Shown: positions 1 through 64,000 of the stretch, in pieces
Position numbering within the stretch: position 1 is the first letter of the stretch
How the letters are laid out: every line of letters begins with the position of its first letter
Source: Candidatus Omnitrophota bacterium
GTDB taxonomy: Bacteria; Omnitrophota; Gorgyraeia; Zapsychrales; Zapsychraceae
Direction of reading: 5' to 3'
Length of the DNA stretch: 64,000 nucleotides
NCBI GenBank assembly: GCA_015233195.1
Contig: JADFYE010000002.1
Location: 26,184 to 90,183 of the forward strand
Notes under the pieces: generated by a model
What the model saw: the letters and a program-made list of their open reading frames with translations, nothing else
Databases searched by the model: none
Told to the model about the DNA's origin: nothing
Program-made: the position numbers and the translations under genes

Positions 1-326
1 CTAGATACTTACTTTCCCAACCAGCCTTTTCGATGACTTCTGACGAACAAGATCAGCATCCCCCCTTTCTTTGTCAGATTGAAATCATCACTGGGTTAAT
101 GAAACTAATAGATGGTTACATTCTCACATAGCCAACTAATTATGTCAAAGGAATTTTTAAATATTTTTTAAAAGGCTATTTACCGACTTTTTAATACCTG
201 AACTCTAAAAAGCAATAAAATTTTAATATCCAATCAAAAAAACCAAACAACCCCGCTTTCCTTATATAATTAAACCGCAATACTACTTAAATCGTATATT
301 CCCAAACATTTCCAATATATATGAAG

Positions 327-512
327 ACGCCGCACAAGCGAAAGAACGAATAACGCCGTAGATGGGCGTTTTATAATTAATCATAAGCATTTTCGCTCAG
401 AAAATGCCGAGATACAAGGCGTTACTGAAAGCGTGCGGAGGCGTACACTAAGTACGCCGCACAAGTGCTTGAAAGTAACAACGCAGTAGATTGGCATTTT
501 ATGACGAAAATG
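327..512. repeat. Three copies (direct 327-374, inverted 388-446, direct 452-512) of a ~50-60 bp unit. Copies 2 and 3 form a long imperfect hairpin that abuts the tRNA 3' end.
   Basis: Read by eye. The shared core is acgccgcacaag..aaag..aacgcNgtagatNggcNttttat. The reverse complement of 388-446 aligns with 452-512. Each unit has an inner hairpin, e.g. aacgcc-gtagatg-ggcgtt. Confidence 0.6.
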
Positions 513-585
513 TGCGCCTAGGTGGACTCGAACCACCCTATCAGCCTTAGGAGGGCCGCGCTCTATCCATCTGAGCTATAGGCGC
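513..585 (-). tRNA. tRNA-Arg (anticodon CCT)
   Basis: Manual cloverleaf on the minus strand: acceptor GCGCCTA/TAGGCGC, D stem GCTC/GAGC, anticodon stem CGGCC/GGCTG with loop CTCCTAA, T arm GGTGG-TTCGAGT-CCACC, discriminator A. Length 73 nt, CCA not encoded. Confidence 0.85.
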
Positions 586-591
586 AGGAAA

Positions 592-1125
592 TTAATACTT
601 TATAAGTGCTTCTACTGGTAATCCCTTTAACTTTGCTCTGCCGTTCAAAAATCCTAATTCAACCACAAAAGCCAATCCTAAAACCTTAACTTTTTGCTGT
701 TTTACCAGATCAACTACAGCTTTAATGGTGCCGCCAGTAGCTAAAAGATCATCTACAATCAATACTTTAGAGCCAGCTTTTAACGCATCTTCATGTATTT
801 CAAGGGTATCTGTACCATATTCCAGATCATAGGTCACACTCTTGGTCTTATAGGGAAGCTTACCTTTTTTACGGATCAATATGAAACCAGCACCCAATTT
901 ATAAGCTAATGGTGCGCCAAATATAAAACCACGAGATTCTACAGCCACTACATAATCAACCCCTGCTGTTTTATATTTTTTAGCTAAAAGGTCAATTACC
1001 TTCTTAAAAGCAGTTTTATCTTTTAAAAGGGTAGTAATATCTTTAAAAATTATGCCTTTCTTTGGAAAATCCGGTATATCTCGGATATACGAAGCTAAAT
1101 TTTTTTGAGTTACTGTTTTTGGCAT
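592..1125 (-). CDS. apt: Adenine phosphoribosyltransferase
   Basis: 177 aa. Shows the typical Apt N-terminus (IRDIPDFPKKGIIFKDIT) and the PRPP-binding motif VLIVDDLLATGGT. Confidence 0.95.
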   Translation of the reverse strand: MPKTVTQKNLASYIRDIPDFPKKGIIFKDITTLLKDKTAFKKVIDLLAKKYKTAGVDYVVAVESRGFIFGAPLAYKLGAGFILIRKKGKLPYKTKSVTYDLEYGTDTLEIHEDALKAGSKVLIVDDLLATGGTIKAVVDLVKQQKVKVLGLAFVVELGFLNGRAKLKGLPVEALIKY

Positions 1126-1150
1126 AAATCGTCTCCTTTAGAAAAAGTTC

Positions 1151-1176
1151 AAAAAAAAAGGTCTAACTATTAGACC
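1151..1176 (-). terminator. Rho-independent terminator candidate downstream of the sigma factor gene
   Basis: Minus strand reads ggtcta-atagt-tagacc followed by a run of 9 T (plus-strand a-run at 1151-1159). Confidence 0.55.
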
Positions 1177-1257
1177 GGGATGATTTTATAAAGGCACGAA
1201 GTATCATGCCCCTACATATTATTCGCTTTTATTTTTCACTACATACTACATACTCTT

Positions 1258-2076
1258 CTACGCGTCCTCTTCAGCCCTTTGCTGTTTTACAATATCCCTG
1301 ATCTTTTTAATGGTTGAAGCTTCAATCTGTCGAACCCGTTCTCTTGAAACTCCTAATATCTTAGCTATTTCAGCTAAAGTCCTTTGTTCGCCATCAGTCA
1401 AACCAAACCGCAAATCTAAAATCTTTTTTTCCCGGTCATTTAATTCATCCATAAATTCAACAGTACGCTCTTTATTCAAGAACGATTCTAATTCTTCATC
1501 TGGAGCAGCTACATTAGCATCTTCAATAATATCAATTACCTGACCATCGCCATCTTCACCAATCGGAGCATCCAAACTTGACATTTTAGCAATCGACATT
1601 TCTAATGCCCGGACTTTATCAACTGATACTTTTAATTTCTTTGCCGTTTCAGCCTGAGAAGGCTCCCGTTTTAATTTGTGCGTGAGTTTTTCAATGGCTT
1701 TTTTATACTTTAAAATCTCTTCATTCATGTAAACCGGAACACGGATCATCTTCCCTTGATCAATTATACCGCGGGAAATACCTTGTTTTATCCACCAGGC
1801 AGCGTAAGTTGAAAAACGAAATCCTCTTTTAGGATCAAATTTCTCAACACTCTTCATAAGACCAATATTGCCTTCTTCGATCAAATCACTTAAAGGCACG
1901 CCTAAATTTACGTAACGCTTAGCAATACTTATCACTAAACGTAAGTTAGCTCGGATCATCATATCCCTAGCTTCTTTATCGCCTTTTTTGACCCGATTAG
2001 ATAGTTCGATCTCCTGCTCAGGAGTTAAGAGCTGAATTGGTCGAACATCTCTCAAGTATGCTTTTACTGGATCCAT
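1258..2076 (-). CDS. RNA polymerase sigma factor, sigma-70 family (RpoD/RpoS-like, regions 1.2-4.2, no long N-terminal region)
   Basis: 272 aa. Region 2 reads RLVISIAKRY..DLIEEGNIGLMKSVEKFDPKRGFRFSTYAAWWI. It also has MIRVPVYM and region 4.2 TLAEIAKILGVSRERVRQIE. Confidence 0.9.
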   Translation of the reverse strand: MDPVKAYLRDVRPIQLLTPEQEIELSNRVKKGDKEARDMMIRANLRLVISIAKRYVNLGVPLSDLIEEGNIGLMKSVEKFDPKRGFRFSTYAAWWIKQGISRGIIDQGKMIRVPVYMNEEILKYKKAIEKLTHKLKREPSQAETAKKLKVSVDKVRALEMSIAKMSSLDAPIGEDGDGQVIDIIEDANVAAPDEELESFLNKERTVEFMDELNDREKKILDLRFGLTDGEQRTLAEIAKILGVSRERVRQIEASTIKKIRDIVKQQRAEEDA

Positions 2077-2100
2077 AAATAATTATCTGTCTTCTATAAA

Positions 2101-2172
2101 CTGTAAGTGATAAGAAGTAAATTATTAAAAACGCATCCCGCGCCAATACAATTTACATCTTATCACCTACAG
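2101..2172 (-). promoter_or_regulatory. 23-bp-arm imperfect inverted repeat between the ppdK stop and the sigma factor start (leader structure or terminator)
   Basis: ctgtaagtgataagaagtaaatt (2101-2123) pairs with aatttacatcttatcacctacag (2150-2172) at 21 of 23 positions, with a 26-nt loop. Confidence 0.4.
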
Positions 2173-2238
2173 CCCTTATCGTCCTACTCTATTTAACATT
2201 TTTATCGGGCACAATATATTTTGCCCCTACTGCACTTT

Positions 2239-4920
2239 TTATGATATTGCTGCTTGCGCGCCAGCTAAACGTGCGATCGGAACACGGAACGGTGAACAGC
2301 TCACGTAGTTCAGACCAGCTTTAGCAAAAAACTTAACTGATTCTTGGTCGCCGCCATGCTCGCCGCATACGCCGCATTTCAAATCAGCTTTAGTAGAACG
2401 TCCTCGTTCCACACCCATTTTAACCAATTGACCAACACCTTCTTTATCAATTGTCGCAAAAGGATCATCTTTCAAAATTTTCTTATTCAAATAATCCGGT
2501 AAGAAAGTTGCGATGTCGTCACGACTATAACCGAATGTCATTTGAGTAAGATCATTGGTACCGAATGAGAAAAATTCAGCAGTTTGAGCAACTTTATCAG
2601 CAATCAAAGCTGCACGAGGAATCTCGATCATAGTACCGACTTTGTATTCGATCTTTTGACCTTTTTTCTTCAAGATCTCTTCAGCTGTTTTACGGATCAA
2701 CACATCTAGAATATCAAACTCTTCTTTAGTTCCAATCAATGGAATCATAATTTCCGGATAAACTTTTACGCCTTTTGCAGCCATGTTACAAGCAGCTTCA
2801 ATGATAGCTGTAGTTTGCATGGTGCAAATTTCCGGATAAGTAATTGATAAACGGCAGCCGCGGTGACCCAACATCGGGTTCATTTCATGGAGGCTGTCAA
2901 CTTTAGCTTTTACTTTTGCAGCAGTAGTCTTTAAACGTTTTGCCATTTCAGCTTGACCTTTAGCGTCATGAGGTAAGAACTCATGTAATGGCGGATCCAA
3001 TAAACGGATAGTTACTGGGAATCCGTCCATAGCTTTGAAAATACCTTCAAAATCTTTACGTTGTAAAGGTAACAATTTTTTCAAGGCTTTTTCGCGTTCA
3101 GCGAGTGTCTCAGCCAGGATCATTTCACGTTTTGCCCAAATACGGTCGCCGGCAAAAAACATATGTTCTGTTCGGCATAAACCAATACCTTGTGCGCCAA
3201 GAGCACGTGCTATCACCGCGTCATTAGGAGTATCAGCATTAGTACGAACCCCTACTTGACGGAATTTATCTGACCATTTCATAACTTCAATAAACATTTG
3301 ACAGATCGGATGTTTTAAAGCAGCCTTATTTCCATGAACTACGCCGGAAATAACTGGTGATTCAGCAGTCTTGATCTCGCCGGAAATGATCTCTCCGGTA
3401 ACGCCTTCGATCGAAACATAATCACCTTCTTTAACTGTCTTATTTCCAACCTTCATTAACTTTTTCTTATAATCAATATCCAATGCACTGCATCCAACTA
3501 CGCAGCATTTTCCCCAGCCTCGAGCCACAACTGCAGCGTGTGAAGTCATACCGCCGGTAGAAGTAAGAATGGCTTCTGCCGCCCACATACCGCTGACATC
3601 TTCCGGAGAAGTTTCACGACGGGTTAGAATAACTTTTTTACCTTTCTTCGCCCATTTTACTGCATCTTCAGCCGAGAAAACCACATGACCTGAAGCCGCT
3701 CCTGGACCAGCCGGAAGACCTTTAGCCAAAGTTTTCTTTGCCGCAACTGCTGCAGCTTTTGCTTTTAGATCGAAGATCGGAAAAAGCAATTGGTTCAAAT
3801 GATTGCCATCAATACGTTTGATCGCGGTTTTCTCGTCGATCAAACCTTCTTTTACAAAGTCTACCGCAACTTGTACTGCAGCTAACCCGGTACGTTTACC
3901 GTTACGAGTCTGCAACATGAACAATGTGCCTTCTTGAATAGTAAACTCAATATCCTGCATATCTTTATAATGACGTTCCAACTTCAAACGGATCTCATTT
4001 AATTGATCATAAATCACAGGCATATCTTTTTTCAAAGTTGAAATTGGCAGCGGAGTACGGATACCAGCGACCACGTCTTCACCTTGAGCATTAATTAAAT
4101 ATTCGCCATAAAATTCATTTGTACCATTAGAAGGATTACGAGTGAACGCAACTCCAGTTCCCGAAGTATCACCCATGTTACCAAATACCATTGCCTGAAC
4201 ATTAACTGCAGTACCTTTTAATTCCTGAACTTTATTAATTTGACGATAAGCTATAGCGCGGTCAGCGTTCCATGAATTAATAACCGCATTGATCGAATGT
4301 TCTAATTGAACGCGAGCGTCCGTAGGGAAATCTGAGCCAACTGACTTTTTATAAACTTGTTTATACGCAGCCACTAATTCTTTTAATTCAGCTGCAGTTA
4401 ACTCTGTATCCAACTTCCTCTTATACTTAGCTTTAATCTTAGTCATTGCTTCTTCAAAATGATCATGATGCACGCCCATACAAACATCGCCGAACATGTT
4501 AATAAAACGACGATAAGAATCCCATGCCATACGTTCATTACCAGTACGTTTAATCAAACCTTGTACTGCGTCGTCGTTAATACCCAGATTCAATACTGTA
4601 TCCATCATACCCGGCATAGATACTGCGGCGCCTGAACGAACTGAAACCAAAAGTGGATTTTCTTTATCACCGAATTTTTTACCAAGTTCATTCTCGAGCT
4701 TAGTAATATTTTCTTCGATCTGCTGAGCTAATTCCGCAGGTTTAGTATTACCATGCGAATAATAATAACCGCAAACTTCAGTTGAAATAGTGAATCCTGG
4801 AGGAACAGGGATACCAATGCTGGACATATCTGCCAAATTAGCACCTTTACCGCCGAGTAATTCTTTCATGTCTCCCCGACCTTCGGCTGTTCCGCCCCCA
4901 AAATAATAGACGTACTTCAT
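2239..4920 (-). CDS. ppdK: Pyruvate, phosphate dikinase
   Basis: 893 aa, colinear with PPDK. Shows the ATP-grasp N-terminus (GGKGANLADM), the phospho-His region GGMTSHAAVVARG, and PEP-utiliser C-terminal motifs (GLCRTEHMF, FFSFGTNDLTQ). Confidence 0.97.
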   Translation of the reverse strand: MKYVYYFGGGTAEGRGDMKELLGGKGANLADMSSIGIPVPPGFTISTEVCGYYYSHGNTKPAELAQQIEENITKLENELGKKFGDKENPLLVSVRSGAAVSMPGMMDTVLNLGINDDAVQGLIKRTGNERMAWDSYRRFINMFGDVCMGVHHDHFEEAMTKIKAKYKRKLDTELTAAELKELVAAYKQVYKKSVGSDFPTDARVQLEHSINAVINSWNADRAIAYRQINKVQELKGTAVNVQAMVFGNMGDTSGTGVAFTRNPSNGTNEFYGEYLINAQGEDVVAGIRTPLPISTLKKDMPVIYDQLNEIRLKLERHYKDMQDIEFTIQEGTLFMLQTRNGKRTGLAAVQVAVDFVKEGLIDEKTAIKRIDGNHLNQLLFPIFDLKAKAAAVAAKKTLAKGLPAGPGAASGHVVFSAEDAVKWAKKGKKVILTRRETSPEDVSGMWAAEAILTSTGGMTSHAAVVARGWGKCCVVGCSALDIDYKKKLMKVGNKTVKEGDYVSIEGVTGEIISGEIKTAESPVISGVVHGNKAALKHPICQMFIEVMKWSDKFRQVGVRTNADTPNDAVIARALGAQGIGLCRTEHMFFAGDRIWAKREMILAETLAEREKALKKLLPLQRKDFEGIFKAMDGFPVTIRLLDPPLHEFLPHDAKGQAEMAKRLKTTAAKVKAKVDSLHEMNPMLGHRGCRLSITYPEICTMQTTAIIEAACNMAAKGVKVYPEIMIPLIGTKEEFDILDVLIRKTAEEILKKKGQKIEYKVGTMIEIPRAALIADKVAQTAEFFSFGTNDLTQMTFGYSRDDIATFLPDYLNKKILKDDPFATIDKEGVGQLVKMGVERGRSTKADLKCGVCGEHGGDQESVKFFAKAGLNYVSCSPFRVPIARLAGAQAAIS

Positions 4921-4945
4921 AAAGCCCTCTTTCTTTAATAACTGT

Positions 4946-6253
4946 TTAACCTAAAATTTTTCCTAATAAATAATTTTTCAACGAATCAACACTGATCCGT
5001 TCTTGTTGCATAGTGTCCCGATCTCGTACTGTAACTTGATGGTCTTCTAAAGATTGAACATCAACAGTAACACAATACAAAGTTCCGACCTCATCTTGTC
5101 TGCGGTACAATTTTCCGATAGCAGCAGAATCATCATACACGCACATAAAATGATTTTGCAAATCTTTTTTCAGCTTCTTTGCTAATTCCACTATTTGCCC
5201 ATTTTTCTTTAAAAGCGGCAAAAACGCCACTTTAATCGGCGCTAACTGACGACTCAATTTCAACACCACGCGCGTATCTTCTTTAACCTGTTCCTCATGA
5301 TAAGCATCCACCAAAAATGCCAATATCCCTCGATCTACACCGCCAGAAGGTTCAATTACATACGGAAAATATTTTTTGTTATTCACCTGATCATGATATT
5401 GCAAATCCTGTCCAGAAAATTGAGAATGCTGTTTAAGATCAAAATCCGCGCGATGCGCTATTCCTTCAATTTCAGACCATCCGAACGGGAATAAATACTC
5501 AACATCTTTACATCCTTTTGCGTAATGCGCCAACTCATCCGAACCATGCGCCCGCAATCTTAAATTTTCTTTTTTCATACCCAAATCAACATACCATTGA
5601 AACCGGTCATTGATCCATCCTTCAAAACACGCGTCAGCTTTCTCCGGCTCAGTAAAATATTCAATTTCCATCTGTTCAAATTCACGCATCCGAAAAGTAA
5701 AATTCCCGGCAGTAACTTCATTACGAAAAGATTTCCCGATCTGGGCAATACCAAAAGGCAATTTACGGTGAGTAGCATCGATAACATTTTGAAAATTTAC
5801 AAAAATACCTTGGGCGGTTTCAGGACGAAGATAAGCAATACTGCTGCCATCATCTACTGGCCCTAACTGAGTTTTAAACATTAAATTAAACGCGCGTCCC
5901 TCAGTAAAATCCTGCGAACCGCATTTAGGACATTTACCTTTAATATGATCTACTCTGAAACGGCCTTTACATTTACGGCAATCTACTAAAATATCGGAAA
6001 AATTCTGGGTATGACCTGAAGCATCCCAAGTTTTAGGATGCATGATTATTGCAGCATCTAATCCTACAACGTCTTCTCTATTATGTACTACAGCTTTCCA
6101 CCAGGCATCTTTTAAATTACGTTTTAATTCAGCGCCAAGTGGACCATAGTCCCATGAATTTGCCAAACCACCATAAATTTCAGAAGAAGGAAAAATAAAA
6201 CCCCGTCGTTTACAAAGAGAAACGATCTTATCCATTAAATCATTATTTTGCAT
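4946..6253 (-). CDS. glyQS: Glycine--tRNA ligase (class II, homodimeric GlyQS type)
   Basis: 435 aa. N-terminus RGFIFPSSEIYGGLANSWDYGPLG, motif 2 FRNE..FRMREFEQME, and a Zn-ribbon-like CRKCKGRFR..CPKCG insert. Confidence 0.95.
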   Translation of the reverse strand: MQNNDLMDKIVSLCKRRGFIFPSSEIYGGLANSWDYGPLGAELKRNLKDAWWKAVVHNREDVVGLDAAIIMHPKTWDASGHTQNFSDILVDCRKCKGRFRVDHIKGKCPKCGSQDFTEGRAFNLMFKTQLGPVDDGSSIAYLRPETAQGIFVNFQNVIDATHRKLPFGIAQIGKSFRNEVTAGNFTFRMREFEQMEIEYFTEPEKADACFEGWINDRFQWYVDLGMKKENLRLRAHGSDELAHYAKGCKDVEYLFPFGWSEIEGIAHRADFDLKQHSQFSGQDLQYHDQVNNKKYFPYVIEPSGGVDRGILAFLVDAYHEEQVKEDTRVVLKLSRQLAPIKVAFLPLLKKNGQIVELAKKLKKDLQNHFMCVYDDSAAIGKLYRRQDEVGTLYCVTVDVQSLEDHQVTVRDRDTMQQERISVDSLKNYLLGKILG

Positions 6254-6349
6254 AGGTGAGATATTCTAACTAAAAGTTTTATAAAAATCAAGCAACACAC
6301 TATTATATATAAATAAAAATTTTTGCAACAAAAAAGTAAAAAAAGAAGA

Positions 6350-7048
6350 TTATTTGCTTTTATAAAGCAATTTCCAGGGGCTTTTCTTAAGATCTGCAGT
6401 CATTTCCTCTAAATTAGTTGAAACTCCGCGGAAGCTGCCAATAATCGAATCAAAGCTCTCTTCATTAAGCTTTAACCGTTCATCCAAATTGGCAGAAATA
6501 GAAGATACATTCTTTACCGTATCATTAGCATTTGACACAATACTGTCGATCTTTGCGCTGTTATTTATTAAAATTTGATTAATCCGCTGGGTAATCTCTT
6601 TAACCTGTAAAGAAATTTCAGTACCGTTTTTAACCATATCTTCAAAATTAGTTGGATCATCACCAATTATCCTAGCCCCATCCTTAATAAACTCGCCTTT
6701 GTTTCCTGCAACCAGCCCAACATATTTTTCCCCCATAAACCCTAATAATTTAACTACAGCCTTTGTGTTCTGCCTTAACTTAACCTCATCTTTAACCCAT
6801 AAACACAATTCAATACTGGTCTTATCTCCTTCATTTTTTATCTTAATATCCTGCACCATGCCTATTTCATAACCATTAACCATAACCGGGGAATTAAGAT
6901 TCACTCCATCCACATTATTAAAACTTACATAAATATTATAACCTTTATTTGAAAAATTGAATTTACCGGACTTTATGGTCAATCCGAACAATATAACAAA
7001 TACCACTGTAACCATTAAACCAATTCTTATTTCATTATTAAATTTCAT
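6350..7048 (-). CDS. mlaD: MlaD/MCE-domain periplasmic lipid-transport protein
   Basis: N-terminal TM followed by an MCE domain (YNIYVSFNNVDGVNLNSPVMVNGYEIGMV). I place the start at ATG 7048, which has the SD taaggaga 7 nt upstream; the track used TTG at 7054. Confidence 0.8.
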   Translation of the reverse strand: MKFNNEIRIGLMVTVVFVILFGLTIKSGKFNFSNKGYNIYVSFNNVDGVNLNSPVMVNGYEIGMVQDIKIKNEGDKTSIELCLWVKDEVKLRQNTKAVVKLLGFMGEKYVGLVAGNKGEFIKDGARIIGDDPTNFEDMVKNGTEISLQVKEITQRINQILINNSAKIDSIVSNANDTVKNVSSISANLDERLKLNEESFDSIIGSFRGVSTNLEEMTADLKKSPWKLLYKSK

Positions 7049-7060
7049 AATCAAATCTCC

Positions 7061-7846
7061 TTATCGGTCGATAACATCCTCATTCAAATGTATAGGTCCG
7101 TTAATCTCGCCCTTAATAAACTGCTGGATCACGGGATTAGTAGAATTTTGTATTTCTTCTTTAGTACCAACCTGCAACATTTTACCTTTATAAAGCATGC
7201 CAATACGATCAGCAATACGAAACACACTTTCCATATTATGCGTTACCACCACAGACGTCAAATTTAACTTCTTGGTCAAATCCAAAATCAATTGATCAAC
7301 CACTGCGCACACTACCGGATCCAATCCAGCAGTAGGCTCGTCATAAAATACAATTTCCGGATCCATAGCAATCGCCCGCGCCAACCCCACTCTTTTTCTC
7401 ATACCGCCGGACAACTGACTTACCTGATAATTTTCAAATCCTTGCAACCCAACAAGTTTTAACTTCATTTTAGCGATTATACTTATAAGTTTTTGATCTA
7501 ACCGGGTATGCTCGACCAGCGGCAAACTAACATTTTCCTCAACTGACAAAAAATCTAATAAAGCCGAATTCTGAAAACTCATTCCAAACCGTTTACGAAA
7601 TTTATCCATTTCATCTTCTTCCATGGAATGAATATCTTTACCATCATAATAAACCTCACCTTGATCAGGACGTATTGCCCCAGTCATCGTACGCAACAAA
7701 GTACTTTTACCGCTTCCTGACCCGCCGACAATAACAAACGTTTCACCTTGTTGAATATCAATATTAATGTTATCCAACACAATCCTACCTTCAAATTTCT
7801 TGATCAGGTTACGTACTGAAATAAATTTTTTGTTGGTTTCAATCAT
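7061..7846 (-). CDS. mlaF: ABC transporter ATP-binding protein (MlaF-like)
   Basis: Walker A GGSGSGKST, signature LSGGMRKRV, Walker B IVFYDEPTAGLD. The start is moved to ATG 7846 (MIETNKKF), 2 nt after the mlaE stop. The track's 5' extension overlaps mlaE. Confidence 0.85.
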   Translation of the reverse strand: MIETNKKFISVRNLIKKFEGRIVLDNINIDIQQGETFVIVGGSGSGKSTLLRTMTGAIRPDQGEVYYDGKDIHSMEEDEMDKFRKRFGMSFQNSALLDFLSVEENVSLPLVEHTRLDQKLISIIAKMKLKLVGLQGFENYQVSQLSGGMRKRVGLARAIAMDPEIVFYDEPTAGLDPVVCAVVDQLILDLTKKLNLTSVVVTHNMESVFRIADRIGMLYKGKMLQVGTKEEIQNSTNPVIQQFIKGEINGPIHLNEDVIDR

Positions 7847-7848
7847 AA

Positions 7849-8643
7849 TTAAAAATTTATAAAGAAATATATGCCGGTTAAAATACAATCCGCGATAATT
7901 ATTAAAATAAAACTGGTAACTACACTTATAGTTGTTGCCTGTCCTACACCCACTGCTCCACCTTTTGTTTTAAGTCCTTGATAAATTCCGACCATAGAAA
8001 TAATTGCGGCAAACACAAATGGTTTTGACAATCCGGTATAGATGTCCTTAAGCGATAAGAATTTAAATGTGGTCTGAGCATAAAGACCAGGAGAGATATG
8101 CAAACTATTAACTCCAACAACATAACCCCCAAACATGCCTGAAGCATCACCCAAAACTGTCAAACATGGAAGCATTATAAGAAGCGCTAAAAATTTAGGA
8201 ACAGCTAAATACCTGACCGGGTTAATACCCATAGTTTCCAAAGCTTCAATCTGTTCATTTACCTTCATCGACCCAACTTCTGCAGTAATAGCAGCACCAA
8301 TGCGTCCGGCAATAACTAATGCAGTTAACACTGGTCCTAACTCGCGGCAAATCGCAATTGAGACCATACTGGAAACATAAAATACCGCCCCCATTTTCTG
8401 AAATTGAGGCGCTAATTGCATTGCAATAACTACCCCAGTAAAAAACGTTACAAAAAACACAATCAAAATAGACTGCAAACCCATATATACCATTTGTTCA
8501 AATACCGTCTTAAAATTCACGGGTTTGCGGTGAAATACGCCAAAAACCGACCAATAAACCGTAGCAAAAAATAAACTGCTTATATCAGAAAAAACTTTTA
8601 ACCAATTTCTAATATTTATACCAATATTTTCAAAAAAATTCAT
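7849..8643 (-). CDS. mlaE: ABC transporter permease (MlaE-like)
   Basis: 264 aa polytopic protein with MlaE-type conserved stretches (RELGPVLTALVIAGRIGAAITAEVGSMKVNEQIEALETMG). Confidence 0.85.
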   Translation of the reverse strand: MNFFENIGINIRNWLKVFSDISSLFFATVYWSVFGVFHRKPVNFKTVFEQMVYMGLQSILIVFFVTFFTGVVIAMQLAPQFQKMGAVFYVSSMVSIAICRELGPVLTALVIAGRIGAAITAEVGSMKVNEQIEALETMGINPVRYLAVPKFLALLIMLPCLTVLGDASGMFGGYVVGVNSLHISPGLYAQTTFKFLSLKDIYTGLSKPFVFAAIISMVGIYQGLKTKGGAVGVGQATTISVVTSFILIIIADCILTGIYFFINF

Positions 8644-8646
8644 AAC

Positions 8647-9027
8647 TTACCCTATAAGATTTCTAATTTTATCTAATAATACATTCATTTCAACTGGCTT
8701 AGACATATACGCATCAGCACCCATCTCATAACCGATCCGTTCATCTTCCTCTTCAGAACGAGAAGTTAAAAATATAATTGGTAAAGTGATTTCTTTCAAT
8801 TCGGATTTTAGCAATTTACAAAAATTATATCCGTTTATTATAGGCATCATCACATCAAGAATAATAAGATCCGGCTTTTTCTTAAAAACTATTTCCAAAC
8901 CTTCTGCGGCATACTCACTAACTGTAACATCATATCCATTTTCAGTTAAACGTGATTCAAGGATCTTAAGTACTATCCTATCATCATCTACCACCAATAT
9001 TTTTTTTCGTATGTCTTTTAATACCAT
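8647..9027 (-). CDS. Stand-alone response regulator receiver domain (CheY-like)
   Basis: 126 aa with ILVVDDD, phospho-acceptor context LIILDVMMP, and the T/K pair (FLTSRS .. YMSKP). Confidence 0.85.
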   Translation of the reverse strand: MVLKDIRKKILVVDDDRIVLKILESRLTENGYDVTVSEYAAEGLEIVFKKKPDLIILDVMMPIINGYNFCKLLKSELKEITLPIIFLTSRSEEEDERIGYEMGADAYMSKPVEMNVLLDKIRNLIG

Positions 9028-9102
9028 TGTATTATTCTATAAACCCGAACAAAAAATACAAGAGAAAGGTTAAATTAATAAAAACTAAAAAATTTAAAAC
9101 GA

Positions 9103-9798
9103 CTATTTTATAGCTTCTCCTCGTAAAATCCCTGGTAACGGGCTAACATCAATCCGTATACCACCATTGTGTTCTATCTTAACCACATAAAGATTACCTG
9201 GAATAAACATTGTTCCTGGCGCTTCAATCTGCGCATTTTTTATACCCATAGTATCAGCTTTTTTAGGATCAAGGGCATACTCCCAGAATTTAGTCCATAA
9301 CTCTCCTTCATACCCATCTGATCTACCGGTGATCTTATAACCTGAAGGTATCTGAAAAGCCGGATTGATCTCAAATTCCTGTGTATTCTTTCCGTCTAAC
9401 ATAAATACTTTCCAAAAAACATAAGCACTTTTGTCTTTTAATTTATGCGCTTCCTTAATATGTATATCCTTAAATCGGATCACCAAAGACTGAAACTGTA
9501 TTATATTACCCGAAAAAGTAAAATATTTAGGTTCTAAAGGCTGACTATTAGTTCCGTATTCCAAAAATTTAATCGTAGTAAAAGTCTTTTTCTGTAATTC
9601 ATCATACTTGACATTTGTGACCAATACCTCAGCAATGCGGGAATCAGCCTCTAGCCTATGTATTATTTGCTTTAATACTGTTTCCCGATCTAAAAAAAAT
9701 TTTAAATTTTTATAACCCCATGATCCCGCCAATAAAACACCGATCACCCCAATTAGAAAAATAACATTTTTAAAATTAAACAATTTATTAATGCCCAT
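9103..9798 (-). CDS. Hypothetical membrane-anchored protein
   Basis: 231 aa ORF with an N-terminal TM helix (VIFLIGVIGVLLAGSW). No family recognised. Its start overlaps the stop of the upstream TPR gene. Confidence 0.5.
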   Translation of the reverse strand: MGINKLFNFKNVIFLIGVIGVLLAGSWGYKNLKFFLDRETVLKQIIHRLEADSRIAEVLVTNVKYDELQKKTFTTIKFLEYGTNSQPLEPKYFTFSGNIIQFQSLVIRFKDIHIKEAHKLKDKSAYVFWKVFMLDGKNTQEFEINPAFQIPSGYKITGRSDGYEGELWTKFWEYALDPKKADTMGIKNAQIEAPGTMFIPGNLYVVKIEHNGGIRIDVSPLPGILRGEAIK

Positions 9799-10739
9799 TA
9801 AAAAGTCCTCAATTCAATTGTGTTTTTTTCTATATTTCCCTTGTCCATTTTCATATCCTTTGAAAGCGCAGCTTTAGCAAAAAATCCTTTAGCCAATTCT
9901 TCCTCCCCCATAACATGCGCTATTTTAGCAATAGCCAAAAGCGAAGCCGCATGATTTGGTTCATGATGGAGTATTTCTTTAAAATAACCTCCAGCCTCGG
10001 CAAACTGCTGAAGTCCCATTAAAGCTATACCCTTATAATAAAAAAAGAACAATGGATCATTATACTGCTTCTTAATACCTTCATTTATTAATTTTAACGC
10101 TGAATTATAATCATTTTTATTAATATAACATTGTATCATTCTCTCATAACTTAACAAATAACGTTCTTCCAGCCTAGTCTTTAACTCTGCACTACTTTTC
10201 CCTTCTCCAGATAATATCTGAATATAAATTTTGGAACCAAGTAATCTTTTAAACGAATAAAACTTATCCATAGCCAACGCTTTTTGAAAATATTCAAAAG
10301 CTAAATCATATTTAGCCTGAGTATAAAAAAATTCAGCTAAATTAAAATAAGTATAAAAAAACTGCGGATCTTGTTTTACTGCACGTGTATAATATTTTCT
10401 CGCCGTAGAAATATCATTATTACAAAAAGCTAAATATCCTAAAATTAAAGAACTATCTGAAGAATCAGTAAATCTTTCCACCGTTAAATAATACCGCCAA
10501 TATAACCAAAATTTCCCCGAATTAAATTTTCCCGTATTAATATCATATTCCTGTAAATAATCAAAATTCGGCAACATATAATTTAATATCTTAACAATAG
10601 CTTTTTCATTCGCCTGTTTTAAATCCGCGAATATCGCCACAAATAAAAATATACCAAAATACAAAACAATACCTCTTTTAAATAACCACAAACCCAATTT
10701 TTTAATATTTGCAATATACAATCTGATCCGCTCTTTCAT
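9798..10739 (-). CDS. TPR-repeat protein with N-terminal TM anchor (paralog of 15060-16004)
   Basis: 313 aa with an N-terminal hydrophobic helix and TPR-like repeats (ARKYYTRAVKQDPQF.., AFEYFQKALAMD.., AGGYFKEILHHEPNH). Confidence 0.7.
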   Translation of the reverse strand: MKERIRLYIANIKKLGLWLFKRGIVLYFGIFLFVAIFADLKQANEKAIVKILNYMLPNFDYLQEYDINTGKFNSGKFWLYWRYYLTVERFTDSSDSSLILGYLAFCNNDISTARKYYTRAVKQDPQFFYTYFNLAEFFYTQAKYDLAFEYFQKALAMDKFYSFKRLLGSKIYIQILSGEGKSSAELKTRLEERYLLSYERMIQCYINKNDYNSALKLINEGIKKQYNDPLFFFYYKGIALMGLQQFAEAGGYFKEILHHEPNHAASLLAIAKIAHVMGEEELAKGFFAKAALSKDMKMDKGNIEKNTIELRTF

Positions 10740-12856
10740 TCTTGCCTCACCCTAAAAAAATTTTTTACACCTAAAAACAACAGCGCAATAAATATAAAAT
10801 AAAAAAACATAAAATTTACAACCTTAGTAATTATCAATCCCCTTGGCAAATATTCAAACATCACTGTATTCTTTCCCTCAGGAAGCAGGATACCTTTAAA
10901 AGCAAAATTAGAGCGAACTATAATTCCAGGCTCCCCATTAATCCTAACGGTCCACCCCGGAAAATAAACATCATTTAAAACTAAAAATTTAGGACTATAA
11001 AAATTTGTTTCTATAAAAAAATGGTTAACATCACTGGGCAATAAACGGAATCCTTCTCCGGGTTCTCCTGGCAAAATCTGCACCGTATCTTCTCCATTCA
11101 AGCTTTTAACAAATACTTTTGATCTATTATTAAGATCTTTAATATTATTGGGCTTAAACATAACTGTCTCATCCGGAAAAAATTGCACTTTATCATAAAA
11201 AATTACTAGATCTTTCAAATAATTTTTCTTAACTTCTGGATCCGTAAACATAAAAAAAGTATTAAAATAAGGCGTGGTTATCCATAACGCTACCGGCGAC
11301 TCCTTTTTGCTATCCTCTTCAACATTTGAAAAAGTAGAACGATCCTTTTCATTAATTAACGGAGTTTTAGCCTGCTGCACCAATTCAGCTGATTTCCAGA
11401 CCACCGAATAAACCTCAGCCGCATTTATTAATACTGCTAATAACAATATGCAAATACCAAATATATTAGTAAATTTTACTTTACTAACCAGATACAGCCA
11501 CCAAAATAACCAACTTAATATCACTAAAAAATAAACCGTAAAAATATTTATCCCAACAAATATTAAATACACCAGAAAAACTATATGTAAAAAAGTTATT
11601 TTTTTAAACCACTTAAATTTATCCTCGGAATTACTCATAGCCTCCTTAAACAATCCTTTAAATAAGCCTACTGACAATAAAATCAAACCCGGTAAAAATA
11701 TCAACCAAGTTAAATAATTAGTATTGCGAAAATATTTAAAAACAAAAAAATACTTGTTAAGAAACGCTCGTATCGGGAAAGCCTCTGGAGATCCAATCAC
11801 AAAAAATATTAATAATATCAAGGTCAAAGAGATAATGCGTCTATTTAGGCGAGTTAAACATCCTAAGAAAAATAATAAATAAAACAAAGGAGACATATAA
11901 AATGTATAAATGTCCAAATCTTCTTTATTTTGAACTAAAGAAGCCGGATTCCAATGTGCGAATATGCCCAAATCAACTTTTAAAGAATGCTCACTTACCT
12001 TAAATCCATTGCCAGCGAGAGAGACCAGCTGTTGACCCCGATTAGGTAAAATTATGTCGCCCCTCTTACCCATTTGAAACAAATTTATTAAAGGGATCAT
12101 CGCACATAATATTGCCGTAATCCCAATAAATGTTACCAAAGGGTGTTCCTTAAAAAATGTCTTACCTCGGTCCAAAGCTTTTAATAATTCACTAAAATAT
12201 ACAATACTTACAACTAAAACTGCTACCGCAAGAATCAAAATAAAATACACTGGAATATACGTAGTCAAAAGTATCATTAATGTTAAAACACTACCCAAAA
12301 AACATAATTTATTCGGAACCCGCCAAAAAGAAAAGAAAAAATAAAAAAACCAAATACCCGGCGTAAGAATCAAAACAATATAAGTGTAGTACAATATAAA
12401 TCCCCAACACGAAAACAATAAACCCATAGCCGCTAACATCGCAAAAATTCTATCTTCCCAAATTAACCTTGCTAATAAATAAAAACCAATTACCCCAATA
12501 AAAAAATAACCACATAAAAAACTCAGATACACCACATTTATCGGTAATCCAGCTTTCAACAAAATTACCATAAGACCATAAACTGGATTATAATCACCTA
12601 TCCTTCGAAGAAAAAACTCATTAGGAACTCCACCCGGATCACTGCGAGTCCATAAAGGATAAACCCCAGAACTTATCGTAGAAACAAAAGCTTTTATACG
12701 CTCATTATATGACCAAGCTTCTTCCGGGAAACTCAAGCCTCCTTTTAAAAAGGGGGTCATTAAAAGCAACCAAAATAAAAAAACAAAAGAGAAAAATAAA
12801 ACAACTTTTGCTCCAGAAGAAATCCGATTATTTATAAAAGAAAAAATATTTTTCAT
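10736..12856 (-). CDS. Polytopic membrane protein, YfhO-like glycosyl/lipid transferase family (paralog of 13007-15070)
   Basis: 706 aa with many TM helices. The C-terminal soluble tail has the YfhO-type ending (YFPGWTVRINGEPG..FAFKGILLPEGKNTVMFEY) followed by a final TM. Confidence 0.5.
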   Translation of the reverse strand: MKNIFSFINNRISSGAKVVLFFSFVFLFWLLLMTPFLKGGLSFPEEAWSYNERIKAFVSTISSGVYPLWTRSDPGGVPNEFFLRRIGDYNPVYGLMVILLKAGLPINVVYLSFLCGYFFIGVIGFYLLARLIWEDRIFAMLAAMGLLFSCWGFILYYTYIVLILTPGIWFFYFFFSFWRVPNKLCFLGSVLTLMILLTTYIPVYFILILAVAVLVVSIVYFSELLKALDRGKTFFKEHPLVTFIGITAILCAMIPLINLFQMGKRGDIILPNRGQQLVSLAGNGFKVSEHSLKVDLGIFAHWNPASLVQNKEDLDIYTFYMSPLFYLLFFLGCLTRLNRRIISLTLILLIFFVIGSPEAFPIRAFLNKYFFVFKYFRNTNYLTWLIFLPGLILLSVGLFKGLFKEAMSNSEDKFKWFKKITFLHIVFLVYLIFVGINIFTVYFLVILSWLFWWLYLVSKVKFTNIFGICILLLAVLINAAEVYSVVWKSAELVQQAKTPLINEKDRSTFSNVEEDSKKESPVALWITTPYFNTFFMFTDPEVKKNYLKDLVIFYDKVQFFPDETVMFKPNNIKDLNNRSKVFVKSLNGEDTVQILPGEPGEGFRLLPSDVNHFFIETNFYSPKFLVLNDVYFPGWTVRINGEPGIIVRSNFAFKGILLPEGKNTVMFEYLPRGLIITKVVNFMFFYFIFIALLFLGVKNFFRVRQE

Positions 12857-12881
12857 AAAATGAATTTTACCTCACAATTTG

Positions 12882-12899
12882 TTTTCATTATAATGAAAA
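12882..12899. promoter_or_regulatory. Perfect 18-bp palindrome in the 150-bp divergent intergenic region between the two YfhO-like genes
   Basis: ttttcattataatgaaaa is its own reverse complement and embeds a TATAAT-like hexamer. Confidence 0.35.
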
Positions 12900-13006
12900 T
12901 GTGCTGAAATACTGAGGAAATTTAACAAATTTATTGTATACTAACAAAATAATAATAACCATCCTCTGAAAACAACTATTTTACGATATATAATTTAATT
13001 AAATCA

Positions 13007-15070
13007 ATGAAAAAATATACAATAATATTATTATTTATTGCAGCAGTCATAATATGGTTTTTATCCTTGAACGATTTTTTCACTGGAAAAATCCCAATCC
13101 GTGGTGACGCCCAATCGTATCTTGAACAAACATTATATTATGCCTATCACATGACCAATGGTACTTTTCCGCTTTGGAACAATCAATGGGCATTAGGAGT
13201 ACAAAATAATTTTTTCCTGCAACGGATAGGGGCTATTAACCCTTGCTATCTAATTATAATCGCTGCTTTAAAAATCGGGGTTGCACCTAACCAAGCATAC
13301 TTACTCTTTATTGCCATATATCATTTACTTTCAATCATCGGATTTTATCTTATTTGTAAAGAACTACTAAAAAGCAGAATATTGGCGTTTAGCGGAAGTC
13401 TAATTCTTCTTTTTTCTACACACTCAATAAATCTTTTTACAACGTATACTCACCTTATATTTGTTCCTTTAGTCTGGTTTTTTTATTTTCTACTAAAATT
13501 CACTCTTGCTCCTAAAAAGCTATGGCTGTTAGGTATGACATTATGTATATCAATCTTATTGAACACTTATATTCCGATATATTTTTTATTTATATTTATA
13601 ATTTTCTTGATATTATATTGCGCCTTTTACAGTGCTACGCTGCCGTCGATATTTAAAAATTTTTTCCAATTCTCCCAAAAAAATCTAGTAACATCTTTAG
13701 TTTGCCTTATATTTATTATCTGTTCTTCTGTACCAGTATTATTGTTAAAGAAATCCGGGGATCAAAAGAATTTTGTGCTGCCTAACCGCCAAGATTCGAA
13801 TTCTGTAAGCGCGCTTACCATACCAATTAAAAACACAAAACAATTCGATTCGGTTGGAAATATATATTTTGACGAACAATTCGGCAATTATAAAGATATT
13901 CAATTACAAATTTCATTCTGGCCGATAACTCTATTCATATTGCTATTATTAGGACTAATAACACCCATAACCAGACTAAATTCTTTACTACTTTCCTGGG
14001 GATTAATCTTAACTATAATTTCTTCACCAAATTTAATGCCGGTAATATTTAAATATTTATATACGCATATCTACCTGCTTCACTATATTCGCATGCTCCA
14101 CTTTTTTCTATGGTTCGCGATCGCGCCAATATTCATACTACTAGCACTCGCACAATTTAAAAATCTACTCGATGTTCCAATTAACACCAAAAAAGATCGC
14201 TTTTTTTTATTAATTTATTTAAGCGCTATTGCTACTTTGCTTTTTATTTTATTATTATCAAATCATAATGATCTACTATCCCCTCCATTAACTGTCATTT
14301 TTATTTTTGGAATACTATGTCTGTATTTTTTAAAGAAAAAAAATTTTAGTTATCTGCTGCTTATAATTATAATCATCCAACCTATTGAAGTTTTTCATTA
14401 CCTTTCAACCAACGCTAAACAATTCGAATATAAACCTATACTATTAAATTTTACAAAAAACCCCTTCGTAAATAATTCCTACATATTTGAAAATTATTAT
14501 GCACCCCAAAATCAATTCGACCTAGTTAAAAACATTACAGAAAAAAGCCTATATAAATATTCTAAATACAACTTCATCGTATATGACAATGTCCAAACTG
14601 CTATTCCAGGTCCAGCAGCATATGCACAATTTAAAAACAACATTGATTCCCCAATAAACACCGCCTTAATATTTGAAACTAACACTCAAACCAATCTGGA
14701 TTCTTTAAATACACAAAAATCAGCTCAATTTATAACCCAAGCATATCCAGAATTTAAAATAACAAAATGGGATCCTATGGATATACAAATAAAAACCAAC
14801 TTTCCCAAAAATAAATTTTTAGTTTTCAATGATGCTAACCATGCGAACTGGCTTGCTTACATCGACCATAAAAAAACTTTAATTTTTACCGCAAATTTAG
14901 CATTTAAAGGTGTCTGGATACCGCAGGGAGAACACATTACACAATTTAAATACCACAATCCGATTGAACAAAATATATATTTTATTTTGTTGATCGGAAA
15001 TTATTTTTTGTTATTTATATTGCTCTTATCAACGTTGGGACTTTTAACTAAAAAAGAAAATGATAGATAA
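13007..15070 (+). CDS. Polytopic membrane protein, YfhO-like family (paralog of 10736-12856)
   Basis: 687 aa. Aligns by eye with the 706-aa protein (e.g. FPLWN..NFFLQRIGAINP vs YPLWT..EFFLRRIGDYNP). C-terminus reads HANWLAYIDHKK..LAFKGVWIPQGEHITQFKY. Confidence 0.5.
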   Translation: MKKYTIILLFIAAVIIWFLSLNDFFTGKIPIRGDAQSYLEQTLYYAYHMTNGTFPLWNNQWALGVQNNFFLQRIGAINPCYLIIIAALKIGVAPNQAYLLFIAIYHLLSIIGFYLICKELLKSRILAFSGSLILLFSTHSINLFTTYTHLIFVPLVWFFYFLLKFTLAPKKLWLLGMTLCISILLNTYIPIYFLFIFIIFLILYCAFYSATLPSIFKNFFQFSQKNLVTSLVCLIFIICSSVPVLLLKKSGDQKNFVLPNRQDSNSVSALTIPIKNTKQFDSVGNIYFDEQFGNYKDIQLQISFWPITLFILLLLGLITPITRLNSLLLSWGLILTIISSPNLMPVIFKYLYTHIYLLHYIRMLHFFLWFAIAPIFILLALAQFKNLLDVPINTKKDRFFLLIYLSAIATLLFILLLSNHNDLLSPPLTVIFIFGILCLYFLKKKNFSYLLLIIIIIQPIEVFHYLSTNAKQFEYKPILLNFTKNPFVNNSYIFENYYAPQNQFDLVKNITEKSLYKYSKYNFIVYDNVQTAIPGPAAYAQFKNNIDSPINTALIFETNTQTNLDSLNTQKSAQFITQAYPEFKITKWDPMDIQIKTNFPKNKFLVFNDANHANWLAYIDHKKTLIFTANLAFKGVWIPQGEHITQFKYHNPIEQNIYFILLIGNYFLLFILLLSTLGLLTKKENDR

Positions 15071-16004
15071 TAAACTACCCCAAAACCGTAAAGAACTTAA
15101 GCTCTGGTTATTTACCAGAATGCTATTCCTTTATCTTTGCGTATTTATTTTTGCTCTACCATTTATTGATATAAAAAATTTTAGAAATTATATTAATGGT
15201 TTACACATGAACTACTGTCTCCCCGTATTTAAAAATATTGTTGAATTAGAAATTTCCAACAAACCGCAGCCTATAGGTAGGATAAATTCATATATTTACT
15301 ACTACAAATTATTACAACGCGCCTCAAGAGAAAAATCAGTCGCAAATTCAACACTGGCTTTCTTATACGCATATAAAAGCCAAATTAATAACAGCGTCAA
15401 AAACTATGAACTTGCCTTTAAAGAGAATCCGACGTTTAAAACCTTTGCTTATAATTTAGGTTTAGCTTATTCCAAGCAAGGCAAATTTCAAAAATCTAAT
15501 GAAATATTATTACGTAATTTCGAATATTCTTTTGATCTTTCTGTTGCATTCATTGACGATTCTTTTGCTTATCAACAAATTCTCGGTAGTTGTGGGCTAT
15601 ATTACAAATCTGATATTCAAAAAATAATTATATCCCGAAATTCCGACGCGCATTTACTCGTGGCACAAAATTATTTAATGTTACAAGACTATACAAAACT
15701 ATTAGATTTTTCACTGAAATGTCTCAAAGATGAGCTTATATACAATCCAGAAGTATTTTTATATTACGCAGGTGTTGCTGAATATAACTTAAATAATCCG
15801 CAAAAAGCAAAAATGTATCTGGAAACTTTCATAAATAAAACCAGAGATGATCCGGACGCATTATATTTCTTAGCTTTAATATACAAAGCGAACAATGAAC
15901 AGGAAAAAGCAAATCAACTTATTGCCAGAGCACTAAGTGCTAAAGCACAAAATACAACTGTAATTCAAATGTTATTACAACAACTAAAATTTCATGTACT
16001 ATAA
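15060..16004 (+). CDS. TPR-repeat protein with N-terminal TM anchor (paralog of 9798-10739)
   Basis: 314 aa with the same length and layout as the 313-aa protein (LKLWLFTRMLFLYLCVFIF vs LGLWLFKRGIVLYFGIFLF), followed by TPR-like repeats. Confidence 0.7.
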   Translation: MIDNKLPQNRKELKLWLFTRMLFLYLCVFIFALPFIDIKNFRNYINGLHMNYCLPVFKNIVELEISNKPQPIGRINSYIYYYKLLQRASREKSVANSTLAFLYAYKSQINNSVKNYELAFKENPTFKTFAYNLGLAYSKQGKFQKSNEILLRNFEYSFDLSVAFIDDSFAYQQILGSCGLYYKSDIQKIIISRNSDAHLLVAQNYLMLQDYTKLLDFSLKCLKDELIYNPEVFLYYAGVAEYNLNNPQKAKMYLETFINKTRDDPDALYFLALIYKANNEQEKANQLIARALSAKAQNTTVIQMLLQQLKFHVL

Positions 16005-17346
16005 AAAACTGCTCCTCTTAAAAGTACTGATAATAGGTCTATTGACCGGATTAACTATTTTCTATTTTCATCTTCAACAACCCAAAACTCAAAGTAATAC
16101 TATATTTACAAAATTATTTGATTCTCAAAATCACCCGTCAGGATTTAAATTTTATACCGATGAAATTAATCCCAAAATTCTGGGTTACGGAGGCAAATTC
16201 CGCATCTTAGTAACTTTGGATTCTGATCTTAAAATCACTGAAGCGCAATTAATCGAACATCACGAAACCGCTGCATACATAAATGAGAGAATAGAAAAAT
16301 TTCTTTACCAATTTATAGGTAAATCAGGAGAACATTTTAAAATCGGGCAAAATATTGATGCTATGACCAGAGCAACGATCAGCAGCAAAGCGTTTACCTC
16401 TTCAATTGAACAAGGTATAGAAAAAATCCGGCAAATAATTAGTGACAGGCACTATTTTTCTAAAAAAAATACTAAAAAAATAGTGCCTGTCACTAATTAT
16501 TTTGACCAAATTATACCCTTTTTACTATTCATGCTCGCCATACTCGCAATGCTAAACGCAAACCAAATTTTACGCTGGATCACACTATTAACCTCCCTAA
16601 TATATTTAGGCATAATAAAAAGCTCCATGCTTTCAATAATCACATTGGGAAATATCTCCCTCGGACAAACACCAGATTATAACCTTAATCCGATCTGGTA
16701 TATTTTGATGACACTGAATTTGCTTACCCTAATATTATTCAAAAATGTTTACTGCGCTAGTATCTGTCCATTTTTAGCAGTACAAGATATTGCCAATACC
16801 ATCAGACAAAAATTACATTTTTCTTCTATACCAATGAACAATAAATTGCGCATAACTAAATATTTTGTTTTAGGCATAGCCTTATTACTTTTTATAATTT
16901 ATCGAAACACAGACGCTATCATATTTGAACCCTACGTCTTATTATTCAGTGGAAACCCATCTGTATACGGTTTAATACTATTAATCATTCTTATCGCAAC
17001 CTCATTTTTTATTTACCGTTTCTGGTGCAAATTTTTTTGCCCATGGGGAGCTTTACAAAAATTAATATACAAACTAAACCTTTTTACTGTTCCAGCGCCA
17101 AAATCAACCATTGAAGAAAAAAATGATTCTAAAAAAATATTCCTGACCCTCTATATAATAACTATAGTATTTATAATTCTGACTATAGCCTTCAATATCA
17201 CAAATTTAAAAAAATCTACTATCTCTGCACACTCTCCAGGTACCAATGTCTTAATGACAGAAAAAAATGAAAGTGATAAAATAAAAAAAGAATTAGAAGC
17301 AAAAGGAATTAGACCAGTTTCAGCAAAATATTGGGAAAAATTATGA
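15994..17346 (+). CDS. Membrane protein with periplasmic FMN-binding domain and NapH/NosR-type CxxxCP Fe-S motifs
   Basis: 450 aa. FMN_bind-like segment (IDAMTRATISSKAF), then polytopic TMs with CASICPF and CKFFCPWGALQ motifs. Confidence 0.6.
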   Translation: MYYKKLLLLKVLIIGLLTGLTIFYFHLQQPKTQSNTIFTKLFDSQNHPSGFKFYTDEINPKILGYGGKFRILVTLDSDLKITEAQLIEHHETAAYINERIEKFLYQFIGKSGEHFKIGQNIDAMTRATISSKAFTSSIEQGIEKIRQIISDRHYFSKKNTKKIVPVTNYFDQIIPFLLFMLAILAMLNANQILRWITLLTSLIYLGIIKSSMLSIITLGNISLGQTPDYNLNPIWYILMTLNLLTLILFKNVYCASICPFLAVQDIANTIRQKLHFSSIPMNNKLRITKYFVLGIALLLFIIYRNTDAIIFEPYVLLFSGNPSVYGLILLIILIATSFFIYRFWCKFFCPWGALQKLIYKLNLFTVPAPKSTIEEKNDSKKIFLTLYIITIVFIILTIAFNITNLKKSTISAHSPGTNVLMTEKNESDKIKKELEAKGIRPVSAKYWEKL

Positions 17347-18311
17347 TTAAGTGCGATCTTTGCCCCAGACATTGTCAAATCGCTCCTGGAAAACGGGGAA
17401 ATTGCGGCGTGCGCATAAACTTAGACGGAGAACTTAAAACTCTTGTATATGGGAAACCCTGTGCAGTACATGTTGACCCTATTGAAAAAAAACCTTTATT
17501 CCATTTTTTACCAGGTAGCAAAGCTTTTTCAATAGCAACCGCAGGATGCAACTTACACTGTAAATACTGCCAAAACTGGGAAATCTCCCAACGTCTTCCC
17601 GAAGATGTGGAAAGCATAGATATGCCGCCGCAAAAAGTGGTGGATGAAGCCTTGCGTACAGAATGCAAAAGTATAGCTTACACTTATTCAGACCCAATCA
17701 TTTTTTATGAATACACTTATGATATTTCAAAACTGGCTAAACAACACAATGTCCGAAATGTACTAATTACTGCCGGGTGGATAGAGCAACAAGCCTTGAT
17801 CGATCTCTTGCCATACACAGACGCAATCAAAATTGATTTCAAAGGTATAACTGAAGAATTCTATCAAAAAATGTCTGAAGCTACTTTACAACCAGTATTA
17901 GACGCTATAAAAACTATCCATAAAAATAACACCTGGCTAGAATTGGTAAACCTAGTAGTACCAACTTGGAATGATTCAGACGCTGACATAGAGAAACTTT
18001 GTTCCTGGATACTTGATAATGTGGGACCAAATACTCCGCTGCATTTCTCAAAATTCTGGCCAATACATAAACTAGAAAATCTACCCCCTACCCCTGTAGC
18101 AACGCTCACTCGCGCGTGGGAAATAGCAAAAAACAAAGGCTTAAATTTTGTTTATATTGGTAATGTGCCCGGACACCCCGGTAATAATACTTATTGTCCA
18201 CAATGCAAAAAAATCGCCATTAAACGAGAAGGTTACGAGATATTAGAATATAATTTGGACAATGGCACATGTAAATTTTGTGCAAATAAAATTCCTGGAA
18301 TATGGGAATGA
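17343..18311 (+). CDS. Radical SAM enzyme, AmmeMemoRadiSam-system type (PflA-like activase fold)
   Basis: N-terminal Cys cluster CDLCPRHCQIAPGKRGNCGVR, radical SAM motif CNLHCKYCQNW, C-terminal CPQC..CKFC. ATG 17343 overlaps the upstream stop (ATGA); the track used TTG at 17331. Confidence 0.8.
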   Translation: MIKCDLCPRHCQIAPGKRGNCGVRINLDGELKTLVYGKPCAVHVDPIEKKPLFHFLPGSKAFSIATAGCNLHCKYCQNWEISQRLPEDVESIDMPPQKVVDEALRTECKSIAYTYSDPIIFYEYTYDISKLAKQHNVRNVLITAGWIEQQALIDLLPYTDAIKIDFKGITEEFYQKMSEATLQPVLDAIKTIHKNNTWLELVNLVVPTWNDSDADIEKLCSWILDNVGPNTPLHFSKFWPIHKLENLPPTPVATLTRAWEIAKNKGLNFVYIGNVPGHPGNNTYCPQCKKIAIKREGYEILEYNLDNGTCKFCANKIPGIWE

Positions 18312-18472
18312 AAAATATGACAAGACGAGAATTTTTGAAATTACTAGGATTGACCTTAGCCGCGATTCTTATACCATTAGATAAAATATCCAAAGGACTA
18401 AACTTTGGTAAGAATAAAACCAGCCTTATGTCCGCACGCTATTACACTCAAAATGATTCCCTTGCAGGATAA
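18308..18472 (+). CDS. Small ORF (54 aa from ATG 18308, 51 aa from ATG 18317) consisting essentially of a twin-arginine (Tat) signal peptide; not in the supplied ORF track
   Basis: Own translation: MKNMTRREFLKLLGLTLAAILIPLDKISKGLNFGKNKTSLMSARYYTQNDSLAG. ATG 18308 overlaps the radical SAM stop (ATGA). It matches the Tat consensus (S/T)RRxFLK. Confidence 0.45.
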   Translation: MKNMTRREFLKLLGLTLAAILIPLDKISKGLNFGKNKTSLMSARYYTQNDSLAG

Positions 18473-18901
18473 CTAATTTTTTTTCTTAGGATGCTGTGCA
18501 ATTATTTTATTTATACGAGTAACCAATTCATACGCCAATTTATCTTTTTTTCGCGCAATAATCTGATCTGGATATTTATGTTCTATTACACTATCCAATT
18601 CCCGAATAATACGTTCAAACCCTCCGACCAGCCTGCTCGAAACTGTAAAAGCTATAAATACTGTTAAAACGAACATCGACCATACTGTAACTAATAATAC
18701 AAAAGCTGCTTGTTCAATAAAATGCACCATGTCTATTGATGATCCATAAATTAAATTCACAATCGCCTGCATATGCATATTCCTTACTAAAAATGTAACC
18801 GTCAAAGCAATTATCAACATCGGCACAAAAGTAATCATGATTATCGAAAACTGATATTGATTAAACCGAAAAAATTTATTTCGCTTCACTTTAGCTGGCA
18901 T
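18473..18901 (-). CDS. Small two-TM membrane protein, unknown function
   Basis: 142 aa with two hydrophobic helices and a C-terminal amphipathic segment. Lies 1 nt downstream of the spermidine-synthase-like gene. Confidence 0.5.
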   Translation of the reverse strand: MPAKVKRNKFFRFNQYQFSIIMITFVPMLIIALTVTFLVRNMHMQAIVNLIYGSSIDMVHFIEQAAFVLLVTVWSMFVLTVFIAFTVSSRLVGGFERIIRELDSVIEHKYPDQIIARKKDKLAYELVTRINKIIAQHPKKKN

Positions 18902-18902
18902 A

Positions 18903-21125
18903 TTAACTCCTTAATAAAAGTAAAATAACTAAAATATTTAAAAATCCGCATAACCAGGACGTCTGGGTAATACCTAAAACCGGTACCAAAAAAATTCCGG
19001 CGGTTAAGGCGCCCAAAGCCGCTCCAATTACATCTACTGCATACAAATTACCTGCAACATTAACTTGTGATTGCCGCATAACCAATGTCAAAACATACTG
19101 CAGCCCGACCAGAACGCCAATTATAAATGCCAAAAACATTAAGCCCGCGAATAAAATATTTGCTACCAAAGGCATCACCACAGTACCACGAAATCCCCAA
19201 AAAATAAACGGTAAAAAACCAGAACAAATCAACCACAACATCTGTATAACAATAAAATTTCGCCGAGAATTTTCAACACTAAATACCCGGTTATTTTTAA
19301 AAGTCCCACTCCCGATCACTAATCCCAACATAAAAAACGCAATTATCAAACCTATCATTTGATACACATATCCAAATATACTTTGAAAAGCTAAAATTAT
19401 CAGTACCTGATAAACCATGCTCAGAAATCCAGCCCAGAAAACAGTAGAATCATATATCAAATTTTTATTGAACTTTGCCAATATGCCTAAAATAATAAAC
19501 AAAAATAATAAAACGCCTGCCACTTGCCCAAAATATATTTTTTGCAATGAGGTTATCCATACTCCAAATTTATTATTAAAACGGCTTGCCCAAATTCCCA
19601 TGTCAAAAAGAAATGCAATTGGACGCTCATCCGAATTTATCTGCCCCGGCTCAAATAAAATTTTTTCTACTGCCGCAATCCTAGCCTTATCAAAGCGGTC
19701 AGGTAAATAGCCTGCTGTTATAAATTGCGTATTAATACCTTTGGTTCTTATTTGTTCTTCAAAAAATTCGGAACTCCATTGCCCAATATCTTTTCCTTTA
19801 GCAACCAAAAAAATATGCCGCTCACCAGGTAAAGAATGAACCGTTTTAAAATATACCCTCAATGCTCCATAAATCGACTTAAGCAGATACTTGTTCTCGC
19901 TATTAACATAATTTTCTGAAGATGATACTGAAAAACTAAACACCCCGTTATCAGCTAACGCCTGTCCAACCTCTCTAAAAAATTCTTTAGTATAATACCG
20001 ATTCAATAATAAAGTTTTGGGATCACTTGCAGCCAATATAACCACATCATATTTATTCTTACTACGCTTTAAAAAATTTCGTCCATCCGCATAAATAACA
20101 TTTACCCGTGAATCTTTCAATACCTCTGTATATTTTTTCGGCAAATGTTTTTGACTCAAAATTATACTTTGTGGATCCAATTCAACATAATCGACACTAA
20201 TATCACCATATTTTAATACTTCATTTAATACTCCTCCAAGTCCTGAACCCAACACCAAAACCTTTTTAGGTTCAGTATGCCACAACATTGCGTAATGAAC
20301 TGTTTCTTCCGCAGACAAAACATCGCCGGTGGTAAAACCAAGCAAACCATTCTCAAATAAACTATATTCTCCCCTAGATCCAACTAAATTTAATTCGCCA
20401 TAAGGAGAACTTTTCGTCTCAATCAAAGTCATAGGCAACCATTGCGTTTGCTCATCCATTCGCTCAAAACATAAATAAACTAACAAACCAACAAATAAAC
20501 ACATGCCCCATAAAAAAATAACTTTATTTTCTCCCCATAAACAACCCATACCCCATGCTAATAAAGCTAAAATAACTATCAACTGTAAATTAGCAAAAAA
20601 ATATACCAAACCAAATGAAAATATAACTCCGGCTACAGTAGAACCAATAGACTCTAAATTATAAATACTACGGGCATGCTCAGTTTCATTTTTTGCAATC
20701 TTACCAGCTAAACAACATAAAGAAAATAACCACCCTGCAATAAAACCTAAAACTGCAGTTATTGCAAAAGCAATTTCTACCATCTGCAAAACACCTATCA
20801 ATTCTCCGGGATATAACCTAAAGAAAGATCTGGCATGACGACCTAAAAAAACTACTGCAGGCAAAACAATTGAAAGCAACAAAAAACTATACCTTAGATA
20901 AACCGAAACATCCTCATCACGTAAAACTAGCCATCTTCCAGCGCCAGCACCCAAACTTACCCAAAAAAGCCAAAACCCAAGAACCAATGCGTATCCAATC
21001 TCATTACCAGCAAAAACCTTATTACATTCCCTCAATATAATTATCTGAGTCAGCGTGGATATAACTCCAATACCAAAAGCTGTAAAAAATATAGACTTAA
21101 TATTAAATGATCTTCGTGAATGCAT
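18903..21125 (-). CDS. Fused polytopic membrane domain / spermidine synthase-like aminopropyltransferase
   Basis: 740 aa. Central soluble domain with a SpeE-like fold signature (SPYGEL..LFENG, VLVLGSGLGGVL, YVELDP, VVILAASDP), flanked by many TM helices on both sides. Confidence 0.75.
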   Translation of the reverse strand: MHSRRSFNIKSIFFTAFGIGVISTLTQIIILRECNKVFAGNEIGYALVLGFWLFWVSLGAGAGRWLVLRDEDVSVYLRYSFLLLSIVLPAVVFLGRHARSFFRLYPGELIGVLQMVEIAFAITAVLGFIAGWLFSLCCLAGKIAKNETEHARSIYNLESIGSTVAGVIFSFGLVYFFANLQLIVILALLAWGMGCLWGENKVIFLWGMCLFVGLLVYLCFERMDEQTQWLPMTLIETKSSPYGELNLVGSRGEYSLFENGLLGFTTGDVLSAEETVHYAMLWHTEPKKVLVLGSGLGGVLNEVLKYGDISVDYVELDPQSIILSQKHLPKKYTEVLKDSRVNVIYADGRNFLKRSKNKYDVVILAASDPKTLLLNRYYTKEFFREVGQALADNGVFSFSVSSSENYVNSENKYLLKSIYGALRVYFKTVHSLPGERHIFLVAKGKDIGQWSSEFFEEQIRTKGINTQFITAGYLPDRFDKARIAAVEKILFEPGQINSDERPIAFLFDMGIWASRFNNKFGVWITSLQKIYFGQVAGVLLFLFIILGILAKFNKNLIYDSTVFWAGFLSMVYQVLIILAFQSIFGYVYQMIGLIIAFFMLGLVIGSGTFKNNRVFSVENSRRNFIVIQMLWLICSGFLPFIFWGFRGTVVMPLVANILFAGLMFLAFIIGVLVGLQYVLTLVMRQSQVNVAGNLYAVDVIGAALGALTAGIFLVPVLGITQTSWLCGFLNILVILLLLRS

Positions 21126-21208
21126 AAAGTATTATATCTAAAATATCATTGTAAAATCCAGCTATTGATTGCTAAAATTAAACCCAGCATATAAAACCAC
21201 TATAACTA

Positions 21209-21997
21209 ATGAAATCGAAACTTAAAAAACAAATATATACAAACCTCAAGAACTATTCATTAGATTCTGCTGAGCGAACTTTATTACACCGTGAAATAAT
21301 CCAAAACAATAAATTCCTCAAAAAATTATATACTGAATTTTATCAACAATTCAACTCCACCATAAAAAACCTACCTCCAACCGCTTGTTTAGTAGAATTA
21401 GGCAGCGGTGGCGGATTCATAAAAGATATGATCCCTAACATAATTACCTCAGATATAATATCACTACCTAATGTTGATAAACAATTTTCCGCCCTTAAAA
21501 TGCCTTTTGAATCTTATTCTGTAGACGATATATTCATGATAAATGTACTCCACCATATTCATAACACCGAAGCTTTTTTAACTGAAGCTTCCCGTTGTCT
21601 TAAAATAGGCGGAAAACTTATAATGATTGAACCAGCCAACACTTGGTTTAGTAAATTTATTTATAAAAATTTTCATCATGAATTATTCGACCCTGAAGGA
21701 GATTGGCATTTTGAAACTAAAGGTCCGCTATCATCAGCTAACGGGGCATTACCGTGGATAATTTTTTATCGTGATCAAAAACAATTCAGCCAAAAATTCC
21801 CTCAACTAAAAATCATAAAACTTCGTCCGCATACACCTTTTAGATATTTACTAAGCGGCGGATTATCTAAGCCGCCATTAGCGCCTTCTTACCTGTTCGG
21901 CTTTTTCACGCTAATCGAAAAAATTCTGTCCCCGCTTAATCCAATGCTCGGTATGTTTGTTACAATACAATTGGAAAAAATTGCAGATCATAACTAA
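21209..21997 (+). CDS. Class I SAM-dependent methyltransferase
   Basis: 262 aa with motif I VELGSGGGF and post-I/II LKIGGKLIMIEP. Confidence 0.75.
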   Translation: MKSKLKKQIYTNLKNYSLDSAERTLLHREIIQNNKFLKKLYTEFYQQFNSTIKNLPPTACLVELGSGGGFIKDMIPNIITSDIISLPNVDKQFSALKMPFESYSVDDIFMINVLHHIHNTEAFLTEASRCLKIGGKLIMIEPANTWFSKFIYKNFHHELFDPEGDWHFETKGPLSSANGALPWIIFYRDQKQFSQKFPQLKIIKLRPHTPFRYLLSGGLSKPPLAPSYLFGFFTLIEKILSPLNPMLGMFVTIQLEKIADHN

Positions 21998-22006
21998 CGA
22001 TAAAAA

Positions 22007-25000
22007 TTATAGACCCAAAAATCCCCGCAGGTCTTTCATAGGCAAGATATTAAAAATCACCGGCTCAAAACCTGAAGAATTTTTTAATTTTTCTAACATG
22101 ACCGGATCAATGTTAAATTTTATTGAACCTACCGCTGCATCCACTTTTAAATTTTCATTAACTGGCGTAAGATCAATACCTCCGTTATTTACCATCGCAA
22201 AATCAAACCCTTTGATCGCCTCTGCTATTGCTAACGCTTTAGGATCATTTTTTTGAGATTTAAAATATTCAAGCAAATTATGTATAACTAAGCTTCTTCT
22301 TTTCTGGAATTTTTCCACATCGATCTGATCTTCAGTATATCCGCTATCCAATGCCATTTGTCGTATATCAAATGCTGAAATATATAATAATTCATTAATC
22401 GCTTGTGTCATTCGTTCAGGAGAAAGCTCATCTAAATAATGACTCCACCAAGAATAAAAGAAACTAGGATATAACGTTGCCGATCTCTCATCAAACGCGG
22501 CATCTTTTCGCATTAACCAAAGTGCGACATTTCCAAAAAGATCATGCATTAAATACCTAGATTGCCCATTAATTGTCCTGACAAATAAATTCCGATCTCC
22601 TGCCTTAAAATCCGCATACAAAGTAAACTGCATAAAAAGCAAAAATTCTTCCAAGCCCGAACCATTTTTTTGTTTTAAATCATTAAATTCAATATCATCA
22701 ATATTATCCGTAAGGATTCCCCATGAATCTTTAAGATCAATAAGATACTGCTCTTTAATCATATTTATATTCTCATATTGACCCGCTAAAATTTTCCTAA
22801 AACGCGGCACATTACATCCCATTCTCTCTGCTAATAAATAATGCATCCACTCAGCTGTGGACGCGCCGCTATTAGCTATTTTCAAATAATATTTTTTTTG
22901 TGTTTGCTCATCAATAAATTCCCAAACCGGATGAATACCCATTTTTTTCACAACTTTTAAAGTACCTATGTTTTTTACAAACAATGTTGAATGACTTTCT
23001 CCGTCCCCGGTGCTATTTTCAGCTAAAGCAGCATATGTTTCACGCATTAATTCAACTGACTCTGATGTAATAAAAGATTGTCCCCGCTTTGAAATATTCT
23101 TTATAATTAATTCACCTTGCCCTCCTGAACTTTTAAGCACAAGCTCAATATGTTCACTAGAAATATAAGGATTAAACTCAAATACTTTAATACTATTCTG
23201 ATGACCAGGATCCCGACCAATATAAATTTCACTAGCTTTCCCTTCTTCAGGCATAAGCAACTCCAAACTTTTCGATCTCCCATCAATAGCAGTAACTATA
23301 ATCCCTCCCCCGCCAGGTCTATACTTAATCTCAAAACGATTTTTATTATTTACCAACCATATTACTAATGGCGCGCCCGTCTGTTTAAGCAAATCTAGCG
23401 GCACTATTAAACCATCCCGATCTAAAATCTCTTTTAAACCATTTCGAGGAATTTGAATCGCCCTTGACGCAAAGGCATCAAGCACCATAGAATCATAAAA
23501 TTCATCATCAACTATTGATATTGCCGGTCCATTTATCATTGCCTTATCTACATCAACATCTATCCCTTGCGCCCGCAATTCAGGCTCAAGATCTGCCCAC
23601 AATTGATCTAAAGACTCATAATATTCTCCAGGAATTGCGAGCAAAGCTTTAAGCACGCTATTTCTTATACCTACTGGCACTTCTTCAATCCCGGTTATTT
23701 CAGTAATTGGATGATCTTTCATGTCTATATCACCAAAAATTCCCTCCCCAGTTAACTTAGTATTAACACTAACCAACGTTGCGTTAGGAGCATAACTTTT
23801 TAATAAAAAACACCCTATCATATCTATATCCTTATATTTCAACCCATACTTAACTTGCTCAACTGGCAATGTGGTTTGTGCCATATGAAGTAAATCCCAA
23901 TCAATTATCTTGGGATCACCTTCCGGAGTAACAATAAGATTATTAAATGAAATATCTCCATGAAAAGCCTTATATGTTCTATGAACATAAGCTAATTTTT
24001 TAATTAATTTTACCAATATTTTTATACGTGCTCTAAAATCAGTGATTTCATCAAACTTACGACCCGGAGCATATTCCATTTCCAAAATTCTATTCGTATA
24101 AAATAAATGCGTCGCAAACATATTCATATTGGCAAACAAAGACTCGACTGTCTCATCAAATATTGAATCATTAAAAAATTTAGCTATCTCATCAAAATCA
24201 AAATGATTAGAACGTTTTAAAAATTTTAAAACTACTGTTTGACCATATTGACTATTCTCAATTATTTTAGTCGCCTTATAAACTCCATTGTCGTAAGAAC
24301 CTAAAACTTCCAAATCCTTATAAACAACCTCTCCATTTTTAAGAATGACTTTTCTTTTATCAATTAAAGCGTTACTTATAATAAAATTCAAACCTGTACC
24401 TTGCGGACTATCCAGATCAATCACTAATGGCTTATCAACAATCATTGCAGGATCAGGACTTAAAGACTCGCGTAAACCTCCTTCAATTAGCATAAATTTT
24501 TTATTATCAGAAACACCCGGATCATTATTTGTAAATAACATCGCTTGATCAATTTTATCGACAAATCCTACCCCGCCTGAAAAATATTTCTTTGGTATAA
24601 CTTTTTGAGCGGTAGGATCATATTCTTCTTTAATAAAATCATATGCACCTTTTTTAAACGACTCAACATATTTATCCCATATTTTTTCCGCTTCTAACGG
24701 ATCATTAATGTTTATACCTTTAATCTTATTGCGATCAGAATAAACTGCATTTACCAGGCTCTCTTTTATTTTTTTCTTATACCAACTCGCCAAAATTAGA
24801 GAATTATAAATCTGACGCAAGGGCGCAAAATTCTCTCCCTCATTAACTTCTTTTTCAATAACAGGAATGATCACTTCGCGGATAGCTTGTTCGGCAAGTT
24901 TAATTTTTCCAGCGCTATTTTTAAGCGCTATGTAATCAGTTTCCAAAAGCACTTTCAACTTAGTTTCAACAATATAGGCAGCCCCAGCTTTTAAATTCTC

Positions 25001-25618
25001 ATAAACTACCGCCTTAGCCGGCACAATCCAAACCTTATTAAAGGTATCTACAGGAATATCTATATTCCCAAATTGTTTATAAACTTCCGCGTAAATTTTA
25101 TCCCAAAACTTTTTACCCTGTTCACCGTCTGGATACATCAAAGTAGCAGTTATCTGTTTTAATATATAATCCTGCGCTAATAGATCTCTGCCCATTTCAG
25201 TATTACCAAATGATTTAGGCACAATCCTATTTTTTTCATACGGCGATAAATTAACCCACAAATCTTTTTCAGGTGTGGTAAGCGAAGCCAAAAAATATTT
25301 GATAAGCTTATTTGCTTCACTGTTAAGTTGTGATCCTTCGCTACGCTCAGGGTCATTTTTGATAAAGGCATCGCCTTTATCAAAAATGAAATCAAATTTT
25401 AACGGATCGTTCGGAAAAACCTTTATACCCTTTAAAACTGCTGGGGTAAAAGGTTTACTCAACCCAACCATAGTACCCGGAACAGGCATAATTGAAACAA
25501 CTTGAGAAAAAGAAATCGTAGGGAAATTAAATGCAGTCAAAGTAAATGCAACAACTAAAAATATAGTCAATGCTTTACGAAATAAAAAACCAAAATTATA
25601 AATATAATTTTTATTCAT
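22007..25618 (-). CDS. Giant secreted multidomain protein: signal peptide, ~370-aa conserved N-domain, protein-kinase-like domain, FHA domain, second atypical kinase-like domain, 58-aa C-terminal GGIDL module
   Basis: 1203 aa.
- Kinase-like: VVLKFLK .. HGDISFNNLIV .. IIDWD.
- FHA-like: IYIGRD..ISSEHIEL..IIKNISKRGQSF.
- Second kinase-like: GDRNLFV .. MHDLFG.
- The N-terminus aligns with the 57673-60744 product.
- The C-terminus aligns with the C-termini of both the 57673-60744 and 61550-64000 products. Confidence 0.7.
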   Translation of the reverse strand: MNKNYIYNFGFLFRKALTIFLVVAFTLTAFNFPTISFSQVVSIMPVPGTMVGLSKPFTPAVLKGIKVFPNDPLKFDFIFDKGDAFIKNDPERSEGSQLNSEANKLIKYFLASLTTPEKDLWVNLSPYEKNRIVPKSFGNTEMGRDLLAQDYILKQITATLMYPDGEQGKKFWDKIYAEVYKQFGNIDIPVDTFNKVWIVPAKAVVYENLKAGAAYIVETKLKVLLETDYIALKNSAGKIKLAEQAIREVIIPVIEKEVNEGENFAPLRQIYNSLILASWYKKKIKESLVNAVYSDRNKIKGININDPLEAEKIWDKYVESFKKGAYDFIKEEYDPTAQKVIPKKYFSGGVGFVDKIDQAMLFTNNDPGVSDNKKFMLIEGGLRESLSPDPAMIVDKPLVIDLDSPQGTGLNFIISNALIDKRKVILKNGEVVYKDLEVLGSYDNGVYKATKIIENSQYGQTVVLKFLKRSNHFDFDEIAKFFNDSIFDETVESLFANMNMFATHLFYTNRILEMEYAPGRKFDEITDFRARIKILVKLIKKLAYVHRTYKAFHGDISFNNLIVTPEGDPKIIDWDLLHMAQTTLPVEQVKYGLKYKDIDMIGCFLLKSYAPNATLVSVNTKLTGEGIFGDIDMKDHPITEITGIEEVPVGIRNSVLKALLAIPGEYYESLDQLWADLEPELRAQGIDVDVDKAMINGPAISIVDDEFYDSMVLDAFASRAIQIPRNGLKEILDRDGLIVPLDLLKQTGAPLVIWLVNNKNRFEIKYRPGGGGIIVTAIDGRSKSLELLMPEEGKASEIYIGRDPGHQNSIKVFEFNPYISSEHIELVLKSSGGQGELIIKNISKRGQSFITSESVELMRETYAALAENSTGDGESHSTLFVKNIGTLKVVKKMGIHPVWEFIDEQTQKKYYLKIANSGASTAEWMHYLLAERMGCNVPRFRKILAGQYENINMIKEQYLIDLKDSWGILTDNIDDIEFNDLKQKNGSGLEEFLLFMQFTLYADFKAGDRNLFVRTINGQSRYLMHDLFGNVALWLMRKDAAFDERSATLYPSFFYSWWSHYLDELSPERMTQAINELLYISAFDIRQMALDSGYTEDQIDVEKFQKRRSLVIHNLLEYFKSQKNDPKALAIAEAIKGFDFAMVNNGGIDLTPVNENLKVDAAVGSIKFNIDPVMLEKLKNSSGFEPVIFNILPMKDLRGFLGL

Positions 25619-25715
25619 GTTTTATTACCTTTAATACTAATATCTAAAGTATTGACTATTACAGGTAATAAAACAAGGACCAGCGACTTACTGCGGAATT
25701 TATTAAAAATTAATA

Positions 25716-27425
25716 TTATTTCTTTAACATTCTGTAAACTTGAGTAAGAAAAATATCAATGGCTTTTTCAGGCTGAAATTTAAGTTCTCTGCTTTTGAGC
25801 GCCAAAGAAAATGCCTGCTCATATTCACCTTTATTATATGCTTCTTGCGCAGACAAGAACAAACTAGTGGCTTGTTTTTCATCGGAACCAGCTAAACCAT
25901 AAGCTCTTAAAGCAAAAGGTCCCTCAGCTAATAATTTTACTTTAAATGGTCCTTTCGAAAAATCAAATTCAGAACCAATAAATATCGTACAAGGCATAAC
26001 TTTCAACACGTCATCCGCCAATATGCGCCGATTACAACTCTCTATATGATACAAAAATTTATCAAAAAATAAACTGTGTGGAAACAGATCACACACCTGC
26101 TGTTCTTCTCCATGAAGACTCCATTGATTGCCATATAACACCGCATGATCCGGAGCCGCTGCAGGTTGACCATAAAAACCAATAAACATACACTGTGGAT
26201 AGTTAACTCTTAAATTCCTATAAAAAGCAATTGTCCGCATCTTAAGATTTTCCAGACTATTTCTATAAATAAACGCTGTACCAATCCCTTGAACTACAAA
26301 AACCACAATAAATATCAATATTATTTTTTTAACACGTTCTACCTTAGAAAGCTGGTCTAAATAAAAAAATAAAAATAATCCGCTAAACAAACTTATACCA
26401 GGTAATAAATAATGCGGGTTATATTGTTTAGCCACCAACGCGAACTGCAACATAATCCCACACGCTATTACAAAAAGAAAACGGGTTTCTTTCTGATCTT
26501 GCTTTTTAAAAATCTTAATAGCGCTTAAGACTAACGACGTCACAACTAACATCATCAAAAACCAGTACGGCTTCACAATCCCACTCCACCAAGTACTAAA
26601 ATACTTTGAAATATCAACAAGCCCTTCTTTGCCTTGTCCATATTGTCCGGTATGAGTAGTTAAAGCTACTGCCCATTTCCAAAACCTCGGATAAAAACTA
26701 ACTATAGGTAAAGTACAAACTATAAAAGATATCAAACTTACAAAAATAAAAAAAACTTTCATCCGCCATTTAATTATCATTAACGGCAACAATAAAATTG
26801 GCAAGAATGTCAATTTTGCCGCAACACCTAACCCACAAATCAAACCTAAAAATAAAACCGACGCCCAGTCTTCTTTCTGATCTTTAGATAAAAATAATTT
26901 AAAAAAAAACAAATTAAAAAGGAGCATTATACTTATAAGTAACGGCTCAGGATCAACATTAGCTACTACTGGTATAATTGCCTCCATTGACCCCCAAGAT
27001 TTTAATACCAAAAAATTAATTATAGGAAGCTGCGTTAATACCGCCGCGATTTTATCTCCGGTCTTCTTATAAACATATAAAGCAAACCATGCAGACATAA
27101 AAGAAAATCCAAATATCAATACCGTGCTTATACTTCTTAAATATAATTCCGGATCGCTGATAACTTTATGAATAACATCATTAGCATTACTACCTAAATT
27201 CATAGACCAAATAACCAAGAATCCAATAACTTGAAGCGGCGTGCCAGGATGATCAACATGCGCGGGGGAAAGACCATTAACCAAATTAAGACTATTAAAA
27301 AGATATGGGTAAGACGGATCCATATTCAACCAATACGGACACGCTGCTGCCTTCAATATAAAAGACATACAAGATACAATAGTTGGTATGACAAGAATAA
27401 ACCAATATTTACGTATAAAATTCAT
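25716..27425 (-). CDS. Polytopic membrane protein, GT-C-fold glycosyltransferase-like, with C-terminal soluble TPR-like tail (paralog A)
   Basis: 569 aa with about 12 TM helices. N-terminal conserved stretch DPSYPYLFNSLNLVNGL..HPGTPLQ. Same length as, and colinear with, 27744-29453. Confidence 0.45.
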   Translation of the reverse strand: MNFIRKYWFILVIPTIVSCMSFILKAAACPYWLNMDPSYPYLFNSLNLVNGLSPAHVDHPGTPLQVIGFLVIWSMNLGSNANDVIHKVISDPELYLRSISTVLIFGFSFMSAWFALYVYKKTGDKIAAVLTQLPIINFLVLKSWGSMEAIIPVVANVDPEPLLISIMLLFNLFFFKLFLSKDQKEDWASVLFLGLICGLGVAAKLTFLPILLLPLMIIKWRMKVFFIFVSLISFIVCTLPIVSFYPRFWKWAVALTTHTGQYGQGKEGLVDISKYFSTWWSGIVKPYWFLMMLVVTSLVLSAIKIFKKQDQKETRFLFVIACGIMLQFALVAKQYNPHYLLPGISLFSGLFLFFYLDQLSKVERVKKIILIFIVVFVVQGIGTAFIYRNSLENLKMRTIAFYRNLRVNYPQCMFIGFYGQPAAAPDHAVLYGNQWSLHGEEQQVCDLFPHSLFFDKFLYHIESCNRRILADDVLKVMPCTIFIGSEFDFSKGPFKVKLLAEGPFALRAYGLAGSDEKQATSLFLSAQEAYNKGEYEQAFSLALKSRELKFQPEKAIDIFLTQVYRMLKK

Positions 27426-27466
27426 AAAAATAAAAATTTATATTAATGGTTTTTAGAAATCTAATC

Positions 27467-27729
27467 TTAATTATGTTTACCGCACTTAGCAAGGAGTTTC
27501 CGCGGCTTTAAATAATTAGAAATTTTAAAACATTTCATGCGCCATTCAAGAATAAACAACGGCAACAACAAAACCGGTAATAAATTTAACTTTGTCGCAA
27601 CCCCTAACCAACAAATCAAACCTAAAAATAAAACTACCCACCATTCATCTTTACGTTCTTTTAAAAAGATAAGCAGAAAACAATAGCTGGTATAACCAGC
27701 ACAAACCAATATTTACGGATAAAGTTCAT
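27467..27729 (-). pseudogene. Decayed third copy of the GT-C-like paralog (N-terminal ~20 codons fused to an internal ~50-codon segment, interrupted by stops)
   Basis: 27690-27729 matches the 5' end of paralog A (aaaccaatatttacg.ata.a.ttcat). 27530-27670 matches paralog A around 26745-26890 (LFLGLICWLGVATKLNLLPVLLLPLFILEWRMK vs LFLGLICGLGVAAKLTFLPILLLPLMIIKWRMK). The frame is broken after about 22 codons. Confidence 0.7.
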
Positions 27730-27743
27730 TTCTGCATCAAAAA

Positions 27744-29453
27744 TTAATTTTTAATATTTTTCACTATCTCACTAATTAAACCATCAATAGTATGCTGAGG
27801 AAAAAACTTTAATTTTTTACTTTGTAAAGCCAATTGCAGCGCTTTAACAAAATTACCACTTTGTAACTCTTTAATAGCAATATCAGCAAATCTTTGTGCA
27901 AATTTTTCATTCGAACTTACTAAACCATACACATTCGCATACTTTCCCTGCTCGAGAAGCTCTACAGAATATGGACCTAACGTGAAGTCATACTGATTAC
28001 CAACAAATATAACGCAAGGCACTTGCGGCAAAAGATCATCTGCAAAAACCACATCCTTAAAATTATAGATCCGATAATAATCTCTATTAAAATACAAATA
28101 CTTAGGATAAATTTTGCTCAATTCTTCTTTCAAAGAAAGACCACTAAAAAAATTACCAAAAAACAAAGCATACTCAGGGTTAAGAACAGGCTGACCATAA
28201 TAACCTAAAGAAACACATTTATCATATTTTGAATTAATATTTTGTCGAAACTCCAAAATCTCTTTATTCATAACAGCGGCTTTATTCGAATAAATAAAAG
28301 ACTGAACAATAAAAAAAATGGAAAAAATCACTATAAATACCCCTGCAATCACCTTCCCAATTTTATACTTAGCCATCTGTGTCAAATAATACAAAAATAA
28401 TAATGAAGAAAATAAACTTATTCCTATCAACATATAATGATGGGAAAAATGTTTAGCCACCATCATAAACTGTAATAAAACACTAAAAGATATGCTCCAT
28501 AAAAAAAATATACCCTTTGCTTTATCACGTTTAAATATCTTCCATGAACTCCATACCCACACCAAGCACCCAAACAACATAAAAAACCAATACCGAATAA
28601 ACATAATTTTAAGATTTATAAAAAAAGAACTAAAATCAATAAAGCCGTTTTTACCACTAGCATATACGCCAGTATGAAACGATAACGCGTTAATCCAATA
28701 CCAAAGAGTACGATATTCTTTAAGGACCGGTAAAGTAAACGCAACGAAAGATGCTACGCATAATACTATAAAAACACTTTTTTTTCTCCACGATATCAAT
28801 ATAAGCGGTACAATCAAAAGCGGAAAAAACGTTAATCTAGTTGCAAGTCCCATTCCGCCTATAATTCCCAACCAGAACACAGTCCAAAATTCTTCTCTCC
28901 CTGTTTTAGAAAAATACAAATTTAACAACAACCAATTATAAATAATACCAACGCATATTAACATTGGATCTGGACTTACATTAACCACAACTGTAGGAAT
29001 AGGAAACCCTGAATCAAAAGATTTTAAAACCAAAAAAGCTAATAAAGGTATTTGTGTCAATACTGCGGCAATCCAATCAGTAGTCTTTCGAAAAACATAA
29101 GCGGCAAATGCTGCAGATAACAAACAAAAACTTACAACCATAAAAATATTAATCAAATTTAAATAATACTCAGGGGCAGATAAAACTCGATTAACTATGT
29201 CAGCGTTAGTATGCCCCAAATTCATAATTTTAAATATCCATAAAGCTAAAATCTGAACCGTGGTACCCGGATGAAAAAACTCATGCGACGCTAAACCTTT
29301 TACCAAATTTAGACTATTAAACAAATACGCGTAGGAAGGATCTACATTTTGCCAATATGGTCCTGAAGAGATTTTAAGCAAAACCAATAATCCTGCCATA
29401 ATGGTAGGAATAACGAAGACAAACCAATATTTACAAATAATACGGATTAACAA
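27744..29453 (-). CDS. Polytopic membrane protein, GT-C-fold glycosyltransferase-like (paralog B)
   Basis: 569 aa with DPSYAYLFNSLNLVKGL..HPGTTVQ, colinear with paralog A. Apparent TTG start at 29453. Confidence 0.45.
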   Translation of the reverse strand: MLIRIICKYWFVFVIPTIMAGLLVLLKISSGPYWQNVDPSYAYLFNSLNLVKGLASHEFFHPGTTVQILALWIFKIMNLGHTNADIVNRVLSAPEYYLNLINIFMVVSFCLLSAAFAAYVFRKTTDWIAAVLTQIPLLAFLVLKSFDSGFPIPTVVVNVSPDPMLICVGIIYNWLLLNLYFSKTGREEFWTVFWLGIIGGMGLATRLTFFPLLIVPLILISWRKKSVFIVLCVASFVAFTLPVLKEYRTLWYWINALSFHTGVYASGKNGFIDFSSFFINLKIMFIRYWFFMLFGCLVWVWSSWKIFKRDKAKGIFFLWSISFSVLLQFMMVAKHFSHHYMLIGISLFSSLLFLYYLTQMAKYKIGKVIAGVFIVIFSIFFIVQSFIYSNKAAVMNKEILEFRQNINSKYDKCVSLGYYGQPVLNPEYALFFGNFFSGLSLKEELSKIYPKYLYFNRDYYRIYNFKDVVFADDLLPQVPCVIFVGNQYDFTLGPYSVELLEQGKYANVYGLVSSNEKFAQRFADIAIKELQSGNFVKALQLALQSKKLKFFPQHTIDGLISEIVKNIKN

Positions 29454-29470
29454 ATTAAAATTTCTGGGTT

Positions 29471-29911
29471 TTAAAAGGCTTTAACTTCTACCTGACCAAT
29501 CATATTCGTCCAAAACGGAGATTTATATTCAATTCGCTTCATGTTTCCTTCTTTCAACATCATTTTAAGCTTTATTGGTCGACCATAATCATACAGAGAA
29601 CGCGAGGCTATTTTCTTATCATCACCAACATCATCCTTCTTAACATCCTCACCAATTGAAGTAATCTTTACCGTATGCCAACCAGGTTTAACCATAACCC
29701 TAATAACACTCATTGCATCAACCGTAAATTCTTGTTCATCCACTATTATACGATGCCCGATAACTTCAGTCTGACCTAAAAACCTGCTACAATCAAACAC
29801 CAATCCAGTATTATCAGAATTAGTTCCCATTCGCATCGGCTCGTACAGACGAGCAGTTGAAGAACATCCCATCAAACCAAAAACCAAAAACAATAAAAAT
29901 ATTTTTCGCAT
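29471..29911 (-). CDS. Lipoprotein, unknown function (last gene of the T4SS array)
   Basis: Lipobox LVFGLMGC with start at ATG 29911 (MRKIFLLFLVFGLMGCSS). The track's 14-codon 5' extension is unlikely. Confidence 0.6.
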   Translation of the reverse strand: MRKIFLLFLVFGLMGCSSTARLYEPMRMGTNSDNTGLVFDCSRFLGQTEVIGHRIIVDEQEFTVDAMSVIRVMVKPGWHTVKITSIGEDVKKDDVGDDKKIASRSLYDYGRPIKLKMMLKEGNMKRIEYKSPFWTNMIGQVEVKAF

Positions 29912-29972
29912 ATCCGGCTCCCTTGTCCTGTAAAATATCATAACATAAACCACTCAACCCTAACGTCGAATT

Positions 29973-30452
29973 TTAAAAAATTTTCTGCATTACAAAATCA
30001 ACTTCAACCACCCCAAAATACCGGCTATCCCAACTGCGCGGATTATAATCAGACATCATCCAATATTGCCCCTGCCCCAAAACCAACCTCTCCGAATAAA
30101 ACAAATCCAATCGCCTGCCTTTTGAATCCACCTGTTCAATACTCAAACCCTCCACAACCTTTCCATTAATAAATATTTTTCGGTCTCGGCGTTCAACCAC
30201 ATCACCCGGCACGGCATAAACTTTTTTCATTAACCAAACATCCGACTTAATATACCCACGCGCTTGCGCATATTTATTAATAACCGGATCCAATCTAAAT
30301 GCGGCATAATCACCAAGACCCGGAACTTTATTAGACCGTTGATAAATACCAATCGGTAAACTATTCGATAAGCAGCTAAAATAATAACCATTGTAATGAA
30401 ACCAGCAAAATCCAATCAACACTATCACACTAAACAAAAATAATTTTTTCAT
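29973..30452 (-). CDS. traF: Conjugative-transfer signal peptidase TraF (S26 family, pilin maturation/cyclisation type)
   Basis: 159 aa with an N-terminal TM, Ser motif NSLPIG, Lys motif MKKVYAVPGDVV, and C-terminal SWDSRYFG, as in RP4 TraF / TraF-type S26 peptidases. Confidence 0.8.
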   Translation of the reverse strand: MKKLFLFSVIVLIGFCWFHYNGYYFSCLSNSLPIGIYQRSNKVPGLGDYAAFRLDPVINKYAQARGYIKSDVWLMKKVYAVPGDVVERRDRKIFINGKVVEGLSIEQVDSKGRRLDLFYSERLVLGQGQYWMMSDYNPRSWDSRYFGVVEVDFVMQKIF

Positions 30453-30458
30453 ACAAAA

Positions 30459-31013
30459 TCATTTCTGATGAAACCCAATTTTATTTTTTGGTTTTTCCGG
30501 ATGGCCAAACAAACGTTTCAATGCTGCAAATACAACATGAAACTGCTTATCATATTTTTTCTCCATCGATTCAATTTTCTCTCTCAATTCTTTATGCGTA
30601 TACATCATTTGCCGGAGCTTAGTAAAAGTCCGCATGATCGAAATATTAACCTGAATAGCCCGATCACTCTTTAAGACGCTGGATAACATAGCAACACCTT
30701 GTTCAGTAAAAACATATGGAAAATAACGGCTTCCTCCATGCTCTAAATTTGAGGTCACATTTTGTGACCTCAAGTTTACTAACCCTAATCTTGAGGTCGC
30801 AATTTGCGACCTCAAGTTTGCCGCTTCCTCAAAACTCAATTCAAACATAAAATCTATAGGAAACCGTTTAATATTTCTTTTAACCTGCTCTTTCAATCTT
30901 TTCGTCTCAACTCCATACAACATAGCCAAATCAGAATCCAACATTACTTTCTGCCCCCTGATCACATAGATCATGTTTTCAATAACATCAATTTCAACAT
31001 TATTAGTCTTCAT
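30459..31013 (-). CDS. ORF6N-domain (KilA-N superfamily) DNA-binding protein
   Basis: 184 aa with [43 protein letters not shown], then a duplicated NLRSQxxTS segment, then [38 protein letters not shown]. Confidence 0.75.
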
Positions 31014-31981
31014 ACGCCTCTCACATTTTCCAAAACATACTCCCCGCTTTTCTTATCAAAACCCTTCACCTCCAAAATCTCATCCACCAACCTACCTGCT
31101 GCATTTTTATTCGCACGAACAATATTCACCACCACATTAATCGCCTCAGCAATCGTTTCAGGTACAGGCGACACATTAGCTTCCAATATCAACTGCTCCA
31201 ACCGCATTAAAGCCCGGATGGCATTATTCGCATGAATAGTAGATAAACCTCCTGGATGCCCAGTATTCAAAGCTTTAATCAAAGTATGCGCTTCTTTCCC
31301 TCTTACTTCTCCGACAATAATCCGATCCGGACGCAACCGCATACAATAACGCAAAAGATCATCCATATTGCGATTATCTGAAGTTTTAAGCGTAATTTTA
31401 TTTTTAACATTACACTGTAATTCCAACGTATCCTCAATAACCGCTATCCTGTCTTCCGGAAAAATTTTGGCTACCTGATCTAAAACTGCATTACATAAAG
31501 TAGTTTTCCCACTTCCAGTTGAACCAGCAACTAAAATTGATTTTCGACTCTTTACTGCTTTTACCAGCTGATCATATTGTTCAGAAGTAATTACTTTTTG
31601 TTCCAAATATTCATCTAACGTAATCACCCGTTTTGCGGGTTTACGAATTGAGAATACTGGGCAGGAAACTAACGGAGGTATTAACGCCTGAAATCTGCAC
31701 AACTGTGAACTATTTTCCAACTGAAACCGTATTTCTGAAGATAAATTAGGACTATCTTTATTTATTTCAATGTCATTAACACTTGCAATGGTATTTATAA
31801 AATTACGAGCTTTTTCCGGAGACAAATTACAATATTGTTTCATCCCATTATATGTATCTACCCATACCTGCGAATCTTCATTCAGCATAATCTCAATAAC
31901 TTGTGGATCACTAATCGCCCCGAAAATCTCTTCACCTAATTCATACCGGATCTTTTCATATATCCGCTGATGCTGAATCAT
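31010..31981 (-). CDS. virB11: Type IV secretion ATPase VirB11/TrbB
   Basis: 323 aa with Walker [22 protein letters not shown], and His box [12 protein letters not shown]. Confidence 0.9.
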
Positions 31982-31994
31982 TGTATTTTCCTCA

Positions 31995-33218
31995 TTACGA
32001 ATTGGGGTATGGTTCCAATACCATATCTTTCATGACCATAACTTTAGTTTTCATTCCCGGACGGATCGCAATAGTCGGGGGAATATTAATATTTTTTTGG
32101 GTTTGCTGACTGAAAGTATCACCTAACCGCTGACCAACATTTTTTGCAACTACGTCTTGAGCTGTATTTACTGATGATACCTCTTCATTAGTATCTTTAG
32201 TAGGATCTAAAAATTCATACGCCGAGCCTACTAAACTCATTAACAAAGCATTTCCATATATTTTCAAATAATGATTATTAACCTTATCTTTTAAACCTGC
32301 ATAACCGCTGACGTCAACTCCCTGCATCCGGTCTAAATTTATCGTCGAACCATCCGGGAATTGTAATCTTATCCACACCACCAATACTCTATTCTGACCA
32401 TAAGCTAACTCATTATTATAAGTACCAATTAATCTACAGCCTTGAGGTATCAACAAATAATTTCCAGTTACAGTGTCATAAACATTTTCAGTGACTAACG
32501 CAACAATATCCCCCGGAAGATCAGAATTTATTCCAGTCAACATCGCGATCGGAATAATAGATCCCGCCTTGATCTCATATTCTGACAACGGTTTTTGTTT
32601 AAGATACGGTAAATAATCGCCTTTAACACCCAAACCTTTTAAAAAACTGCAATTATTATTTTGTTTATTTCCGTCAACAGATAAGCCGGACACGTCCCTG
32701 GTTTCAATTATTTTTTGTTCACCTGCCCCTCGATTAATATTTGGCACAAAATCCTGAGGCTTTTTAATTTCAATATTCATACCTGACCGAGCCGCCAATA
32801 CTGCTGCAGTTTCAAAATCTACAATCTCCTGGGTTTTTAATTTTTTTACTTTAGCCTTATTAGCATATTCTTCCGCCTTTAACGCTTTGTGCATCTTTAT
32901 CTCTTCTTCAGATAAAATCCGAGCAGCAACTTCTGTTGATTTTCGATTTTTATGTAAATTTTCCGCCAACTTATTCTTATTTATCTCCGCACTTTTAAAC
33001 CACGCCTCCTGATTTAAATTGGAAACTGCTACATTTGCTACCGGCTGTGCAGAAGAAGTTTTCTGAGCCTCAGCTTTATTACGCTGTGAATCTCCCTTGA
33101 ATATCAAATACAGCATTAATCCAGCAAACACTGCAAAAAAAATCACCAAAGGCATTTTTCCATAAGCATCAACTTTTATATCGGACAAACTAAATAATAT
33201 TTTTGATTTATCTTTCAT
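31995..33218 (-). CDS. virB10: Type IV secretion protein VirB10/TrbI
   Basis: 407 aa with an N-terminal TM, a low-complexity linker, and a C-terminal TrbI domain (IPQGCRLIGTYNNELAYGQNRVLVVW.RLQFPDGSTINL..GVDVSGYAGL). Confidence 0.9.
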   Translation of the reverse strand: MKDKSKILFSLSDIKVDAYGKMPLVIFFAVFAGLMLYLIFKGDSQRNKAEAQKTSSAQPVANVAVSNLNQEAWFKSAEINKNKLAENLHKNRKSTEVAARILSEEEIKMHKALKAEEYANKAKVKKLKTQEIVDFETAAVLAARSGMNIEIKKPQDFVPNINRGAGEQKIIETRDVSGLSVDGNKQNNNCSFLKGLGVKGDYLPYLKQKPLSEYEIKAGSIIPIAMLTGINSDLPGDIVALVTENVYDTVTGNYLLIPQGCRLIGTYNNELAYGQNRVLVVWIRLQFPDGSTINLDRMQGVDVSGYAGLKDKVNNHYLKIYGNALLMSLVGSAYEFLDPTKDTNEEVSSVNTAQDVVAKNVGQRLGDTFSQQTQKNINIPPTIAIRPGMKTKVMVMKDMVLEPYPNS

Positions 33219-34161
33219 ATGTTTTCCTAAAAATTTTTACAATTTTTTGTTTATCCGCGTTTAAAATTAATTCACCGTCGTTAAAAAGTTTATCTACAAT
33301 AAAAAATGGTTCACGATATCGATAATTAACCATATCTTTCGCTCCTTTAGCAGTCACAGCCACAAATACTGGTAATTCCATATTTTTAACTTTATCACTC
33401 ATTTTGATATACACTTTTCGCCCATCATCAAATACCATTGCCGGAAACCACGGCAACCGCTTGTCACCTTGAACTTTGTAATCAAAATTCATTTGTTCAA
33501 CTTTTAAACTGCTTGAATGAATATCATCTTTAGCATCACTTTCAGCCTTTACTACTCCAACATTAGGCTGCGGGTAATAAAAACTTATTCTGGGAGTGTA
33601 TTCTCCCTCGTCAATTGATTTGAGTTGTATGTCATAGATCCGTTTGTTCGTAACGATCACTAAATTGGTTTCCATATTATTCCCAAAAAACGGCTTTACT
33701 GTAATGATCGGACGCGATCCCTCATTAGATACTTGATATGAAATTTTATATGACCACCGTTCAGTATCTCCAGGTGAGGCATCTAATATTTCTTCTCCTT
33801 CTGCCAATTCGATCACACATGCCCTTAATTTTCCGCATATCAATTTCGGCTGAGCCATTCCATAAGGAAATTTAACTACATTATCTGGAGTAACTATAGT
33901 GTCGACTTGCGCGTCTTTTTCGATCTCATTTTCAGGAGCACGAATATACGCGCCATTATCCAACTTCATTTTTATAGGTTTGGTTTCAACGATCACATCT
34001 TCAAATTTCACATCATCGTTCAAAAACGCAACCGGAACAACTTTAGCCTGTGTTGAGTTAGCCATAAATTGATCTACCATAAAACCATGATTAACTGTTG
34101 TTTCAGCGTAAACCACTTCACATATTAATAAAAAACTCAATCCCAATATTATTCTCTTCAT
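33208..34161 (-). CDS. virB9: Type IV secretion protein VirB9/TrbG
   Basis: 317 aa with a signal peptide. Position and length fit VirB9/CagX-type beta-rich proteins (WSYKISY.., YDIQLKS.., PVFVAV..). Confidence 0.8.
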   Translation of the reverse strand: MKRIILGLSFLLICEVVYAETTVNHGFMVDQFMANSTQAKVVPVAFLNDDVKFEDVIVETKPIKMKLDNGAYIRAPENEIEKDAQVDTIVTPDNVVKFPYGMAQPKLICGKLRACVIELAEGEEILDASPGDTERWSYKISYQVSNEGSRPIITVKPFFGNNMETNLVIVTNKRIYDIQLKSIDEGEYTPRISFYYPQPNVGVVKAESDAKDDIHSSSLKVEQMNFDYKVQGDKRLPWFPAMVFDDGRKVYIKMSDKVKNMELPVFVAVTAKGAKDMVNYRYREPFFIVDKLFNDGELILNADKQKIVKIFRKTYER

Positions 34162-34820
34162 ATTTTCTCCTTAGATGTTGCGTCAATCTGCGACCAGGAT
34201 AACCTATTTACATATATTCCGAATGGATTCAGCGGATATTTTTCTAATATACTTGCATCTTTAGGCGGAATGACCGCTACTTCAAACCAGGCTTGCCATT
34301 GTTCTTCTTTCACAATCTTCCCCGAAAGATCCCGTGCAACTTCTTTCCATTCCATTAAAAATGAACGATCTGACTGCTTTAGAAATGACGACGGTATAAT
34401 TTGTAAAGTTCGCTCCTGCGCGATCTTAAATGGGTCATGCGCGCTATAATAACCATTCAAAAAATTATTCTGCACATTTATTCCTGAAACACTATATACC
34501 TCTGAAAAATTTTTTTTCATAACCAGATCATCAGTTATCACAGAACGAGCGAGATCAATGTACCGATATAAAAATGCCCGAATCACAGTTTCATCCACAA
34601 TATTTGAAGATTGTAATTTATCCACAAATTGCGCCCGACCTAAATGATCTACTTCGACGATATACGGTATTACTTGCGCCTTATTAATTAAAATATAATT
34701 ATTAACGCCTAACAACAAGACCACTAAAATTAACGATCCCGACACAATTTGCCAATTACGTTTAGCAATCACCGGCTCAGCAAATTGCTCCAACCATTCC
34801 TGTTTAACTTGTTTATACAT
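34158..34820 (-). CDS. virB8: Type IV secretion protein VirB8/TrbF
   Basis: 220 aa, bitopic (TM IVSGSLILVVLLLGV) with a periplasmic NTF2-like region. Syntenic between VirB6 and VirB9. Confidence 0.8.
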   Translation of the reverse strand: MYKQVKQEWLEQFAEPVIAKRNWQIVSGSLILVVLLLGVNNYILINKAQVIPYIVEVDHLGRAQFVDKLQSSNIVDETVIRAFLYRYIDLARSVITDDLVMKKNFSEVYSVSGINVQNNFLNGYYSAHDPFKIAQERTLQIIPSSFLKQSDRSFLMEWKEVARDLSGKIVKEEQWQAWFEVAVIPPKDASILEKYPLNPFGIYVNRLSWSQIDATSKEKI

Positions 34821-34832
34821 AAACTTTCCTTG

Positions 34833-35900
34833 TTATTGTTCAACCCCAAATAGTGTATTAACAGATTTAACCTGCCCTGATGCTGCTGAAGAAACAGCTT
34901 CTACCGTATTATGAGTATGTCTTGCCTCAATAACAGAGTTGTTATTAAGCGCTGAATTTGTTCTCAATTCACCCTGAACCAGACCCGGTTCATGGGGCAC
35001 ACCCTGAACCCAACGTGGTTCAGGGCCTTTCCCTGTAAAAACCAATCCATTACCCAACAACTCAACTGCCATTTTCGGCACATGTATCGACATATAATAA
35101 AAGATCAATGACCCTGCGCTTATAAATACCCCGTCACGAAATAACGTCTGATAAGTACTATTGCCTAATCTGGTCACCCAACTGCTGGTTATAAAATCGC
35201 CCGCATTAATAATGATCACTAAAAATAAAAACCTGATACCAATATTTACTGCAGCATTCAAATAACGTTCTGCATACTTAATAGTTACTGGATGACCAGC
35301 AAAACCCAATAAAAATGTACCTCCTGCCAAAATAATGTTTCCACCGATAATTATCAGCATCATTTCAATTCCCACCCTGACAAAAACATAAAAAACCAAG
35401 CACCCAAATATTATTAATAGCATTGAAAGCGCGCTTTGATTAAACCAGGGACCATTCGACCCTTTCATAAAAATATAAGAGAACAATTCCATACCCCTTC
35501 CAATAATATGTCCGGGTTTTAATGCCAAACGCGAACCTTGCTCATTATTTCCCGATGAAACTGTCGTTACTACCTGACTGCTGCTTTGAGTTTGCACCAT
35601 CCGCTGTGCTACAAAATTAAATGAATTTTTAAGCGGCATAAACCATGTGTCATATTGCGCAACCAGCCAATAAAACAAAAAAATAAAAAATACTTTTTTG
35701 ATCAACTCACCCATGATTCCAGCCATATCTTCTTTATGCAGCATCCACAAAATCCCGCTCCAGATGAAATTCAATAAAGCCAAAATACCGAATATTTTTA
35801 TACCAATCCCAATACCAACAGAACCTAACTGGTCTGCTAACCCGCCATAATGACTGATGATCTCTTCAATACCTGAAAATATTTCAACATCCGGATTCAT
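34833..35900 (-). CDS. virB6: Type IV secretion protein VirB6/TrbL
   Basis: 355 aa polytopic membrane protein with a hydrophilic C-terminal tail, in the syntenic position. Confidence 0.75.
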   Translation of the reverse strand: MNPDVEIFSGIEEIISHYGGLADQLGSVGIGIGIKIFGILALLNFIWSGILWMLHKEDMAGIMGELIKKVFFIFLFYWLVAQYDTWFMPLKNSFNFVAQRMVQTQSSSQVVTTVSSGNNEQGSRLALKPGHIIGRGMELFSYIFMKGSNGPWFNQSALSMLLIIFGCLVFYVFVRVGIEMMLIIIGGNIILAGGTFLLGFAGHPVTIKYAERYLNAAVNIGIRFLFLVIIINAGDFITSSWVTRLGNSTYQTLFRDGVFISAGSLIFYYMSIHVPKMAVELLGNGLVFTGKGPEPRWVQGVPHEPGLVQGELRTNSALNNNSVIEARHTHNTVEAVSSAASGQVKSVNTLFGVEQ

Positions 35901-35902
35901 AA

Positions 35903-36616
35903 TTAATATCCCGCGTGATTTTGTTCATTTTTAAGTAAATAAACTGACTGTTTGGTACTGGCTTCAATCGCCGCGTCCTTCTGCATTTGTGATGCCATAT
36001 ATGCATTTTGAGATTGAATTTGCAGCATCATTAATTGACGTAATTTTTGGATTTGCGTTGCTAATTCCAGTTGAATACGATTGCTAACCTGTAAAGCCTG
36101 AGTCTGCCCAACCGCGCTATCAGAACGGTCTTTCCACTTCCGTAAATAATCCTTCTCGACCGAAAACTCTTCTTTCTGGGTTTTTGCAGCATCCAAAGAC
36201 GCATAAAAAGAATCCATTGTTGCCTCAGTCCATTTTTCATACTCACTTTGAAAATCTTCTGATGGCTTATACCCTGGAAAACGTTCTTTAAATTTTTTAT
36301 CAAGCTGCAACATTGAATAAGAAATGGCTTTGCCCTGGTGAGCTTGTTCATTTAAAATTTTCAGTTCTTCAGTTGCGTCGTGATACGCGATATTTCCTGC
36401 AGGCTTAACACTCTTAAGCAACTCATTTAATTTTGTATTTATCGCAGTCTCTTCGAAGAAAATTTTACCGAGCTCCACATTAGTTTGTCCCTGAAGTTCT
36501 GCATTCACAGCATCTATTACCGCAAATTGAGCATTAGCATTTTCATAAAAAATTATTTGGGTATTTAATATCACAATCATCACACTGCAGACTTTTATCG
36601 TAAGTATTTTTCCCAT
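35903..36616 (-). CDS. virB5: Type IV secretion protein VirB5/TrbJ
   Basis: 237 aa with a signal peptide, a helical protein body, and a TrbJ-like C-terminal stretch GQTQALQVSNRIQLELATQIQKLRQLMMLQ. Confidence 0.75.
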   Translation of the reverse strand: MGKILTIKVCSVMIVILNTQIIFYENANAQFAVIDAVNAELQGQTNVELGKIFFEETAINTKLNELLKSVKPAGNIAYHDATEELKILNEQAHQGKAISYSMLQLDKKFKERFPGYKPSEDFQSEYEKWTEATMDSFYASLDAAKTQKEEFSVEKDYLRKWKDRSDSAVGQTQALQVSNRIQLELATQIQKLRQLMMLQIQSQNAYMASQMQKDAAIEASTKQSVYLLKNEQNHAGY

Positions 36617-38976
36617 ACCTTTCTCTCCTCAAATAAACCATGATTTTCCAGCCATTCACCTACCCAATTATTATTAAAATCCTCTTCTAACCTTCGTATT
36701 TTCTTTAAATCTTCCGCAGAATTAATACCCATAAAAATTAATTCCAATTCATCTAATCCCAAATCGATCATTCTCCGTCCTAAAACCGATGTATAATAAT
36801 AATGTTTTTTCGGAATAGCCTGCTGTATCATCGCAATCTCTTTATCATTTAAACCATAGGCTTGATAAACCGCATAATTTGCCGGATTGATCGCGGTTGA
36901 ATTAGGCAAAAATATTTTGGTAGGACAGGATTCATCTATAACATTGCGTAGAGGAGAATTAATTACATCACTTATACTATTAGTCGCAAGTACCACCACC
37001 GCGTTTTTCTTACGTAATTCCCTGAGCCAGGATTCAAATTTTTCTCTGAATACCCCATGTTTTAAAACTAACCAGGCTTCATCTAAAATAATTAACGTCG
37101 GACGACCATTCAATCTTCCATCAATACGGTGAAATAAATACATTAAAACCGGCACCACATACTTTTCATCTTTGTTAAGCAGATTCTCCATTTCAAAAAC
37201 AGAAAATGAATTAATTTTTAACCCGTCAAATTCAGCATCTAACAATCCACTCATGATCCCATCAAAAATAGTTACAAACGGACGTAAAGCTTCTTTCACC
37301 GCGCTGTTTTGAATATTAGTGTATAAATTGGAAATAGTCCGCTTTTCATCATGGACTAAAGAACGCAACCCATCAGCTATATCATTACGAATTCTTGGAT
37401 CGACCTTTAACCCCTGTAAATTTAAAATATCTTCAACCCAATTCAGCGCCCATACCAGCTCACTATCTTTATCCACACCTGATAACGGACAAAACGTCAA
37501 TTCTTGTCCATCACTCAAAATATTATAATGATCTCCGCCGCAGGCTTTGACCAATGCATACTGGCTATAACCTTTATCAAATAAAAATACCTGCGCATCT
37601 TTATATCTAAAAAATGAAGCTGCTATTAAAGATAACAATGTGCTCTTCCCACTTCCAGTCGGTCCGATAACTAAAGTATGCCCAACGTCGGAGACATGCA
37701 AATTAAACCGGAATGGCGTGTTCCCGGAAGTTGCAGCGAAAAATAACGGCGCTGCAGGCTGAATAAAATAGGGATTCGGATTTTTTTCGAGTCCAGCCCA
37801 AATCGTAGTTAACGATATCAAATGCGATAAATTCAAAGTATTGATCAATGGCTTGCGTACATTCGGATATTCATGACCAGGTAAAGAACCTAAATATGCT
37901 TCTACCGCATTCGCCTCTTCGATCCTGGACGGAAAACCATTATTATCTAAAATCTTCCGTACTTGTTCCGCTTTTTTTCTCCCCCGCTCCTGATCTTTAT
38001 CCAATATCATAACCACAGCAGTAAAATATCCATATTTAACTTTGCCAGACTGTGCTTCAGTAATCGCTGAATCAGCTTCATCCGCATTTATAAGCGCGTC
38101 ATTATTCACATAATGGCTGGATTGCTCGTTAAATAATAGCTGATTAACGATCTGCGAAACATCAAAGTGTTTATTATAAAAATTTCTCCGCACTTTCTTT
38201 AACTGTGCTACCGCGTCAATCTGATCCATCATTATAAATCTGGAGCTGAACCGATACTCAAAAGACAGACGATTTATCATATCTAAAATGCCGGTGTAAG
38301 TTTTGGAAGGAAAAGCCAACAACGCTACCACGTTAACGAATTTATCATCAATTTTGGGTAACATCCCACCCACAAAATCATATCCGCCTAAATAATTCGC
38401 CAAATACGCAGCCGGGTTCGGTAATGGTCGATGAATCTTGTTGCCAGTTATGCAATATCCCAAATAATCTAACATTTGCTGTGAACTCATTAATTTAACG
38501 GTCAGCCTACCAGACAAAGCATCCGCGAACTCTTTAATCGATTTTTTAAAATACTCAATCAACTGATCAGCTTTATTACGCTCGCCCCAAGACGGTTTAA
38601 AAGTTAAAATCAATACATGCGCGCTTTCAAAATGTGCGCCTTCTGCTTCATATTTTTTACGCCGATGCTCTTCAATCAACTTTAAAACCGGCACAATGTA
38701 TTCATTCGATTCAGGATATTTTATTGAATGGATCCGGATCGCATCCACGTTAATCATCCAGCCAGTGCCTAACTTAGCAAAAGCATGATTAATATGCCTT
38801 GCCAGCACGCCTAATTCCTCATCCAACGAAGAATCCATATCCGGACCGGAATAATAAAATGAACAAGAAAGACTGCCGTTCTTATTCAGCATTATTCCCT
38901 CATCAATAAAACCGAAATAATTAAGTAAACTGGTAAATCCGCTCACACCTTCTTTAAATTCTTTCATTAAGATCAT
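36595..38976 (-). CDS. virB4: Type IV secretion ATPase VirB4/TrbE
   Basis: 793 aa with Walker A GPTGSGKST, Walker B LIILDEAW, and the typical N-terminus (ID.GIMLNKNGSL). Its start overlaps the virB3 stop (ATGA). Confidence 0.92.
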   Translation of the reverse strand: MILMKEFKEGVSGFTSLLNYFGFIDEGIMLNKNGSLSCSFYYSGPDMDSSLDEELGVLARHINHAFAKLGTGWMINVDAIRIHSIKYPESNEYIVPVLKLIEEHRRKKYEAEGAHFESAHVLILTFKPSWGERNKADQLIEYFKKSIKEFADALSGRLTVKLMSSQQMLDYLGYCITGNKIHRPLPNPAAYLANYLGGYDFVGGMLPKIDDKFVNVVALLAFPSKTYTGILDMINRLSFEYRFSSRFIMMDQIDAVAQLKKVRRNFYNKHFDVSQIVNQLLFNEQSSHYVNNDALINADEADSAITEAQSGKVKYGYFTAVVMILDKDQERGRKKAEQVRKILDNNGFPSRIEEANAVEAYLGSLPGHEYPNVRKPLINTLNLSHLISLTTIWAGLEKNPNPYFIQPAAPLFFAATSGNTPFRFNLHVSDVGHTLVIGPTGSGKSTLLSLIAASFFRYKDAQVFLFDKGYSQYALVKACGGDHYNILSDGQELTFCPLSGVDKDSELVWALNWVEDILNLQGLKVDPRIRNDIADGLRSLVHDEKRTISNLYTNIQNSAVKEALRPFVTIFDGIMSGLLDAEFDGLKINSFSVFEMENLLNKDEKYVVPVLMYLFHRIDGRLNGRPTLIILDEAWLVLKHGVFREKFESWLRELRKKNAVVVLATNSISDVINSPLRNVIDESCPTKIFLPNSTAINPANYAVYQAYGLNDKEIAMIQQAIPKKHYYYTSVLGRRMIDLGLDELELIFMGINSAEDLKKIRRLEEDFNNNWVGEWLENHGLFEERKVWEKYLR

Positions 38977-39290
38977 TTGGTCACCTGAAATATTTTTACT
39001 TCTGCTTCCGGAACTTTGATTTTTTCTCCTGCCGGATAAAACTTTTGATATTTAATATGCCGTAAATATACTTTGGTCCAGCAAGTATCTTTTTTAACTA
39101 AGATACGTGCGATAGTTATACCGACTGTCCATAAACTAAAAGCCAAAATTCCTGCTAATAAATCTTTGCCAGCAAACCAAATCATAAGCGAAGCAAAACA
39201 AACGAAAATAAATATTTCCCGTTCCGCTCCGGCGTATAAAACCTCTTTGGTTAAAGATTGATGCAAAGTTGTTGAATGTAATTTATCCAT
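38973..39290 (-). CDS. virB3: Type IV secretion protein VirB3/TrbD
   Basis: 105 aa from ATG 39290 (MDKLHSTTLHQSLTKEVLYAGAERE..) with two TM segments. The start lies 2 nt after the virB2 stop. The track's 50-codon extension overlaps virB2 and is rejected. Confidence 0.8.
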   Translation of the reverse strand: MDKLHSTTLHQSLTKEVLYAGAEREIFIFVCFASLMIWFAGKDLLAGILAFSLWTVGITIARILVKKDTCWTKVYLRHIKYQKFYPAGEKIKVPEAEVKIFQVTK

Positions 39291-39292
39291 AG

Positions 39293-39607
39293 TTAGAATG
39301 TTGCGGTTGATATTCCAAGCGTTTGAAAAATATTTAAAGCAAAAACTATCATAGACATGCCAAAAACAATTGATAAAAATGTCCGCATACCGCCATGACT
39401 TTCTCCCATGAAAAACCTGAAGCCGCACGCGCATATACAAACTAAAGCAATTGCAGTAGCTACCGGACCTTTTAAACTATTCGCGATCCGCATTAAAGGC
39501 TGTTCCCAAGGCATAGAATCACTTGAACCTTGAGTACTCGCCCATACACTTCCTACCCATACTATTTGCATAAATAACCAACTACTGATCTGTTTTACTT
39601 TTTTCAT
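39293..39607 (-). CDS. virB2: T4SS pilin VirB2/TrbC
   Basis: 104 aa from ATG 39607 (SD ggaggg 6 nt upstream). Long signal peptide, then two hydrophobic helices (GPVATAIALVCICACGF.. / FLSIVFGMSMIVFALNIF). Confidence 0.8.
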   Translation of the reverse strand: MKKVKQISSWLFMQIVWVGSVWASTQGSSDSMPWEQPLMRIANSLKGPVATAIALVCICACGFRFFMGESHGGMRTFLSIVFGMSMIVFALNIFQTLGISTATF

Positions 39608-39655
39608 TATTCCCTCCATGTTTATTGAAATTAATAACTTTTAGAACATAAAATT

Positions 39656-40396
39656 TTAATTAACCGCAATTAAAATAACTCTTAGGTATGTTGCGACAAT
39701 GGTATATCCACTCTGAATACCTCCCGCGTCGAGAATTCGCGCGCCATTACCCCCAACCAGTAACGAAATCGTGGTTGAGTTTATAACAGTGCCCACATCA
39801 CCAGCCATATCACCTGAATCAACTATCGAGCTCTGATTACTTCCAATAGCATCAGTCGCTCCATAAATAACAGTGATAACATTTTGAGTTCCTAAATTAT
39901 GGATTTTTACATATTCATTCCGTGGAGTAATTGGAAACCATCCGCTGTCATACGAATTCATTTGTCCTACCCCACCCGGCACTGATATCGTGCTTTTCAA
40001 CATTGAACCATTAACTTCAGCCATCGGTAATTTTTTAGCCGCATACAGGGAAACTTGCGGTTTCTTTACATCAGTCTCCACACTCAATGTACTGATAGTA
40101 GATAAAAGCAAATAATCCATTTTCATCGGACTTTTCCCAGACCAGGTTTGTGATAAATATCCCTCGCTCTTAAGGGCGTTAATATCCGCCGGCCATATAT
40201 TTTTATCAATATAGTAAGCGCGAGCCGCGCCTTCGATCACACCCATATCCATTGCTACAGCTTCGCCATAACGACTGTAAATATCTTTCAACAAATTAGG
40301 AATAACTGCTGAAAGCGCGATCGCCATGATCACGATCACTACGCATATTTCAACCAATGAATAACCGTTATGATTTGTAAGTATATTTTTTTTCAT
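39656..40396 (-). CDS. Prepilin-type N-terminal cleavage/methylation domain protein (large minor pilin)
   Basis: Start at ATG 40396 gives MKKNILTNHNG|YSLVEICVVIVIMAIAL, i.e. the G / aromatic-xxxE motif plus a hydrophobic helix. Confidence 0.8.
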   Translation of the reverse strand: MKKNILTNHNGYSLVEICVVIVIMAIALSAVIPNLLKDIYSRYGEAVAMDMGVIEGAARAYYIDKNIWPADINALKSEGYLSQTWSGKSPMKMDYLLLSTISTLSVETDVKKPQVSLYAAKKLPMAEVNGSMLKSTISVPGGVGQMNSYDSGWFPITPRNEYVKIHNLGTQNVITVIYGATDAIGSNQSSIVDSGDMAGDVGTVINSTTISLLVGGNGARILDAGGIQSGYTIVATYLRVILIAVN

Positions 40397-40853
40397 ATGC
40401 CAACCAATCTGTAGCATCCAAATTTTCACGAATAGTAATCGAAATTTTCTGAGTTTGAGCTTTTTCTTCTACCTCAACCATAGGAGCGCAAATTTCATTT
40501 TTAATCTGTCCCTTTGGAACTTCTGTCAAAACTTTTACTACTCCCTGATCAATTACCAATTCATATGAAACCTGATATGGATTTTTTTCAACATTTGTAT
40601 TTAAAAAATCTGGTTTTAAATCATTAATATCCACAGGCCAACTGCCTTGCTCCTGATAAAACCTTACTGCTGCCTGGGCGATAAATATCATTTCTCTAAA
40701 AGTGCGTTTGACTTTTGCATCACTTACCTGCGTACTGACCGACTTTAATACCACAGTTAACAATACAGAAATGATAGTCAAAACAACTACCATCTCACTA
40801 ATTGTGAATCCGTGATTAAAATGTCGCTGTCCAAGTCTGGGTATTCGCATCAT
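40368..40853 (-). CDS. Prepilin-type pilin/pseudopilin
   Basis: 161 aa with leader MMRIPRLGQRHFNHG|FTISEMVVVLTIISVLL. Confidence 0.8.
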   Translation of the reverse strand: MMRIPRLGQRHFNHGFTISEMVVVLTIISVLLTVVLKSVSTQVSDAKVKRTFREMIFIAQAAVRFYQEQGSWPVDINDLKPDFLNTNVEKNPYQVSYELVIDQGVVKVLTEVPKGQIKNEICAPMVEVEEKAQTQKISITIRENLDATDWLAYEKKYTYKS

Positions 40854-41256
40854 AGGTAAAGTTATCCGTTGAATTTAATAAACCGTTTTCTAATTTTTGT
40901 CTGGTACTATTTGAAACCTTCGTTAAAGAAAATTCATATTTTTCAGTGTCCGAGCTATCAACATTTACAGTCAGATCACCGCCGAATTGATTTGCTTTAG
41001 TTGAATCGAAATTATTTTTCAAATATCCGTCGGTTTTCAACGCGGCAACTGATATACCCGCGTATGTCATTTTGTCGCCATACCACTGCACGGCTGCAGA
41101 ATGTAAAATTTTAATATTTTGAATCTGCTGCACAGCTTTACTATTCTCAATCGCCCGATTAGCACTGATCACCCCGCCGGCTATTACTGCAATAATAATG
41201 ATCACCATAACCAACTCCACCATAGTAAACCCACCTTTGTTTCTAATTTTTCTCAT
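40816..41256 (-). CDS. Prepilin-type pilin (candidate major subunit)
   Basis: 146 aa with leader MRKIRNKGG|FTMVELVMVIIIIAVIAGG. It is the first pilin gene after the platform gene. Confidence 0.8.
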   Translation of the reverse strand: MRKIRNKGGFTMVELVMVIIIIAVIAGGVISANRAIENSKAVQQIQNIKILHSAAVQWYGDKMTYAGISVAALKTDGYLKNNFDSTKANQFGGDLTVNVDSSDTEKYEFSLTKVSNSTRQKLENGLLNSTDNFTYDANTQTWTATF

Positions 41257-41288
41257 CGCTTTTCCTTTCTTTATCCTTTTACCTTTTA

Positions 41289-42485
41289 TTAAAACATGTT
41301 TTCCATCATCCCATTCAAATTCGTATATATTGGCACAATGAATGTACTTACCAAAAAAATTATCATACCTCCTGCTACGACAATAAAAACCGGCTGTAGC
41401 ATAGGTATCAAATTACGCGCTGAATCCTCAGTCCTATTCTTAAAATACAAATATATATTCCTGAAATACTCATCATATTTTCCCTGAATCTCTCCCTGAT
41501 GAATATTTTGGTGTACTATCCGTGGTATCTCTTTTTCCTTCTTAACTGCTTCCCAAAAACACAAACCCTGGTCAATACCTTTTCGACATCGCAAAAATAT
41601 GCGGCTGATATAACTGTTTTGTACGTTATTAATTGAAAGTATTGATTCTTTGATAGTGATCCCGCTTTTTTGGTAGGTATACAAATTCAAAAAATATAAC
41701 GATAATTGCATCTCTTTGATAAATGATCCCAAAACTGGAACCTTATATAAATACTTTAAAAATTGTTCTTCATAATGCCGCCGGCAATACACCAAAATCA
41801 TAAATAAAATTATTGGAACCAGCAAAAATAAATACCAATGATACTGAACCAGATCACAATAAAATAAAAACATTTTTACTGACCAGCTTTTCATTGATGC
41901 TTCCGGTAAAAAATCCCGTAAAGCTGGTACTAACTTGAGTGATATAATTAGCGCTGCTCCTGAAATTAAAACTATTAACCCAATCGGATACGCTATAGCA
42001 GCGCCAACTCGTTTTTGTACCTCATCTGAAAATGCAAAAGTCTCAGCCAAAGATCGCAAGACCTCAGGTAAATTGCCGCTTTGTTCGCCTGCAGCTATAC
42101 AACATATTGCAGTAGACGGGAAAGCTGTAGTACGATCCATTGCTTCCCACAAAGGATACCCTTTATTCAAATCCTGCCGCATGTTGCGCAACGCAGTTTT
42201 CACCCTTATTGAATTAGTGGTATCCTCTAAATTTTCGATAATTTCATTCATCGATAAGCCTACCTGCAGCATGCCCGCGAAATTATTCAATAAATCTGCC
42301 AACGTTTTATGATCGATTTGTCGTATACTCATTTGCTCTCTAACATGTAACAAAAAATTTGGACGCATAGAAATCAATGTCCAATGCCGCCCACTTATCA
42401 TTTCCTTAATCTCTTTTATTGAACCCTGCCCTATACCGGTTGTTTGTGTTCCAAAATTATTTAACACCACATATTCCCAATACAT
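41289..42485 (-). CDS. Type II secretion / type IV pilus platform protein (GspF/PilC family)
   Basis: 398 aa with two GspF-type repeats, three TM regions, and the typical size. Confidence 0.85.
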   Translation of the reverse strand: MYWEYVVLNNFGTQTTGIGQGSIKEIKEMISGRHWTLISMRPNFLLHVREQMSIRQIDHKTLADLLNNFAGMLQVGLSMNEIIENLEDTTNSIRVKTALRNMRQDLNKGYPLWEAMDRTTAFPSTAICCIAAGEQSGNLPEVLRSLAETFAFSDEVQKRVGAAIAYPIGLIVLISGAALIISLKLVPALRDFLPEASMKSWSVKMFLFYCDLVQYHWYLFLLVPIILFMILVYCRRHYEEQFLKYLYKVPVLGSFIKEMQLSLYFLNLYTYQKSGITIKESILSINNVQNSYISRIFLRCRKGIDQGLCFWEAVKKEKEIPRIVHQNIHQGEIQGKYDEYFRNIYLYFKNRTEDSARNLIPMLQPVFIVVAGGMIIFLVSTFIVPIYTNLNGMMENMF

Positions 42486-42495
42486 AATGTTGTCC

Positions 42496-44133
42496 TTATC
42501 CTAAGACTCTTACTATTTCGTCTAAAGACGTTTCTCCACGTAAAAATAATTCTTTAGCATCTATAAAAATATCTTTATGATCAGAGCGGTTTTTTAATAG
42601 TTGACGCATTGCATGCAAATCTTTAGTCTCCATTAAATCGCGGATCTCATCATCTACAGTTAATACTTCAGCGACTACAGTTCGACCATTATATCCATTG
42701 ATACATTTACTGCATCCAACTGCAGTGAACGCTTCAGTGATTTTGGCATTTAGATATTTTGTTTGCGCAGCATCACACGCATCCCGATTAAAAATAATTT
42801 TCGTTTTACATAATGGACATAATTTGCGGATTAGACGTTGAGCAACTACTCCGACTAAACTATTTGAAATATTAACCACATCCACACCCAGGTCTTTTAG
42901 CCGCAATACGCTTCCTACAACATCATTAGTATGCAGCGTAGAAAAGACCTGATGTCCGGTCTCTGCGGCACGGAACGCTTCCTGCGCGGTTTCTGTATCC
43001 CGTACTTCACCGACCAAGATCACATCCGGGTCATGACGCAGAAAAGCGCGTACCGCCGACGCAAACGTCAGGTTTTGAGCTTGATTAACCTGGGTCTGCA
43101 TCATTAAAGATTGTGGCATTTCAACTGGATTCTCGACTGTAACAATTTTCTTTTCCGGAGATTTAAGATGATTGAGTAAGCTATATAAAGTGGTAGATTT
43201 ACCGCTGCCAGTAGGTCCAGTTACCAAAACAATACCGTAGGGTCGCTTAATCAAAGACTGAATCTTTTGCCAATTATGCGATGAATAACCTAAACTCTTG
43301 AGATCATATGATACCTTTGCCCGATCCAAAATCCTTAAAACTATCGACGGTCCAAATACTGAAGGTATGATCGAAACCCGAATGTCTACTGCCCGGTCAA
43401 AATATTTGAATTTAAAGCCCCCGTCTTTAATTTTAAAATATTCTCCAGTATTTAATTCACATAACGTTAATATTCGATTTACAATCGTATATATAAAATA
43501 TTTCCGCAAACAACAAAATGAAGACTTCATCCCGTCTACTCGAAAACTGATTTCTAACGCTTTTTCTGAAGGTTCAAAGTGCACATCTGTACAATGTTGA
43601 ATTACTGCTAAATTGATCAACTCATCCAAAAACCCGGATACACCTTCAACATGTTTTTTCTCATTAATCTGCCGGCTATGCTCCTTTACTTTTGTACTCA
43701 ATTCTTCCTGCATCAAATTTTCAAGAGCAAACCGCACGTCTTTTTCTATACCGACCATAAACTCAATGTTAATAAACGGGAAATGATCTCCGATAACATC
43801 AGTTATTTCCAAATCATCAATATGTGCGACTACAAACGTCTTACCTCCATTTTGCGTCTTTAAAGGAAATACTTGATGTTTAACTAACAAACTTAGATCT
43901 AAAATATTTAATATCTCTCTATCCGGAACATAAGCGCCTTTAAAAAATTTCCACCCAACCTGTTCTGCCACAACAGCGCCAATCTCATCATCCGTTACAA
44001 AATTAAAATGTCGTAAAATCACCCCCAATTTTTCATTCTGCCCAATACTTTGGATATCCAGACACAAACTCAATTCCTGAGCTGTTATTTCCTGATGGTT
44101 TATTAAGATCTCACCTAATTTATTTTTATTCAT
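42496..44133 (-). CDS. Type II/IV secretion ATPase (GspE/PilB family) with N-terminal T2SSE_N/MshEN-like domain
   Basis: 545 aa with Walker A GPTGSGKSTT, Asp box, Walker B ILVGEVRD, His box, and a tetracysteine CPLC..CSKC. Confidence 0.92.
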   Translation of the reverse strand: MNKNKLGEILINHQEITAQELSLCLDIQSIGQNEKLGVILRHFNFVTDDEIGAVVAEQVGWKFFKGAYVPDREILNILDLSLLVKHQVFPLKTQNGGKTFVVAHIDDLEITDVIGDHFPFINIEFMVGIEKDVRFALENLMQEELSTKVKEHSRQINEKKHVEGVSGFLDELINLAVIQHCTDVHFEPSEKALEISFRVDGMKSSFCCLRKYFIYTIVNRILTLCELNTGEYFKIKDGGFKFKYFDRAVDIRVSIIPSVFGPSIVLRILDRAKVSYDLKSLGYSSHNWQKIQSLIKRPYGIVLVTGPTGSGKSTTLYSLLNHLKSPEKKIVTVENPVEMPQSLMMQTQVNQAQNLTFASAVRAFLRHDPDVILVGEVRDTETAQEAFRAAETGHQVFSTLHTNDVVGSVLRLKDLGVDVVNISNSLVGVVAQRLIRKLCPLCKTKIIFNRDACDAAQTKYLNAKITEAFTAVGCSKCINGYNGRTVVAEVLTVDDEIRDLMETKDLHAMRQLLKNRSDHKDIFIDAKELFLRGETSLDEIVRVLG

Positions 44134-44135
44134 GA

Positions 44136-44717
44136 TTAATACGCCATTCCATCCACATTTAACTTTACGTTCGCGTTATCTTTCAAGCGCATTTCAACCT
44201 CGCTTGCCCCAATATTCCGTACACATACTCCTTCATAAGGACAATCCCCTTTTTTAACTGAATAATTTCTGCCATTAATAGTAACGATCGCCTCATAATC
44301 CATTTTTGACCGCGCGATATAGATAGCTTTCATTTCTGGTGTATTTGAATCCGCTGCTTTTAAAGGATCCTGTATCAATTCCCGATTTTCTTTCCGCAAT
44401 GAACCCATTTCTTTCAAAGTTTTTTCCCGCTCCAACTGCAACTTCAACTGTTCTAATTCCATATTGAGTAGCTTTATTTGCCTGTGTCGATTTTGTTCCA
44501 TTTGAATTAAAGCATTGGTTTCCTTATTCTCCTGATCCTCTTCACCTAAAAATTCTTGCTGGGTCAAAACTTTTTCTGCAGCAATTGGTTCCGTGGCTGG
44601 TGCATTAACTACTACTGATCTCGACCCAGGCAATGTTTCATTTTTAACGATCGTCTCTCCAAATGCATTACTATTTAATAACAAAACAATTAAAACTATA
44701 CGCAAAAATTTTTCCAT
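44136..44717 (-). CDS. Secreted coiled-coil protein with small C-terminal beta domain (PilP/GspC-like position)
   Basis: 193 aa with a signal peptide, a coiled coil (LNMELEQLKLQLEREK), and C-terminal IVTINGRNYSVKKGD. Assigned by position and architecture only. Confidence 0.4.
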   Translation of the reverse strand: MEKFLRIVLIVLLLNSNAFGETIVKNETLPGSRSVVVNAPATEPIAAEKVLTQQEFLGEEDQENKETNALIQMEQNRHRQIKLLNMELEQLKLQLEREKTLKEMGSLRKENRELIQDPLKAADSNTPEMKAIYIARSKMDYEAIVTINGRNYSVKKGDCPYEGVCVRNIGASEVEMRLKDNANVKLNVDGMAY

Positions 44718-44726
44718 ATTTATCTC

Positions 44727-45227
44727 CTAATTGATTCCGTACATGGCTCCATCAACTACCAAGCCGTTTTTTAACGAATGCTTAATACCTAAAATTTTTA
44801 TATCTAAATTTTTTTCCATATCACTTACAGTTTGTAACGCAAACCCCAAGTCCGCATCATTATTAACATTCGCAAAACTCAACTTAAATGGAATACTCCC
44901 TATTCCCGGCAAATCTGATTCAACCATATAAGCTTGAATATCTTGTTTATCTTTCACATTGGGAATGATTAATGTCATATTTACGTCATTAAATAGTACT
45001 AACAGGTTGCGTTGATCAACTAAACGCTTAAACGCCTTACGTAATGTTAATGGTTTGTGTTTTGTATACTTTTCCATCTGATCTATTTGTTCTTCAAGTT
45101 GATTTTTTTGTTTTTGCAAAAACTGTCGTTCTTGTTTGGCAATGTTATATTGTTTAAAAATTTGTAAACCGTCATATCCTGCCCACCACACAACCAAAAT
45201 AGTGATAACTAAAAATAAATTTTTCAT
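44727..45227 (-). CDS. Bitopic assembly protein (PilO/PilN/GspM-like)
   Basis: Start at ATG 45227 with the SD aaggag 7 nt upstream. N-terminal TM, then a coiled coil, then an alpha/beta domain. Assigned by architecture. Confidence 0.45.
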   Translation of the reverse strand: MKNLFLVITILVVWWAGYDGLQIFKQYNIAKQERQFLQKQKNQLEEQIDQMEKYTKHKPLTLRKAFKRLVDQRNLLVLFNDVNMTLIIPNVKDKQDIQAYMVESDLPGIGSIPFKLSFANVNNDADLGFALQTVSDMEKNLDIKILGIKHSLKNGLVVDGAMYGIN

Positions 45228-45275
45228 AAAAATCTCCTTAACAACCGGCACAATTTATTGTGACCCTACGCGAAA

Positions 45276-46478
45276 CTACAAATTTACTTTAATTAGCTTT
45301 CCAGGCTGTTGGTCCAAAATCACATCTTTGACCACCAGATCCTTAAATTTATTAGAAGGTAAAATTTCCTCATAAAACGCTTCTTTATCTCTTAAATTCA
45401 AAAATACCTCCAGCGAAACTCCGTTTTTTAATCGCAACATTTGTAAAGAATTAACCGCGTACTCATCTGGCACACAATTCATGAATTCAACATATACTGA
45501 TCCCCATCGTTTTTGTTCCGCTTTTAAAAAACTTCTATATGCTGTTTGATCGATTTTTTTTAACTCTTCCTTTAAAACCTGATTGGTGTTTTTCAAATCA
45601 AAACAAAAACTTTGCATTTGTGAAGTCATCATCCGTAAAAAAATATTCCCTAAAAATGCCATTAATATAACCAACCCTGCAGCACTAAATTTAACCATAA
45701 ATTTGCGAGCAGTTTCATTTTTAGCTTTTTTTACTAATACTTCAGGTGGACAATAATTAAGATTTACATTATTTTCTTTTAATCCTTCGAAAACCGGACA
45801 ATCCCATTCAAAATAGAGCACTTGTTCAGGCTCTAAATGTTCCTTTTCAATTAAATGATCAACTACCGCTTTTGAATTACTCACATAGATAAAAGCAGCA
45901 GTTAATCCACCCGAAACTCCTACCCACTGTTTTTGATAATTCTTTTCATTCCGTTTAATCTCTGCAGCCACTACTTCCATGCTTGAGACAGAAGTGATTT
46001 TGCGAGTTTTGCCTATAATCTGACCAGAAAATATAGTTATCAAAATTTCCTGATCAAAACTATCAATGAACATGACCGGCTGCTTTTCAGGCAGCGCGAT
46101 ATTTTTTAACAGCACTGACCTAAGTAAAACTCCATACGGTACGATCTTTATTTTCTTTTTCTCTCCGAACAAAGAATAAACTTCTCGAACACGATCTTGA
46201 TGAATACCCATTACCTGATAAATATTTTTACGAATTTTTTCACTTTGCAATAAATATCCCTCGCCAGCTTTTTGTTTAAAATCACCGGCGACAATAGTGT
46301 CAACCCTATCCTGGGCAGCATCTGAAACTGTGATCTGAGTAGTTTCCATTTCAACTACCGCAACTACGATTTCTTCATCGATAGAACTACCCGCATTTTT
46401 AACATTATTCTTATCGATTTCAGTAATACTTTTATCACCAAGCGCGTAAAGTTTATTATTAAGTAAATAGTAGCTCAT
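45276..46478 (-). CDS. Assembly-platform protein with GspL / PilM-PilN-fusion topology
   Basis: 400 aa: a ~250-aa cytoplasmic domain, a single TM (FSAAGLVILMAFLGNIFL), and a ~120-aa periplasmic domain. Its start overlaps the secretin stop. Confidence 0.45.
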   Translation of the reverse strand: MSYYLLNNKLYALGDKSITEIDKNNVKNAGSSIDEEIVVAVVEMETTQITVSDAAQDRVDTIVAGDFKQKAGEGYLLQSEKIRKNIYQVMGIHQDRVREVYSLFGEKKKIKIVPYGVLLRSVLLKNIALPEKQPVMFIDSFDQEILITIFSGQIIGKTRKITSVSSMEVVAAEIKRNEKNYQKQWVGVSGGLTAAFIYVSNSKAVVDHLIEKEHLEPEQVLYFEWDCPVFEGLKENNVNLNYCPPEVLVKKAKNETARKFMVKFSAAGLVILMAFLGNIFLRMMTSQMQSFCFDLKNTNQVLKEELKKIDQTAYRSFLKAEQKRWGSVYVEFMNCVPDEYAVNSLQMLRLKNGVSLEVFLNLRDKEAFYEEILPSNKFKDLVVKDVILDQQPGKLIKVNL

Positions 46479-48316
46479 TAGGTGTTCACCTCTTTGGGCG
46501 TGATGATAATAATCAATTCTTTTTTATTGTTCTGCCGTTTTTTGTATGAGAATAAATATTTAATGACCGGTATTGATCCTAAGATTGGCACTCCTTGACG
46601 TGAATCACTAACTGTGGTTGAGATCAAACCACCCAATATCAAACTTTGATTTTCTTTCACGCCCACGCTAGTAGTAATACTTTTTGAACTAATCTTTGGT
46701 ATCTGCAAAGTAACATCACCCGTTTTAATATCACTGATGCTATCTACAGTAGTCAGAGTCGCGGCAATATTTAAATATGTCTCTTTAGATTTACCGCCGA
46801 TCTTAGGAAAGATTAACATAGTCAATCCCTCATGAACTTGATTAGTCTTGACCAACGTACTTGAAACATTATCATTTAATACTTGACCATTCTCAGCAAT
46901 ATAGGAAAGGGTCTTTCCTTCCTGAATAATACTGCCAGCCATGTTTCGCGCAGTTATATGCGGACGAGATTTGACTTCAACTTTACCTATATCCTCTAAA
47001 GCTTTTAGTACCGCTGATATGCCTGATGATCCGGTACCACTGTCAGCATTAGAACCTATTCCCGTTAACTTCAATAACTGCCCGCCTACAAAACCTGACC
47101 CGGCAAAATTTGTGGCAACCGCCAGATTATTCAAACCCTTTAAATTCGCAGCCAAAGCTGTCCAATCCACTCCGCTTTCAAATTCGTTTTTTAATGTTAC
47201 TTCAACTATTTGAATTTCAAATGCTTGCTGCAAAGTCAAATTTCGATTTACCTCATCTATAAAAGCACCAACCCTATCCAATACGCCCGGAAGATCATTA
47301 ACCAACACTACTCCAGTGGTACGATTAACTGAATATGATCCGGTTTTTTCGCTGATAATAGTTTTCATATTTAATTCCAAATCATCCCACAACGACAATA
47401 ATTGAGTCTTGTTTTCCATCATAATTTTTGAACCAACATTAATACTTTGTCCGGTATTACTATTATTTTTCGACGTGGTATCACTGCTTGAAAATGATTC
47501 ATTAGAAGTTACATTATTGAAAGACTGCTCAATTGCAGGAATACTGATCTCATAAACTCGGGTTTCTTTTGACATCACAATTAAATCTTTGTTACTAATC
47601 TTAAAACCAAAAGATAATGGATATAGCAAAGATTTAAGCGCCCGCCAAATTTCAATATCTGAAACATTAATAGAAGCGCGCGCATTCTCAACATCTTTAC
47701 TCATGATAATGTTATAACCAGTTGCCTGCGCTATAGTACCCAGATAAATCTTTAACGGTAAGTTATCCCCCTTTAAAGTTATTAACTGATCCATTTCTTT
47801 AGGCAAATCTTTTTCAGTTATTTTATCCTGCGGATTTATAACTTGGTTGCTACTTTCCCCGATCTTTGTGGATCCATTACCAAGGTTCTCAATACGATTT
47901 TTATTCGCCACTAAAATATCCGGAGGATTATTATTCACAAAATCAATAACAGTATCTTGCCCGATAATTTTTTTGCCCGCATCCTCAATAAAAACTTTAG
48001 TGTGCGCATCCTTCTCATTAACCTGAAACTTTAATACATAAATCTCTCCTTTTTCACCATAAACCCTACAATCTGCTGGCTTCTCTATATATGGCACAAT
48101 AGTCAAAATATTCGGCTTATCATGCATCACGTCATAATTGCGCATATTTTCCGAACGCATTACTTTAACTATTCTTTCAGGAAAAACAATTGAGGTAAGC
48201 TTACGTGGATAAACATTAATGTTTATTTCTTCACCTTTATAATCAACATTAAGAATTGCAGCAAAACTAGATGTAGTAAAAATCAAAACAAGGATAACAA
48301 TTAAAAATTTTTTCAT
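46478..48316 (-). CDS. Outer-membrane secretin (GspD/PilQ family)
   Basis: 612 aa with a signal peptide and a C-terminal secretin domain ending SRQGVPILGSIPVIKYLF..ELIIIITPKEV. Confidence 0.88.
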   Translation of the reverse strand: MKKFLIVILVLIFTTSSFAAILNVDYKGEEININVYPRKLTSIVFPERIVKVMRSENMRNYDVMHDKPNILTIVPYIEKPADCRVYGEKGEIYVLKFQVNEKDAHTKVFIEDAGKKIIGQDTVIDFVNNNPPDILVANKNRIENLGNGSTKIGESSNQVINPQDKITEKDLPKEMDQLITLKGDNLPLKIYLGTIAQATGYNIIMSKDVENARASINVSDIEIWRALKSLLYPLSFGFKISNKDLIVMSKETRVYEISIPAIEQSFNNVTSNESFSSSDTTSKNNSNTGQSINVGSKIMMENKTQLLSLWDDLELNMKTIISEKTGSYSVNRTTGVVLVNDLPGVLDRVGAFIDEVNRNLTLQQAFEIQIVEVTLKNEFESGVDWTALAANLKGLNNLAVATNFAGSGFVGGQLLKLTGIGSNADSGTGSSGISAVLKALEDIGKVEVKSRPHITARNMAGSIIQEGKTLSYIAENGQVLNDNVSSTLVKTNQVHEGLTMLIFPKIGGKSKETYLNIAATLTTVDSISDIKTGDVTLQIPKISSKSITTSVGVKENQSLILGGLISTTVSDSRQGVPILGSIPVIKYLFSYKKRQNNKKELIIIITPKEVNT

Positions 48317-48444
48317 ACATGCCCTCTTAAGGTTTAGAAGATAAACCTAAGGGAATAACGCTTCACGAGCAGGGACTCGTTTAAAGCTATGGGGTCTTTG
48401 AAAGGGTATTTGTTTTATTTACAATTTATTTAACTGATATGCAA

Positions 48445-48473
48445 AGTATATCTGATGGATTTTTAAAATGCAA
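48445..48473 (-). promoter_or_regulatory. Sigma-70-type promoter candidate for the secretin-led array
   Basis: Minus strand reads TTGCAT, 17 nt, TATACT, about 130 nt upstream of the secretin ATG. Chance matches are likely in AT-rich DNA. Confidence 0.3.
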
Positions 48474-48510
48474 GTATTATTTTTTAACGTATATTTATTT
48501 GGAAAAATTA

Positions 48511-49488
48511 TTACCGGTTGCAAATAAATATTGCTCTTTGCGGGGCAGGGTATCCTTCGACGGTAAGGTCAGGATTGTTGGGGTCAAGGTAATCCATTAA
48601 AGACTGTTGTGTAGTCCAGGCAGTAAGATGTTGTTCTTCTTTTGTGGTGCGGCTTACATTTATCACTCTTATATTTTTAAAACCGGTTTTAACTAACCAG
48701 TATTCTAACGTATCGATTGAAGGAATAAACCAAACGTTTGACATTTGGGCATAGCGTCCAATAGGCGCAAGCACCTCTCCCTTTTTTCCTTCTATAATTA
48801 GTGTTTCCAATACTAGTTCGCCTTTATCAGCCAACAACTCAAACAATTGGGTTAAATGGTCTAATGGTGATTTGCGATGATATAACAGCCCCATTGAAAA
48901 TATAGTATCAAAACCATCGTTACATTTTGGAATATCATCAACGCCCAAAGGGAACACTATCGTGGACGGACTTTGAATATATTTTTGTAAAACCAAAAAT
49001 TGCATAACTGAAATCATCATCGGCTCAATGCCAATACATAGTTTCGCGCCGCAGCCTTCCATGCGCCACAAATGGTATCCGCTGCCGCATCCCACGTCCA
49101 GCACCAGACGATTTTGTAATGGCTTAATATGATTTTTTAATCTCTCCCACTTAAGATCCGAACGCCATTCTGTATCAATATCTATACCGAAAATATTGAA
49201 CGGTCCTTTTTTCCATGGCTTTAATACCCGCAGATTATCTTCTAATTTTTTTCGGAAATCGTCTGAAATATCATGTCGCTTACCCACACCTACCGAATCA
49301 GAATTAAGATCAACCAGTGAAGGTTTTATATCAGGCAAGCTTGATAAGACTTTCAGCCACTTATCTATATCTCCACGGTCAGATTTAGCAATAACATTAT
49401 TGCTTTTCTCGACCAAGTCCTGAACAAGCGCCGATATGCGCGTGGAATTAGAAACGGGTAATATATTATTAAATTTTAAATTTTGCAT
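48511..49488 (-). CDS. cmoB: tRNA U34 carboxymethyltransferase
   Basis: 325 aa with LKPWKKGPFNIFGIDIDTEWRSDLKWERL and SAM motif VLDVGCGSGYH. Confidence 0.9.
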   Translation of the reverse strand: MQNLKFNNILPVSNSTRISALVQDLVEKSNNVIAKSDRGDIDKWLKVLSSLPDIKPSLVDLNSDSVGVGKRHDISDDFRKKLEDNLRVLKPWKKGPFNIFGIDIDTEWRSDLKWERLKNHIKPLQNRLVLDVGCGSGYHLWRMEGCGAKLCIGIEPMMISVMQFLVLQKYIQSPSTIVFPLGVDDIPKCNDGFDTIFSMGLLYHRKSPLDHLTQLFELLADKGELVLETLIIEGKKGEVLAPIGRYAQMSNVWFIPSIDTLEYWLVKTGFKNIRVINVSRTTKEEQHLTAWTTQQSLMDYLDPNNPDLTVEGYPAPQRAIFICNR

Positions 49489-49494
49489 AATTTT

Positions 49495-50217
49495 TCACTT
49501 AAACGCTACTATCGAGACGAAATTAAAACATTGGAACCACACAAAAGCTTGTTGAAACCCCGCAACTTTTAATCTTTTAAAATGTTCTTCCAACGTATCC
49601 GGAATTAAAACCTCCTCCAATGCTGTACGTTTTTGACTTATTTCCAAATCGCTATACCCATTCATTTTTTTGTACGCGTAATATAGTTCAGTCTGCGCCT
49701 TATCTTCAACCGGATCATTAAATTTTATTTTTTCAGATATAATAAAAATCCCACCAGGTAAAATACCATCGTGAATTTTTTGTATCACCTTTAATCGGTC
49801 AACCGGAGCAATAAACTGCAAAGTAAAATTCATGACAACCATCGACGCATTTTCAACTTTTATATCTCTAAGATCAGCACACAAAACCTCTACTGGTACT
49901 AACCCTGCATCTGCCTTAATATTTTTTTTACATTGTTCAACCATGGCATAAGAATTATCAACTGCTATTATCTTACAATCTGAATGTTTAATGTTCTTAC
50001 GCATTGATAAAGTGCAAGCGCCAGTCGAGCAACCTAAATCATATATCAATGTGTTAGGTTTAACATACTGTTCTGCCAATATCCCAATGAGTCCAATAAT
50101 GGGCGCGTAACCCGGCACAGACCGCCGGATCATGTCATCAAAAACTTTTACCACTTTATCATCGAATACAAACGGCTCTACTTTATTCATAGATTTTGAA
50201 AAAATATCGTCTTTCAT
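49495..50217 (-). CDS. cmoA: Carboxy-S-adenosyl-L-methionine synthase
   Basis: 240 aa with FVFDDKVVKVFDDMIRRSVPGY and YDLGCSTG. Adjacent to cmoB. Confidence 0.9.
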   Translation of the reverse strand: MKDDIFSKSMNKVEPFVFDDKVVKVFDDMIRRSVPGYAPIIGLIGILAEQYVKPNTLIYDLGCSTGACTLSMRKNIKHSDCKIIAVDNSYAMVEQCKKNIKADAGLVPVEVLCADLRDIKVENASMVVMNFTLQFIAPVDRLKVIQKIHDGILPGGIFIISEKIKFNDPVEDKAQTELYYAYKKMNGYSDLEISQKRTALEEVLIPDTLEEHFKRLKVAGFQQAFVWFQCFNFVSIVAFK

Positions 50218-50286
50218 AAAATTCCCTTCAAAATAATTGCTTATAAAATTTAGACGAATACAATACTTATACTATAGAGTGATATT

Positions 50287-50697
50287 ATGAAAAATCAAAA
50301 AGAAACTCTTATTCAAATATTTATTATTCTTACTATTACCCTGACCGGTTTTAATTTAATAACTTCAGCGGCGGATATATACACTCGTAGTAAAAACGCA
50401 CCTTATATTTTCTATGGTGAATCTTTTATTCCTTTACGTGCCACCTTACAAAACGAATCCCGTATCGGCTATGTTACAGATCAGGATATTACTTCTATAG
50501 CGCCTCTACAACGTTTTTTACAAATACAATATGCTTTAGCTCCCACAATATTGGATACCAAAAATTTAAACCAGCATTACATACTTTTAAATTGTTCTGA
50601 TGAAAAAATATCGATAGAAATAATAAAAAAATTTCATTTAAAACCATTAAAACGTAATTCTTTCGGCGTCATACTAGCAGAGAACACTGGACACTGA
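50287..50697 (+). CDS. Hypothetical membrane-anchored protein
   Basis: 136 aa with an N-terminal TM. Lies 1 nt upstream of the next gene. Confidence 0.45.
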   Translation: MKNQKETLIQIFIILTITLTGFNLITSAADIYTRSKNAPYIFYGESFIPLRATLQNESRIGYVTDQDITSIAPLQRFLQIQYALAPTILDTKNLNQHYILLNCSDEKISIEIIKKFHLKPLKRNSFGVILAENTGH

Positions 50698-50698
50698 T

Positions 50699-52045
50699 AT
50701 GTTATATATATTCGGTTACTTACTCTCATTTTGTAATGGTCTGTTAATCTTTAACTTGATAACAACCAAAACATCGATTCACCCTCTACTAAAATTCATC
50801 TTCAGTTTTGGGCTAGGCATGATAATAAGCGCCCATATTATTTTTTACACCCTCGTAGTTTTCGGACAGCTTATACCTTTCTTTTTAATCTTAATCAATC
50901 TAAGTATTTTAAGCTATCTACTATATCAACAAAAACAAACCCCAAAAACATTGTTAGCCTGGGGAATTCCAAACGATACGATTTTAAACATAAATTTATC
51001 AATCTTCATCCTCGTCCTAGCAACGCTTTTACTAAAAGCATCATTATTTCCTTATGGAGGATGGGATGCTTGGGCTATATGGAATTTAAAAGCCCGTTTT
51101 ATATTCTTAGGGGCTGATCAATGGAAAAACATGTTAGATCCAGTATTGATGCACACCAATAACCACTACCCATTCTTATTACCGCTTATGAATGCATGGA
51201 TATGGTGTTTTGGAAATACTGCTTCACATTGGGTGCCGTTAACCACATCCGTAATCTTTGCTCTACTGCTGCCAATGCTATTAGGTCTTTCCCTATATAT
51301 TACGACCAAACATAAATTTTCATTTATACCTGCTTTTTTAATGGCTTTTTTGCCTTTGTACCAATTATTATCTATAAGCCAATACGCGGATTTATTAGTC
51401 GCCTTTTATCTTCTTTGCATATTCACTTGTTTTCATATGGCAAATGAACAAAAATCACCATCACTATTCTTTTTAACCGGAATTTTTTGTGGGTCTATAA
51501 GTTTTATAAAAGATGAAGGTCTAGTATCTTCTATTCTTATTGCTGTGCTGATAACATTCAGTATTTTTACAAATAAAAATATAACCAATGAAAAAAATAA
51601 AATATTAAAAAATTTTATTTTAGGATCAGGCTTAGCCCTGATTCCAGCAGTATTTTTTAATATATTCATCCGCCCAGAAAATTTACGCTTTATCAATGGT
51701 TTAACTTCAACCTCCGACCCAACCTCCTGGCAAAGGCTATTATTTACTATAGCCGCTTATTTCATTGAAATACTTAAACTTAATTGGCAAGGATTGTGGT
51801 TCATAATTTTGGGAGGAATACTGCTTAGTTTTAAAACCTTGTACAAAACTAACACGCAAAAATTAATTATAAATTTTTTAATCTGTTATTTAACCATTAT
51901 TACCATTAATTATTTCATCAATACCCACTACCCAATATCTTTTTGGATTAATACTTCTTTAAACCGTATACTGATGACTTTAGTACCCACTTTACTTTTC
52001 ATGACATTTTATAGTATTTTTTTAAGCCAAAATAAAAAGGGATAG
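50699..52045 (+). CDS. Polytopic membrane protein, GT-C-like (function inferred only)
   Basis: 448 aa with at least 10 TM helices and the loop motif PYGGWDAWAIWNLKARF. Confidence 0.4.
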   Translation: MLYIFGYLLSFCNGLLIFNLITTKTSIHPLLKFIFSFGLGMIISAHIIFYTLVVFGQLIPFFLILINLSILSYLLYQQKQTPKTLLAWGIPNDTILNINLSIFILVLATLLLKASLFPYGGWDAWAIWNLKARFIFLGADQWKNMLDPVLMHTNNHYPFLLPLMNAWIWCFGNTASHWVPLTTSVIFALLLPMLLGLSLYITTKHKFSFIPAFLMAFLPLYQLLSISQYADLLVAFYLLCIFTCFHMANEQKSPSLFFLTGIFCGSISFIKDEGLVSSILIAVLITFSIFTNKNITNEKNKILKNFILGSGLALIPAVFFNIFIRPENLRFINGLTSTSDPTSWQRLLFTIAAYFIEILKLNWQGLWFIILGGILLSFKTLYKTNTQKLIINFLICYLTIITINYFINTHYPISFWINTSLNRILMTLVPTLLFMTFYSIFLSQNKKG

Positions 52046-52068
52046 AATTAATCTATCCCTTTTATTTT
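52036..52068. terminator. Bidirectional rho-independent terminator between convergent genes
   Basis: aaagggatag-aattaat-ctatcccttt (10-bp perfect stem), flanked by an A-run upstream and tttattttg downstream. The stop codon of the plus-strand gene lies in the stem. Confidence 0.6.
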
Positions 52069-52088
52069 GACAATCAATAAAACCAAAC

Positions 52089-52601
52089 TTAAGAATTTTT
52101 TCTACGTAAACCGAATAAGCCTAATAAACCAGTTGATAACAAAGCCATTGTTGCCGGCTCAGGAACCACTGGATTGCCACCAGGCATATCAATATAAGCG
52201 TATCTTGATGACAGATCAGGAATATACATTGGCAAACCTGCTGCAGTATATACAGTCCCATTGTCATCTATAGAGAAGTCATACAAATATCCGGAATCTC
52301 TTGACCAATTATCTTGAACTAAAAGAAACCATCTGTGTCCAGCAACGAATGAATTTGAAGAAATATCAATTGAACCTGCTGTTTCAGAAAAATTACTATT
52401 ACCTGTAAAAGCTACTTGCTGTGACCATACAGCATTTGTTCCATCATAAGCTGTTTGTCCATCAGCTAACGAACCAACAATAATAGCATAATCATCATTG
52501 TAAGATCCTTGAACATTCCATGAAAGCGAAATGCTTGCATATGCTTGTGTAGCAGCAAAAATACTAACTGCCATTAATGCGGTTAAAAATAATTTCTTCA
52601 T
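52089..52601 (-). CDS. PEP-CTERM sorting-domain secreted protein
   Basis: 170 aa with signal peptide MKKLFLTALMAVSIFAATQAYA and C-terminus VPEPATMALLSTGLLGLFGLRRKNS (PEP motif, TM, basic tail). Confidence 0.85.
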   Translation of the reverse strand: MKKLFLTALMAVSIFAATQAYASISLSWNVQGSYNDDYAIIVGSLADGQTAYDGTNAVWSQQVAFTGNSNFSETAGSIDISSNSFVAGHRWFLLVQDNWSRDSGYLYDFSIDDNGTVYTAAGLPMYIPDLSSRYAYIDMPGGNPVVPEPATMALLSTGLLGLFGLRRKNS

Positions 52602-52843
52602 TTTTTTCTCCTTGTTATTAAATAATTATTAAATTTGTTAAATAGGTTCATCTTTAATAGGGTATAAAAATAACAGATGAAACCCATTTTGTCAATATGA
52701 CACGTTGGGACATTTTATTAAAGCGGAATCATCTCCAATAACACATGTTATTGAAAAATAATGACTTATGAATCAAATAAAAAAGTAAACCTTTGTCCTA
52801 TACATATTTTTTTGAAATTATTCCTTAAAAAATCCTGCTGGCA

Positions 52844-54091
52844 TTAAAAAATGAATTTTTTTGAAAAAACCAATGCGGAGTTTATAAGAGAAGCCAAACA
52901 AAATAAAACATAATAAGAAATCAAAATACTGCCTAAATATTTAACTTTACGCATATCAAAAAGCGTTTTAACTAATACAGCAAACACTAACGGAGCAAAA
53001 AATAAAGTGATCCGTTCTCCAGTAAAAGGATATTTTTTAAAAATACCGAAAAAGAATAATTCAACAAATATTACCAAGGCTATAAGAAAAATCGAACCCA
53101 GATTTCCTTTTTTATCTTTCCAGTCTTTAATACCACTATAAAATAGCCCTAAAATGAATACTGGAATTAGCGGCGTACCTAAACGAATAAATAATTTTGT
53201 ATCTCCAAACCAAAAAGTTACTAATTTACGAATACCGTCAAACAAAGTCGCCCCAAAGCATTGTAAAGAAGTAGAACAAATAAAATAACTATCCCAATAA
53301 TCATAAGTCGCCTGTATATTAAGTGAAAAACGCAGATCAATAAAATAAAAAAATAAAAAACACGCCCCGGAGGCAAGCAAACTCAAACTGAACCACTTAA
53401 ACCATTTTCGATCTTGCATTCCCATTAAAAAATATTGAACCGGCACTAACCAAAAAACAAAAAAAGCTCCATAAGAAACAAATAACCATAACGGTATCAA
53501 ACAAGTAAACAACAACGCTTTTTGCTTACTAAAAACCACAGCTTTATTTATCAAGACTTCACCCAAATATAACAAGAAATAACAAATAGTTCCGCAAGCC
53601 AGCACATCCACCGCATAAGGTTTCAATTCCGACGCATAATAAACAAACCGAAAACTAGCCACAAAAGATAATACCGACAATAATATCATGCCCGGGTGCT
53701 TTAAACGTTTAAACACCGCGACCCACACCCAAAATGCTGATAACATCATAACAAAAGAAATAAACCTCAAAGCCCAAACGTTTTGATTAAAAAATGAAGA
53801 AATAAATTTAACGATTACTAACTGTATTCGAGGAAACAACTGCGGTTCCACATACCGCCCAAATATCGCTTTGTATCCGGGCATGTTAATATTTTTTAAA
53901 ACCATTTCCTCATCGCCCCACAACGGTCGAGCGGAAAAATAATGTAAACCAGTCAACAACACAAAAACTACAAATAATATATTATAAATAGGGACAGACG
54001 CTATTTTTTTATAAATTAAATAAATATTATTTAAAAAATAGCGTCTGTCCCTATTTATCTTTGAACTGTTATCGTTTATCTCCATCCCCAC
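52844..54091 (-). CDS. Polytopic membrane protein, GT-C-like (function inferred only)
   Basis: 415 aa with about 11 TM helices and an early loop LWGDEEMV, as in ArnT/PMT-like families. Confidence 0.4.
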   Translation of the reverse strand: MGMEINDNSSKINRDRRYFLNNIYLIYKKIASVPIYNILFVVFVLLTGLHYFSARPLWGDEEMVLKNINMPGYKAIFGRYVEPQLFPRIQLVIVKFISSFFNQNVWALRFISFVMMLSAFWVWVAVFKRLKHPGMILLSVLSFVASFRFVYYASELKPYAVDVLACGTICYFLLYLGEVLINKAVVFSKQKALLFTCLIPLWLFVSYGAFFVFWLVPVQYFLMGMQDRKWFKWFSLSLLASGACFLFFYFIDLRFSLNIQATYDYWDSYFICSTSLQCFGATLFDGIRKLVTFWFGDTKLFIRLGTPLIPVFILGLFYSGIKDWKDKKGNLGSIFLIALVIFVELFFFGIFKKYPFTGERITLFFAPLVFAVLVKTLFDMRKVKYLGSILISYYVLFCLASLINSALVFSKKFIF

Positions 54092-54383
54092 GAATTTTTC
54101 CTTCCGCGAAACGCTTAGCTAATTTTTCATTATTAAACTTACCAACTTCTTCCAGGGTCAAACCTAATTCATGCGCGCAGACCGAAACATAATAAAGAAC
54201 ATCGCCTAACTCTCCAATAGACCGCTTCTTTAATTCTTCTACATCAAAATCACCGCGTAAATATTTCTTTGCACCCTCGGATAATTCACCAGCTTCACCA
54301 CAAACCCCTAAAAAAGACCTGATCAATTTTTCCCCGCCGATCCAAGTATTCAAACATTTTTTCTGATATTCATTTAATTCCAT
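54069..54383 (-). CDS. MazG-like nucleotide pyrophosphohydrolase (small all-alpha type)
   Basis: 104 aa with the EAGE..E..GD motif pattern (GVCGEAGELSE .. IGELGDVLYY). Confidence 0.7.
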   Translation of the reverse strand: MELNEYQKKCLNTWIGGEKLIRSFLGVCGEAGELSEGAKKYLRGDFDVEELKKRSIGELGDVLYYVSVCAHELGLTLEEVGKFNNEKLAKRFAEGKIRGDGDKR

Positions 54384-54413
54384 AAACCCTCGCTTAATTT
54401 ATTATTGGTAAGA

Positions 54414-54800
54414 CTAACTTAATTTATTGCGGATCTTGCGTATCAACTCGTCTGGAAAAACCGGTTTTACAATATAATCATCACAACCGCCATTAAACGC
54501 ATCTAAAAAAGGTTCCCTATAAGCCGTGACCATAATAATTGAAATACCTTTGCCTACACCTACTCCTTTCCTTTCCTCATCCGACCTTATACGGTTCAAA
54601 ACTTCAATCCCATCCATTTCCGGCATAGCTATATCTAAAAGTATCATGTCATATTTACGCACCGCCCCTAAAGACGCTTTATATATTTCTAAAGCTTTTT
54701 TCCCATTCATAGCCACATCGCACTCAGCTATGCCTGCCAATATTTCACAAATAAGATCACAATTATTCTGGTTATCATCAACTACTAAAATTTTCCACAT
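54414..54800 (-). CDS. Stand-alone response regulator receiver domain
   Basis: 128 aa with ILVVDDN, MILLDIAMPEMDG, MVTAY, and VKP. Confidence 0.85.
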   Translation of the reverse strand: MWKILVVDDNQNNCDLICEILAGIAECDVAMNGKKALEIYKASLGAVRKYDMILLDIAMPEMDGIEVLNRIRSDEERKGVGVGKGISIIMVTAYREPFLDAFNGGCDDYIVKPVFPDELIRKIRNKLS

Positions 54801-54889
54801 AAAACCTCCCCATTAATTTAAGTATTACATAGAATAATTATTTTGGCTAGAACTTTATGGGGAGTTATAACATGTTGAATTCGGAAGGC

Positions 54890-55303
54890 TTACGTTATAA
54901 TAGAAATATTTTTAATCAAAAAACACAGCACTTTTTTTTCTTCTATTAAAATTACAGGATCAATACCCGACACTATTGCATCATAAAAATTATTTACAAA
55001 TATTAAAAATTGTTCGAGTATCTTTCTGAAGTCCGGATCAATCGGCGAGTTACGCTCTTCGTAAATTTGAAGCGCATTCTGAAGAAAAACAAAGATATCA
55101 CAAAACTCATTAAACTCATGTGCAAGCATTAATTCATGCAAAGCATAAGCACAAATGATAAATTCTTTTAATACTGCTGTATCCGCAGTATCCTTATCAA
55201 TGCGCGCCAATAATCCCTGAGCATGGGATAATATAGCTGTTAATTCTGTGGCAATATACTGAGATTCTATTTCAAAACCCCCTATACAAACTGTACCCCG
55301 CAT
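54890..55303 (-). CDS. Hypothetical helical protein
   Basis: 137-aa ORF that overlaps the PilZ gene stop. No family recognised. Confidence 0.4.
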   Translation of the reverse strand: MRGTVCIGGFEIESQYIATELTAILSHAQGLLARIDKDTADTAVLKEFIICAYALHELMLAHEFNEFCDIFVFLQNALQIYEERNSPIDPDFRKILEQFLIFVNNFYDAIVSGIDPVILIEEKKVLCFLIKNISIIT

Positions 55304-55755
55304 TGATACCTAGTATCATCCATCTTTTGCGTCCATTTCACAATTCCCGTCTTACGCATACTTTGATCTTTATCCAACATATCTATCCACATATTAAATT
55401 TACTTCCTGCATTAATATCTCCTGCAGTATCAACTAACAAACGCATCCCAAATAAAGAAACATCCAAACACTTAGCCTCAGCAGTATCTCCGGATAATGT
55501 TTCCTGAACTTTTACTGCACCTAAAGAATTTTCCCTGGTCGCAATACGTTTTTCCTGCTCCGAAGGATGAATAGAATCTATCATATCTTTATAAGTACAA
55601 TACAATTTAGCCTGACCATGACAAAGATCTTTAAGCCGTTCAAATAAGCGTTCCTCAGATACATTCATCATAAGACGATGTAAAGAAAAAACCGCTTCAA
55701 TCTGTTTTTGAATTGCAGCGCGCAAAGACTGGTTATATTCCTCTTTAATAAACAT
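55282..55755 (-). CDS. PilZ-domain (c-di-GMP binding) protein with N-terminal helical extension
   Basis: RxxxR (RIATR) followed about 25 aa later by DxSxxG (DVSLFG), then a beta-barrel-like C-terminus. Confidence 0.6.
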   Translation of the reverse strand: MFIKEEYNQSLRAAIQKQIEAVFSLHRLMMNVSEERLFERLKDLCHGQAKLYCTYKDMIDSIHPSEQEKRIATRENSLGAVKVQETLSGDTAEAKCLDVSLFGMRLLVDTAGDINAGSKFNMWIDMLDKDQSMRKTGIVKWTQKMDDTRYQCGVQFV

Positions 55756-56005
55756 CGCTGACCTCCTCTTTAACAGTCAAGAGTAAATCTTCGATAGAAT
55801 CCCTTTGTTTTTCCGCTTCATCTAATAATTCTTTAAGTTTCCAACGAATAACTTCGACAGACTGACCAATAAGCTTAGGCATTATCATTAAGAAAATATC
55901 TTGGCGGGCAAAATGTTTTAGAACTTCATTCTCAGTGTCAAGCAGATCTTCCAGACAAACGACCACCTCTTGTTTGTAAGCCATAAAGCTCCTTTCATCC
56001 CCCAT
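55745..56005 (-). CDS. Hypothetical small protein
   Basis: 86-aa ORF that overlaps the start of the PilZ gene. Confidence 0.4.
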   Translation of the reverse strand: MGDERSFMAYKQEVVVCLEDLLDTENEVLKHFARQDIFLMIMPKLIGQSVEVIRWKLKELLDEAEKQRDSIEDLLLTVKEEVSDVY

Positions 56006-56029
56006 TAGCCCTATAATAATAACATATTA

Positions 56030-60744
<4,715 letters not shown>

Positions 60745-60844
60745 GGTCTATTAATCTTTATATTATTAAGAATGGGAAAGTATAAGATATAAATATAAAT
60801 ATGACAAGGGCAAGCAAGATAAATACGTAAAAAGCGAATAAATT

Positions 60845-61129
60845 TTATACAAACTGGATTTTAAGCCGTTTTCCAAGAGCCAACGCTGTCTTTTCCAATG
60901 TTAACAATGTAACAGACTCATTATTGGGATCTAACAATCTATCCAACTGGATTCTACTTTTAATCTTCATACGTTCAGTCATAGCTTTTTTAGTAAGATG
61001 CTTCTCTTTCATAATCTGCTGTACTTGATAAGCAATAACTCTTTTCGTTGCATTAGTTGAAGTTTCTTCAAGTATTCCTTCTTGCTTTAAAAAATCATCG
61101 AAACTACTTCCAATATGTTTGTTTTTCAT
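60845..61129 (-). CDS. HTH (XRE-type) antitoxin, HigA-like
   Basis: 94 aa from ATG 61129. Partner of the upstream Gp49/HigB-like toxin, with a 4-nt gap. HTH segment LTKKAMTERMKIKSRIQLDRLL. Confidence 0.7.
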   Translation of the reverse strand: MKNKHIGSSFDDFLKQEGILEETSTNATKRVIAYQVQQIMKEKHLTKKAMTERMKIKSRIQLDRLLDPNNESVTLLTLEKTALALGKRLKIQFV

Positions 61130-61133
61130 ATTA

Positions 61134-61481
61134 TCATCCTCTCTTAATATCATTCAAACGTCTTTGTGCTAACTCTAAATCCTCTATCGAAATTTTTTGG
61201 CTTTTTTTAATAAACCCATGTAATAAAATAATTTGTTCCCCTTGAATTGTAAATAACACCCGCGAAATTTTATCCCTCAATTTGGTTCTAACCTCCCAAA
61301 GATCCCTATCTAATTTTTCAACAATAGGCATACCTAATGGCCAACCGAATTGTACTGTTTTAATATCCTCACCAATCTGTTTTTTCTCATTCTTTTGTAA
61401 TAAATGTAACCAATCTCTAACAGGTTCACTCCCTGTTGATGTCATATAAAAAACAACTTTTATTGGCTCAACTCGTTCCAT
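61134..61481 (-). CDS. Type II toxin, RelE/ParE superfamily (Gp49/HigB-like)
   Basis: 115 aa with PVRDWL..L.., LWEVRTKL..ISRVLFTIQGEQIILLHGFIKKSQK, typical of the family. Confidence 0.75.
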   Translation of the reverse strand: MERVEPIKVVFYMTSTGSEPVRDWLHLLQKNEKKQIGEDIKTVQFGWPLGMPIVEKLDRDLWEVRTKLRDKISRVLFTIQGEQIILLHGFIKKSQKISIEDLELAQRRLNDIKRG

Positions 61482-61493
61482 ATCTAATTAAGT

Positions 61494-61509
61494 GTACCAT
61501 TTTTGGTAC
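61494..61509. promoter_or_regulatory. Palindromic operator candidate immediately upstream of the toxin-antitoxin pair
   Basis: gtacca-tttt-tggtac (6-bp perfect arms), 13 nt upstream of the toxin start. Confidence 0.35.
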
Positions 61510-61549
61510 TATTTGTAAATAGAAAATTTTTTCCGAAACCTTAATAAAA

Positions 61550-64000
61550 TCAAGAACGATTAACCCTCTTATCTATAGGATCAAGTTGTCCGATTTTATT
61601 ATCATTCTCTTTGATCGGAGCTAAACCGAGCAAGGGCAAGACGCTGGATAATGGCACAATATTTGTAATTATAGCTTTAAATTCCCCCGATTGAAATTCC
61701 TGTAGCATAGCAGGATCAAAATTAAATTCGATTTTAGGACCAGTGCCGTCCACGCGCCTAAAACCAACAGCGGACATATCGATACCGCCGAGGTCTGACT
61801 CCATAGCAGAATCTAAAGTAGCTTCATTTTTATTACCAACTATAAATGCCTGAAACAACACTCCAGCGCTTAAATCTCCGGAAAATGTTTTATAAGAAAT
61901 TCCCCTAAATTTAAGATACCTCTCAAATAATACAGCTTCCATAATTCCTCGAGCGCGACCCCAAAACTCTTTTATTCTACGATGTCTCAATTCTTCGAAA
62001 AGGACATCCAAAAGTAATACTCCTTTTCCACGATTCCATTGATCTCGAGCTATAGCAAGCAGTGGTACACGCACCTGATCCTTTTGTTCAATATCAAAAC
62101 TAATAAATCCTTCAATATCACCATCTTTATTAACCAGCAAATAAAGATTACGAACCCCCTCCATATACAACGGATCATCAAACAACTCTAGCCAAATACT
62201 TTTAAAACTTTCAAATATTCCAACAAATGATTGTTGATGAACAACAGCAATAGCGTTTGCTAATTCATTTCGTATTTCTAAATTTTCCTTAGGAATCAAA
62301 CGTAAAATTGAACGCGAATCAATAACAGCAACAGATCCTTTCTTTTGACTTATATCGATTTGTTCTACAGCTTCTTGAATAATTCTTTTGAAATCTGTTT
62401 TTTGAAGTATCCGACGCCCATCCACCTTTGCGTCTGATAGAATTGCCAAATCCACATCATTATTTTCTACATATCCAATAGTATCTGATAAATGATTACG
62501 CGTACCAGTTAAAATTACAGATACCTCTTGATCATTTTTCAATTTATTAAATATTTCAGCGTAATTACCCTCTTGCACTATCTGGGTCGGATAATTAACT
62601 ACGATCGCGATTCCTTTTTCCTTTAGCCTTGCCATTAAATCTCTTCGGCTCAAAAAAATCTTAGCCGAAACTTGAATAACATCTGCCCAATCATACAAAT
62701 TTTCATTAACTGCTTTTTCAAAATTTTCTTCAGCAGCCAACGAAGAAGTGGAAACTGTTGCGCCAATATATTTAATTCCTGTTTCCGCTTTTAATTTTTT
62801 CATTGCATCCGTAAACCCGCCATCGCGTAAGACCTCGATAGGCGCGCTATGGACGTAAAAAAGATCGACTTTTCCTAAACGCTCAATACTTCTTCTTAAT
62901 GAACTTCGTAAAAATTCCTCAGAAAAATCTTTTTTTCCATATTCGCCAGGATTTGCAGGGGTTTCTTCGCCGCCTTTAGTCGCGATAAAAAAACGATCCC
63001 GCAACTCAGGATAATTCTTAAAAAAAACACCAATTTGTTCTTCGCTCGTTCCATATGCAGCAGCTGTATCAAGCATAATTTTTGCATCCAAATTAGGATA
63101 TTGCCCCACTACTGAAAGTAAAAATTTTTTAATTTCTGAATACTCAGGAATAGTAGTTGATGTGCGCCATTGTCGTCCAAACCAAACAGTTCCAATACCT
63201 AAAATGTTCAGGTTATCTTCTTTTATTTTTCGTGATGCCATATTTGAAACATTCCAGTTCTCCGGTAAATCACGAAGAATTTGGTTAGGTGCGCCTTGAA
63301 CATTTAAAAATTTAACATCACCCCAAGTGCCGCCTATTTCCATAACATCAAAAATATTTTGCATAAGAACAGCTGTTCCTTGTTCTTGAAGCAAATCCTG
63401 ACCTCTTTCATCGATAGCAAGAATAACTCGTGCGTTATCCTTAACATCATTACGCCTCCCCAATAATACAGAAAGTGTTTTTTCATTCCGAGGATTTGTA
63501 ACATGCGCATCATTTAAAGAATCACCTACTGAAACAATCATCTCACTATCTGATGTCTCATTTGCAACAATAATATCATTAGAAAATAAAGTAATTTTGG
63601 TAAAACTGCTACCGCCTCCGAGATGATATTCGCTAAAATCCCGTCTAATAACCTTCGCTGCCTTTAATTGTTCAATTGCTTCTTTTGCAATTTCATTTCC
63701 ATCAAGCTGATAATCATGGTGATATATAATTGCAATTTCACCATCAAATGACCAAAATCGAGCATCTAAATTTATAAATCGCATAGCCTCATTAAAAATA
63801 TCATTAATACCATCTTTACCTATAAACGAACTTGCCCTCTTTATTCTTGCAATGTATAAACTAAGATTTTGACCTGATTTACTACCAAGTTTATCTAAAT
63901 ATATAGTACTCAACGTGCGTGCGATTTCTCGCTGTTCTTCTTCATCAAAAACCAATTTTTTATTAGTATCAAAAACAAATTCGCTAAAGTTAGAACTATA
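61550..64000 (-). CDS. Giant multidomain protein, 5'-partial at window edge: HAD-like, aldo/keto reductase, GNAT, C-terminal GGIDM module
   Basis: The track calls a TTG start at 63955, but my translation of 63956-64000 in the same frame (YSSNFSEFVFDTNKK) has no stop, so the ORF probably continues beyond the window. HAD-like GDSLNDAHV; AKR signature DTAAAYGTSEEQIG; GNAT RDQWNRGKGVLLLDVL. Confidence 0.65.
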   Translation of the reverse strand, partial: YSSNFSEFVFDTNKKLVFDEEEQREIARTLSTIYLDKLGSKSGQNLSLYIARIKRASSFIGKDGINDIFNEAMRFINLDARFWSFDGEIAIIYHHDYQLDGNEIAKEAIEQLKAAKVIRRDFSEYHLGGGSSFTKITLFSNDIIVANETSDSEMIVSVGDSLNDAHVTNPRNEKTLSVLLGRRNDVKDNARVILAIDERGQDLLQEQGTAVLMQNIFDVMEIGGTWGDVKFLNVQGAPNQILRDLPENWNVSNMASRKIKEDNLNILGIGTVWFGRQWRTSTTIPEYSEIKKFLLSVVGQYPNLDAKIMLDTAAAYGTSEEQIGVFFKNYPELRDRFFIATKGGEETPANPGEYGKKDFSEEFLRSSLRRSIERLGKVDLFYVHSAPIEVLRDGGFTDAMKKLKAETGIKYIGATVSTSSLAAEENFEKAVNENLYDWADVIQVSAKIFLSRRDLMARLKEKGIAIVVNYPTQIVQEGNYAEIFNKLKNDQEVSVILTGTRNHLSDTIGYVENNDVDLAILSDAKVDGRRILQKTDFKRIIQEAVEQIDISQKKGSVAVIDSRSILRLIPKENLEIRNELANAIAVVHQQSFVGIFESFKSIWLELFDDPLYMEGVRNLYLLVNKDGDIEGFISFDIEQKDQVRVPLLAIARDQWNRGKGVLLLDVLFEELRHRRIKEFWGRARGIMEAVLFERYLKFRGISYKTFSGDLSAGVLFQAFIVGNKNEATLDSAMESDLGGIDMSAVGFRRVDGTGPKIEFNFDPAMLQEFQSGEFKAIITNIVPLSSVLPLLGLAPIKENDNKIGQLDPIDKRVNRS

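Follow-up and report, generated by a model that had tools for sequence, protein, structure and literature searches.

The window, by which we mean the whole 64-kb stretch of DNA analysed, contains three ORFs in series that are linked by ATGA overlaps, in the order ORF1, a radical SAM enzyme (rSAM) of the TIGR04337 family and a 54-aa twin-arginine micro-ORF. A fourth gene converges on them from the opposite strand. The features of the locus are as follows.

15994..17346, + strand: ORF1, NapH/NosR-like flavo-iron-sulfur membrane protein, 450 aa, proposed transmembrane electron conduit (Pfam FMN_bind, Fer4_5)
16009..16068, + strand: N-terminal hydrophobic segment of ORF1, putative signal anchor placing the FMN domain outside (sequence reading; topology by analogy)
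16183..16419, + strand: FMN-binding domain of ORF1, residues 64-142 (Pfam PF04205 FMN_bind, 1.3e-12)
16357-16377, + strand: candidate ApbE flavinylation motif DAMTRAT in the FMN domain (sequence motif)
16753..16770, + strand: first CX3CP motif of ORF1, CASICP, residues 254-259
17026..17043, + strand: second CX3CP motif of ORF1, CKFFCP, residues 345-350
17137..17343, + strand: "anchor" leader module at the ORF1 C-terminus (extra TM helix, charged linker, SAKYWEKL), ending at the rSAM start
17137-17199, + strand: extra TM helix of the anchor module
17323-17343, + strand: SAKYWEKL segment of the anchor module
17343..17346, + strand: ATGA stop/start overlap of ORF1 and rSAM
17343..18311, + strand: rSAM, TIGR04337, 322 aa from ATG, lacking family-model positions 1-11 (386.9 bits against a cutoff of 220, NCBIfam)
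17352-17375, + strand: N-terminal Cys motif of rSAM, CDLCPRHC
17547-17570, + strand: CX3CX2C motif of rSAM, CNLHCKYC, residues 69-76, invariant in 73 homologues
18308..18311, + strand: ATGA stop/start overlap of rSAM and micro-ORF
18308..18472, + strand: micro-ORF, 54 aa, present in 55/84 related loci and 8 metagenome loci
18320-18340, + strand: Tat motif TRREFLK of the micro-ORF, an exact consensus match
18341-18376, + strand: short hydrophobic region of the micro-ORF, followed by a basic linker
18431-18469, + strand: C-terminal segment SARYYTQNDSLAG of the micro-ORF, followed by the stop
18903..21125, - strand: convergent 740-aa polytopic membrane protein with a central spermidine-synthase-like (SAM/dcSAM-type) domain (Pfam Spermine_synth, 2.7e-27)

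Both overlaps, which had been reported in the earlier note, were verified base by base, and its identification of the three ORFs as an FMN/Fe-S membrane protein, an AmmeMemoRadiSam-type rSAM and a Tat micro-ORF was supported by Pfam, NCBIfam and motif matches. ATGA overlaps are frequent in compact operons and unremarkable per se; the feature of this locus that stands above chance is the conservation of the micro-ORF.

The Fer4_5 match of ORF1 (PF12801, 1.9e-15) fell in two stretches. With PF12801 and an FMN-binding domain in one protein, ORF1 corresponds to the operational definition of a NapH-like flavinylated system, in which the FMN-binding domain is extracytosolic (PMC8238504). It is not NosR or NapH proper, scoring 49.3 bits against a cutoff of 1000 and 42.6 bits against a cutoff of 234, respectively, and its weak RnfG score was also below cutoff (NCBIfam). 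The flavinylation-type motif D..[ST].A[ST].[ST] was found in 26 of 45 ORF1 homologues, and an ORF1 homologue adjoins the rSAM gene in ~45 of the 84 related loci. The topology of ORF1 was assigned by analogy to NosR and PceC and to the NapH-like systems described in PMC8238504. On a NosR/NapH topology, with the helices counted off from the FMN domain on the periplasmic side, the C-terminal tail is predicted to lie outside. Judged by its sequence, this tail is a second copy of the leader module. The anchor module is a free-standing gene of 65-100 aa in most related loci, is fused to the rSAM N-terminus in loci L004, L034, L037, L046 and L069, and makes up the C-terminal end of the 1300-aa conduit fusions seen in Pirellulales; that of L047 carries a lipobox.

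Residues 2-322 of the rSAM aligned to positions 12-334 of TIGR04337. In the fused homologue of locus L042, model positions 1-333 matched residues 46-376, meaning that the TIGR04337 model begins at the EARYY segment. The positions missing from the window rSAM are encoded on the micro-ORF and again on the ORF1 tail. The invariant cysteines are C4, C7, C11, C21, C69, C73, C76, C285, C310 and C313. The AlphaFold model (pLDDT 94.5) resembled most closely, among solved folds, the PFL-activating enzyme 3cb8, with a target-normalised TM-score of 0.81. Pfam and NCBIfam gave only the Radical_SAM core and PFL-activase-type similarity, with no SPASM/twitch or RRE peptide-recognition domain. The protein starts MIKCDLCP and has no signal of its own, so that of the two partners only the micro-ORF bears a Tat motif and the cofactor-bearing rSAM bears none.

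In 55 of the 84 related loci, which belong to Omnitrophota, Planctomycetota, Elusimicrobiota, Myxococcales-like and other MAGs, the rSAM gene is immediately followed by a micro-ORF of 50-74 aa. The peptide is hence conserved across several phyla, contrary to the outcome that the earlier note had named beforehand as refuting. Identity to the window peptide is 23-60%, with the frame, the stop position and two motifs kept; the consensus is TRRxFLK, a short hydrophobic stretch and KEA[KR]YYxxxDxLAG-stop (also written KEARxYxxxDxLAG-stop), although Pirellulales tails lack the EA.YY motif. The micro-ORF was also predicted independently by the JGI and NCBI annotations, and alternative in-frame starts at 18302 (giving 56 aa) and 18317 account for the range of 51-54 aa given earlier. 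When 21,338 open frames from 1.05 Mb of related loci were scanned for the motif, it lay directly after rSAM in 49 loci, with only 5 weak off-target matches. In a reverse search with the DNA pattern EA[KR]YY-3 aa-D-x-LAG-stop, all matches, on 8 metagenome contigs, fell within micro-ORF-type ORFs: six were directly after an rSAM gene, and the remaining two directly before a Memo-AMMECR1 gene and a spermidine-synthase-like gene. The micro-ORF is a real, conserved gene.

Of 54 micro-ORFs, 44 have twin arginines and 7 have RK. The window peptide scored slightly under the curated Tat cutoffs (PF10518, 15.9 against 22.7; TIGR01409, 15.7 against 16.7). Compared with the upstream anchors, micro-ORFs are less hydrophobic (Kyte-Doolittle 19-residue maximum 1.43 vs 2.37, p ~1e-12) and have a shorter uncharged run (14 vs 20.4 residues, p ~1e-12); their hydrophobic region is Tat-like rather than anchor-like.

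A 58-position micro-ORF profile matched, over nearly its full length, the N-termini of rSAM homologues of 378-398 aa. Among 22,835 open frames, the E-values were 1.2e-5 (L058), 1.3e-5 (L042), 6.7e-5 (L078) and 1.4e-3 (L079). These fused leaders begin with KRRQFFK, TRRDFLQ, ERRKFIK, NRREFLS or SRREFLK+LAGC, continue with EARYY and lead into CxLCPxxC; that of L084 has a lipobox. Where the rSAM bears a leader of its own, 0 of 18 loci had the micro-ORF; where the rSAM is truncated, 52 of the 58 loci that could be evaluated had it (Fisher p = 1e-12), the other six showing no Tat micro-ORF in the flanks retrieved. Going by these alignments, the micro-ORF is a conserved, detached version of the Tat signal and first segment that related enzymes bear N-terminally. 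The suggestion of a truncated gene therefore survives as evolutionary history, given that longer rSAM genes with a Tat signal have a homologous 5' leader, but not as a refutation, because the piece has been kept as a separate gene with a conserved stop in several phyla. We must add that in eight homologues the fused leader has no RR motif (a Sec-like signal or plain anchor), which is poorly compatible with the export of a folded Fe-S enzyme.

Memo and AMMECR1 had been noted as missing from the window, and this was borne out over the full 64 kb: a Memo-AMMECR1 fusion used as tblastn query gave no match, and an HMM built from 24 such fusions, run on the open frames of all six reading frames, gave no E below 0.28. 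Among the 84 related loci, 27 have a Memo and/or AMMECR1 homologue adjoining the rSAM gene, and 24 of these encode full-length Memo-AMMECR1 fusions; fusions from related loci match TIGR04336 and TIGR04335. An N-terminal hydrophobic signal or anchor was present on 24/24 of the Memo-AMMECR1 fusions beside rSAM genes, with a strict lipobox on 8, and these partners are predicted to reside outside the cytoplasm. The convergent 740-aa protein matched NF037959, "fused MFS/spermidine synthase", with 44 bits against a cutoff of 40 (NCBIfam). A spermidine-synthase-like protein is encoded alongside in ~45 loci, and in L068 and Pirellulales it forms a single protein with the ORF1 homologue; it is a probable member of the cassette.

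Four points had been overlooked in the earlier note: the N-terminal truncation of the rSAM, the second leader copy in the ORF1 tail, the convergent spermidine-synthase-like protein and the signal-bearing Memo-AMMECR1 fusions of related loci. Taken together, they make the locus look less like a lone rSAM among unusual neighbours and more like an AmmeMemoRadiSam system of an extracytoplasmic type.

Gene anatomy, micro-ORF conservation, fused-leader homology, mutual exclusion, Tat-like hydrophobicity and the Memo-AMMECR1 signal peptides were computed directly. Among the four roles offered earlier for the peptide, that of an escort of the rSAM is the best supported, by the fused-leader homology and by the mutual exclusion with enzymes bearing their own leaders. 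We consider it rather probable that the rSAM, folded and with its Fe-S clusters in place, crosses the membrane under the escort of a split Tat leader and there receives electrons from the flavinylated conduit. The rSAM would be synthesised without a signal and without its first segment, and its folding and Fe-S loading would take place in the cytoplasm. The micro-ORF product would bind it via the YY segment, and the Tat signal would carry the pair through the Tat translocase, the peptide acting as a "hitchhiker" escort. On the outer face of the membrane, the rSAM would be held beside ORF1, whose tail would offer a second docking segment, and electrons would run from the cytoplasmic-side Fe-S centres of ORF1 to the periplasmic FMN and on to the rSAM cluster. 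Binding, export, hand-over to the ORF1 tail, electron flow, the source of SAM and the chemical reaction are what we infer. Radical SAM enzymes require SAM, and no periplasmic SAM pool is known; this weighs against the model, as do the lack of an obvious AxA cleavage site, the Tat scores under cutoff, the six truncated-rSAM loci without a Tat micro-ORF in the retrieved flanks and the divergent Pirellulales tails. In an AlphaFold model of a micro-ORF-rSAM chimera, the YY segment had a pLDDT of ~50, which is weak evidence either way since the alignment contained no leader sequences. We found no description of such a split-leader rSAM system in the literature. Whether the entire AmmeMemoRadiSam-type system operates outside the cytoplasm, comprising the rSAM, a Memo-AMMECR1 lipoprotein where present, the SAM-fold domain of the spermidine-synthase-like protein, the flavinylated NapH-like conduit and a separate 54-residue Tat signal, appears to us evenly balanced.

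The micro-ORF product could also be a small Tat-exported precursor; the rSAM, helped by Memo and AMMECR1 in loci that have them, would modify its Tyr-Tyr/C-terminal Gly region to yield a peptide-derived cofactor or product, as in PqqA/PqqE and MftA/MftC. The C-terminal motif with its aromatics and terminal Gly is under strong conservation, the enzyme of closest fold works on a peptide loop, and Memo is a member of an aromatic-ring dioxygenase superfamily (Burroughs 2019, as relayed in PMC7159879). Moreover, in loci L090 and L092 the micro-ORF lies beside Memo-AMMECR1 with no rSAM nearby. We nevertheless regard a substrate as unlikely: the YY-type segment is the enzyme's own N-terminus in both fused and canonical forms (model positions 1-11), the micro-ORF never accompanies an enzyme with its own leader, the second copy ends a Sec-inserted membrane protein, out of reach of a cytoplasmic enzyme, and the rSAM lacks a SPASM or RRE-type domain.

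The peptide might instead be a small, uncleaved signal-anchor subunit that tethers or stabilises the rSAM-ORF1 pair, with no export and with the rSAM on the cytoplasmic face, reduced by the cytoplasmic Fe-S centres of ORF1. Such a subunit would be consistent with the lack of an obvious AxA cleavage site in the micro-ORF sequence, with its Lys/Arg-rich tail, with the availability of SAM in the cytoplasm only, with the several fused leaders that lack the RR motif and with the existence of small anchor subunits such as RdhB. Against it, the S/T-R-R-x-F-L-K motif is kept across phyla and the hydrophobicity is far below that of true anchors in the same operons; an RR-bearing N-terminus that stays inside would put the micro-ORF tail outside, which also counts against a plain anchor. 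In addition, homologues carry classical Tat signal peptides fused to the enzyme, one with a lipobox, and the Memo-AMMECR1 partners appear, from their N-termini, to be secreted or lipoproteins. We judge this reading quite improbable. A non-functional remnant or chance ORF, as might be suggested by the very short length, the likelihood that the micro-ORF arose from the 5' part of a longer gene and the near-empty searches with the micro-ORF alone (only itself in one, 3 proteins among 1.8 billion in another), is hardly credible, given the frame, stop and two motifs kept at 23-60% identity, a motif specific to the position after rSAM and an absence precisely where the enzyme bears its own leader.

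The split Tat leader escort can be compared with several known systems. The window rSAM scores 387 bits on TIGR04337, like the enzymes of the uncharacterised canonical AmmeMemoRadiSam sets (TIGR04335 AMMECR1, TIGR04336 Memo, TIGR04337 rSAM). It differs from them in the lack of Memo and AMMECR1 in the window, the absent positions 1-11, and the partners, namely a NapH-like flavoprotein, two leader modules and a spermidine-synthase-like protein, in a set predicted to be extracytoplasmic. In reductive dehalogenase modules, RdhA is a Tat-exported Fe-S/corrinoid enzyme, RdhB a small anchor and RdhC a NosR-like FMN/Fe-S protein. The logic is alike, in that an Fe-S enzyme exported by Tat sits on the outer face together with a small partner in the membrane, and a flavinylated NapH-like protein serves as the conduit (PceC is cited in PMC8238504). 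RdhA, however, bears a Tat signal itself, and RdhB acts as an anchor rather than a signal; we found no sequence relationship of that module to the rSAM or micro-ORF.

Small Tat hitchhiker subunits are established carriers of Fe-S or flavin enzymes that lack a signal themselves (PMC6719666; PMC10924467). In the FAD glucose dehydrogenase gamma subunit, HyaA/HybO and PaoA, as proposed here, one partner has the twin-arginine signal and a cofactor-loaded catalytic partner without one is co-exported (PMC6719666; PMC10924467; PMC4273604). Those escorts, however, are folded proteins of at least 18 kDa, often with their own cofactors, whereas here the proposed escort would consist of a signal peptide plus ~25 residues and would derive from splitting of the enzyme's leader, and a second, non-Tat docking copy lies on the conduit. 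NapH-like systems, including NosR and PceC/RdhC, share with ORF1 the N-terminal extracytosolic FMN domain and the PF12801 Fe-S protein with two CX3CP motifs (PMC8238504); ORF1 differs by its additional C-terminal TM helix and docking tail and by scores far under the NosR/NapH equivalog cutoffs. Most of these systems serve unknown reactions according to Meheust et al. 2021, where "radical SAM" has 0 occurrences and no rSAM partner is given for NapH-like systems (PMC8238504). The formate dehydrogenase region TAT target family (TIGR02811) likewise has a small Tat-signal protein encoded beside a redox enzyme, but its C-terminal motif and genomic context are different, and the micro-ORF did not match it among NCBIfam hits at E<=0.1, so that it does not stand as the family precedent proposed earlier.

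Every radical SAM enzyme characterised so far is, to our knowledge, cytoplasmic, owing to the need for SAM and a low-potential reductant. If the escort model is true, radical SAM chemistry would take place in the periplasm or cell envelope, powered via a periplasm-facing FMN/Fe-S conduit, and a SAM route, or a tightly bound, regenerated SAM, would be required beyond the membrane. Among hitchhiker escorts described to date, the micro-ORF product would then, as far as we know, be the smallest, and it would exemplify a "split signal peptide". The cassette suggests a minimal means of targeting a folded protein, a signal peptide and docking segment as a gene of their own, of relevance to Tat biology and export engineering. 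Genes of this kind are easily dismissed in annotation when gene context is disregarded, as sequence search alone comes back nearly empty. Memo and AMMECR1 have human homologues, MEMO1 and AMMECR1. Should one large branch of AmmeMemoRadiSam be extracytoplasmic and linked to electron transport, the search for its substrate would narrow to envelope or exported molecules.

The cassette consisted of three ORFs joined by two ATGA start/stop overlaps, just as the earlier note had described:

15994-17346 (+), ORF1, a NapH/NosR-like membrane protein; a hydrophobic anchor lies at its N-terminus, Pfam places FMN_bind at residues 64-142, and Fer4_5 stretches and CX3CP motifs occur twice each
17343-18311 (+), ORF2, the rSAM enzyme, matching TIGR04337 (AmmeMemoRadiSam radical SAM enzyme)
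18308-18472 (+), ORF3, the micro-ORF, which reads MKNMTRREFLKLLGLTLAAILIPLDKISKGLNFGKNKTSLMSARYYTQNDSLAG

In the HMM search, the NosR, NapH and RnfG models matched ORF1 weakly, all far under their cutoffs. ORF2 was a clear member of TIGR04337 (386.9 bits, cutoff 220), with the alignment beginning at model position 12. The TRREFLK stretch of the micro-ORF is the exact Tat consensus, and its Tat HMM scores lay slightly below the cutoffs; the ORF is identical to NCBI HQL25_01140. The reported absence of Memo and AMMECR1 genes held for all 64 kb of the window. A fusion of ORF1 with the rSAM by programmed -1 frameshifting at the ATGA/A-run was rejected: the site lacks a canonical slippery heptamer, and at this junction related loci show gaps, overlaps of other kinds or, in L001, an insert of 200 nt. 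A second tandem rSAM gene downstream was also rejected, each locus giving a single rSAM match. An alternative TTG start of the rSAM at 17331 (MGKIMIKC...) would produce a 16-nt overlap with ORF1, and the spacing from the ORF1 YW segment to the first Cys (about 10 residues) would then match the fused homologues. Whereas the two genes overlap in the window, they are separated in L001 by ~200 nt (9156-9354) with long inverted repeats (gtagtatatagtatgtcgtatgtgg ... ccacatactacatgc), a stretch that resembles a small mobile element or a hairpin.

Several rSAM homologues, when read in frame upstream, were longer and carried a Tat signal, a linker, an EA[KR][YF]Y segment and CxLCPxxC. Classical Tat signals fused to the rSAM occurred in eight lineages, and the fused Tat leaders included those of L042 (Aminicenantes; MKRRQFFKTAGG...VEARYYKKHPDREIECLLCP), L058 (Nitrospirota), L055 and L063 (Anaerolineae), L078 (Caldiserica), L079, L080 (Verrucomicrobiota) and L084 (Chloroflexia; SRREFLK, then an LAGC lipobox). 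A non-RR signal or anchor occupied the leader position in L004, L034, L037, L046, L069, L060, L064 and L075, and the archaeal homologue L081 had the segment with no signal. At the level of sequence, the micro-ORF is homologous to the leader of full-length rSAM enzymes, because its 58-position profile matched the fused N-termini nearly end to end (E 1e-5 to 1e-3 over 22,835 open frames) and the TIGR04337 model in L042 begins exactly at the EARYY segment. The micro-ORF ends about two residues before the first-cysteine position, at which the window rSAM gene starts. It was found in 0/18 loci with a leader-bearing rSAM vs 52 of the 58 evaluable loci with a truncated one (p = 1e-12). In a simple scenario, a Tat-leader-rSAM gene would have been duplicated in tandem, after which the first copy lost its leader and the second its enzyme body. 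Given the distribution, the micro-ORF is unlikely to be a substrate peptide (a RiPP-type precursor).

Nearly every truncated rSAM gene was also preceded by a module that runs up to the rSAM start: a TM helix of strong hydrophobicity, then a linker of charged residues and G[IL]xPxxA[KR]YW.... In most loci this anchor module stands alone as a gene encoding 65-100 aa. In the window it forms the C-terminus of ORF1 (TM 17137-17199, then ...SAKYWEKL), as it also does in L001, L010, L013, L017, L018, L026 and L054; the module of L047 bears a lipobox. In Pirellulales, a 1300-aa fusion of a spermidine-synthase-like membrane protein, a NapH-like protein and a TM helix ends in ...REAEFYKKVE; as this gene does not border the start of the rSAM, the tail is conserved for its own sake. 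The RR motif was present in 44 of 54 micro-ORFs (RK in 7) and was not a conserved feature of the anchor modules. The Kyte-Doolittle 19-residue maximum was 1.43 for the micro-ORFs vs 2.37 for the anchors, and the longest uncharged run 14 vs 20.4 residues (p ~1e-12 for each); as read from the sequences, the second aromatic residue was mostly Y in the former and mostly W in the latter. These values make a plain membrane anchor an improbable reading of the micro-ORF. Among truncated-rSAM loci, the Tat micro-ORF was not found in the fetched flanks of L031, L035, L038 and L045 (Zixibacteria-like), which had the upstream TM anchor only (...FEEAKYWRQLE...), or in those of L040 and L048 (Coatesbacteria-like), where leader modules were absent altogether.

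Searched by word index, the micro-ORF had no match but itself, and among 1.8 billion representatives an exhaustive phmmer run yielded three proteins; one query of 54 aa carries too little signal, and gene context was therefore required. For neither the micro-ORF nor the window rSAM did an exact-sequence search yield a contig on record. Both of the nearest ORF1 homologues have this cassette around them, with an rSAM gene next and then an ORF of 54-55 aa whose end reads ...ARYYSQNDSLAG or ...ASFYRRADDLAG. We then compared 84 loci, comprising 80 around close rSAM relatives (one genome per species) and the first loci. An ORF of micro-ORF type lay directly 3' of the rSAM gene in 55 of them, from Omnitrophota, Planctomycetota, Elusimicrobiota, Myxococcales-like and unclassified MAGs. 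The aligned consensus is xxxxxxTRRxFLK, ~14 uncharged residues, a basic linker and KEARxYxxxDxLAG-stop. When all 21,338 small open frames of these loci were scanned for the motif, 49 loci had it beside the rSAM gene, and matches elsewhere numbered just five, all weak. In the reverse test, a degenerate DNA pattern of the C-terminal motif matched eight metagenome contigs, every time inside an ORF of this type. The earlier note had asked whether the micro-ORF always neighbours this radical SAM subfamily; in the 55 loci and in 6/8 contigs it directly follows the rSAM gene, and in 2/8 it directly precedes genes for a Memo-AMMECR1 fusion and a spermidine-synthase-like protein. In these two, L090 (5866-5907, -) and L092 (3083-3124, +), the micro-ORF ends ...VEARYYSRGDHLAG, and no rSAM gene was present within the 11-13 kb of sequence. 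L087 contains the micro-ORF 3' end twice, 1.5 kb apart (187-228 and 1688-1729, both -); the copy behind the rSAM gene is complete, and in the other a Tat motif could not be recognised. The JGI and NCBI callers independently predicted the small gene on a 1.6-Mb Omnitrophota contig (DAOTDT010000001.1) with an identical five-gene layout; OY759724.1 is another sequence with the cassette. Against this recurrence, a remnant, however short the ORF, is very improbable.

In NosR and NapH, the FMN domain lies outside the membrane and both CX3CP motifs inside. This topology agrees with PMC8238504, and the same orientation was predicted for ORF1; given its extra TM helix, the ORF1 tail is therefore predicted to be outside. 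The tail of the micro-ORF is likewise predicted to be outside, because its RR-bearing N-terminus stays inside. In the split operons, the micro-ORF bears the only Tat signal. Memo-AMMECR1 fusions (Pfam Memo 1.6e-58, AMMECR1 6.4e-46; also TIGR04336 and TIGR04335) adjoin the rSAM gene in ~26 loci, L016 of Omnitrophota among them. All 24 full-length fusions begin with a hydrophobic signal or anchor, with a strict lipobox in 8/24. Every line of evidence favours the membrane's outer face as the predicted location. Memo-AMMECR1-rSAM systems were reportedly described by Burroughs et al. in 2019.

The AlphaFold model of the rSAM was confident (pLDDT 94.5), and its nearest solved fold, likewise at the sequence level, was pyruvate formate-lyase activating enzyme. 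Besides CX3CX2C, the family keeps the N-terminal C4, C7, C11 and C21 as well as C285, C310 and C313, which suggests putative extra metal sites; such sites would be in keeping with an enzyme that has to be exported folded. In an AlphaFold chimera of the micro-ORF and rSAM, built with an alignment without leader sequences, the YY segment was not placed confidently and did not dock.

The gene set named AmmeMemoRadiSam is uncharacterised, and our literature search found no functional work on it; nor did the search turn up any publication in which a radical SAM enzyme is periplasmic or targeted by Tat. Tat hitchhiking that relies on small subunits with a signal is already known (PMC10924467, PMC6719666). 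NapH-like flavinylated conduits are known too; the partners of most are unknown, and the survey does not mention rSAM partners (PMC8238504). We consider it fairly probable that the micro-ORF, as a split Tat leader, would act as a hitchhiker escort of the rSAM, with the flavinylated conduit ORF1 as its reductant and the ORF1 tail as its docking site. However, the need for a SAM source outside the cytoplasm, the fused leaders without an RR motif, the six truncated-rSAM loci without a micro-ORF and the divergent tails of the Pirellulales micro-ORFs speak against such an escort.

The three ORFs are flanked by the following genes:

10736-12856 (-) and 13007-15070 (+), two large YfhO-like membrane proteins just upstream
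15060-16004 (+), a TPR protein, whose gene shares 11 nt with the start of ORF1
18473-18901 (-), a 142-aa protein that matches no family and has two TM helices; its gene separates the micro-ORF from the spermidine-synthase-like gene
18903-21125 (-), a 740-aa polytopic membrane protein with a central spermidine-synthase-like domain, convergent with the three ORFs and a probable part of the cassette
22007-25618 (-), a 1203-aa protein to which protein-kinase, RIO and FHA models match weakly, none reaching its cutoff
25716-27425 (-) and 27744-29453 (-), neighbouring ORFs of exactly 569 aa each, which may be tandem paralogues

L001 and L093 likewise have YfhO/PMT_2-like and TPR genes upstream, and this recurrence suggests a link to envelope glycosylation. 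The 142-aa protein has a counterpart in L001 (139 aa) and none in L093.

The spermidine-synthase-like gene neighbours the rSAM gene in ~45 loci. In Elusimicrobiota and Pirellulales, its product is fused to the NapH-like ORF1 homologue (fusion genes at L068 4236-7733 and in L056, L057, L061, L062, L066, L070-L073 and L076). A crude positive-inside count, a rough estimate, placed the SAM/dcSAM-type domain outside in 27 of 30 homologues. The spermidine-synthase-like protein may bear on the route of SAM to the periplasm.

Follow-up and report, generated by a model that had tools for sequence, protein, structure and literature searches.

A chromosomal gene array of Candidatus Omnitrophota pairs type IV pilus and Trb-type secretion genes and lacks a coupling-protein gene in cis

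What would a bacterium do with a type IV pilus and a conjugation-type secretion channel that are encoded in one gene array with no coupling protein (T4CP)? The question is raised by a Candidatus Omnitrophota MAG, from which we analysed a 64-kb window (the whole stretch of DNA under study, taken from a 163-kb contig of this incomplete MAG). The minus strand at 29471-48316 holds one tightly packed array of 21 genes, a pilus module followed by a Trb module. Pfam and NCBIfam profile searches supported nearly all gene calls and, with a table of gaps, bore out the claim of a first-pass annotation that pilus and Trb/VirB genes form one uninterrupted array. Our favoured reading, held with modest confidence and drawn from gene content, is that the array encodes a conjugation-derived mating-pair-formation (MPF) apparatus with its own pilus, chromosomal and without coupling protein, relaxase or integrase in cis, most likely serving cell contact/adhesion or T4CP-independent exchange.

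The pilus module begins with the secretin gene, followed by three orphan assembly proteins, the GspE/PilB-type ATPase, the GspF platform and three prepilins with the motif G↓F/YxxxE:

46478-48316, minus strand: secretin, 612 aa, signal peptide, no lipobox (PF00263, 5e-30)
45276-46478, minus strand: orphan assembly protein, 400 aa, N-domain in the cytoplasm, a single TM helix at about residues 262-285, C-domain in the periplasm
44727-45251, minus strand: bitopic protein, about 166-174 aa, N-terminal TM and coiled coil, PilO/GspM-like by position only
44136-44717, minus strand: exported protein, 193 aa, whose C-terminal beta domain shows the conserved motif 'EAIL-ING-NYSVK-GD-P' in the alignment; PilP/GspC-HR/GspB-like
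42496-44133, minus strand: pilus extension ATPase of the GspE/PilB type (PF00437, 3e-105) with an MshEN N-domain (PF05157)
41289-42485, minus strand: inner-membrane platform protein GspF/PilC, two domains (PF00482, 2e-39)
40816-41256, minus strand: prepilin 1, 146 aa, MRKIRNKG↓GFTMVE..., short leader (PF07963)
40368-40853, minus strand: prepilin 2, 161 aa, ...HFNHG↓FTISE (PF07963)
39656-40429, minus strand: prepilin 3, about 246-257 aa, ...NHNG↓YSLVE, large variable C-terminal domain (PF07963)

This module is a member of a small discrete lineage. The clade to which its secretin belongs is a separate one and numbers about 95 proteins, at identities of 40-49%; of the NCBIfam models, MshL came nearest with 174 bits, then the PilN type IVB family with 139 bits, neither reaching its cut-off, and the PLSDB matches were PilN-family secretins, mostly on conjugative plasmids. 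The 400-aa orphan protein, syntenic in all related pilus modules, had no match in Pfam, NCBIfam, PDB or PLSDB, and a set of 1.84 billion proteins contained no more than 73 representatives of it; its single-sequence AF2 model reached a pLDDT of 37. The bitopic protein had no family match, and its position is held by a 164-aa protein in L002 (a third MAG, described below) and in L087-L096. A profile of the 193-aa protein (seven orthologues) gave only a weak match, to GspB (4wfw, E = 0.24). The first-pass labels for these three proteins, GspL/PilMN-, PilO/GspM- and PilP/GspC-like, fit in position and topology but found no Pfam, NCBIfam or PDB support beyond that GspB match. The ATPase scored 383 bits against GspE and 367 bits against PilB (NCBIfam), with a GPTGSGKST Walker A and a CxxC...CxxC zinc motif. 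Prepilin 1, which is 78% identical in L001 (a second MAG), is the probable major pilin, and prepilin 2 has a ComGE- and GspG-like N-terminus. Prepilin 3 is a candidate tip or adhesin pilin. Its counterparts in L002, L087 and L094, and weakly in L089, contain a phage tail Collar domain, which was not detectable in the window's protein.

The second module runs TrbC-D-E-J-L-F-G-I-B and continues with an ORF6N protein, a TraF-type S26 peptidase and a lipoprotein:

39293-39607, minus strand: TrbC/VirB2 conjugative-type pilin (PF04956, 3e-16; TrbC NCBIfam matches)
38973-39290, minus strand: TrbD/VirB3 (PF05101, 5e-7)
36595-38976, minus strand: TrbE/VirB4 ATPase (PF03135; Walker A GPTGSGKST)
35903-36616, minus strand: TrbJ, VirB5-like (TIGR02780 TrbJ_Ti, 1.6e-21, 77 bits, below the cut-off of 100)
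34833-35900, minus strand: TrbL/VirB6 (PF04610; TIGR02783, 104 bits)
34158-34820, minus strand: TrbF/VirB8 (PF04335, 1e-30; TrbF, 121 bits)
33208-34161, minus strand: TrbG/VirB9 (PF03524, 2e-43; TrbG_Ti, 172 bits)
31995-33218, minus strand: TrbI/VirB10 (PF03743, 5e-61; IncP-type TrbI, 225 bits)
31010-31981, minus strand: TrbB/VirB11 ATPase (TIGR02782 TrbB_P, 364 bits, above the NCBIfam cut-off of 304.6)
30459-31013, minus strand: ORF6N-domain DNA-binding protein (PF10543, 2e-35) with a coiled-coil tail
29973-30452, minus strand: TraF-type S26 peptidase (PF10502, 2e-17; motifs SLPIGIY, KKV..PGD, SWDSRYFG)
29471-29953, minus strand: lipoprotein, probable start at 29911, lipobox LMG↓C, MRKIFLLFLVFGLMG↓C

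Judged by these profile matches, the Trb set makes up a full type IV secretion channel of the P type (Trb). The earlier calls of VirB2, 3, 4, 5, 6, 8, 9, 10 and 11, ORF6N and TraF stand, TrbJ and TraF (TIGR02771 TraF_Ti, 91 bits, cut-off 100) lying below their NCBIfam cut-offs. TrbE shares about 42% full-length identity with TrbE of rhizobial and Ti plasmids, and an NCBI protein from an Omnitrophica MAG matches it at 100% identity. The ORF6N gene follows trbB in L001, where a second ORF6N gene is present, and in L002, and is absent from L087-L096; its product is a putative regulator specific to T4CP-less arrays. The lipoprotein had no family match and is conserved in L001 only (54%), and DNA homology with that cassette ends at the last base of its gene; a VirB7-like role for it is speculative.

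Two intergenic features bear on how the array is expressed:

39608-39655, minus strand: inter-module spacer, 48 nt, AT-rich, with the SD GGAGG before the trbC ATG at 39607
48401-48483, minus strand: putative operon promoter and conserved downstream box, TTGCAT-N17-TATACT, sigma-70-like, within the 194 intergenic nt that precede the secretin gene

The pilin 3-trbC spacing, first given as about 48 nt without a terminator hairpin, is exactly 48 nt, with no hairpin (fold z = +1.1) and no terminator-like site in it. Its DNA is not conserved relative to L001, where the two modules lie 84 nt apart; in L002 the distance is 15 nt. The statement that all junctions overlap or span at most 36 nt was wrong: with the most plausible start codons there are gaps of 48, 48 and 61 nt, the latter two separating the genes for the 400-aa and bitopic proteins (48 nt, or 24 nt with a GTG start) and traF from the lipoprotein gene (61 nt). 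The tight same-strand run extends past 29471 through two membrane-protein genes, with gaps of 17 to 41 nt. Of all the intergenic DNA, the promoter patch alone is shared with the orthologous cassette L001/L091 (76% over 83 nt). With no terminator between the modules, tight gaps and one conserved promoter upstream, the array is apparently transcribed as a single unit.

Neither T4CP, relaxase, integrase, VirB1 nor A24 peptidase was found within the 64-kb window by Pfam on every ORF of at least 90 aa and NCBIfam on unannotated ORFs. Six-frame tblastn of the window with related T4CP and integrase queries returned noise only; as a positive control, the T4CP query did detect T4CPs at 16 other loci. 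The absences listed in the first-pass annotation were thus upheld, as were its ordinary chromosomal flanks: cmoB (8.5e-118) with a cmoA-like gene on one side and polytopic membrane proteins on the other (Pfam).

The cassette and its promoter are conserved in L001, between unrelated flanks and with saturated synonymous divergence. Window and L001 differ by a pS of 0.62-0.93 (saturated) and a pN of 0.11-0.33, with all 21 genes intact. Purifying selection holds all 21 genes in two diverged genomes, which speaks for retained function. The secretin-to-traF synteny, whose conservation had been raised at first pass, is kept in this second MAG and not in the third, L002, which carries the cassette without traF and the lipoprotein gene. 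The pilus ATPase of L002 is 39% identical to the window's, no closer than those of other arrangements (L089, 52%), so a single origin of the gene order is not established. Nor is the pilus-Trb pairing obligatory, since L007, whose VirB4 is as close to the window's as that of L002 (53%), has no pilus module.

Could the array be the MPF half of an active conjugative or mobilising system, with coupling protein, relaxase and oriT provided in trans from elsewhere (outside the 64 kb or on a plasmid) and the pilus stabilising liquid mating as in R64/PAPI-1? We regard this as possible, if rather unlikely. Mobility of the cassette is suggested because its genomic contexts are unrelated in the two genomes, but no terminal repeats were found at its edges and its composition is fully ameliorated (codon usage matches that of host genes, r = 0.94 versus a baseline of 0.95). 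No Trb gene, trbC included, is disrupted, nor is traF, and selection acts on all of them; toxin-antitoxin modules lie near the array in L002 and L091, and related contigs carry a T4CP beside the same pilus (L089/L090, L096) or beside Trb genes (L087). However, T4CP genes normally adjoin MPF genes, as in 16 more distant Trb loci, and the window has no gene for a T4CP, relaxase or integrase in the 29 kb to one side of the array or the 15 kb to the other. As far as the contigs of L001 and L002 could be read, they also contained none of the three; for T4CP and integrase this covers 5 kb upstream and 2.7 kb downstream of the L001 cassette.

Across public contigs, the same pilus recurs in same-strand linkage with Trb and/or T4CP genes. 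The order is Trb, AbiE, response regulator, pilus, T4CP in L096; integrase, pilus, T4CP, TraF-type S26 peptidase in L089/L090; and Trb with T4CP, then pilus, in L087. These arrangements do not support the earlier implication that operon-level coupling has no counterpart. From this recurrent linkage the pilus is conjugation-associated, and would be the dedicated type IV pilus that goes with this Trb lineage in environmental mobile elements.

Each module is also found alone. Several Omnitrophota chromosomes hold pilus-only operons at a conserved locus, with UDP-glucose dehydrogenase upstream and DsbD downstream, and Trb cassettes of the same clade occur without a pilus (L003, L005, L007). As the closing gene of the pilus-only operons is also a TraF-type peptidase (35-39% identical to the window's TraF), the window's trb genes are nested exactly between pilin 3 and traF; either an insertion into a pilus-plus-traF operon may have placed them there, or other lineages may have lost them from such an operon. 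This would suit two independent systems sharing an operon, namely a resident Omnitrophota adhesion or DNA-uptake pilus with TraF and an inserted, T4CP-less trb cassette acting as a separate or weakly useful adhesive or secretory device. We find this improbable: the association recurs in at least three gene orders, which is hard to explain without functional coupling, the two modules have changed to the same degree between the window and L001 (ATPases and secretin at about 78-81%), and the sole conserved promoter precedes the array as a whole.

We give very little credence to the strongest reading of the first-pass annotation, a physically integrated composite with secretin and pilins as part of the T4SS conduit, forming a new machine class for DNA uptake/release or periplasmic cargo export. 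The Trb set has its own outer-membrane core, TrbG/VirB9 and TrbI/VirB10, although no recognisable VirB7 or VirB1 was found in the array. The operon-level fusion without a T4CP and the TraF-type peptidase common to pilus-only and pilus-plus-Trb operons would fit an integrated machine, whereas the existence of either module without the other, the varying inter-module gene order, and the toxin-antitoxin and regulator genes between the modules in L087 and L096 argue against it.

The favoured reading therefore stays with an MPF apparatus, probably domesticated for cell contact. Its operon would be transcribed as a unit. The GspE-type ATPase, platform and secretin would build a pilus from pilin 1, and the large third pilin, with a variable C-terminal domain, would sit at its tip. 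With this pilus the cell would capture a partner, just as R64 does in liquid mating with its PilV thin pilus; the Trb channel and the TrbC pilus, matured by TraF, would then form an envelope-to-envelope junction. IncI R64 and PAPI-1, previously cited as contrasts only, are functional analogues whose thin pili the window's pilus parallels, while the array differs from them in being Trb-type, single-operon, chromosomal and T4CP-less. Without a T4CP, canonical recruitment of cytoplasmic DNA or protein substrates would not be possible. Bartonella Trw, Helicobacter ComB and Bordetella Ptl are precedents for the use of a T4SS without a T4CP. An adhesive T4CP-less T4SS also has precedent (PMC2883598). 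Because the same pilus occurs in ordinary conjugation clusters, the array reads as a stripped-down variant of a known partnership and not as a new machine type, and its likely use in this lineage would be cell-cell contact or adhesion, or T4CP-independent exchange.

Pfam and NCBIfam searches of the window ORFs confirmed the array of pilus and Trb genes described in the first-pass annotation. Twenty-one closely spaced ORFs run on the minus strand from 48316 to 29471, with a type IV pilus module (module 1) followed by a module of Trb type IV secretion system (T4SS) genes (module 2).

Genes of the window array (minus strand; Pfam and NCBIfam assignments)
Module 1: secretin (PF00263, 5e-30)
Module 1: three proteins of 400, about 170 and 193 aa, without family match in Pfam or NCBIfam
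Module 1: GspE/PilB-type ATPase (PF00437, 3e-105), with an MshEN N-domain and a zinc-binding CxxC...CxxC motif
Module 1: GspF/PilC platform protein
Module 1: three prepilins (PF07963) with class III signal peptides (G|F/Y-x-x-x-E; motifs G|FTMVE, G|FTISE and G|YSLVE)
Module 2: TrbC/VirB2, TrbD/VirB3, TrbE/VirB4, TrbJ, TrbL/VirB6, TrbF/VirB8, TrbG/VirB9 and TrbI/VirB10
Module 2: TrbB/VirB11 ATPase (TIGR02782, 364 bits against an NCBIfam equivalog cut-off of 304.6)
End of module 2: ORF6N protein, TraF-type S26 peptidase and a lipoprotein without family

Of the filament machine, the secretin, the GspE/PilB-type extension ATPase and the GspF/PilC platform were all recognized by Pfam and NCBIfam. 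Three genes are candidates for the alignment subcomplex (PilMNOP or GspL/M/C), having the expected position and a compatible topology; their sole profile match was a weak one to GspB. On the T4SS side, VirB4 matched PF03135 and P-loop domains in Pfam and is ~42% identical over its full length to TrbE of rhizobial and Ti plasmids, a similarity on which we class the window T4SS as a P-type Trb system (mating-pair formation class MPF_T) with trbB relocated to the end. TrbC, TrbD, TrbL, TrbF, TrbG and TrbI all exceeded the Pfam gathering score, and their top NCBIfam matches were Trb models, mostly under the equivalog cut-offs. VirB1 and VirB7, which are accessory and not universal components, were not recognized: an SLT domain was absent from every part of the window, and the terminal lipoprotein matched no family in family searches.

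Taking the most plausible start codons, the junctions of the array span from a 38-nt overlap to a 61-nt gap, so the earlier statement that no gap exceeds 36 nt was slightly off. The gap between the modules is 48 nt long and AT-rich, and GGAGG precedes the ATG at 39607; neither a terminator-like site nor a stable fold (z = +1.1) was found in it. An 83-nt patch at 48401-48483, kept in a second metagenome-assembled genome (MAG; L001), contains a putative promoter, TTGCAT-N17-TATACT. Promoter and terminator consensus scans gave results at chance level, and neither in the leader nor elsewhere did Rfam detect a riboswitch or ncRNA, apart from a distant tRNA. Downstream of the array, the close same-strand run extends into two membrane-protein genes (25716-29453; 569 aa each, polytopic, weak GT87 match), which come after the cassette at spacings of 17 to 41 nt and are missing from L001. 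A second polytopic pair at 10736-15070 (706 and 687 aa, weak YfhO matches) is flanked by TPR-protein genes, and the two pairs suggest duplicated GT-C-type glycosyltransferase modules.

We ran Pfam on all window ORFs of at least 90 aa and NCBIfam on those left unannotated, and among these ORFs found no coupling protein (T4CP), relaxase, integrase, SLT/VirB1 protein or A24 peptidase. The T4CP families PF02534, PF10412 and PF12696 had no match among the ORFs of the 64-kb window, nor did any relaxase (MOB) family in Pfam or NCBIfam. Six-frame tblastn of the window with the T4CP of L089 (a contig carrying a related pilus module) and with the integrase from a related locus gave noise only; the test has power, as the same T4CP query did detect the T4CPs of 16 Trb loci that are more distant. 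The absences listed in the first-pass annotation (T4CP, relaxase, VirB1, integrase and A24 peptidase) were thus borne out within the 64 kb by Pfam and NCBIfam and, for the T4CP and integrase, also by tblastn. Peptidase_A24 had no match in any related pilus locus examined either, and the A24 prepilin peptidase may be encoded elsewhere in the genome.

The remaining window is housekeeping in character (sigma-70 factor, PPDK, class II aminoacyl-tRNA synthetase, Mla, an ABC-F protein, cmoB and a cmoA-like gene), and its other ORFs without annotation encode either polytopic membrane proteins or proteins of a polymorphic family. No direct or inverted repeats of at least 11 nt were found at the cassette borders, and the sole tRNA gene in the window lies 29 kb from the array. 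Recent horizontal acquisition of the array was rejected because its GC3 and codon usage are like those of the other window genes (r = 0.94 versus a baseline of 0.95). Elsewhere in the window, a Gp49 (HigB-like) toxin gene at 61134-61481 overlaps a 102-aa ORF without Pfam match (60845-61153), possibly its antitoxin partner; L002, a third MAG with a partial cassette, has a Gp49 and HTH pair at the corresponding place. A protein with a PEP-CTERM sorting signal is encoded at 52089-52601, and another immediately upstream of the cassette in the second MAG (L091).

That second MAG (L001/L091, JADFYJ010000004.1, also Omnitrophota) carries all 21 genes in the same order, with VirB4 79% identical, so that the secretin-to-traF synteny for which a check in related genomes had been proposed is kept along the whole array. 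DNA homology between the window and L001 covers exactly 29480 to 48326, plus the 83-nt patch. The L001 flanks are unrelated to those of the window: upstream lie genes for BrnTA, a histidine kinase and a PEP-CTERM protein, downstream one for an ammonium transporter. Between the two, pS is 0.62-0.93, meaning that synonymous sites are saturated, pN is only 0.11-0.33, and every gene is intact in both genomes; this pattern of divergence indicates that both modules are maintained by selection. L001 also has an extra 95-aa ORF6N-domain gene (9393-9680) between trbC and trbD, besides the ORF6N gene after trbB. In L002 (VirB4 52%), the pilus module is followed by trbC to trbB and ORF6N, without traF and the lipoprotein gene.

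Since the array sits among chromosomal genes yet is conserved, we lean towards reading it as a domesticated contact apparatus, with modest confidence. The version found in the window, L001 and L002 has either lost the T4CP and relaxase or keeps both elsewhere. The main rival reading takes up the second possibility: the mating-pair formation system would be active, and a T4CP and relaxase encoded outside the window would act with it in trans. We judge this unlikely.

We then placed the pilus among its relatives. Its secretin belongs to a clade of ~95 proteins with 40-49% full-length identity, below which there is a sharp drop to generic secretins; viral contigs scanned with the secretin alignment gave no match. 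The 400-aa protein (window 45276-46478) has 73 representatives among 1.84 billion proteins, with no PDB match in profile searches and no Pfam match in 51 family members. By these searches this pilus assembly protein is a true orphan; its single-sequence AF2 model was of too low quality for use (pLDDT 37). The contexts of clade members fell into three groups, the first having Trb or T4CP genes in mobile-element-like contigs.

Contigs with the related pilus module and Trb or T4CP genes
L096: on one strand, TrbJ-L-F-G-I-B, an AbiE toxin-antitoxin pair, a response regulator, the pilus module and a 631-aa T4CP
L089/L090: tyrosine integrase and HTH protein, pilus module, 748-aa T4CP, S26 peptidase
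L087: Trb genes and a T4CP (fragmented), then the pilus module

The second group is the window type, in which the pilus module is followed by trb genes without a T4CP. The third group is pilus only (L088, L092/L093 and L094/L095) and lies on Omnitrophota chromosomes between common flanks, UDP-glucose dehydrogenase upstream and DsbD downstream; here an S26 peptidase directly follows the nine pilus genes, and Trb genes are absent. The S26 peptidases of the pilus-only loci and of the window have the conjugative TraF model as their best match (76-91 bits). As the TraF-type peptidase comes directly after the pilins in the pilus-only loci, the window has its trb genes and ORF6N nested after the last pilin gene and before traF, in a slot that in L089 is filled by the T4CP. 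The pilus-only peptidases (L088 18584-19153, L092 18764-19270 and L094 19033-19545) are 67-75% identical to one another; the operons that they close occupy a conserved chromosomal locus and encode neither a TrbC pilin nor any other Trb product.

A phage-tail Collar domain is present in the large third pilin of L002, L087 and L094; elsewhere, the window included, this domain is variable or unrecognizable, a distribution that fits a role for the pilin as tip adhesin. The window also has a PilZ-domain protein and two single-domain response regulators (54414-55755, 8647-9027), and the pilus ATPase (42496-44133) has its MshEN N-domain. Response-regulator genes also lie upstream of the pilus module in L087 and L096. 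The PilZ protein, response regulators and MshEN domain hint at c-di-GMP control of the pilus.

On the Trb side, a metagenome scan with the VirB4 alignment revealed 80 Trb loci, none of which (0/80) has the pilus module. The close relatives L003, L005 and L007 are stand-alone trbC-to-trbB cassettes amid defence, toxin-antitoxin and transposase genes. In L007 (186-8712) the genes immediately upstream of the cassette (VirB4 53% identical to that of the window) encode a type I restriction fragment, an OLD/TOPRIM ATPase and UvrD helicase (Gabija-like pair), a response regulator, an HTH protein and a DUF6933/PRiA4_ORF3 protein, a context that looks like a defence island. A rough NJ tree placed the window, L001 and L002 together and the L007 and L087-type VirB4 elsewhere, while the pilus ATPase of L002 (39% identical to the window's) is not the closest, that of L089 reaching 52%. 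The varied contexts, the tree and the ATPase identities together indicate that the pilus/Trb association is recurrent, in several gene orders, and neither universal nor clearly of single origin. That the two modules would form a physically fused new machine we consider highly improbable.

No cargo gene could be convincingly linked to the array, the large proteins downstream belonging to a multi-copy family. A 1203-aa protein (22007-25618) was considered as T4SS cargo and rejected as specific evidence, as its family has more than 1300 members, several per MAG. The same N-domain is also encoded downstream of the T4SS in L002 (19976 onwards) and L005 (11638 onwards), which may be chance given the abundance of the family. 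The window has a second copy of the protein at 57673-60744, the ~330-aa N-domains of the two being 48% identical. Across Omnitrophota, members of this polymorphic family have a signal-anchor and the conserved ~330-aa N-domain, a variable middle (with a kinase-like HGDxxxxN in the 1203-aa protein) and a C-terminal 'GGIDL' tail. No Pfam match was found in the family (> 1300 homologs), and the AF2 model of the 1203-aa protein (pLDDT 75) matched no PDB fold.

Pilus-assisted conjugation is already known for MPF_I and MPF_G elements, and clustering of pil and tra genes has been described in pYR4 and R64 (PMC6232867). As in the window, a type IV pilus is co-encoded with a conjugative T4SS in R64 (IncI1; pilI-V and a Tra/Trb MPF_I T4SS) and in PAPI-1/GI-type ICEs (type IVb pilus), and the gene order is parallel: secretin, assembly proteins, ATPase, platform, pilin and large adhesin pilin. 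The C-terminal half of the window secretin matches PilN-family secretins at 27% identity (TIGR02520, 139 bits, under the cut-off of 288), and the variable C-terminal domain of the last pilin recalls R64 PilV. In contrast to R64 and PAPI-1, the window T4SS is P-type Trb (MPF_T) and not MPF_I or MPF_G, the modules share one operon instead of being separate, and the setting is chromosomal, without T4CP or relaxase. Compared with R64, the pilin leaders are short (8 to 22 residues) with F/Y at position +1, and the secretin lacks a lipobox. The array contains no PilU peptidase, PilT transglycosylase or shufflon, and neither the ATPase nor the 400-aa protein specifically resembles R64 Pil proteins or has a specific match on IncI plasmids. 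We therefore rejected close kinship to R64 Pil, there being no specific similarity beyond the secretin core; by analogy, the window pilus appears functionally parallel to the R64/PAPI-1 thin pili, yet outside the R64-type type IVb family.

The Trb module resembles the IncP-type MPF_T systems of RP4 and Ti, with TrbB, C, D, E, J, L, F, G and I all recognizable and a TraF-type pilin-maturation peptidase. The order traG-traF is that of IncP Tra1, and the T4CP-then-TraF order of L089 mirrors it. Unlike RP4/Ti, the window has trbB last and not first among the trb genes, lacks TraG (T4CP) and TraI (relaxase), nests its trb genes inside a type IV pilus operon and adds the ORF6N gene.

The clearest precedent for a domesticated apparatus is Bartonella Trw, a T4CP-less T4SS derived from the R388 conjugation system, for which adhesion via surface pilus components has been proposed (PMC2883598). 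Like Trw, the window T4SS is conjugation-derived, T4CP-less, chromosomal and retained under selection; in Trw the pilus genes have been amplified, and a type IV pilus does not accompany the system. Two further T4SSs that operate without a T4CP, the DNA-uptake system ComB of Helicobacter and Ptl of Bordetella, which exports toxin from the periplasm, offer possible functional models of how a substrate could be moved independently of a T4CP. VirB11 is lacking from ComB, Ptl is linked to its own toxin genes, and neither is known to have a co-encoded secretin or pilus.

In Omnitrophota, Tad, T4aP and T2SS-like loci (secretin, GspE, GspF, pilin) have been reported beside giant genes, with attachment or predation proposed (West-Roberts et al. 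2023; Seymour et al. 2023), and the literature searched on the phylum mentions pilus and secretion genes on mobile elements only broadly. Those Tad-/T2SS-like loci include rcpC and rotamase genes and come without mention of VirB/Trb genes, whereas the window pilus lineage is defined by the orphan 400-aa protein. A VirB/Trb-pilus operon was not described in the Omnitrophota literature that we searched.

The operon and the absence of a T4CP from the window that the first-pass annotation proposed are thus real, but the novelty it saw in coupling the two machines is overstated: the coupling has many counterparts in public sequence data, with the same pilus lineage beside Trb or T4CP genes in L087, L096 and L089/L090, and a clear functional analogue in known plasmids. 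The reading we prefer for the pilus is that it serves a family of Trb-type conjugative elements as an accessory filament for adhesion or mating. Conceivable too, though rather unlikely, is that in one Omnitrophota lineage pilus and T4CP-less Trb channel have become a single, obligately co-expressed contact machine that moves material without a T4CP. The variable tip pilin would dock a partner or prey cell, the Trb conduit would then transfer periplasmic cargo (Ptl-like) or DNA (ComB-like) free of a T4CP, and the TraF-type S26 peptidase would be a maturation enzyme common to both filaments. If true, the array would represent a new functional class of T4SS, and this in a phylum whose members are suspected to live as epibionts or predators.

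The array extends the partnership of pilus and conjugation to Trb/MPF_T systems and to an uncultured phylum. The loci form a graded series, from pilus, Trb and T4CP on mobile elements, through pilus and Trb without T4CP, to pilus and TraF only at a fixed chromosomal locus, which may record a stepwise domestication of conjugation machinery. Of most interest are the putative T4CP-independent function and the retention of a TraF-type peptidase in pilus-only operons, a hint that the enzyme family may have a new role. Omnitrophota are proposed epibionts or predators, and a conserved contact apparatus without a T4CP thus offers a concrete candidate for how they interact with other cells.
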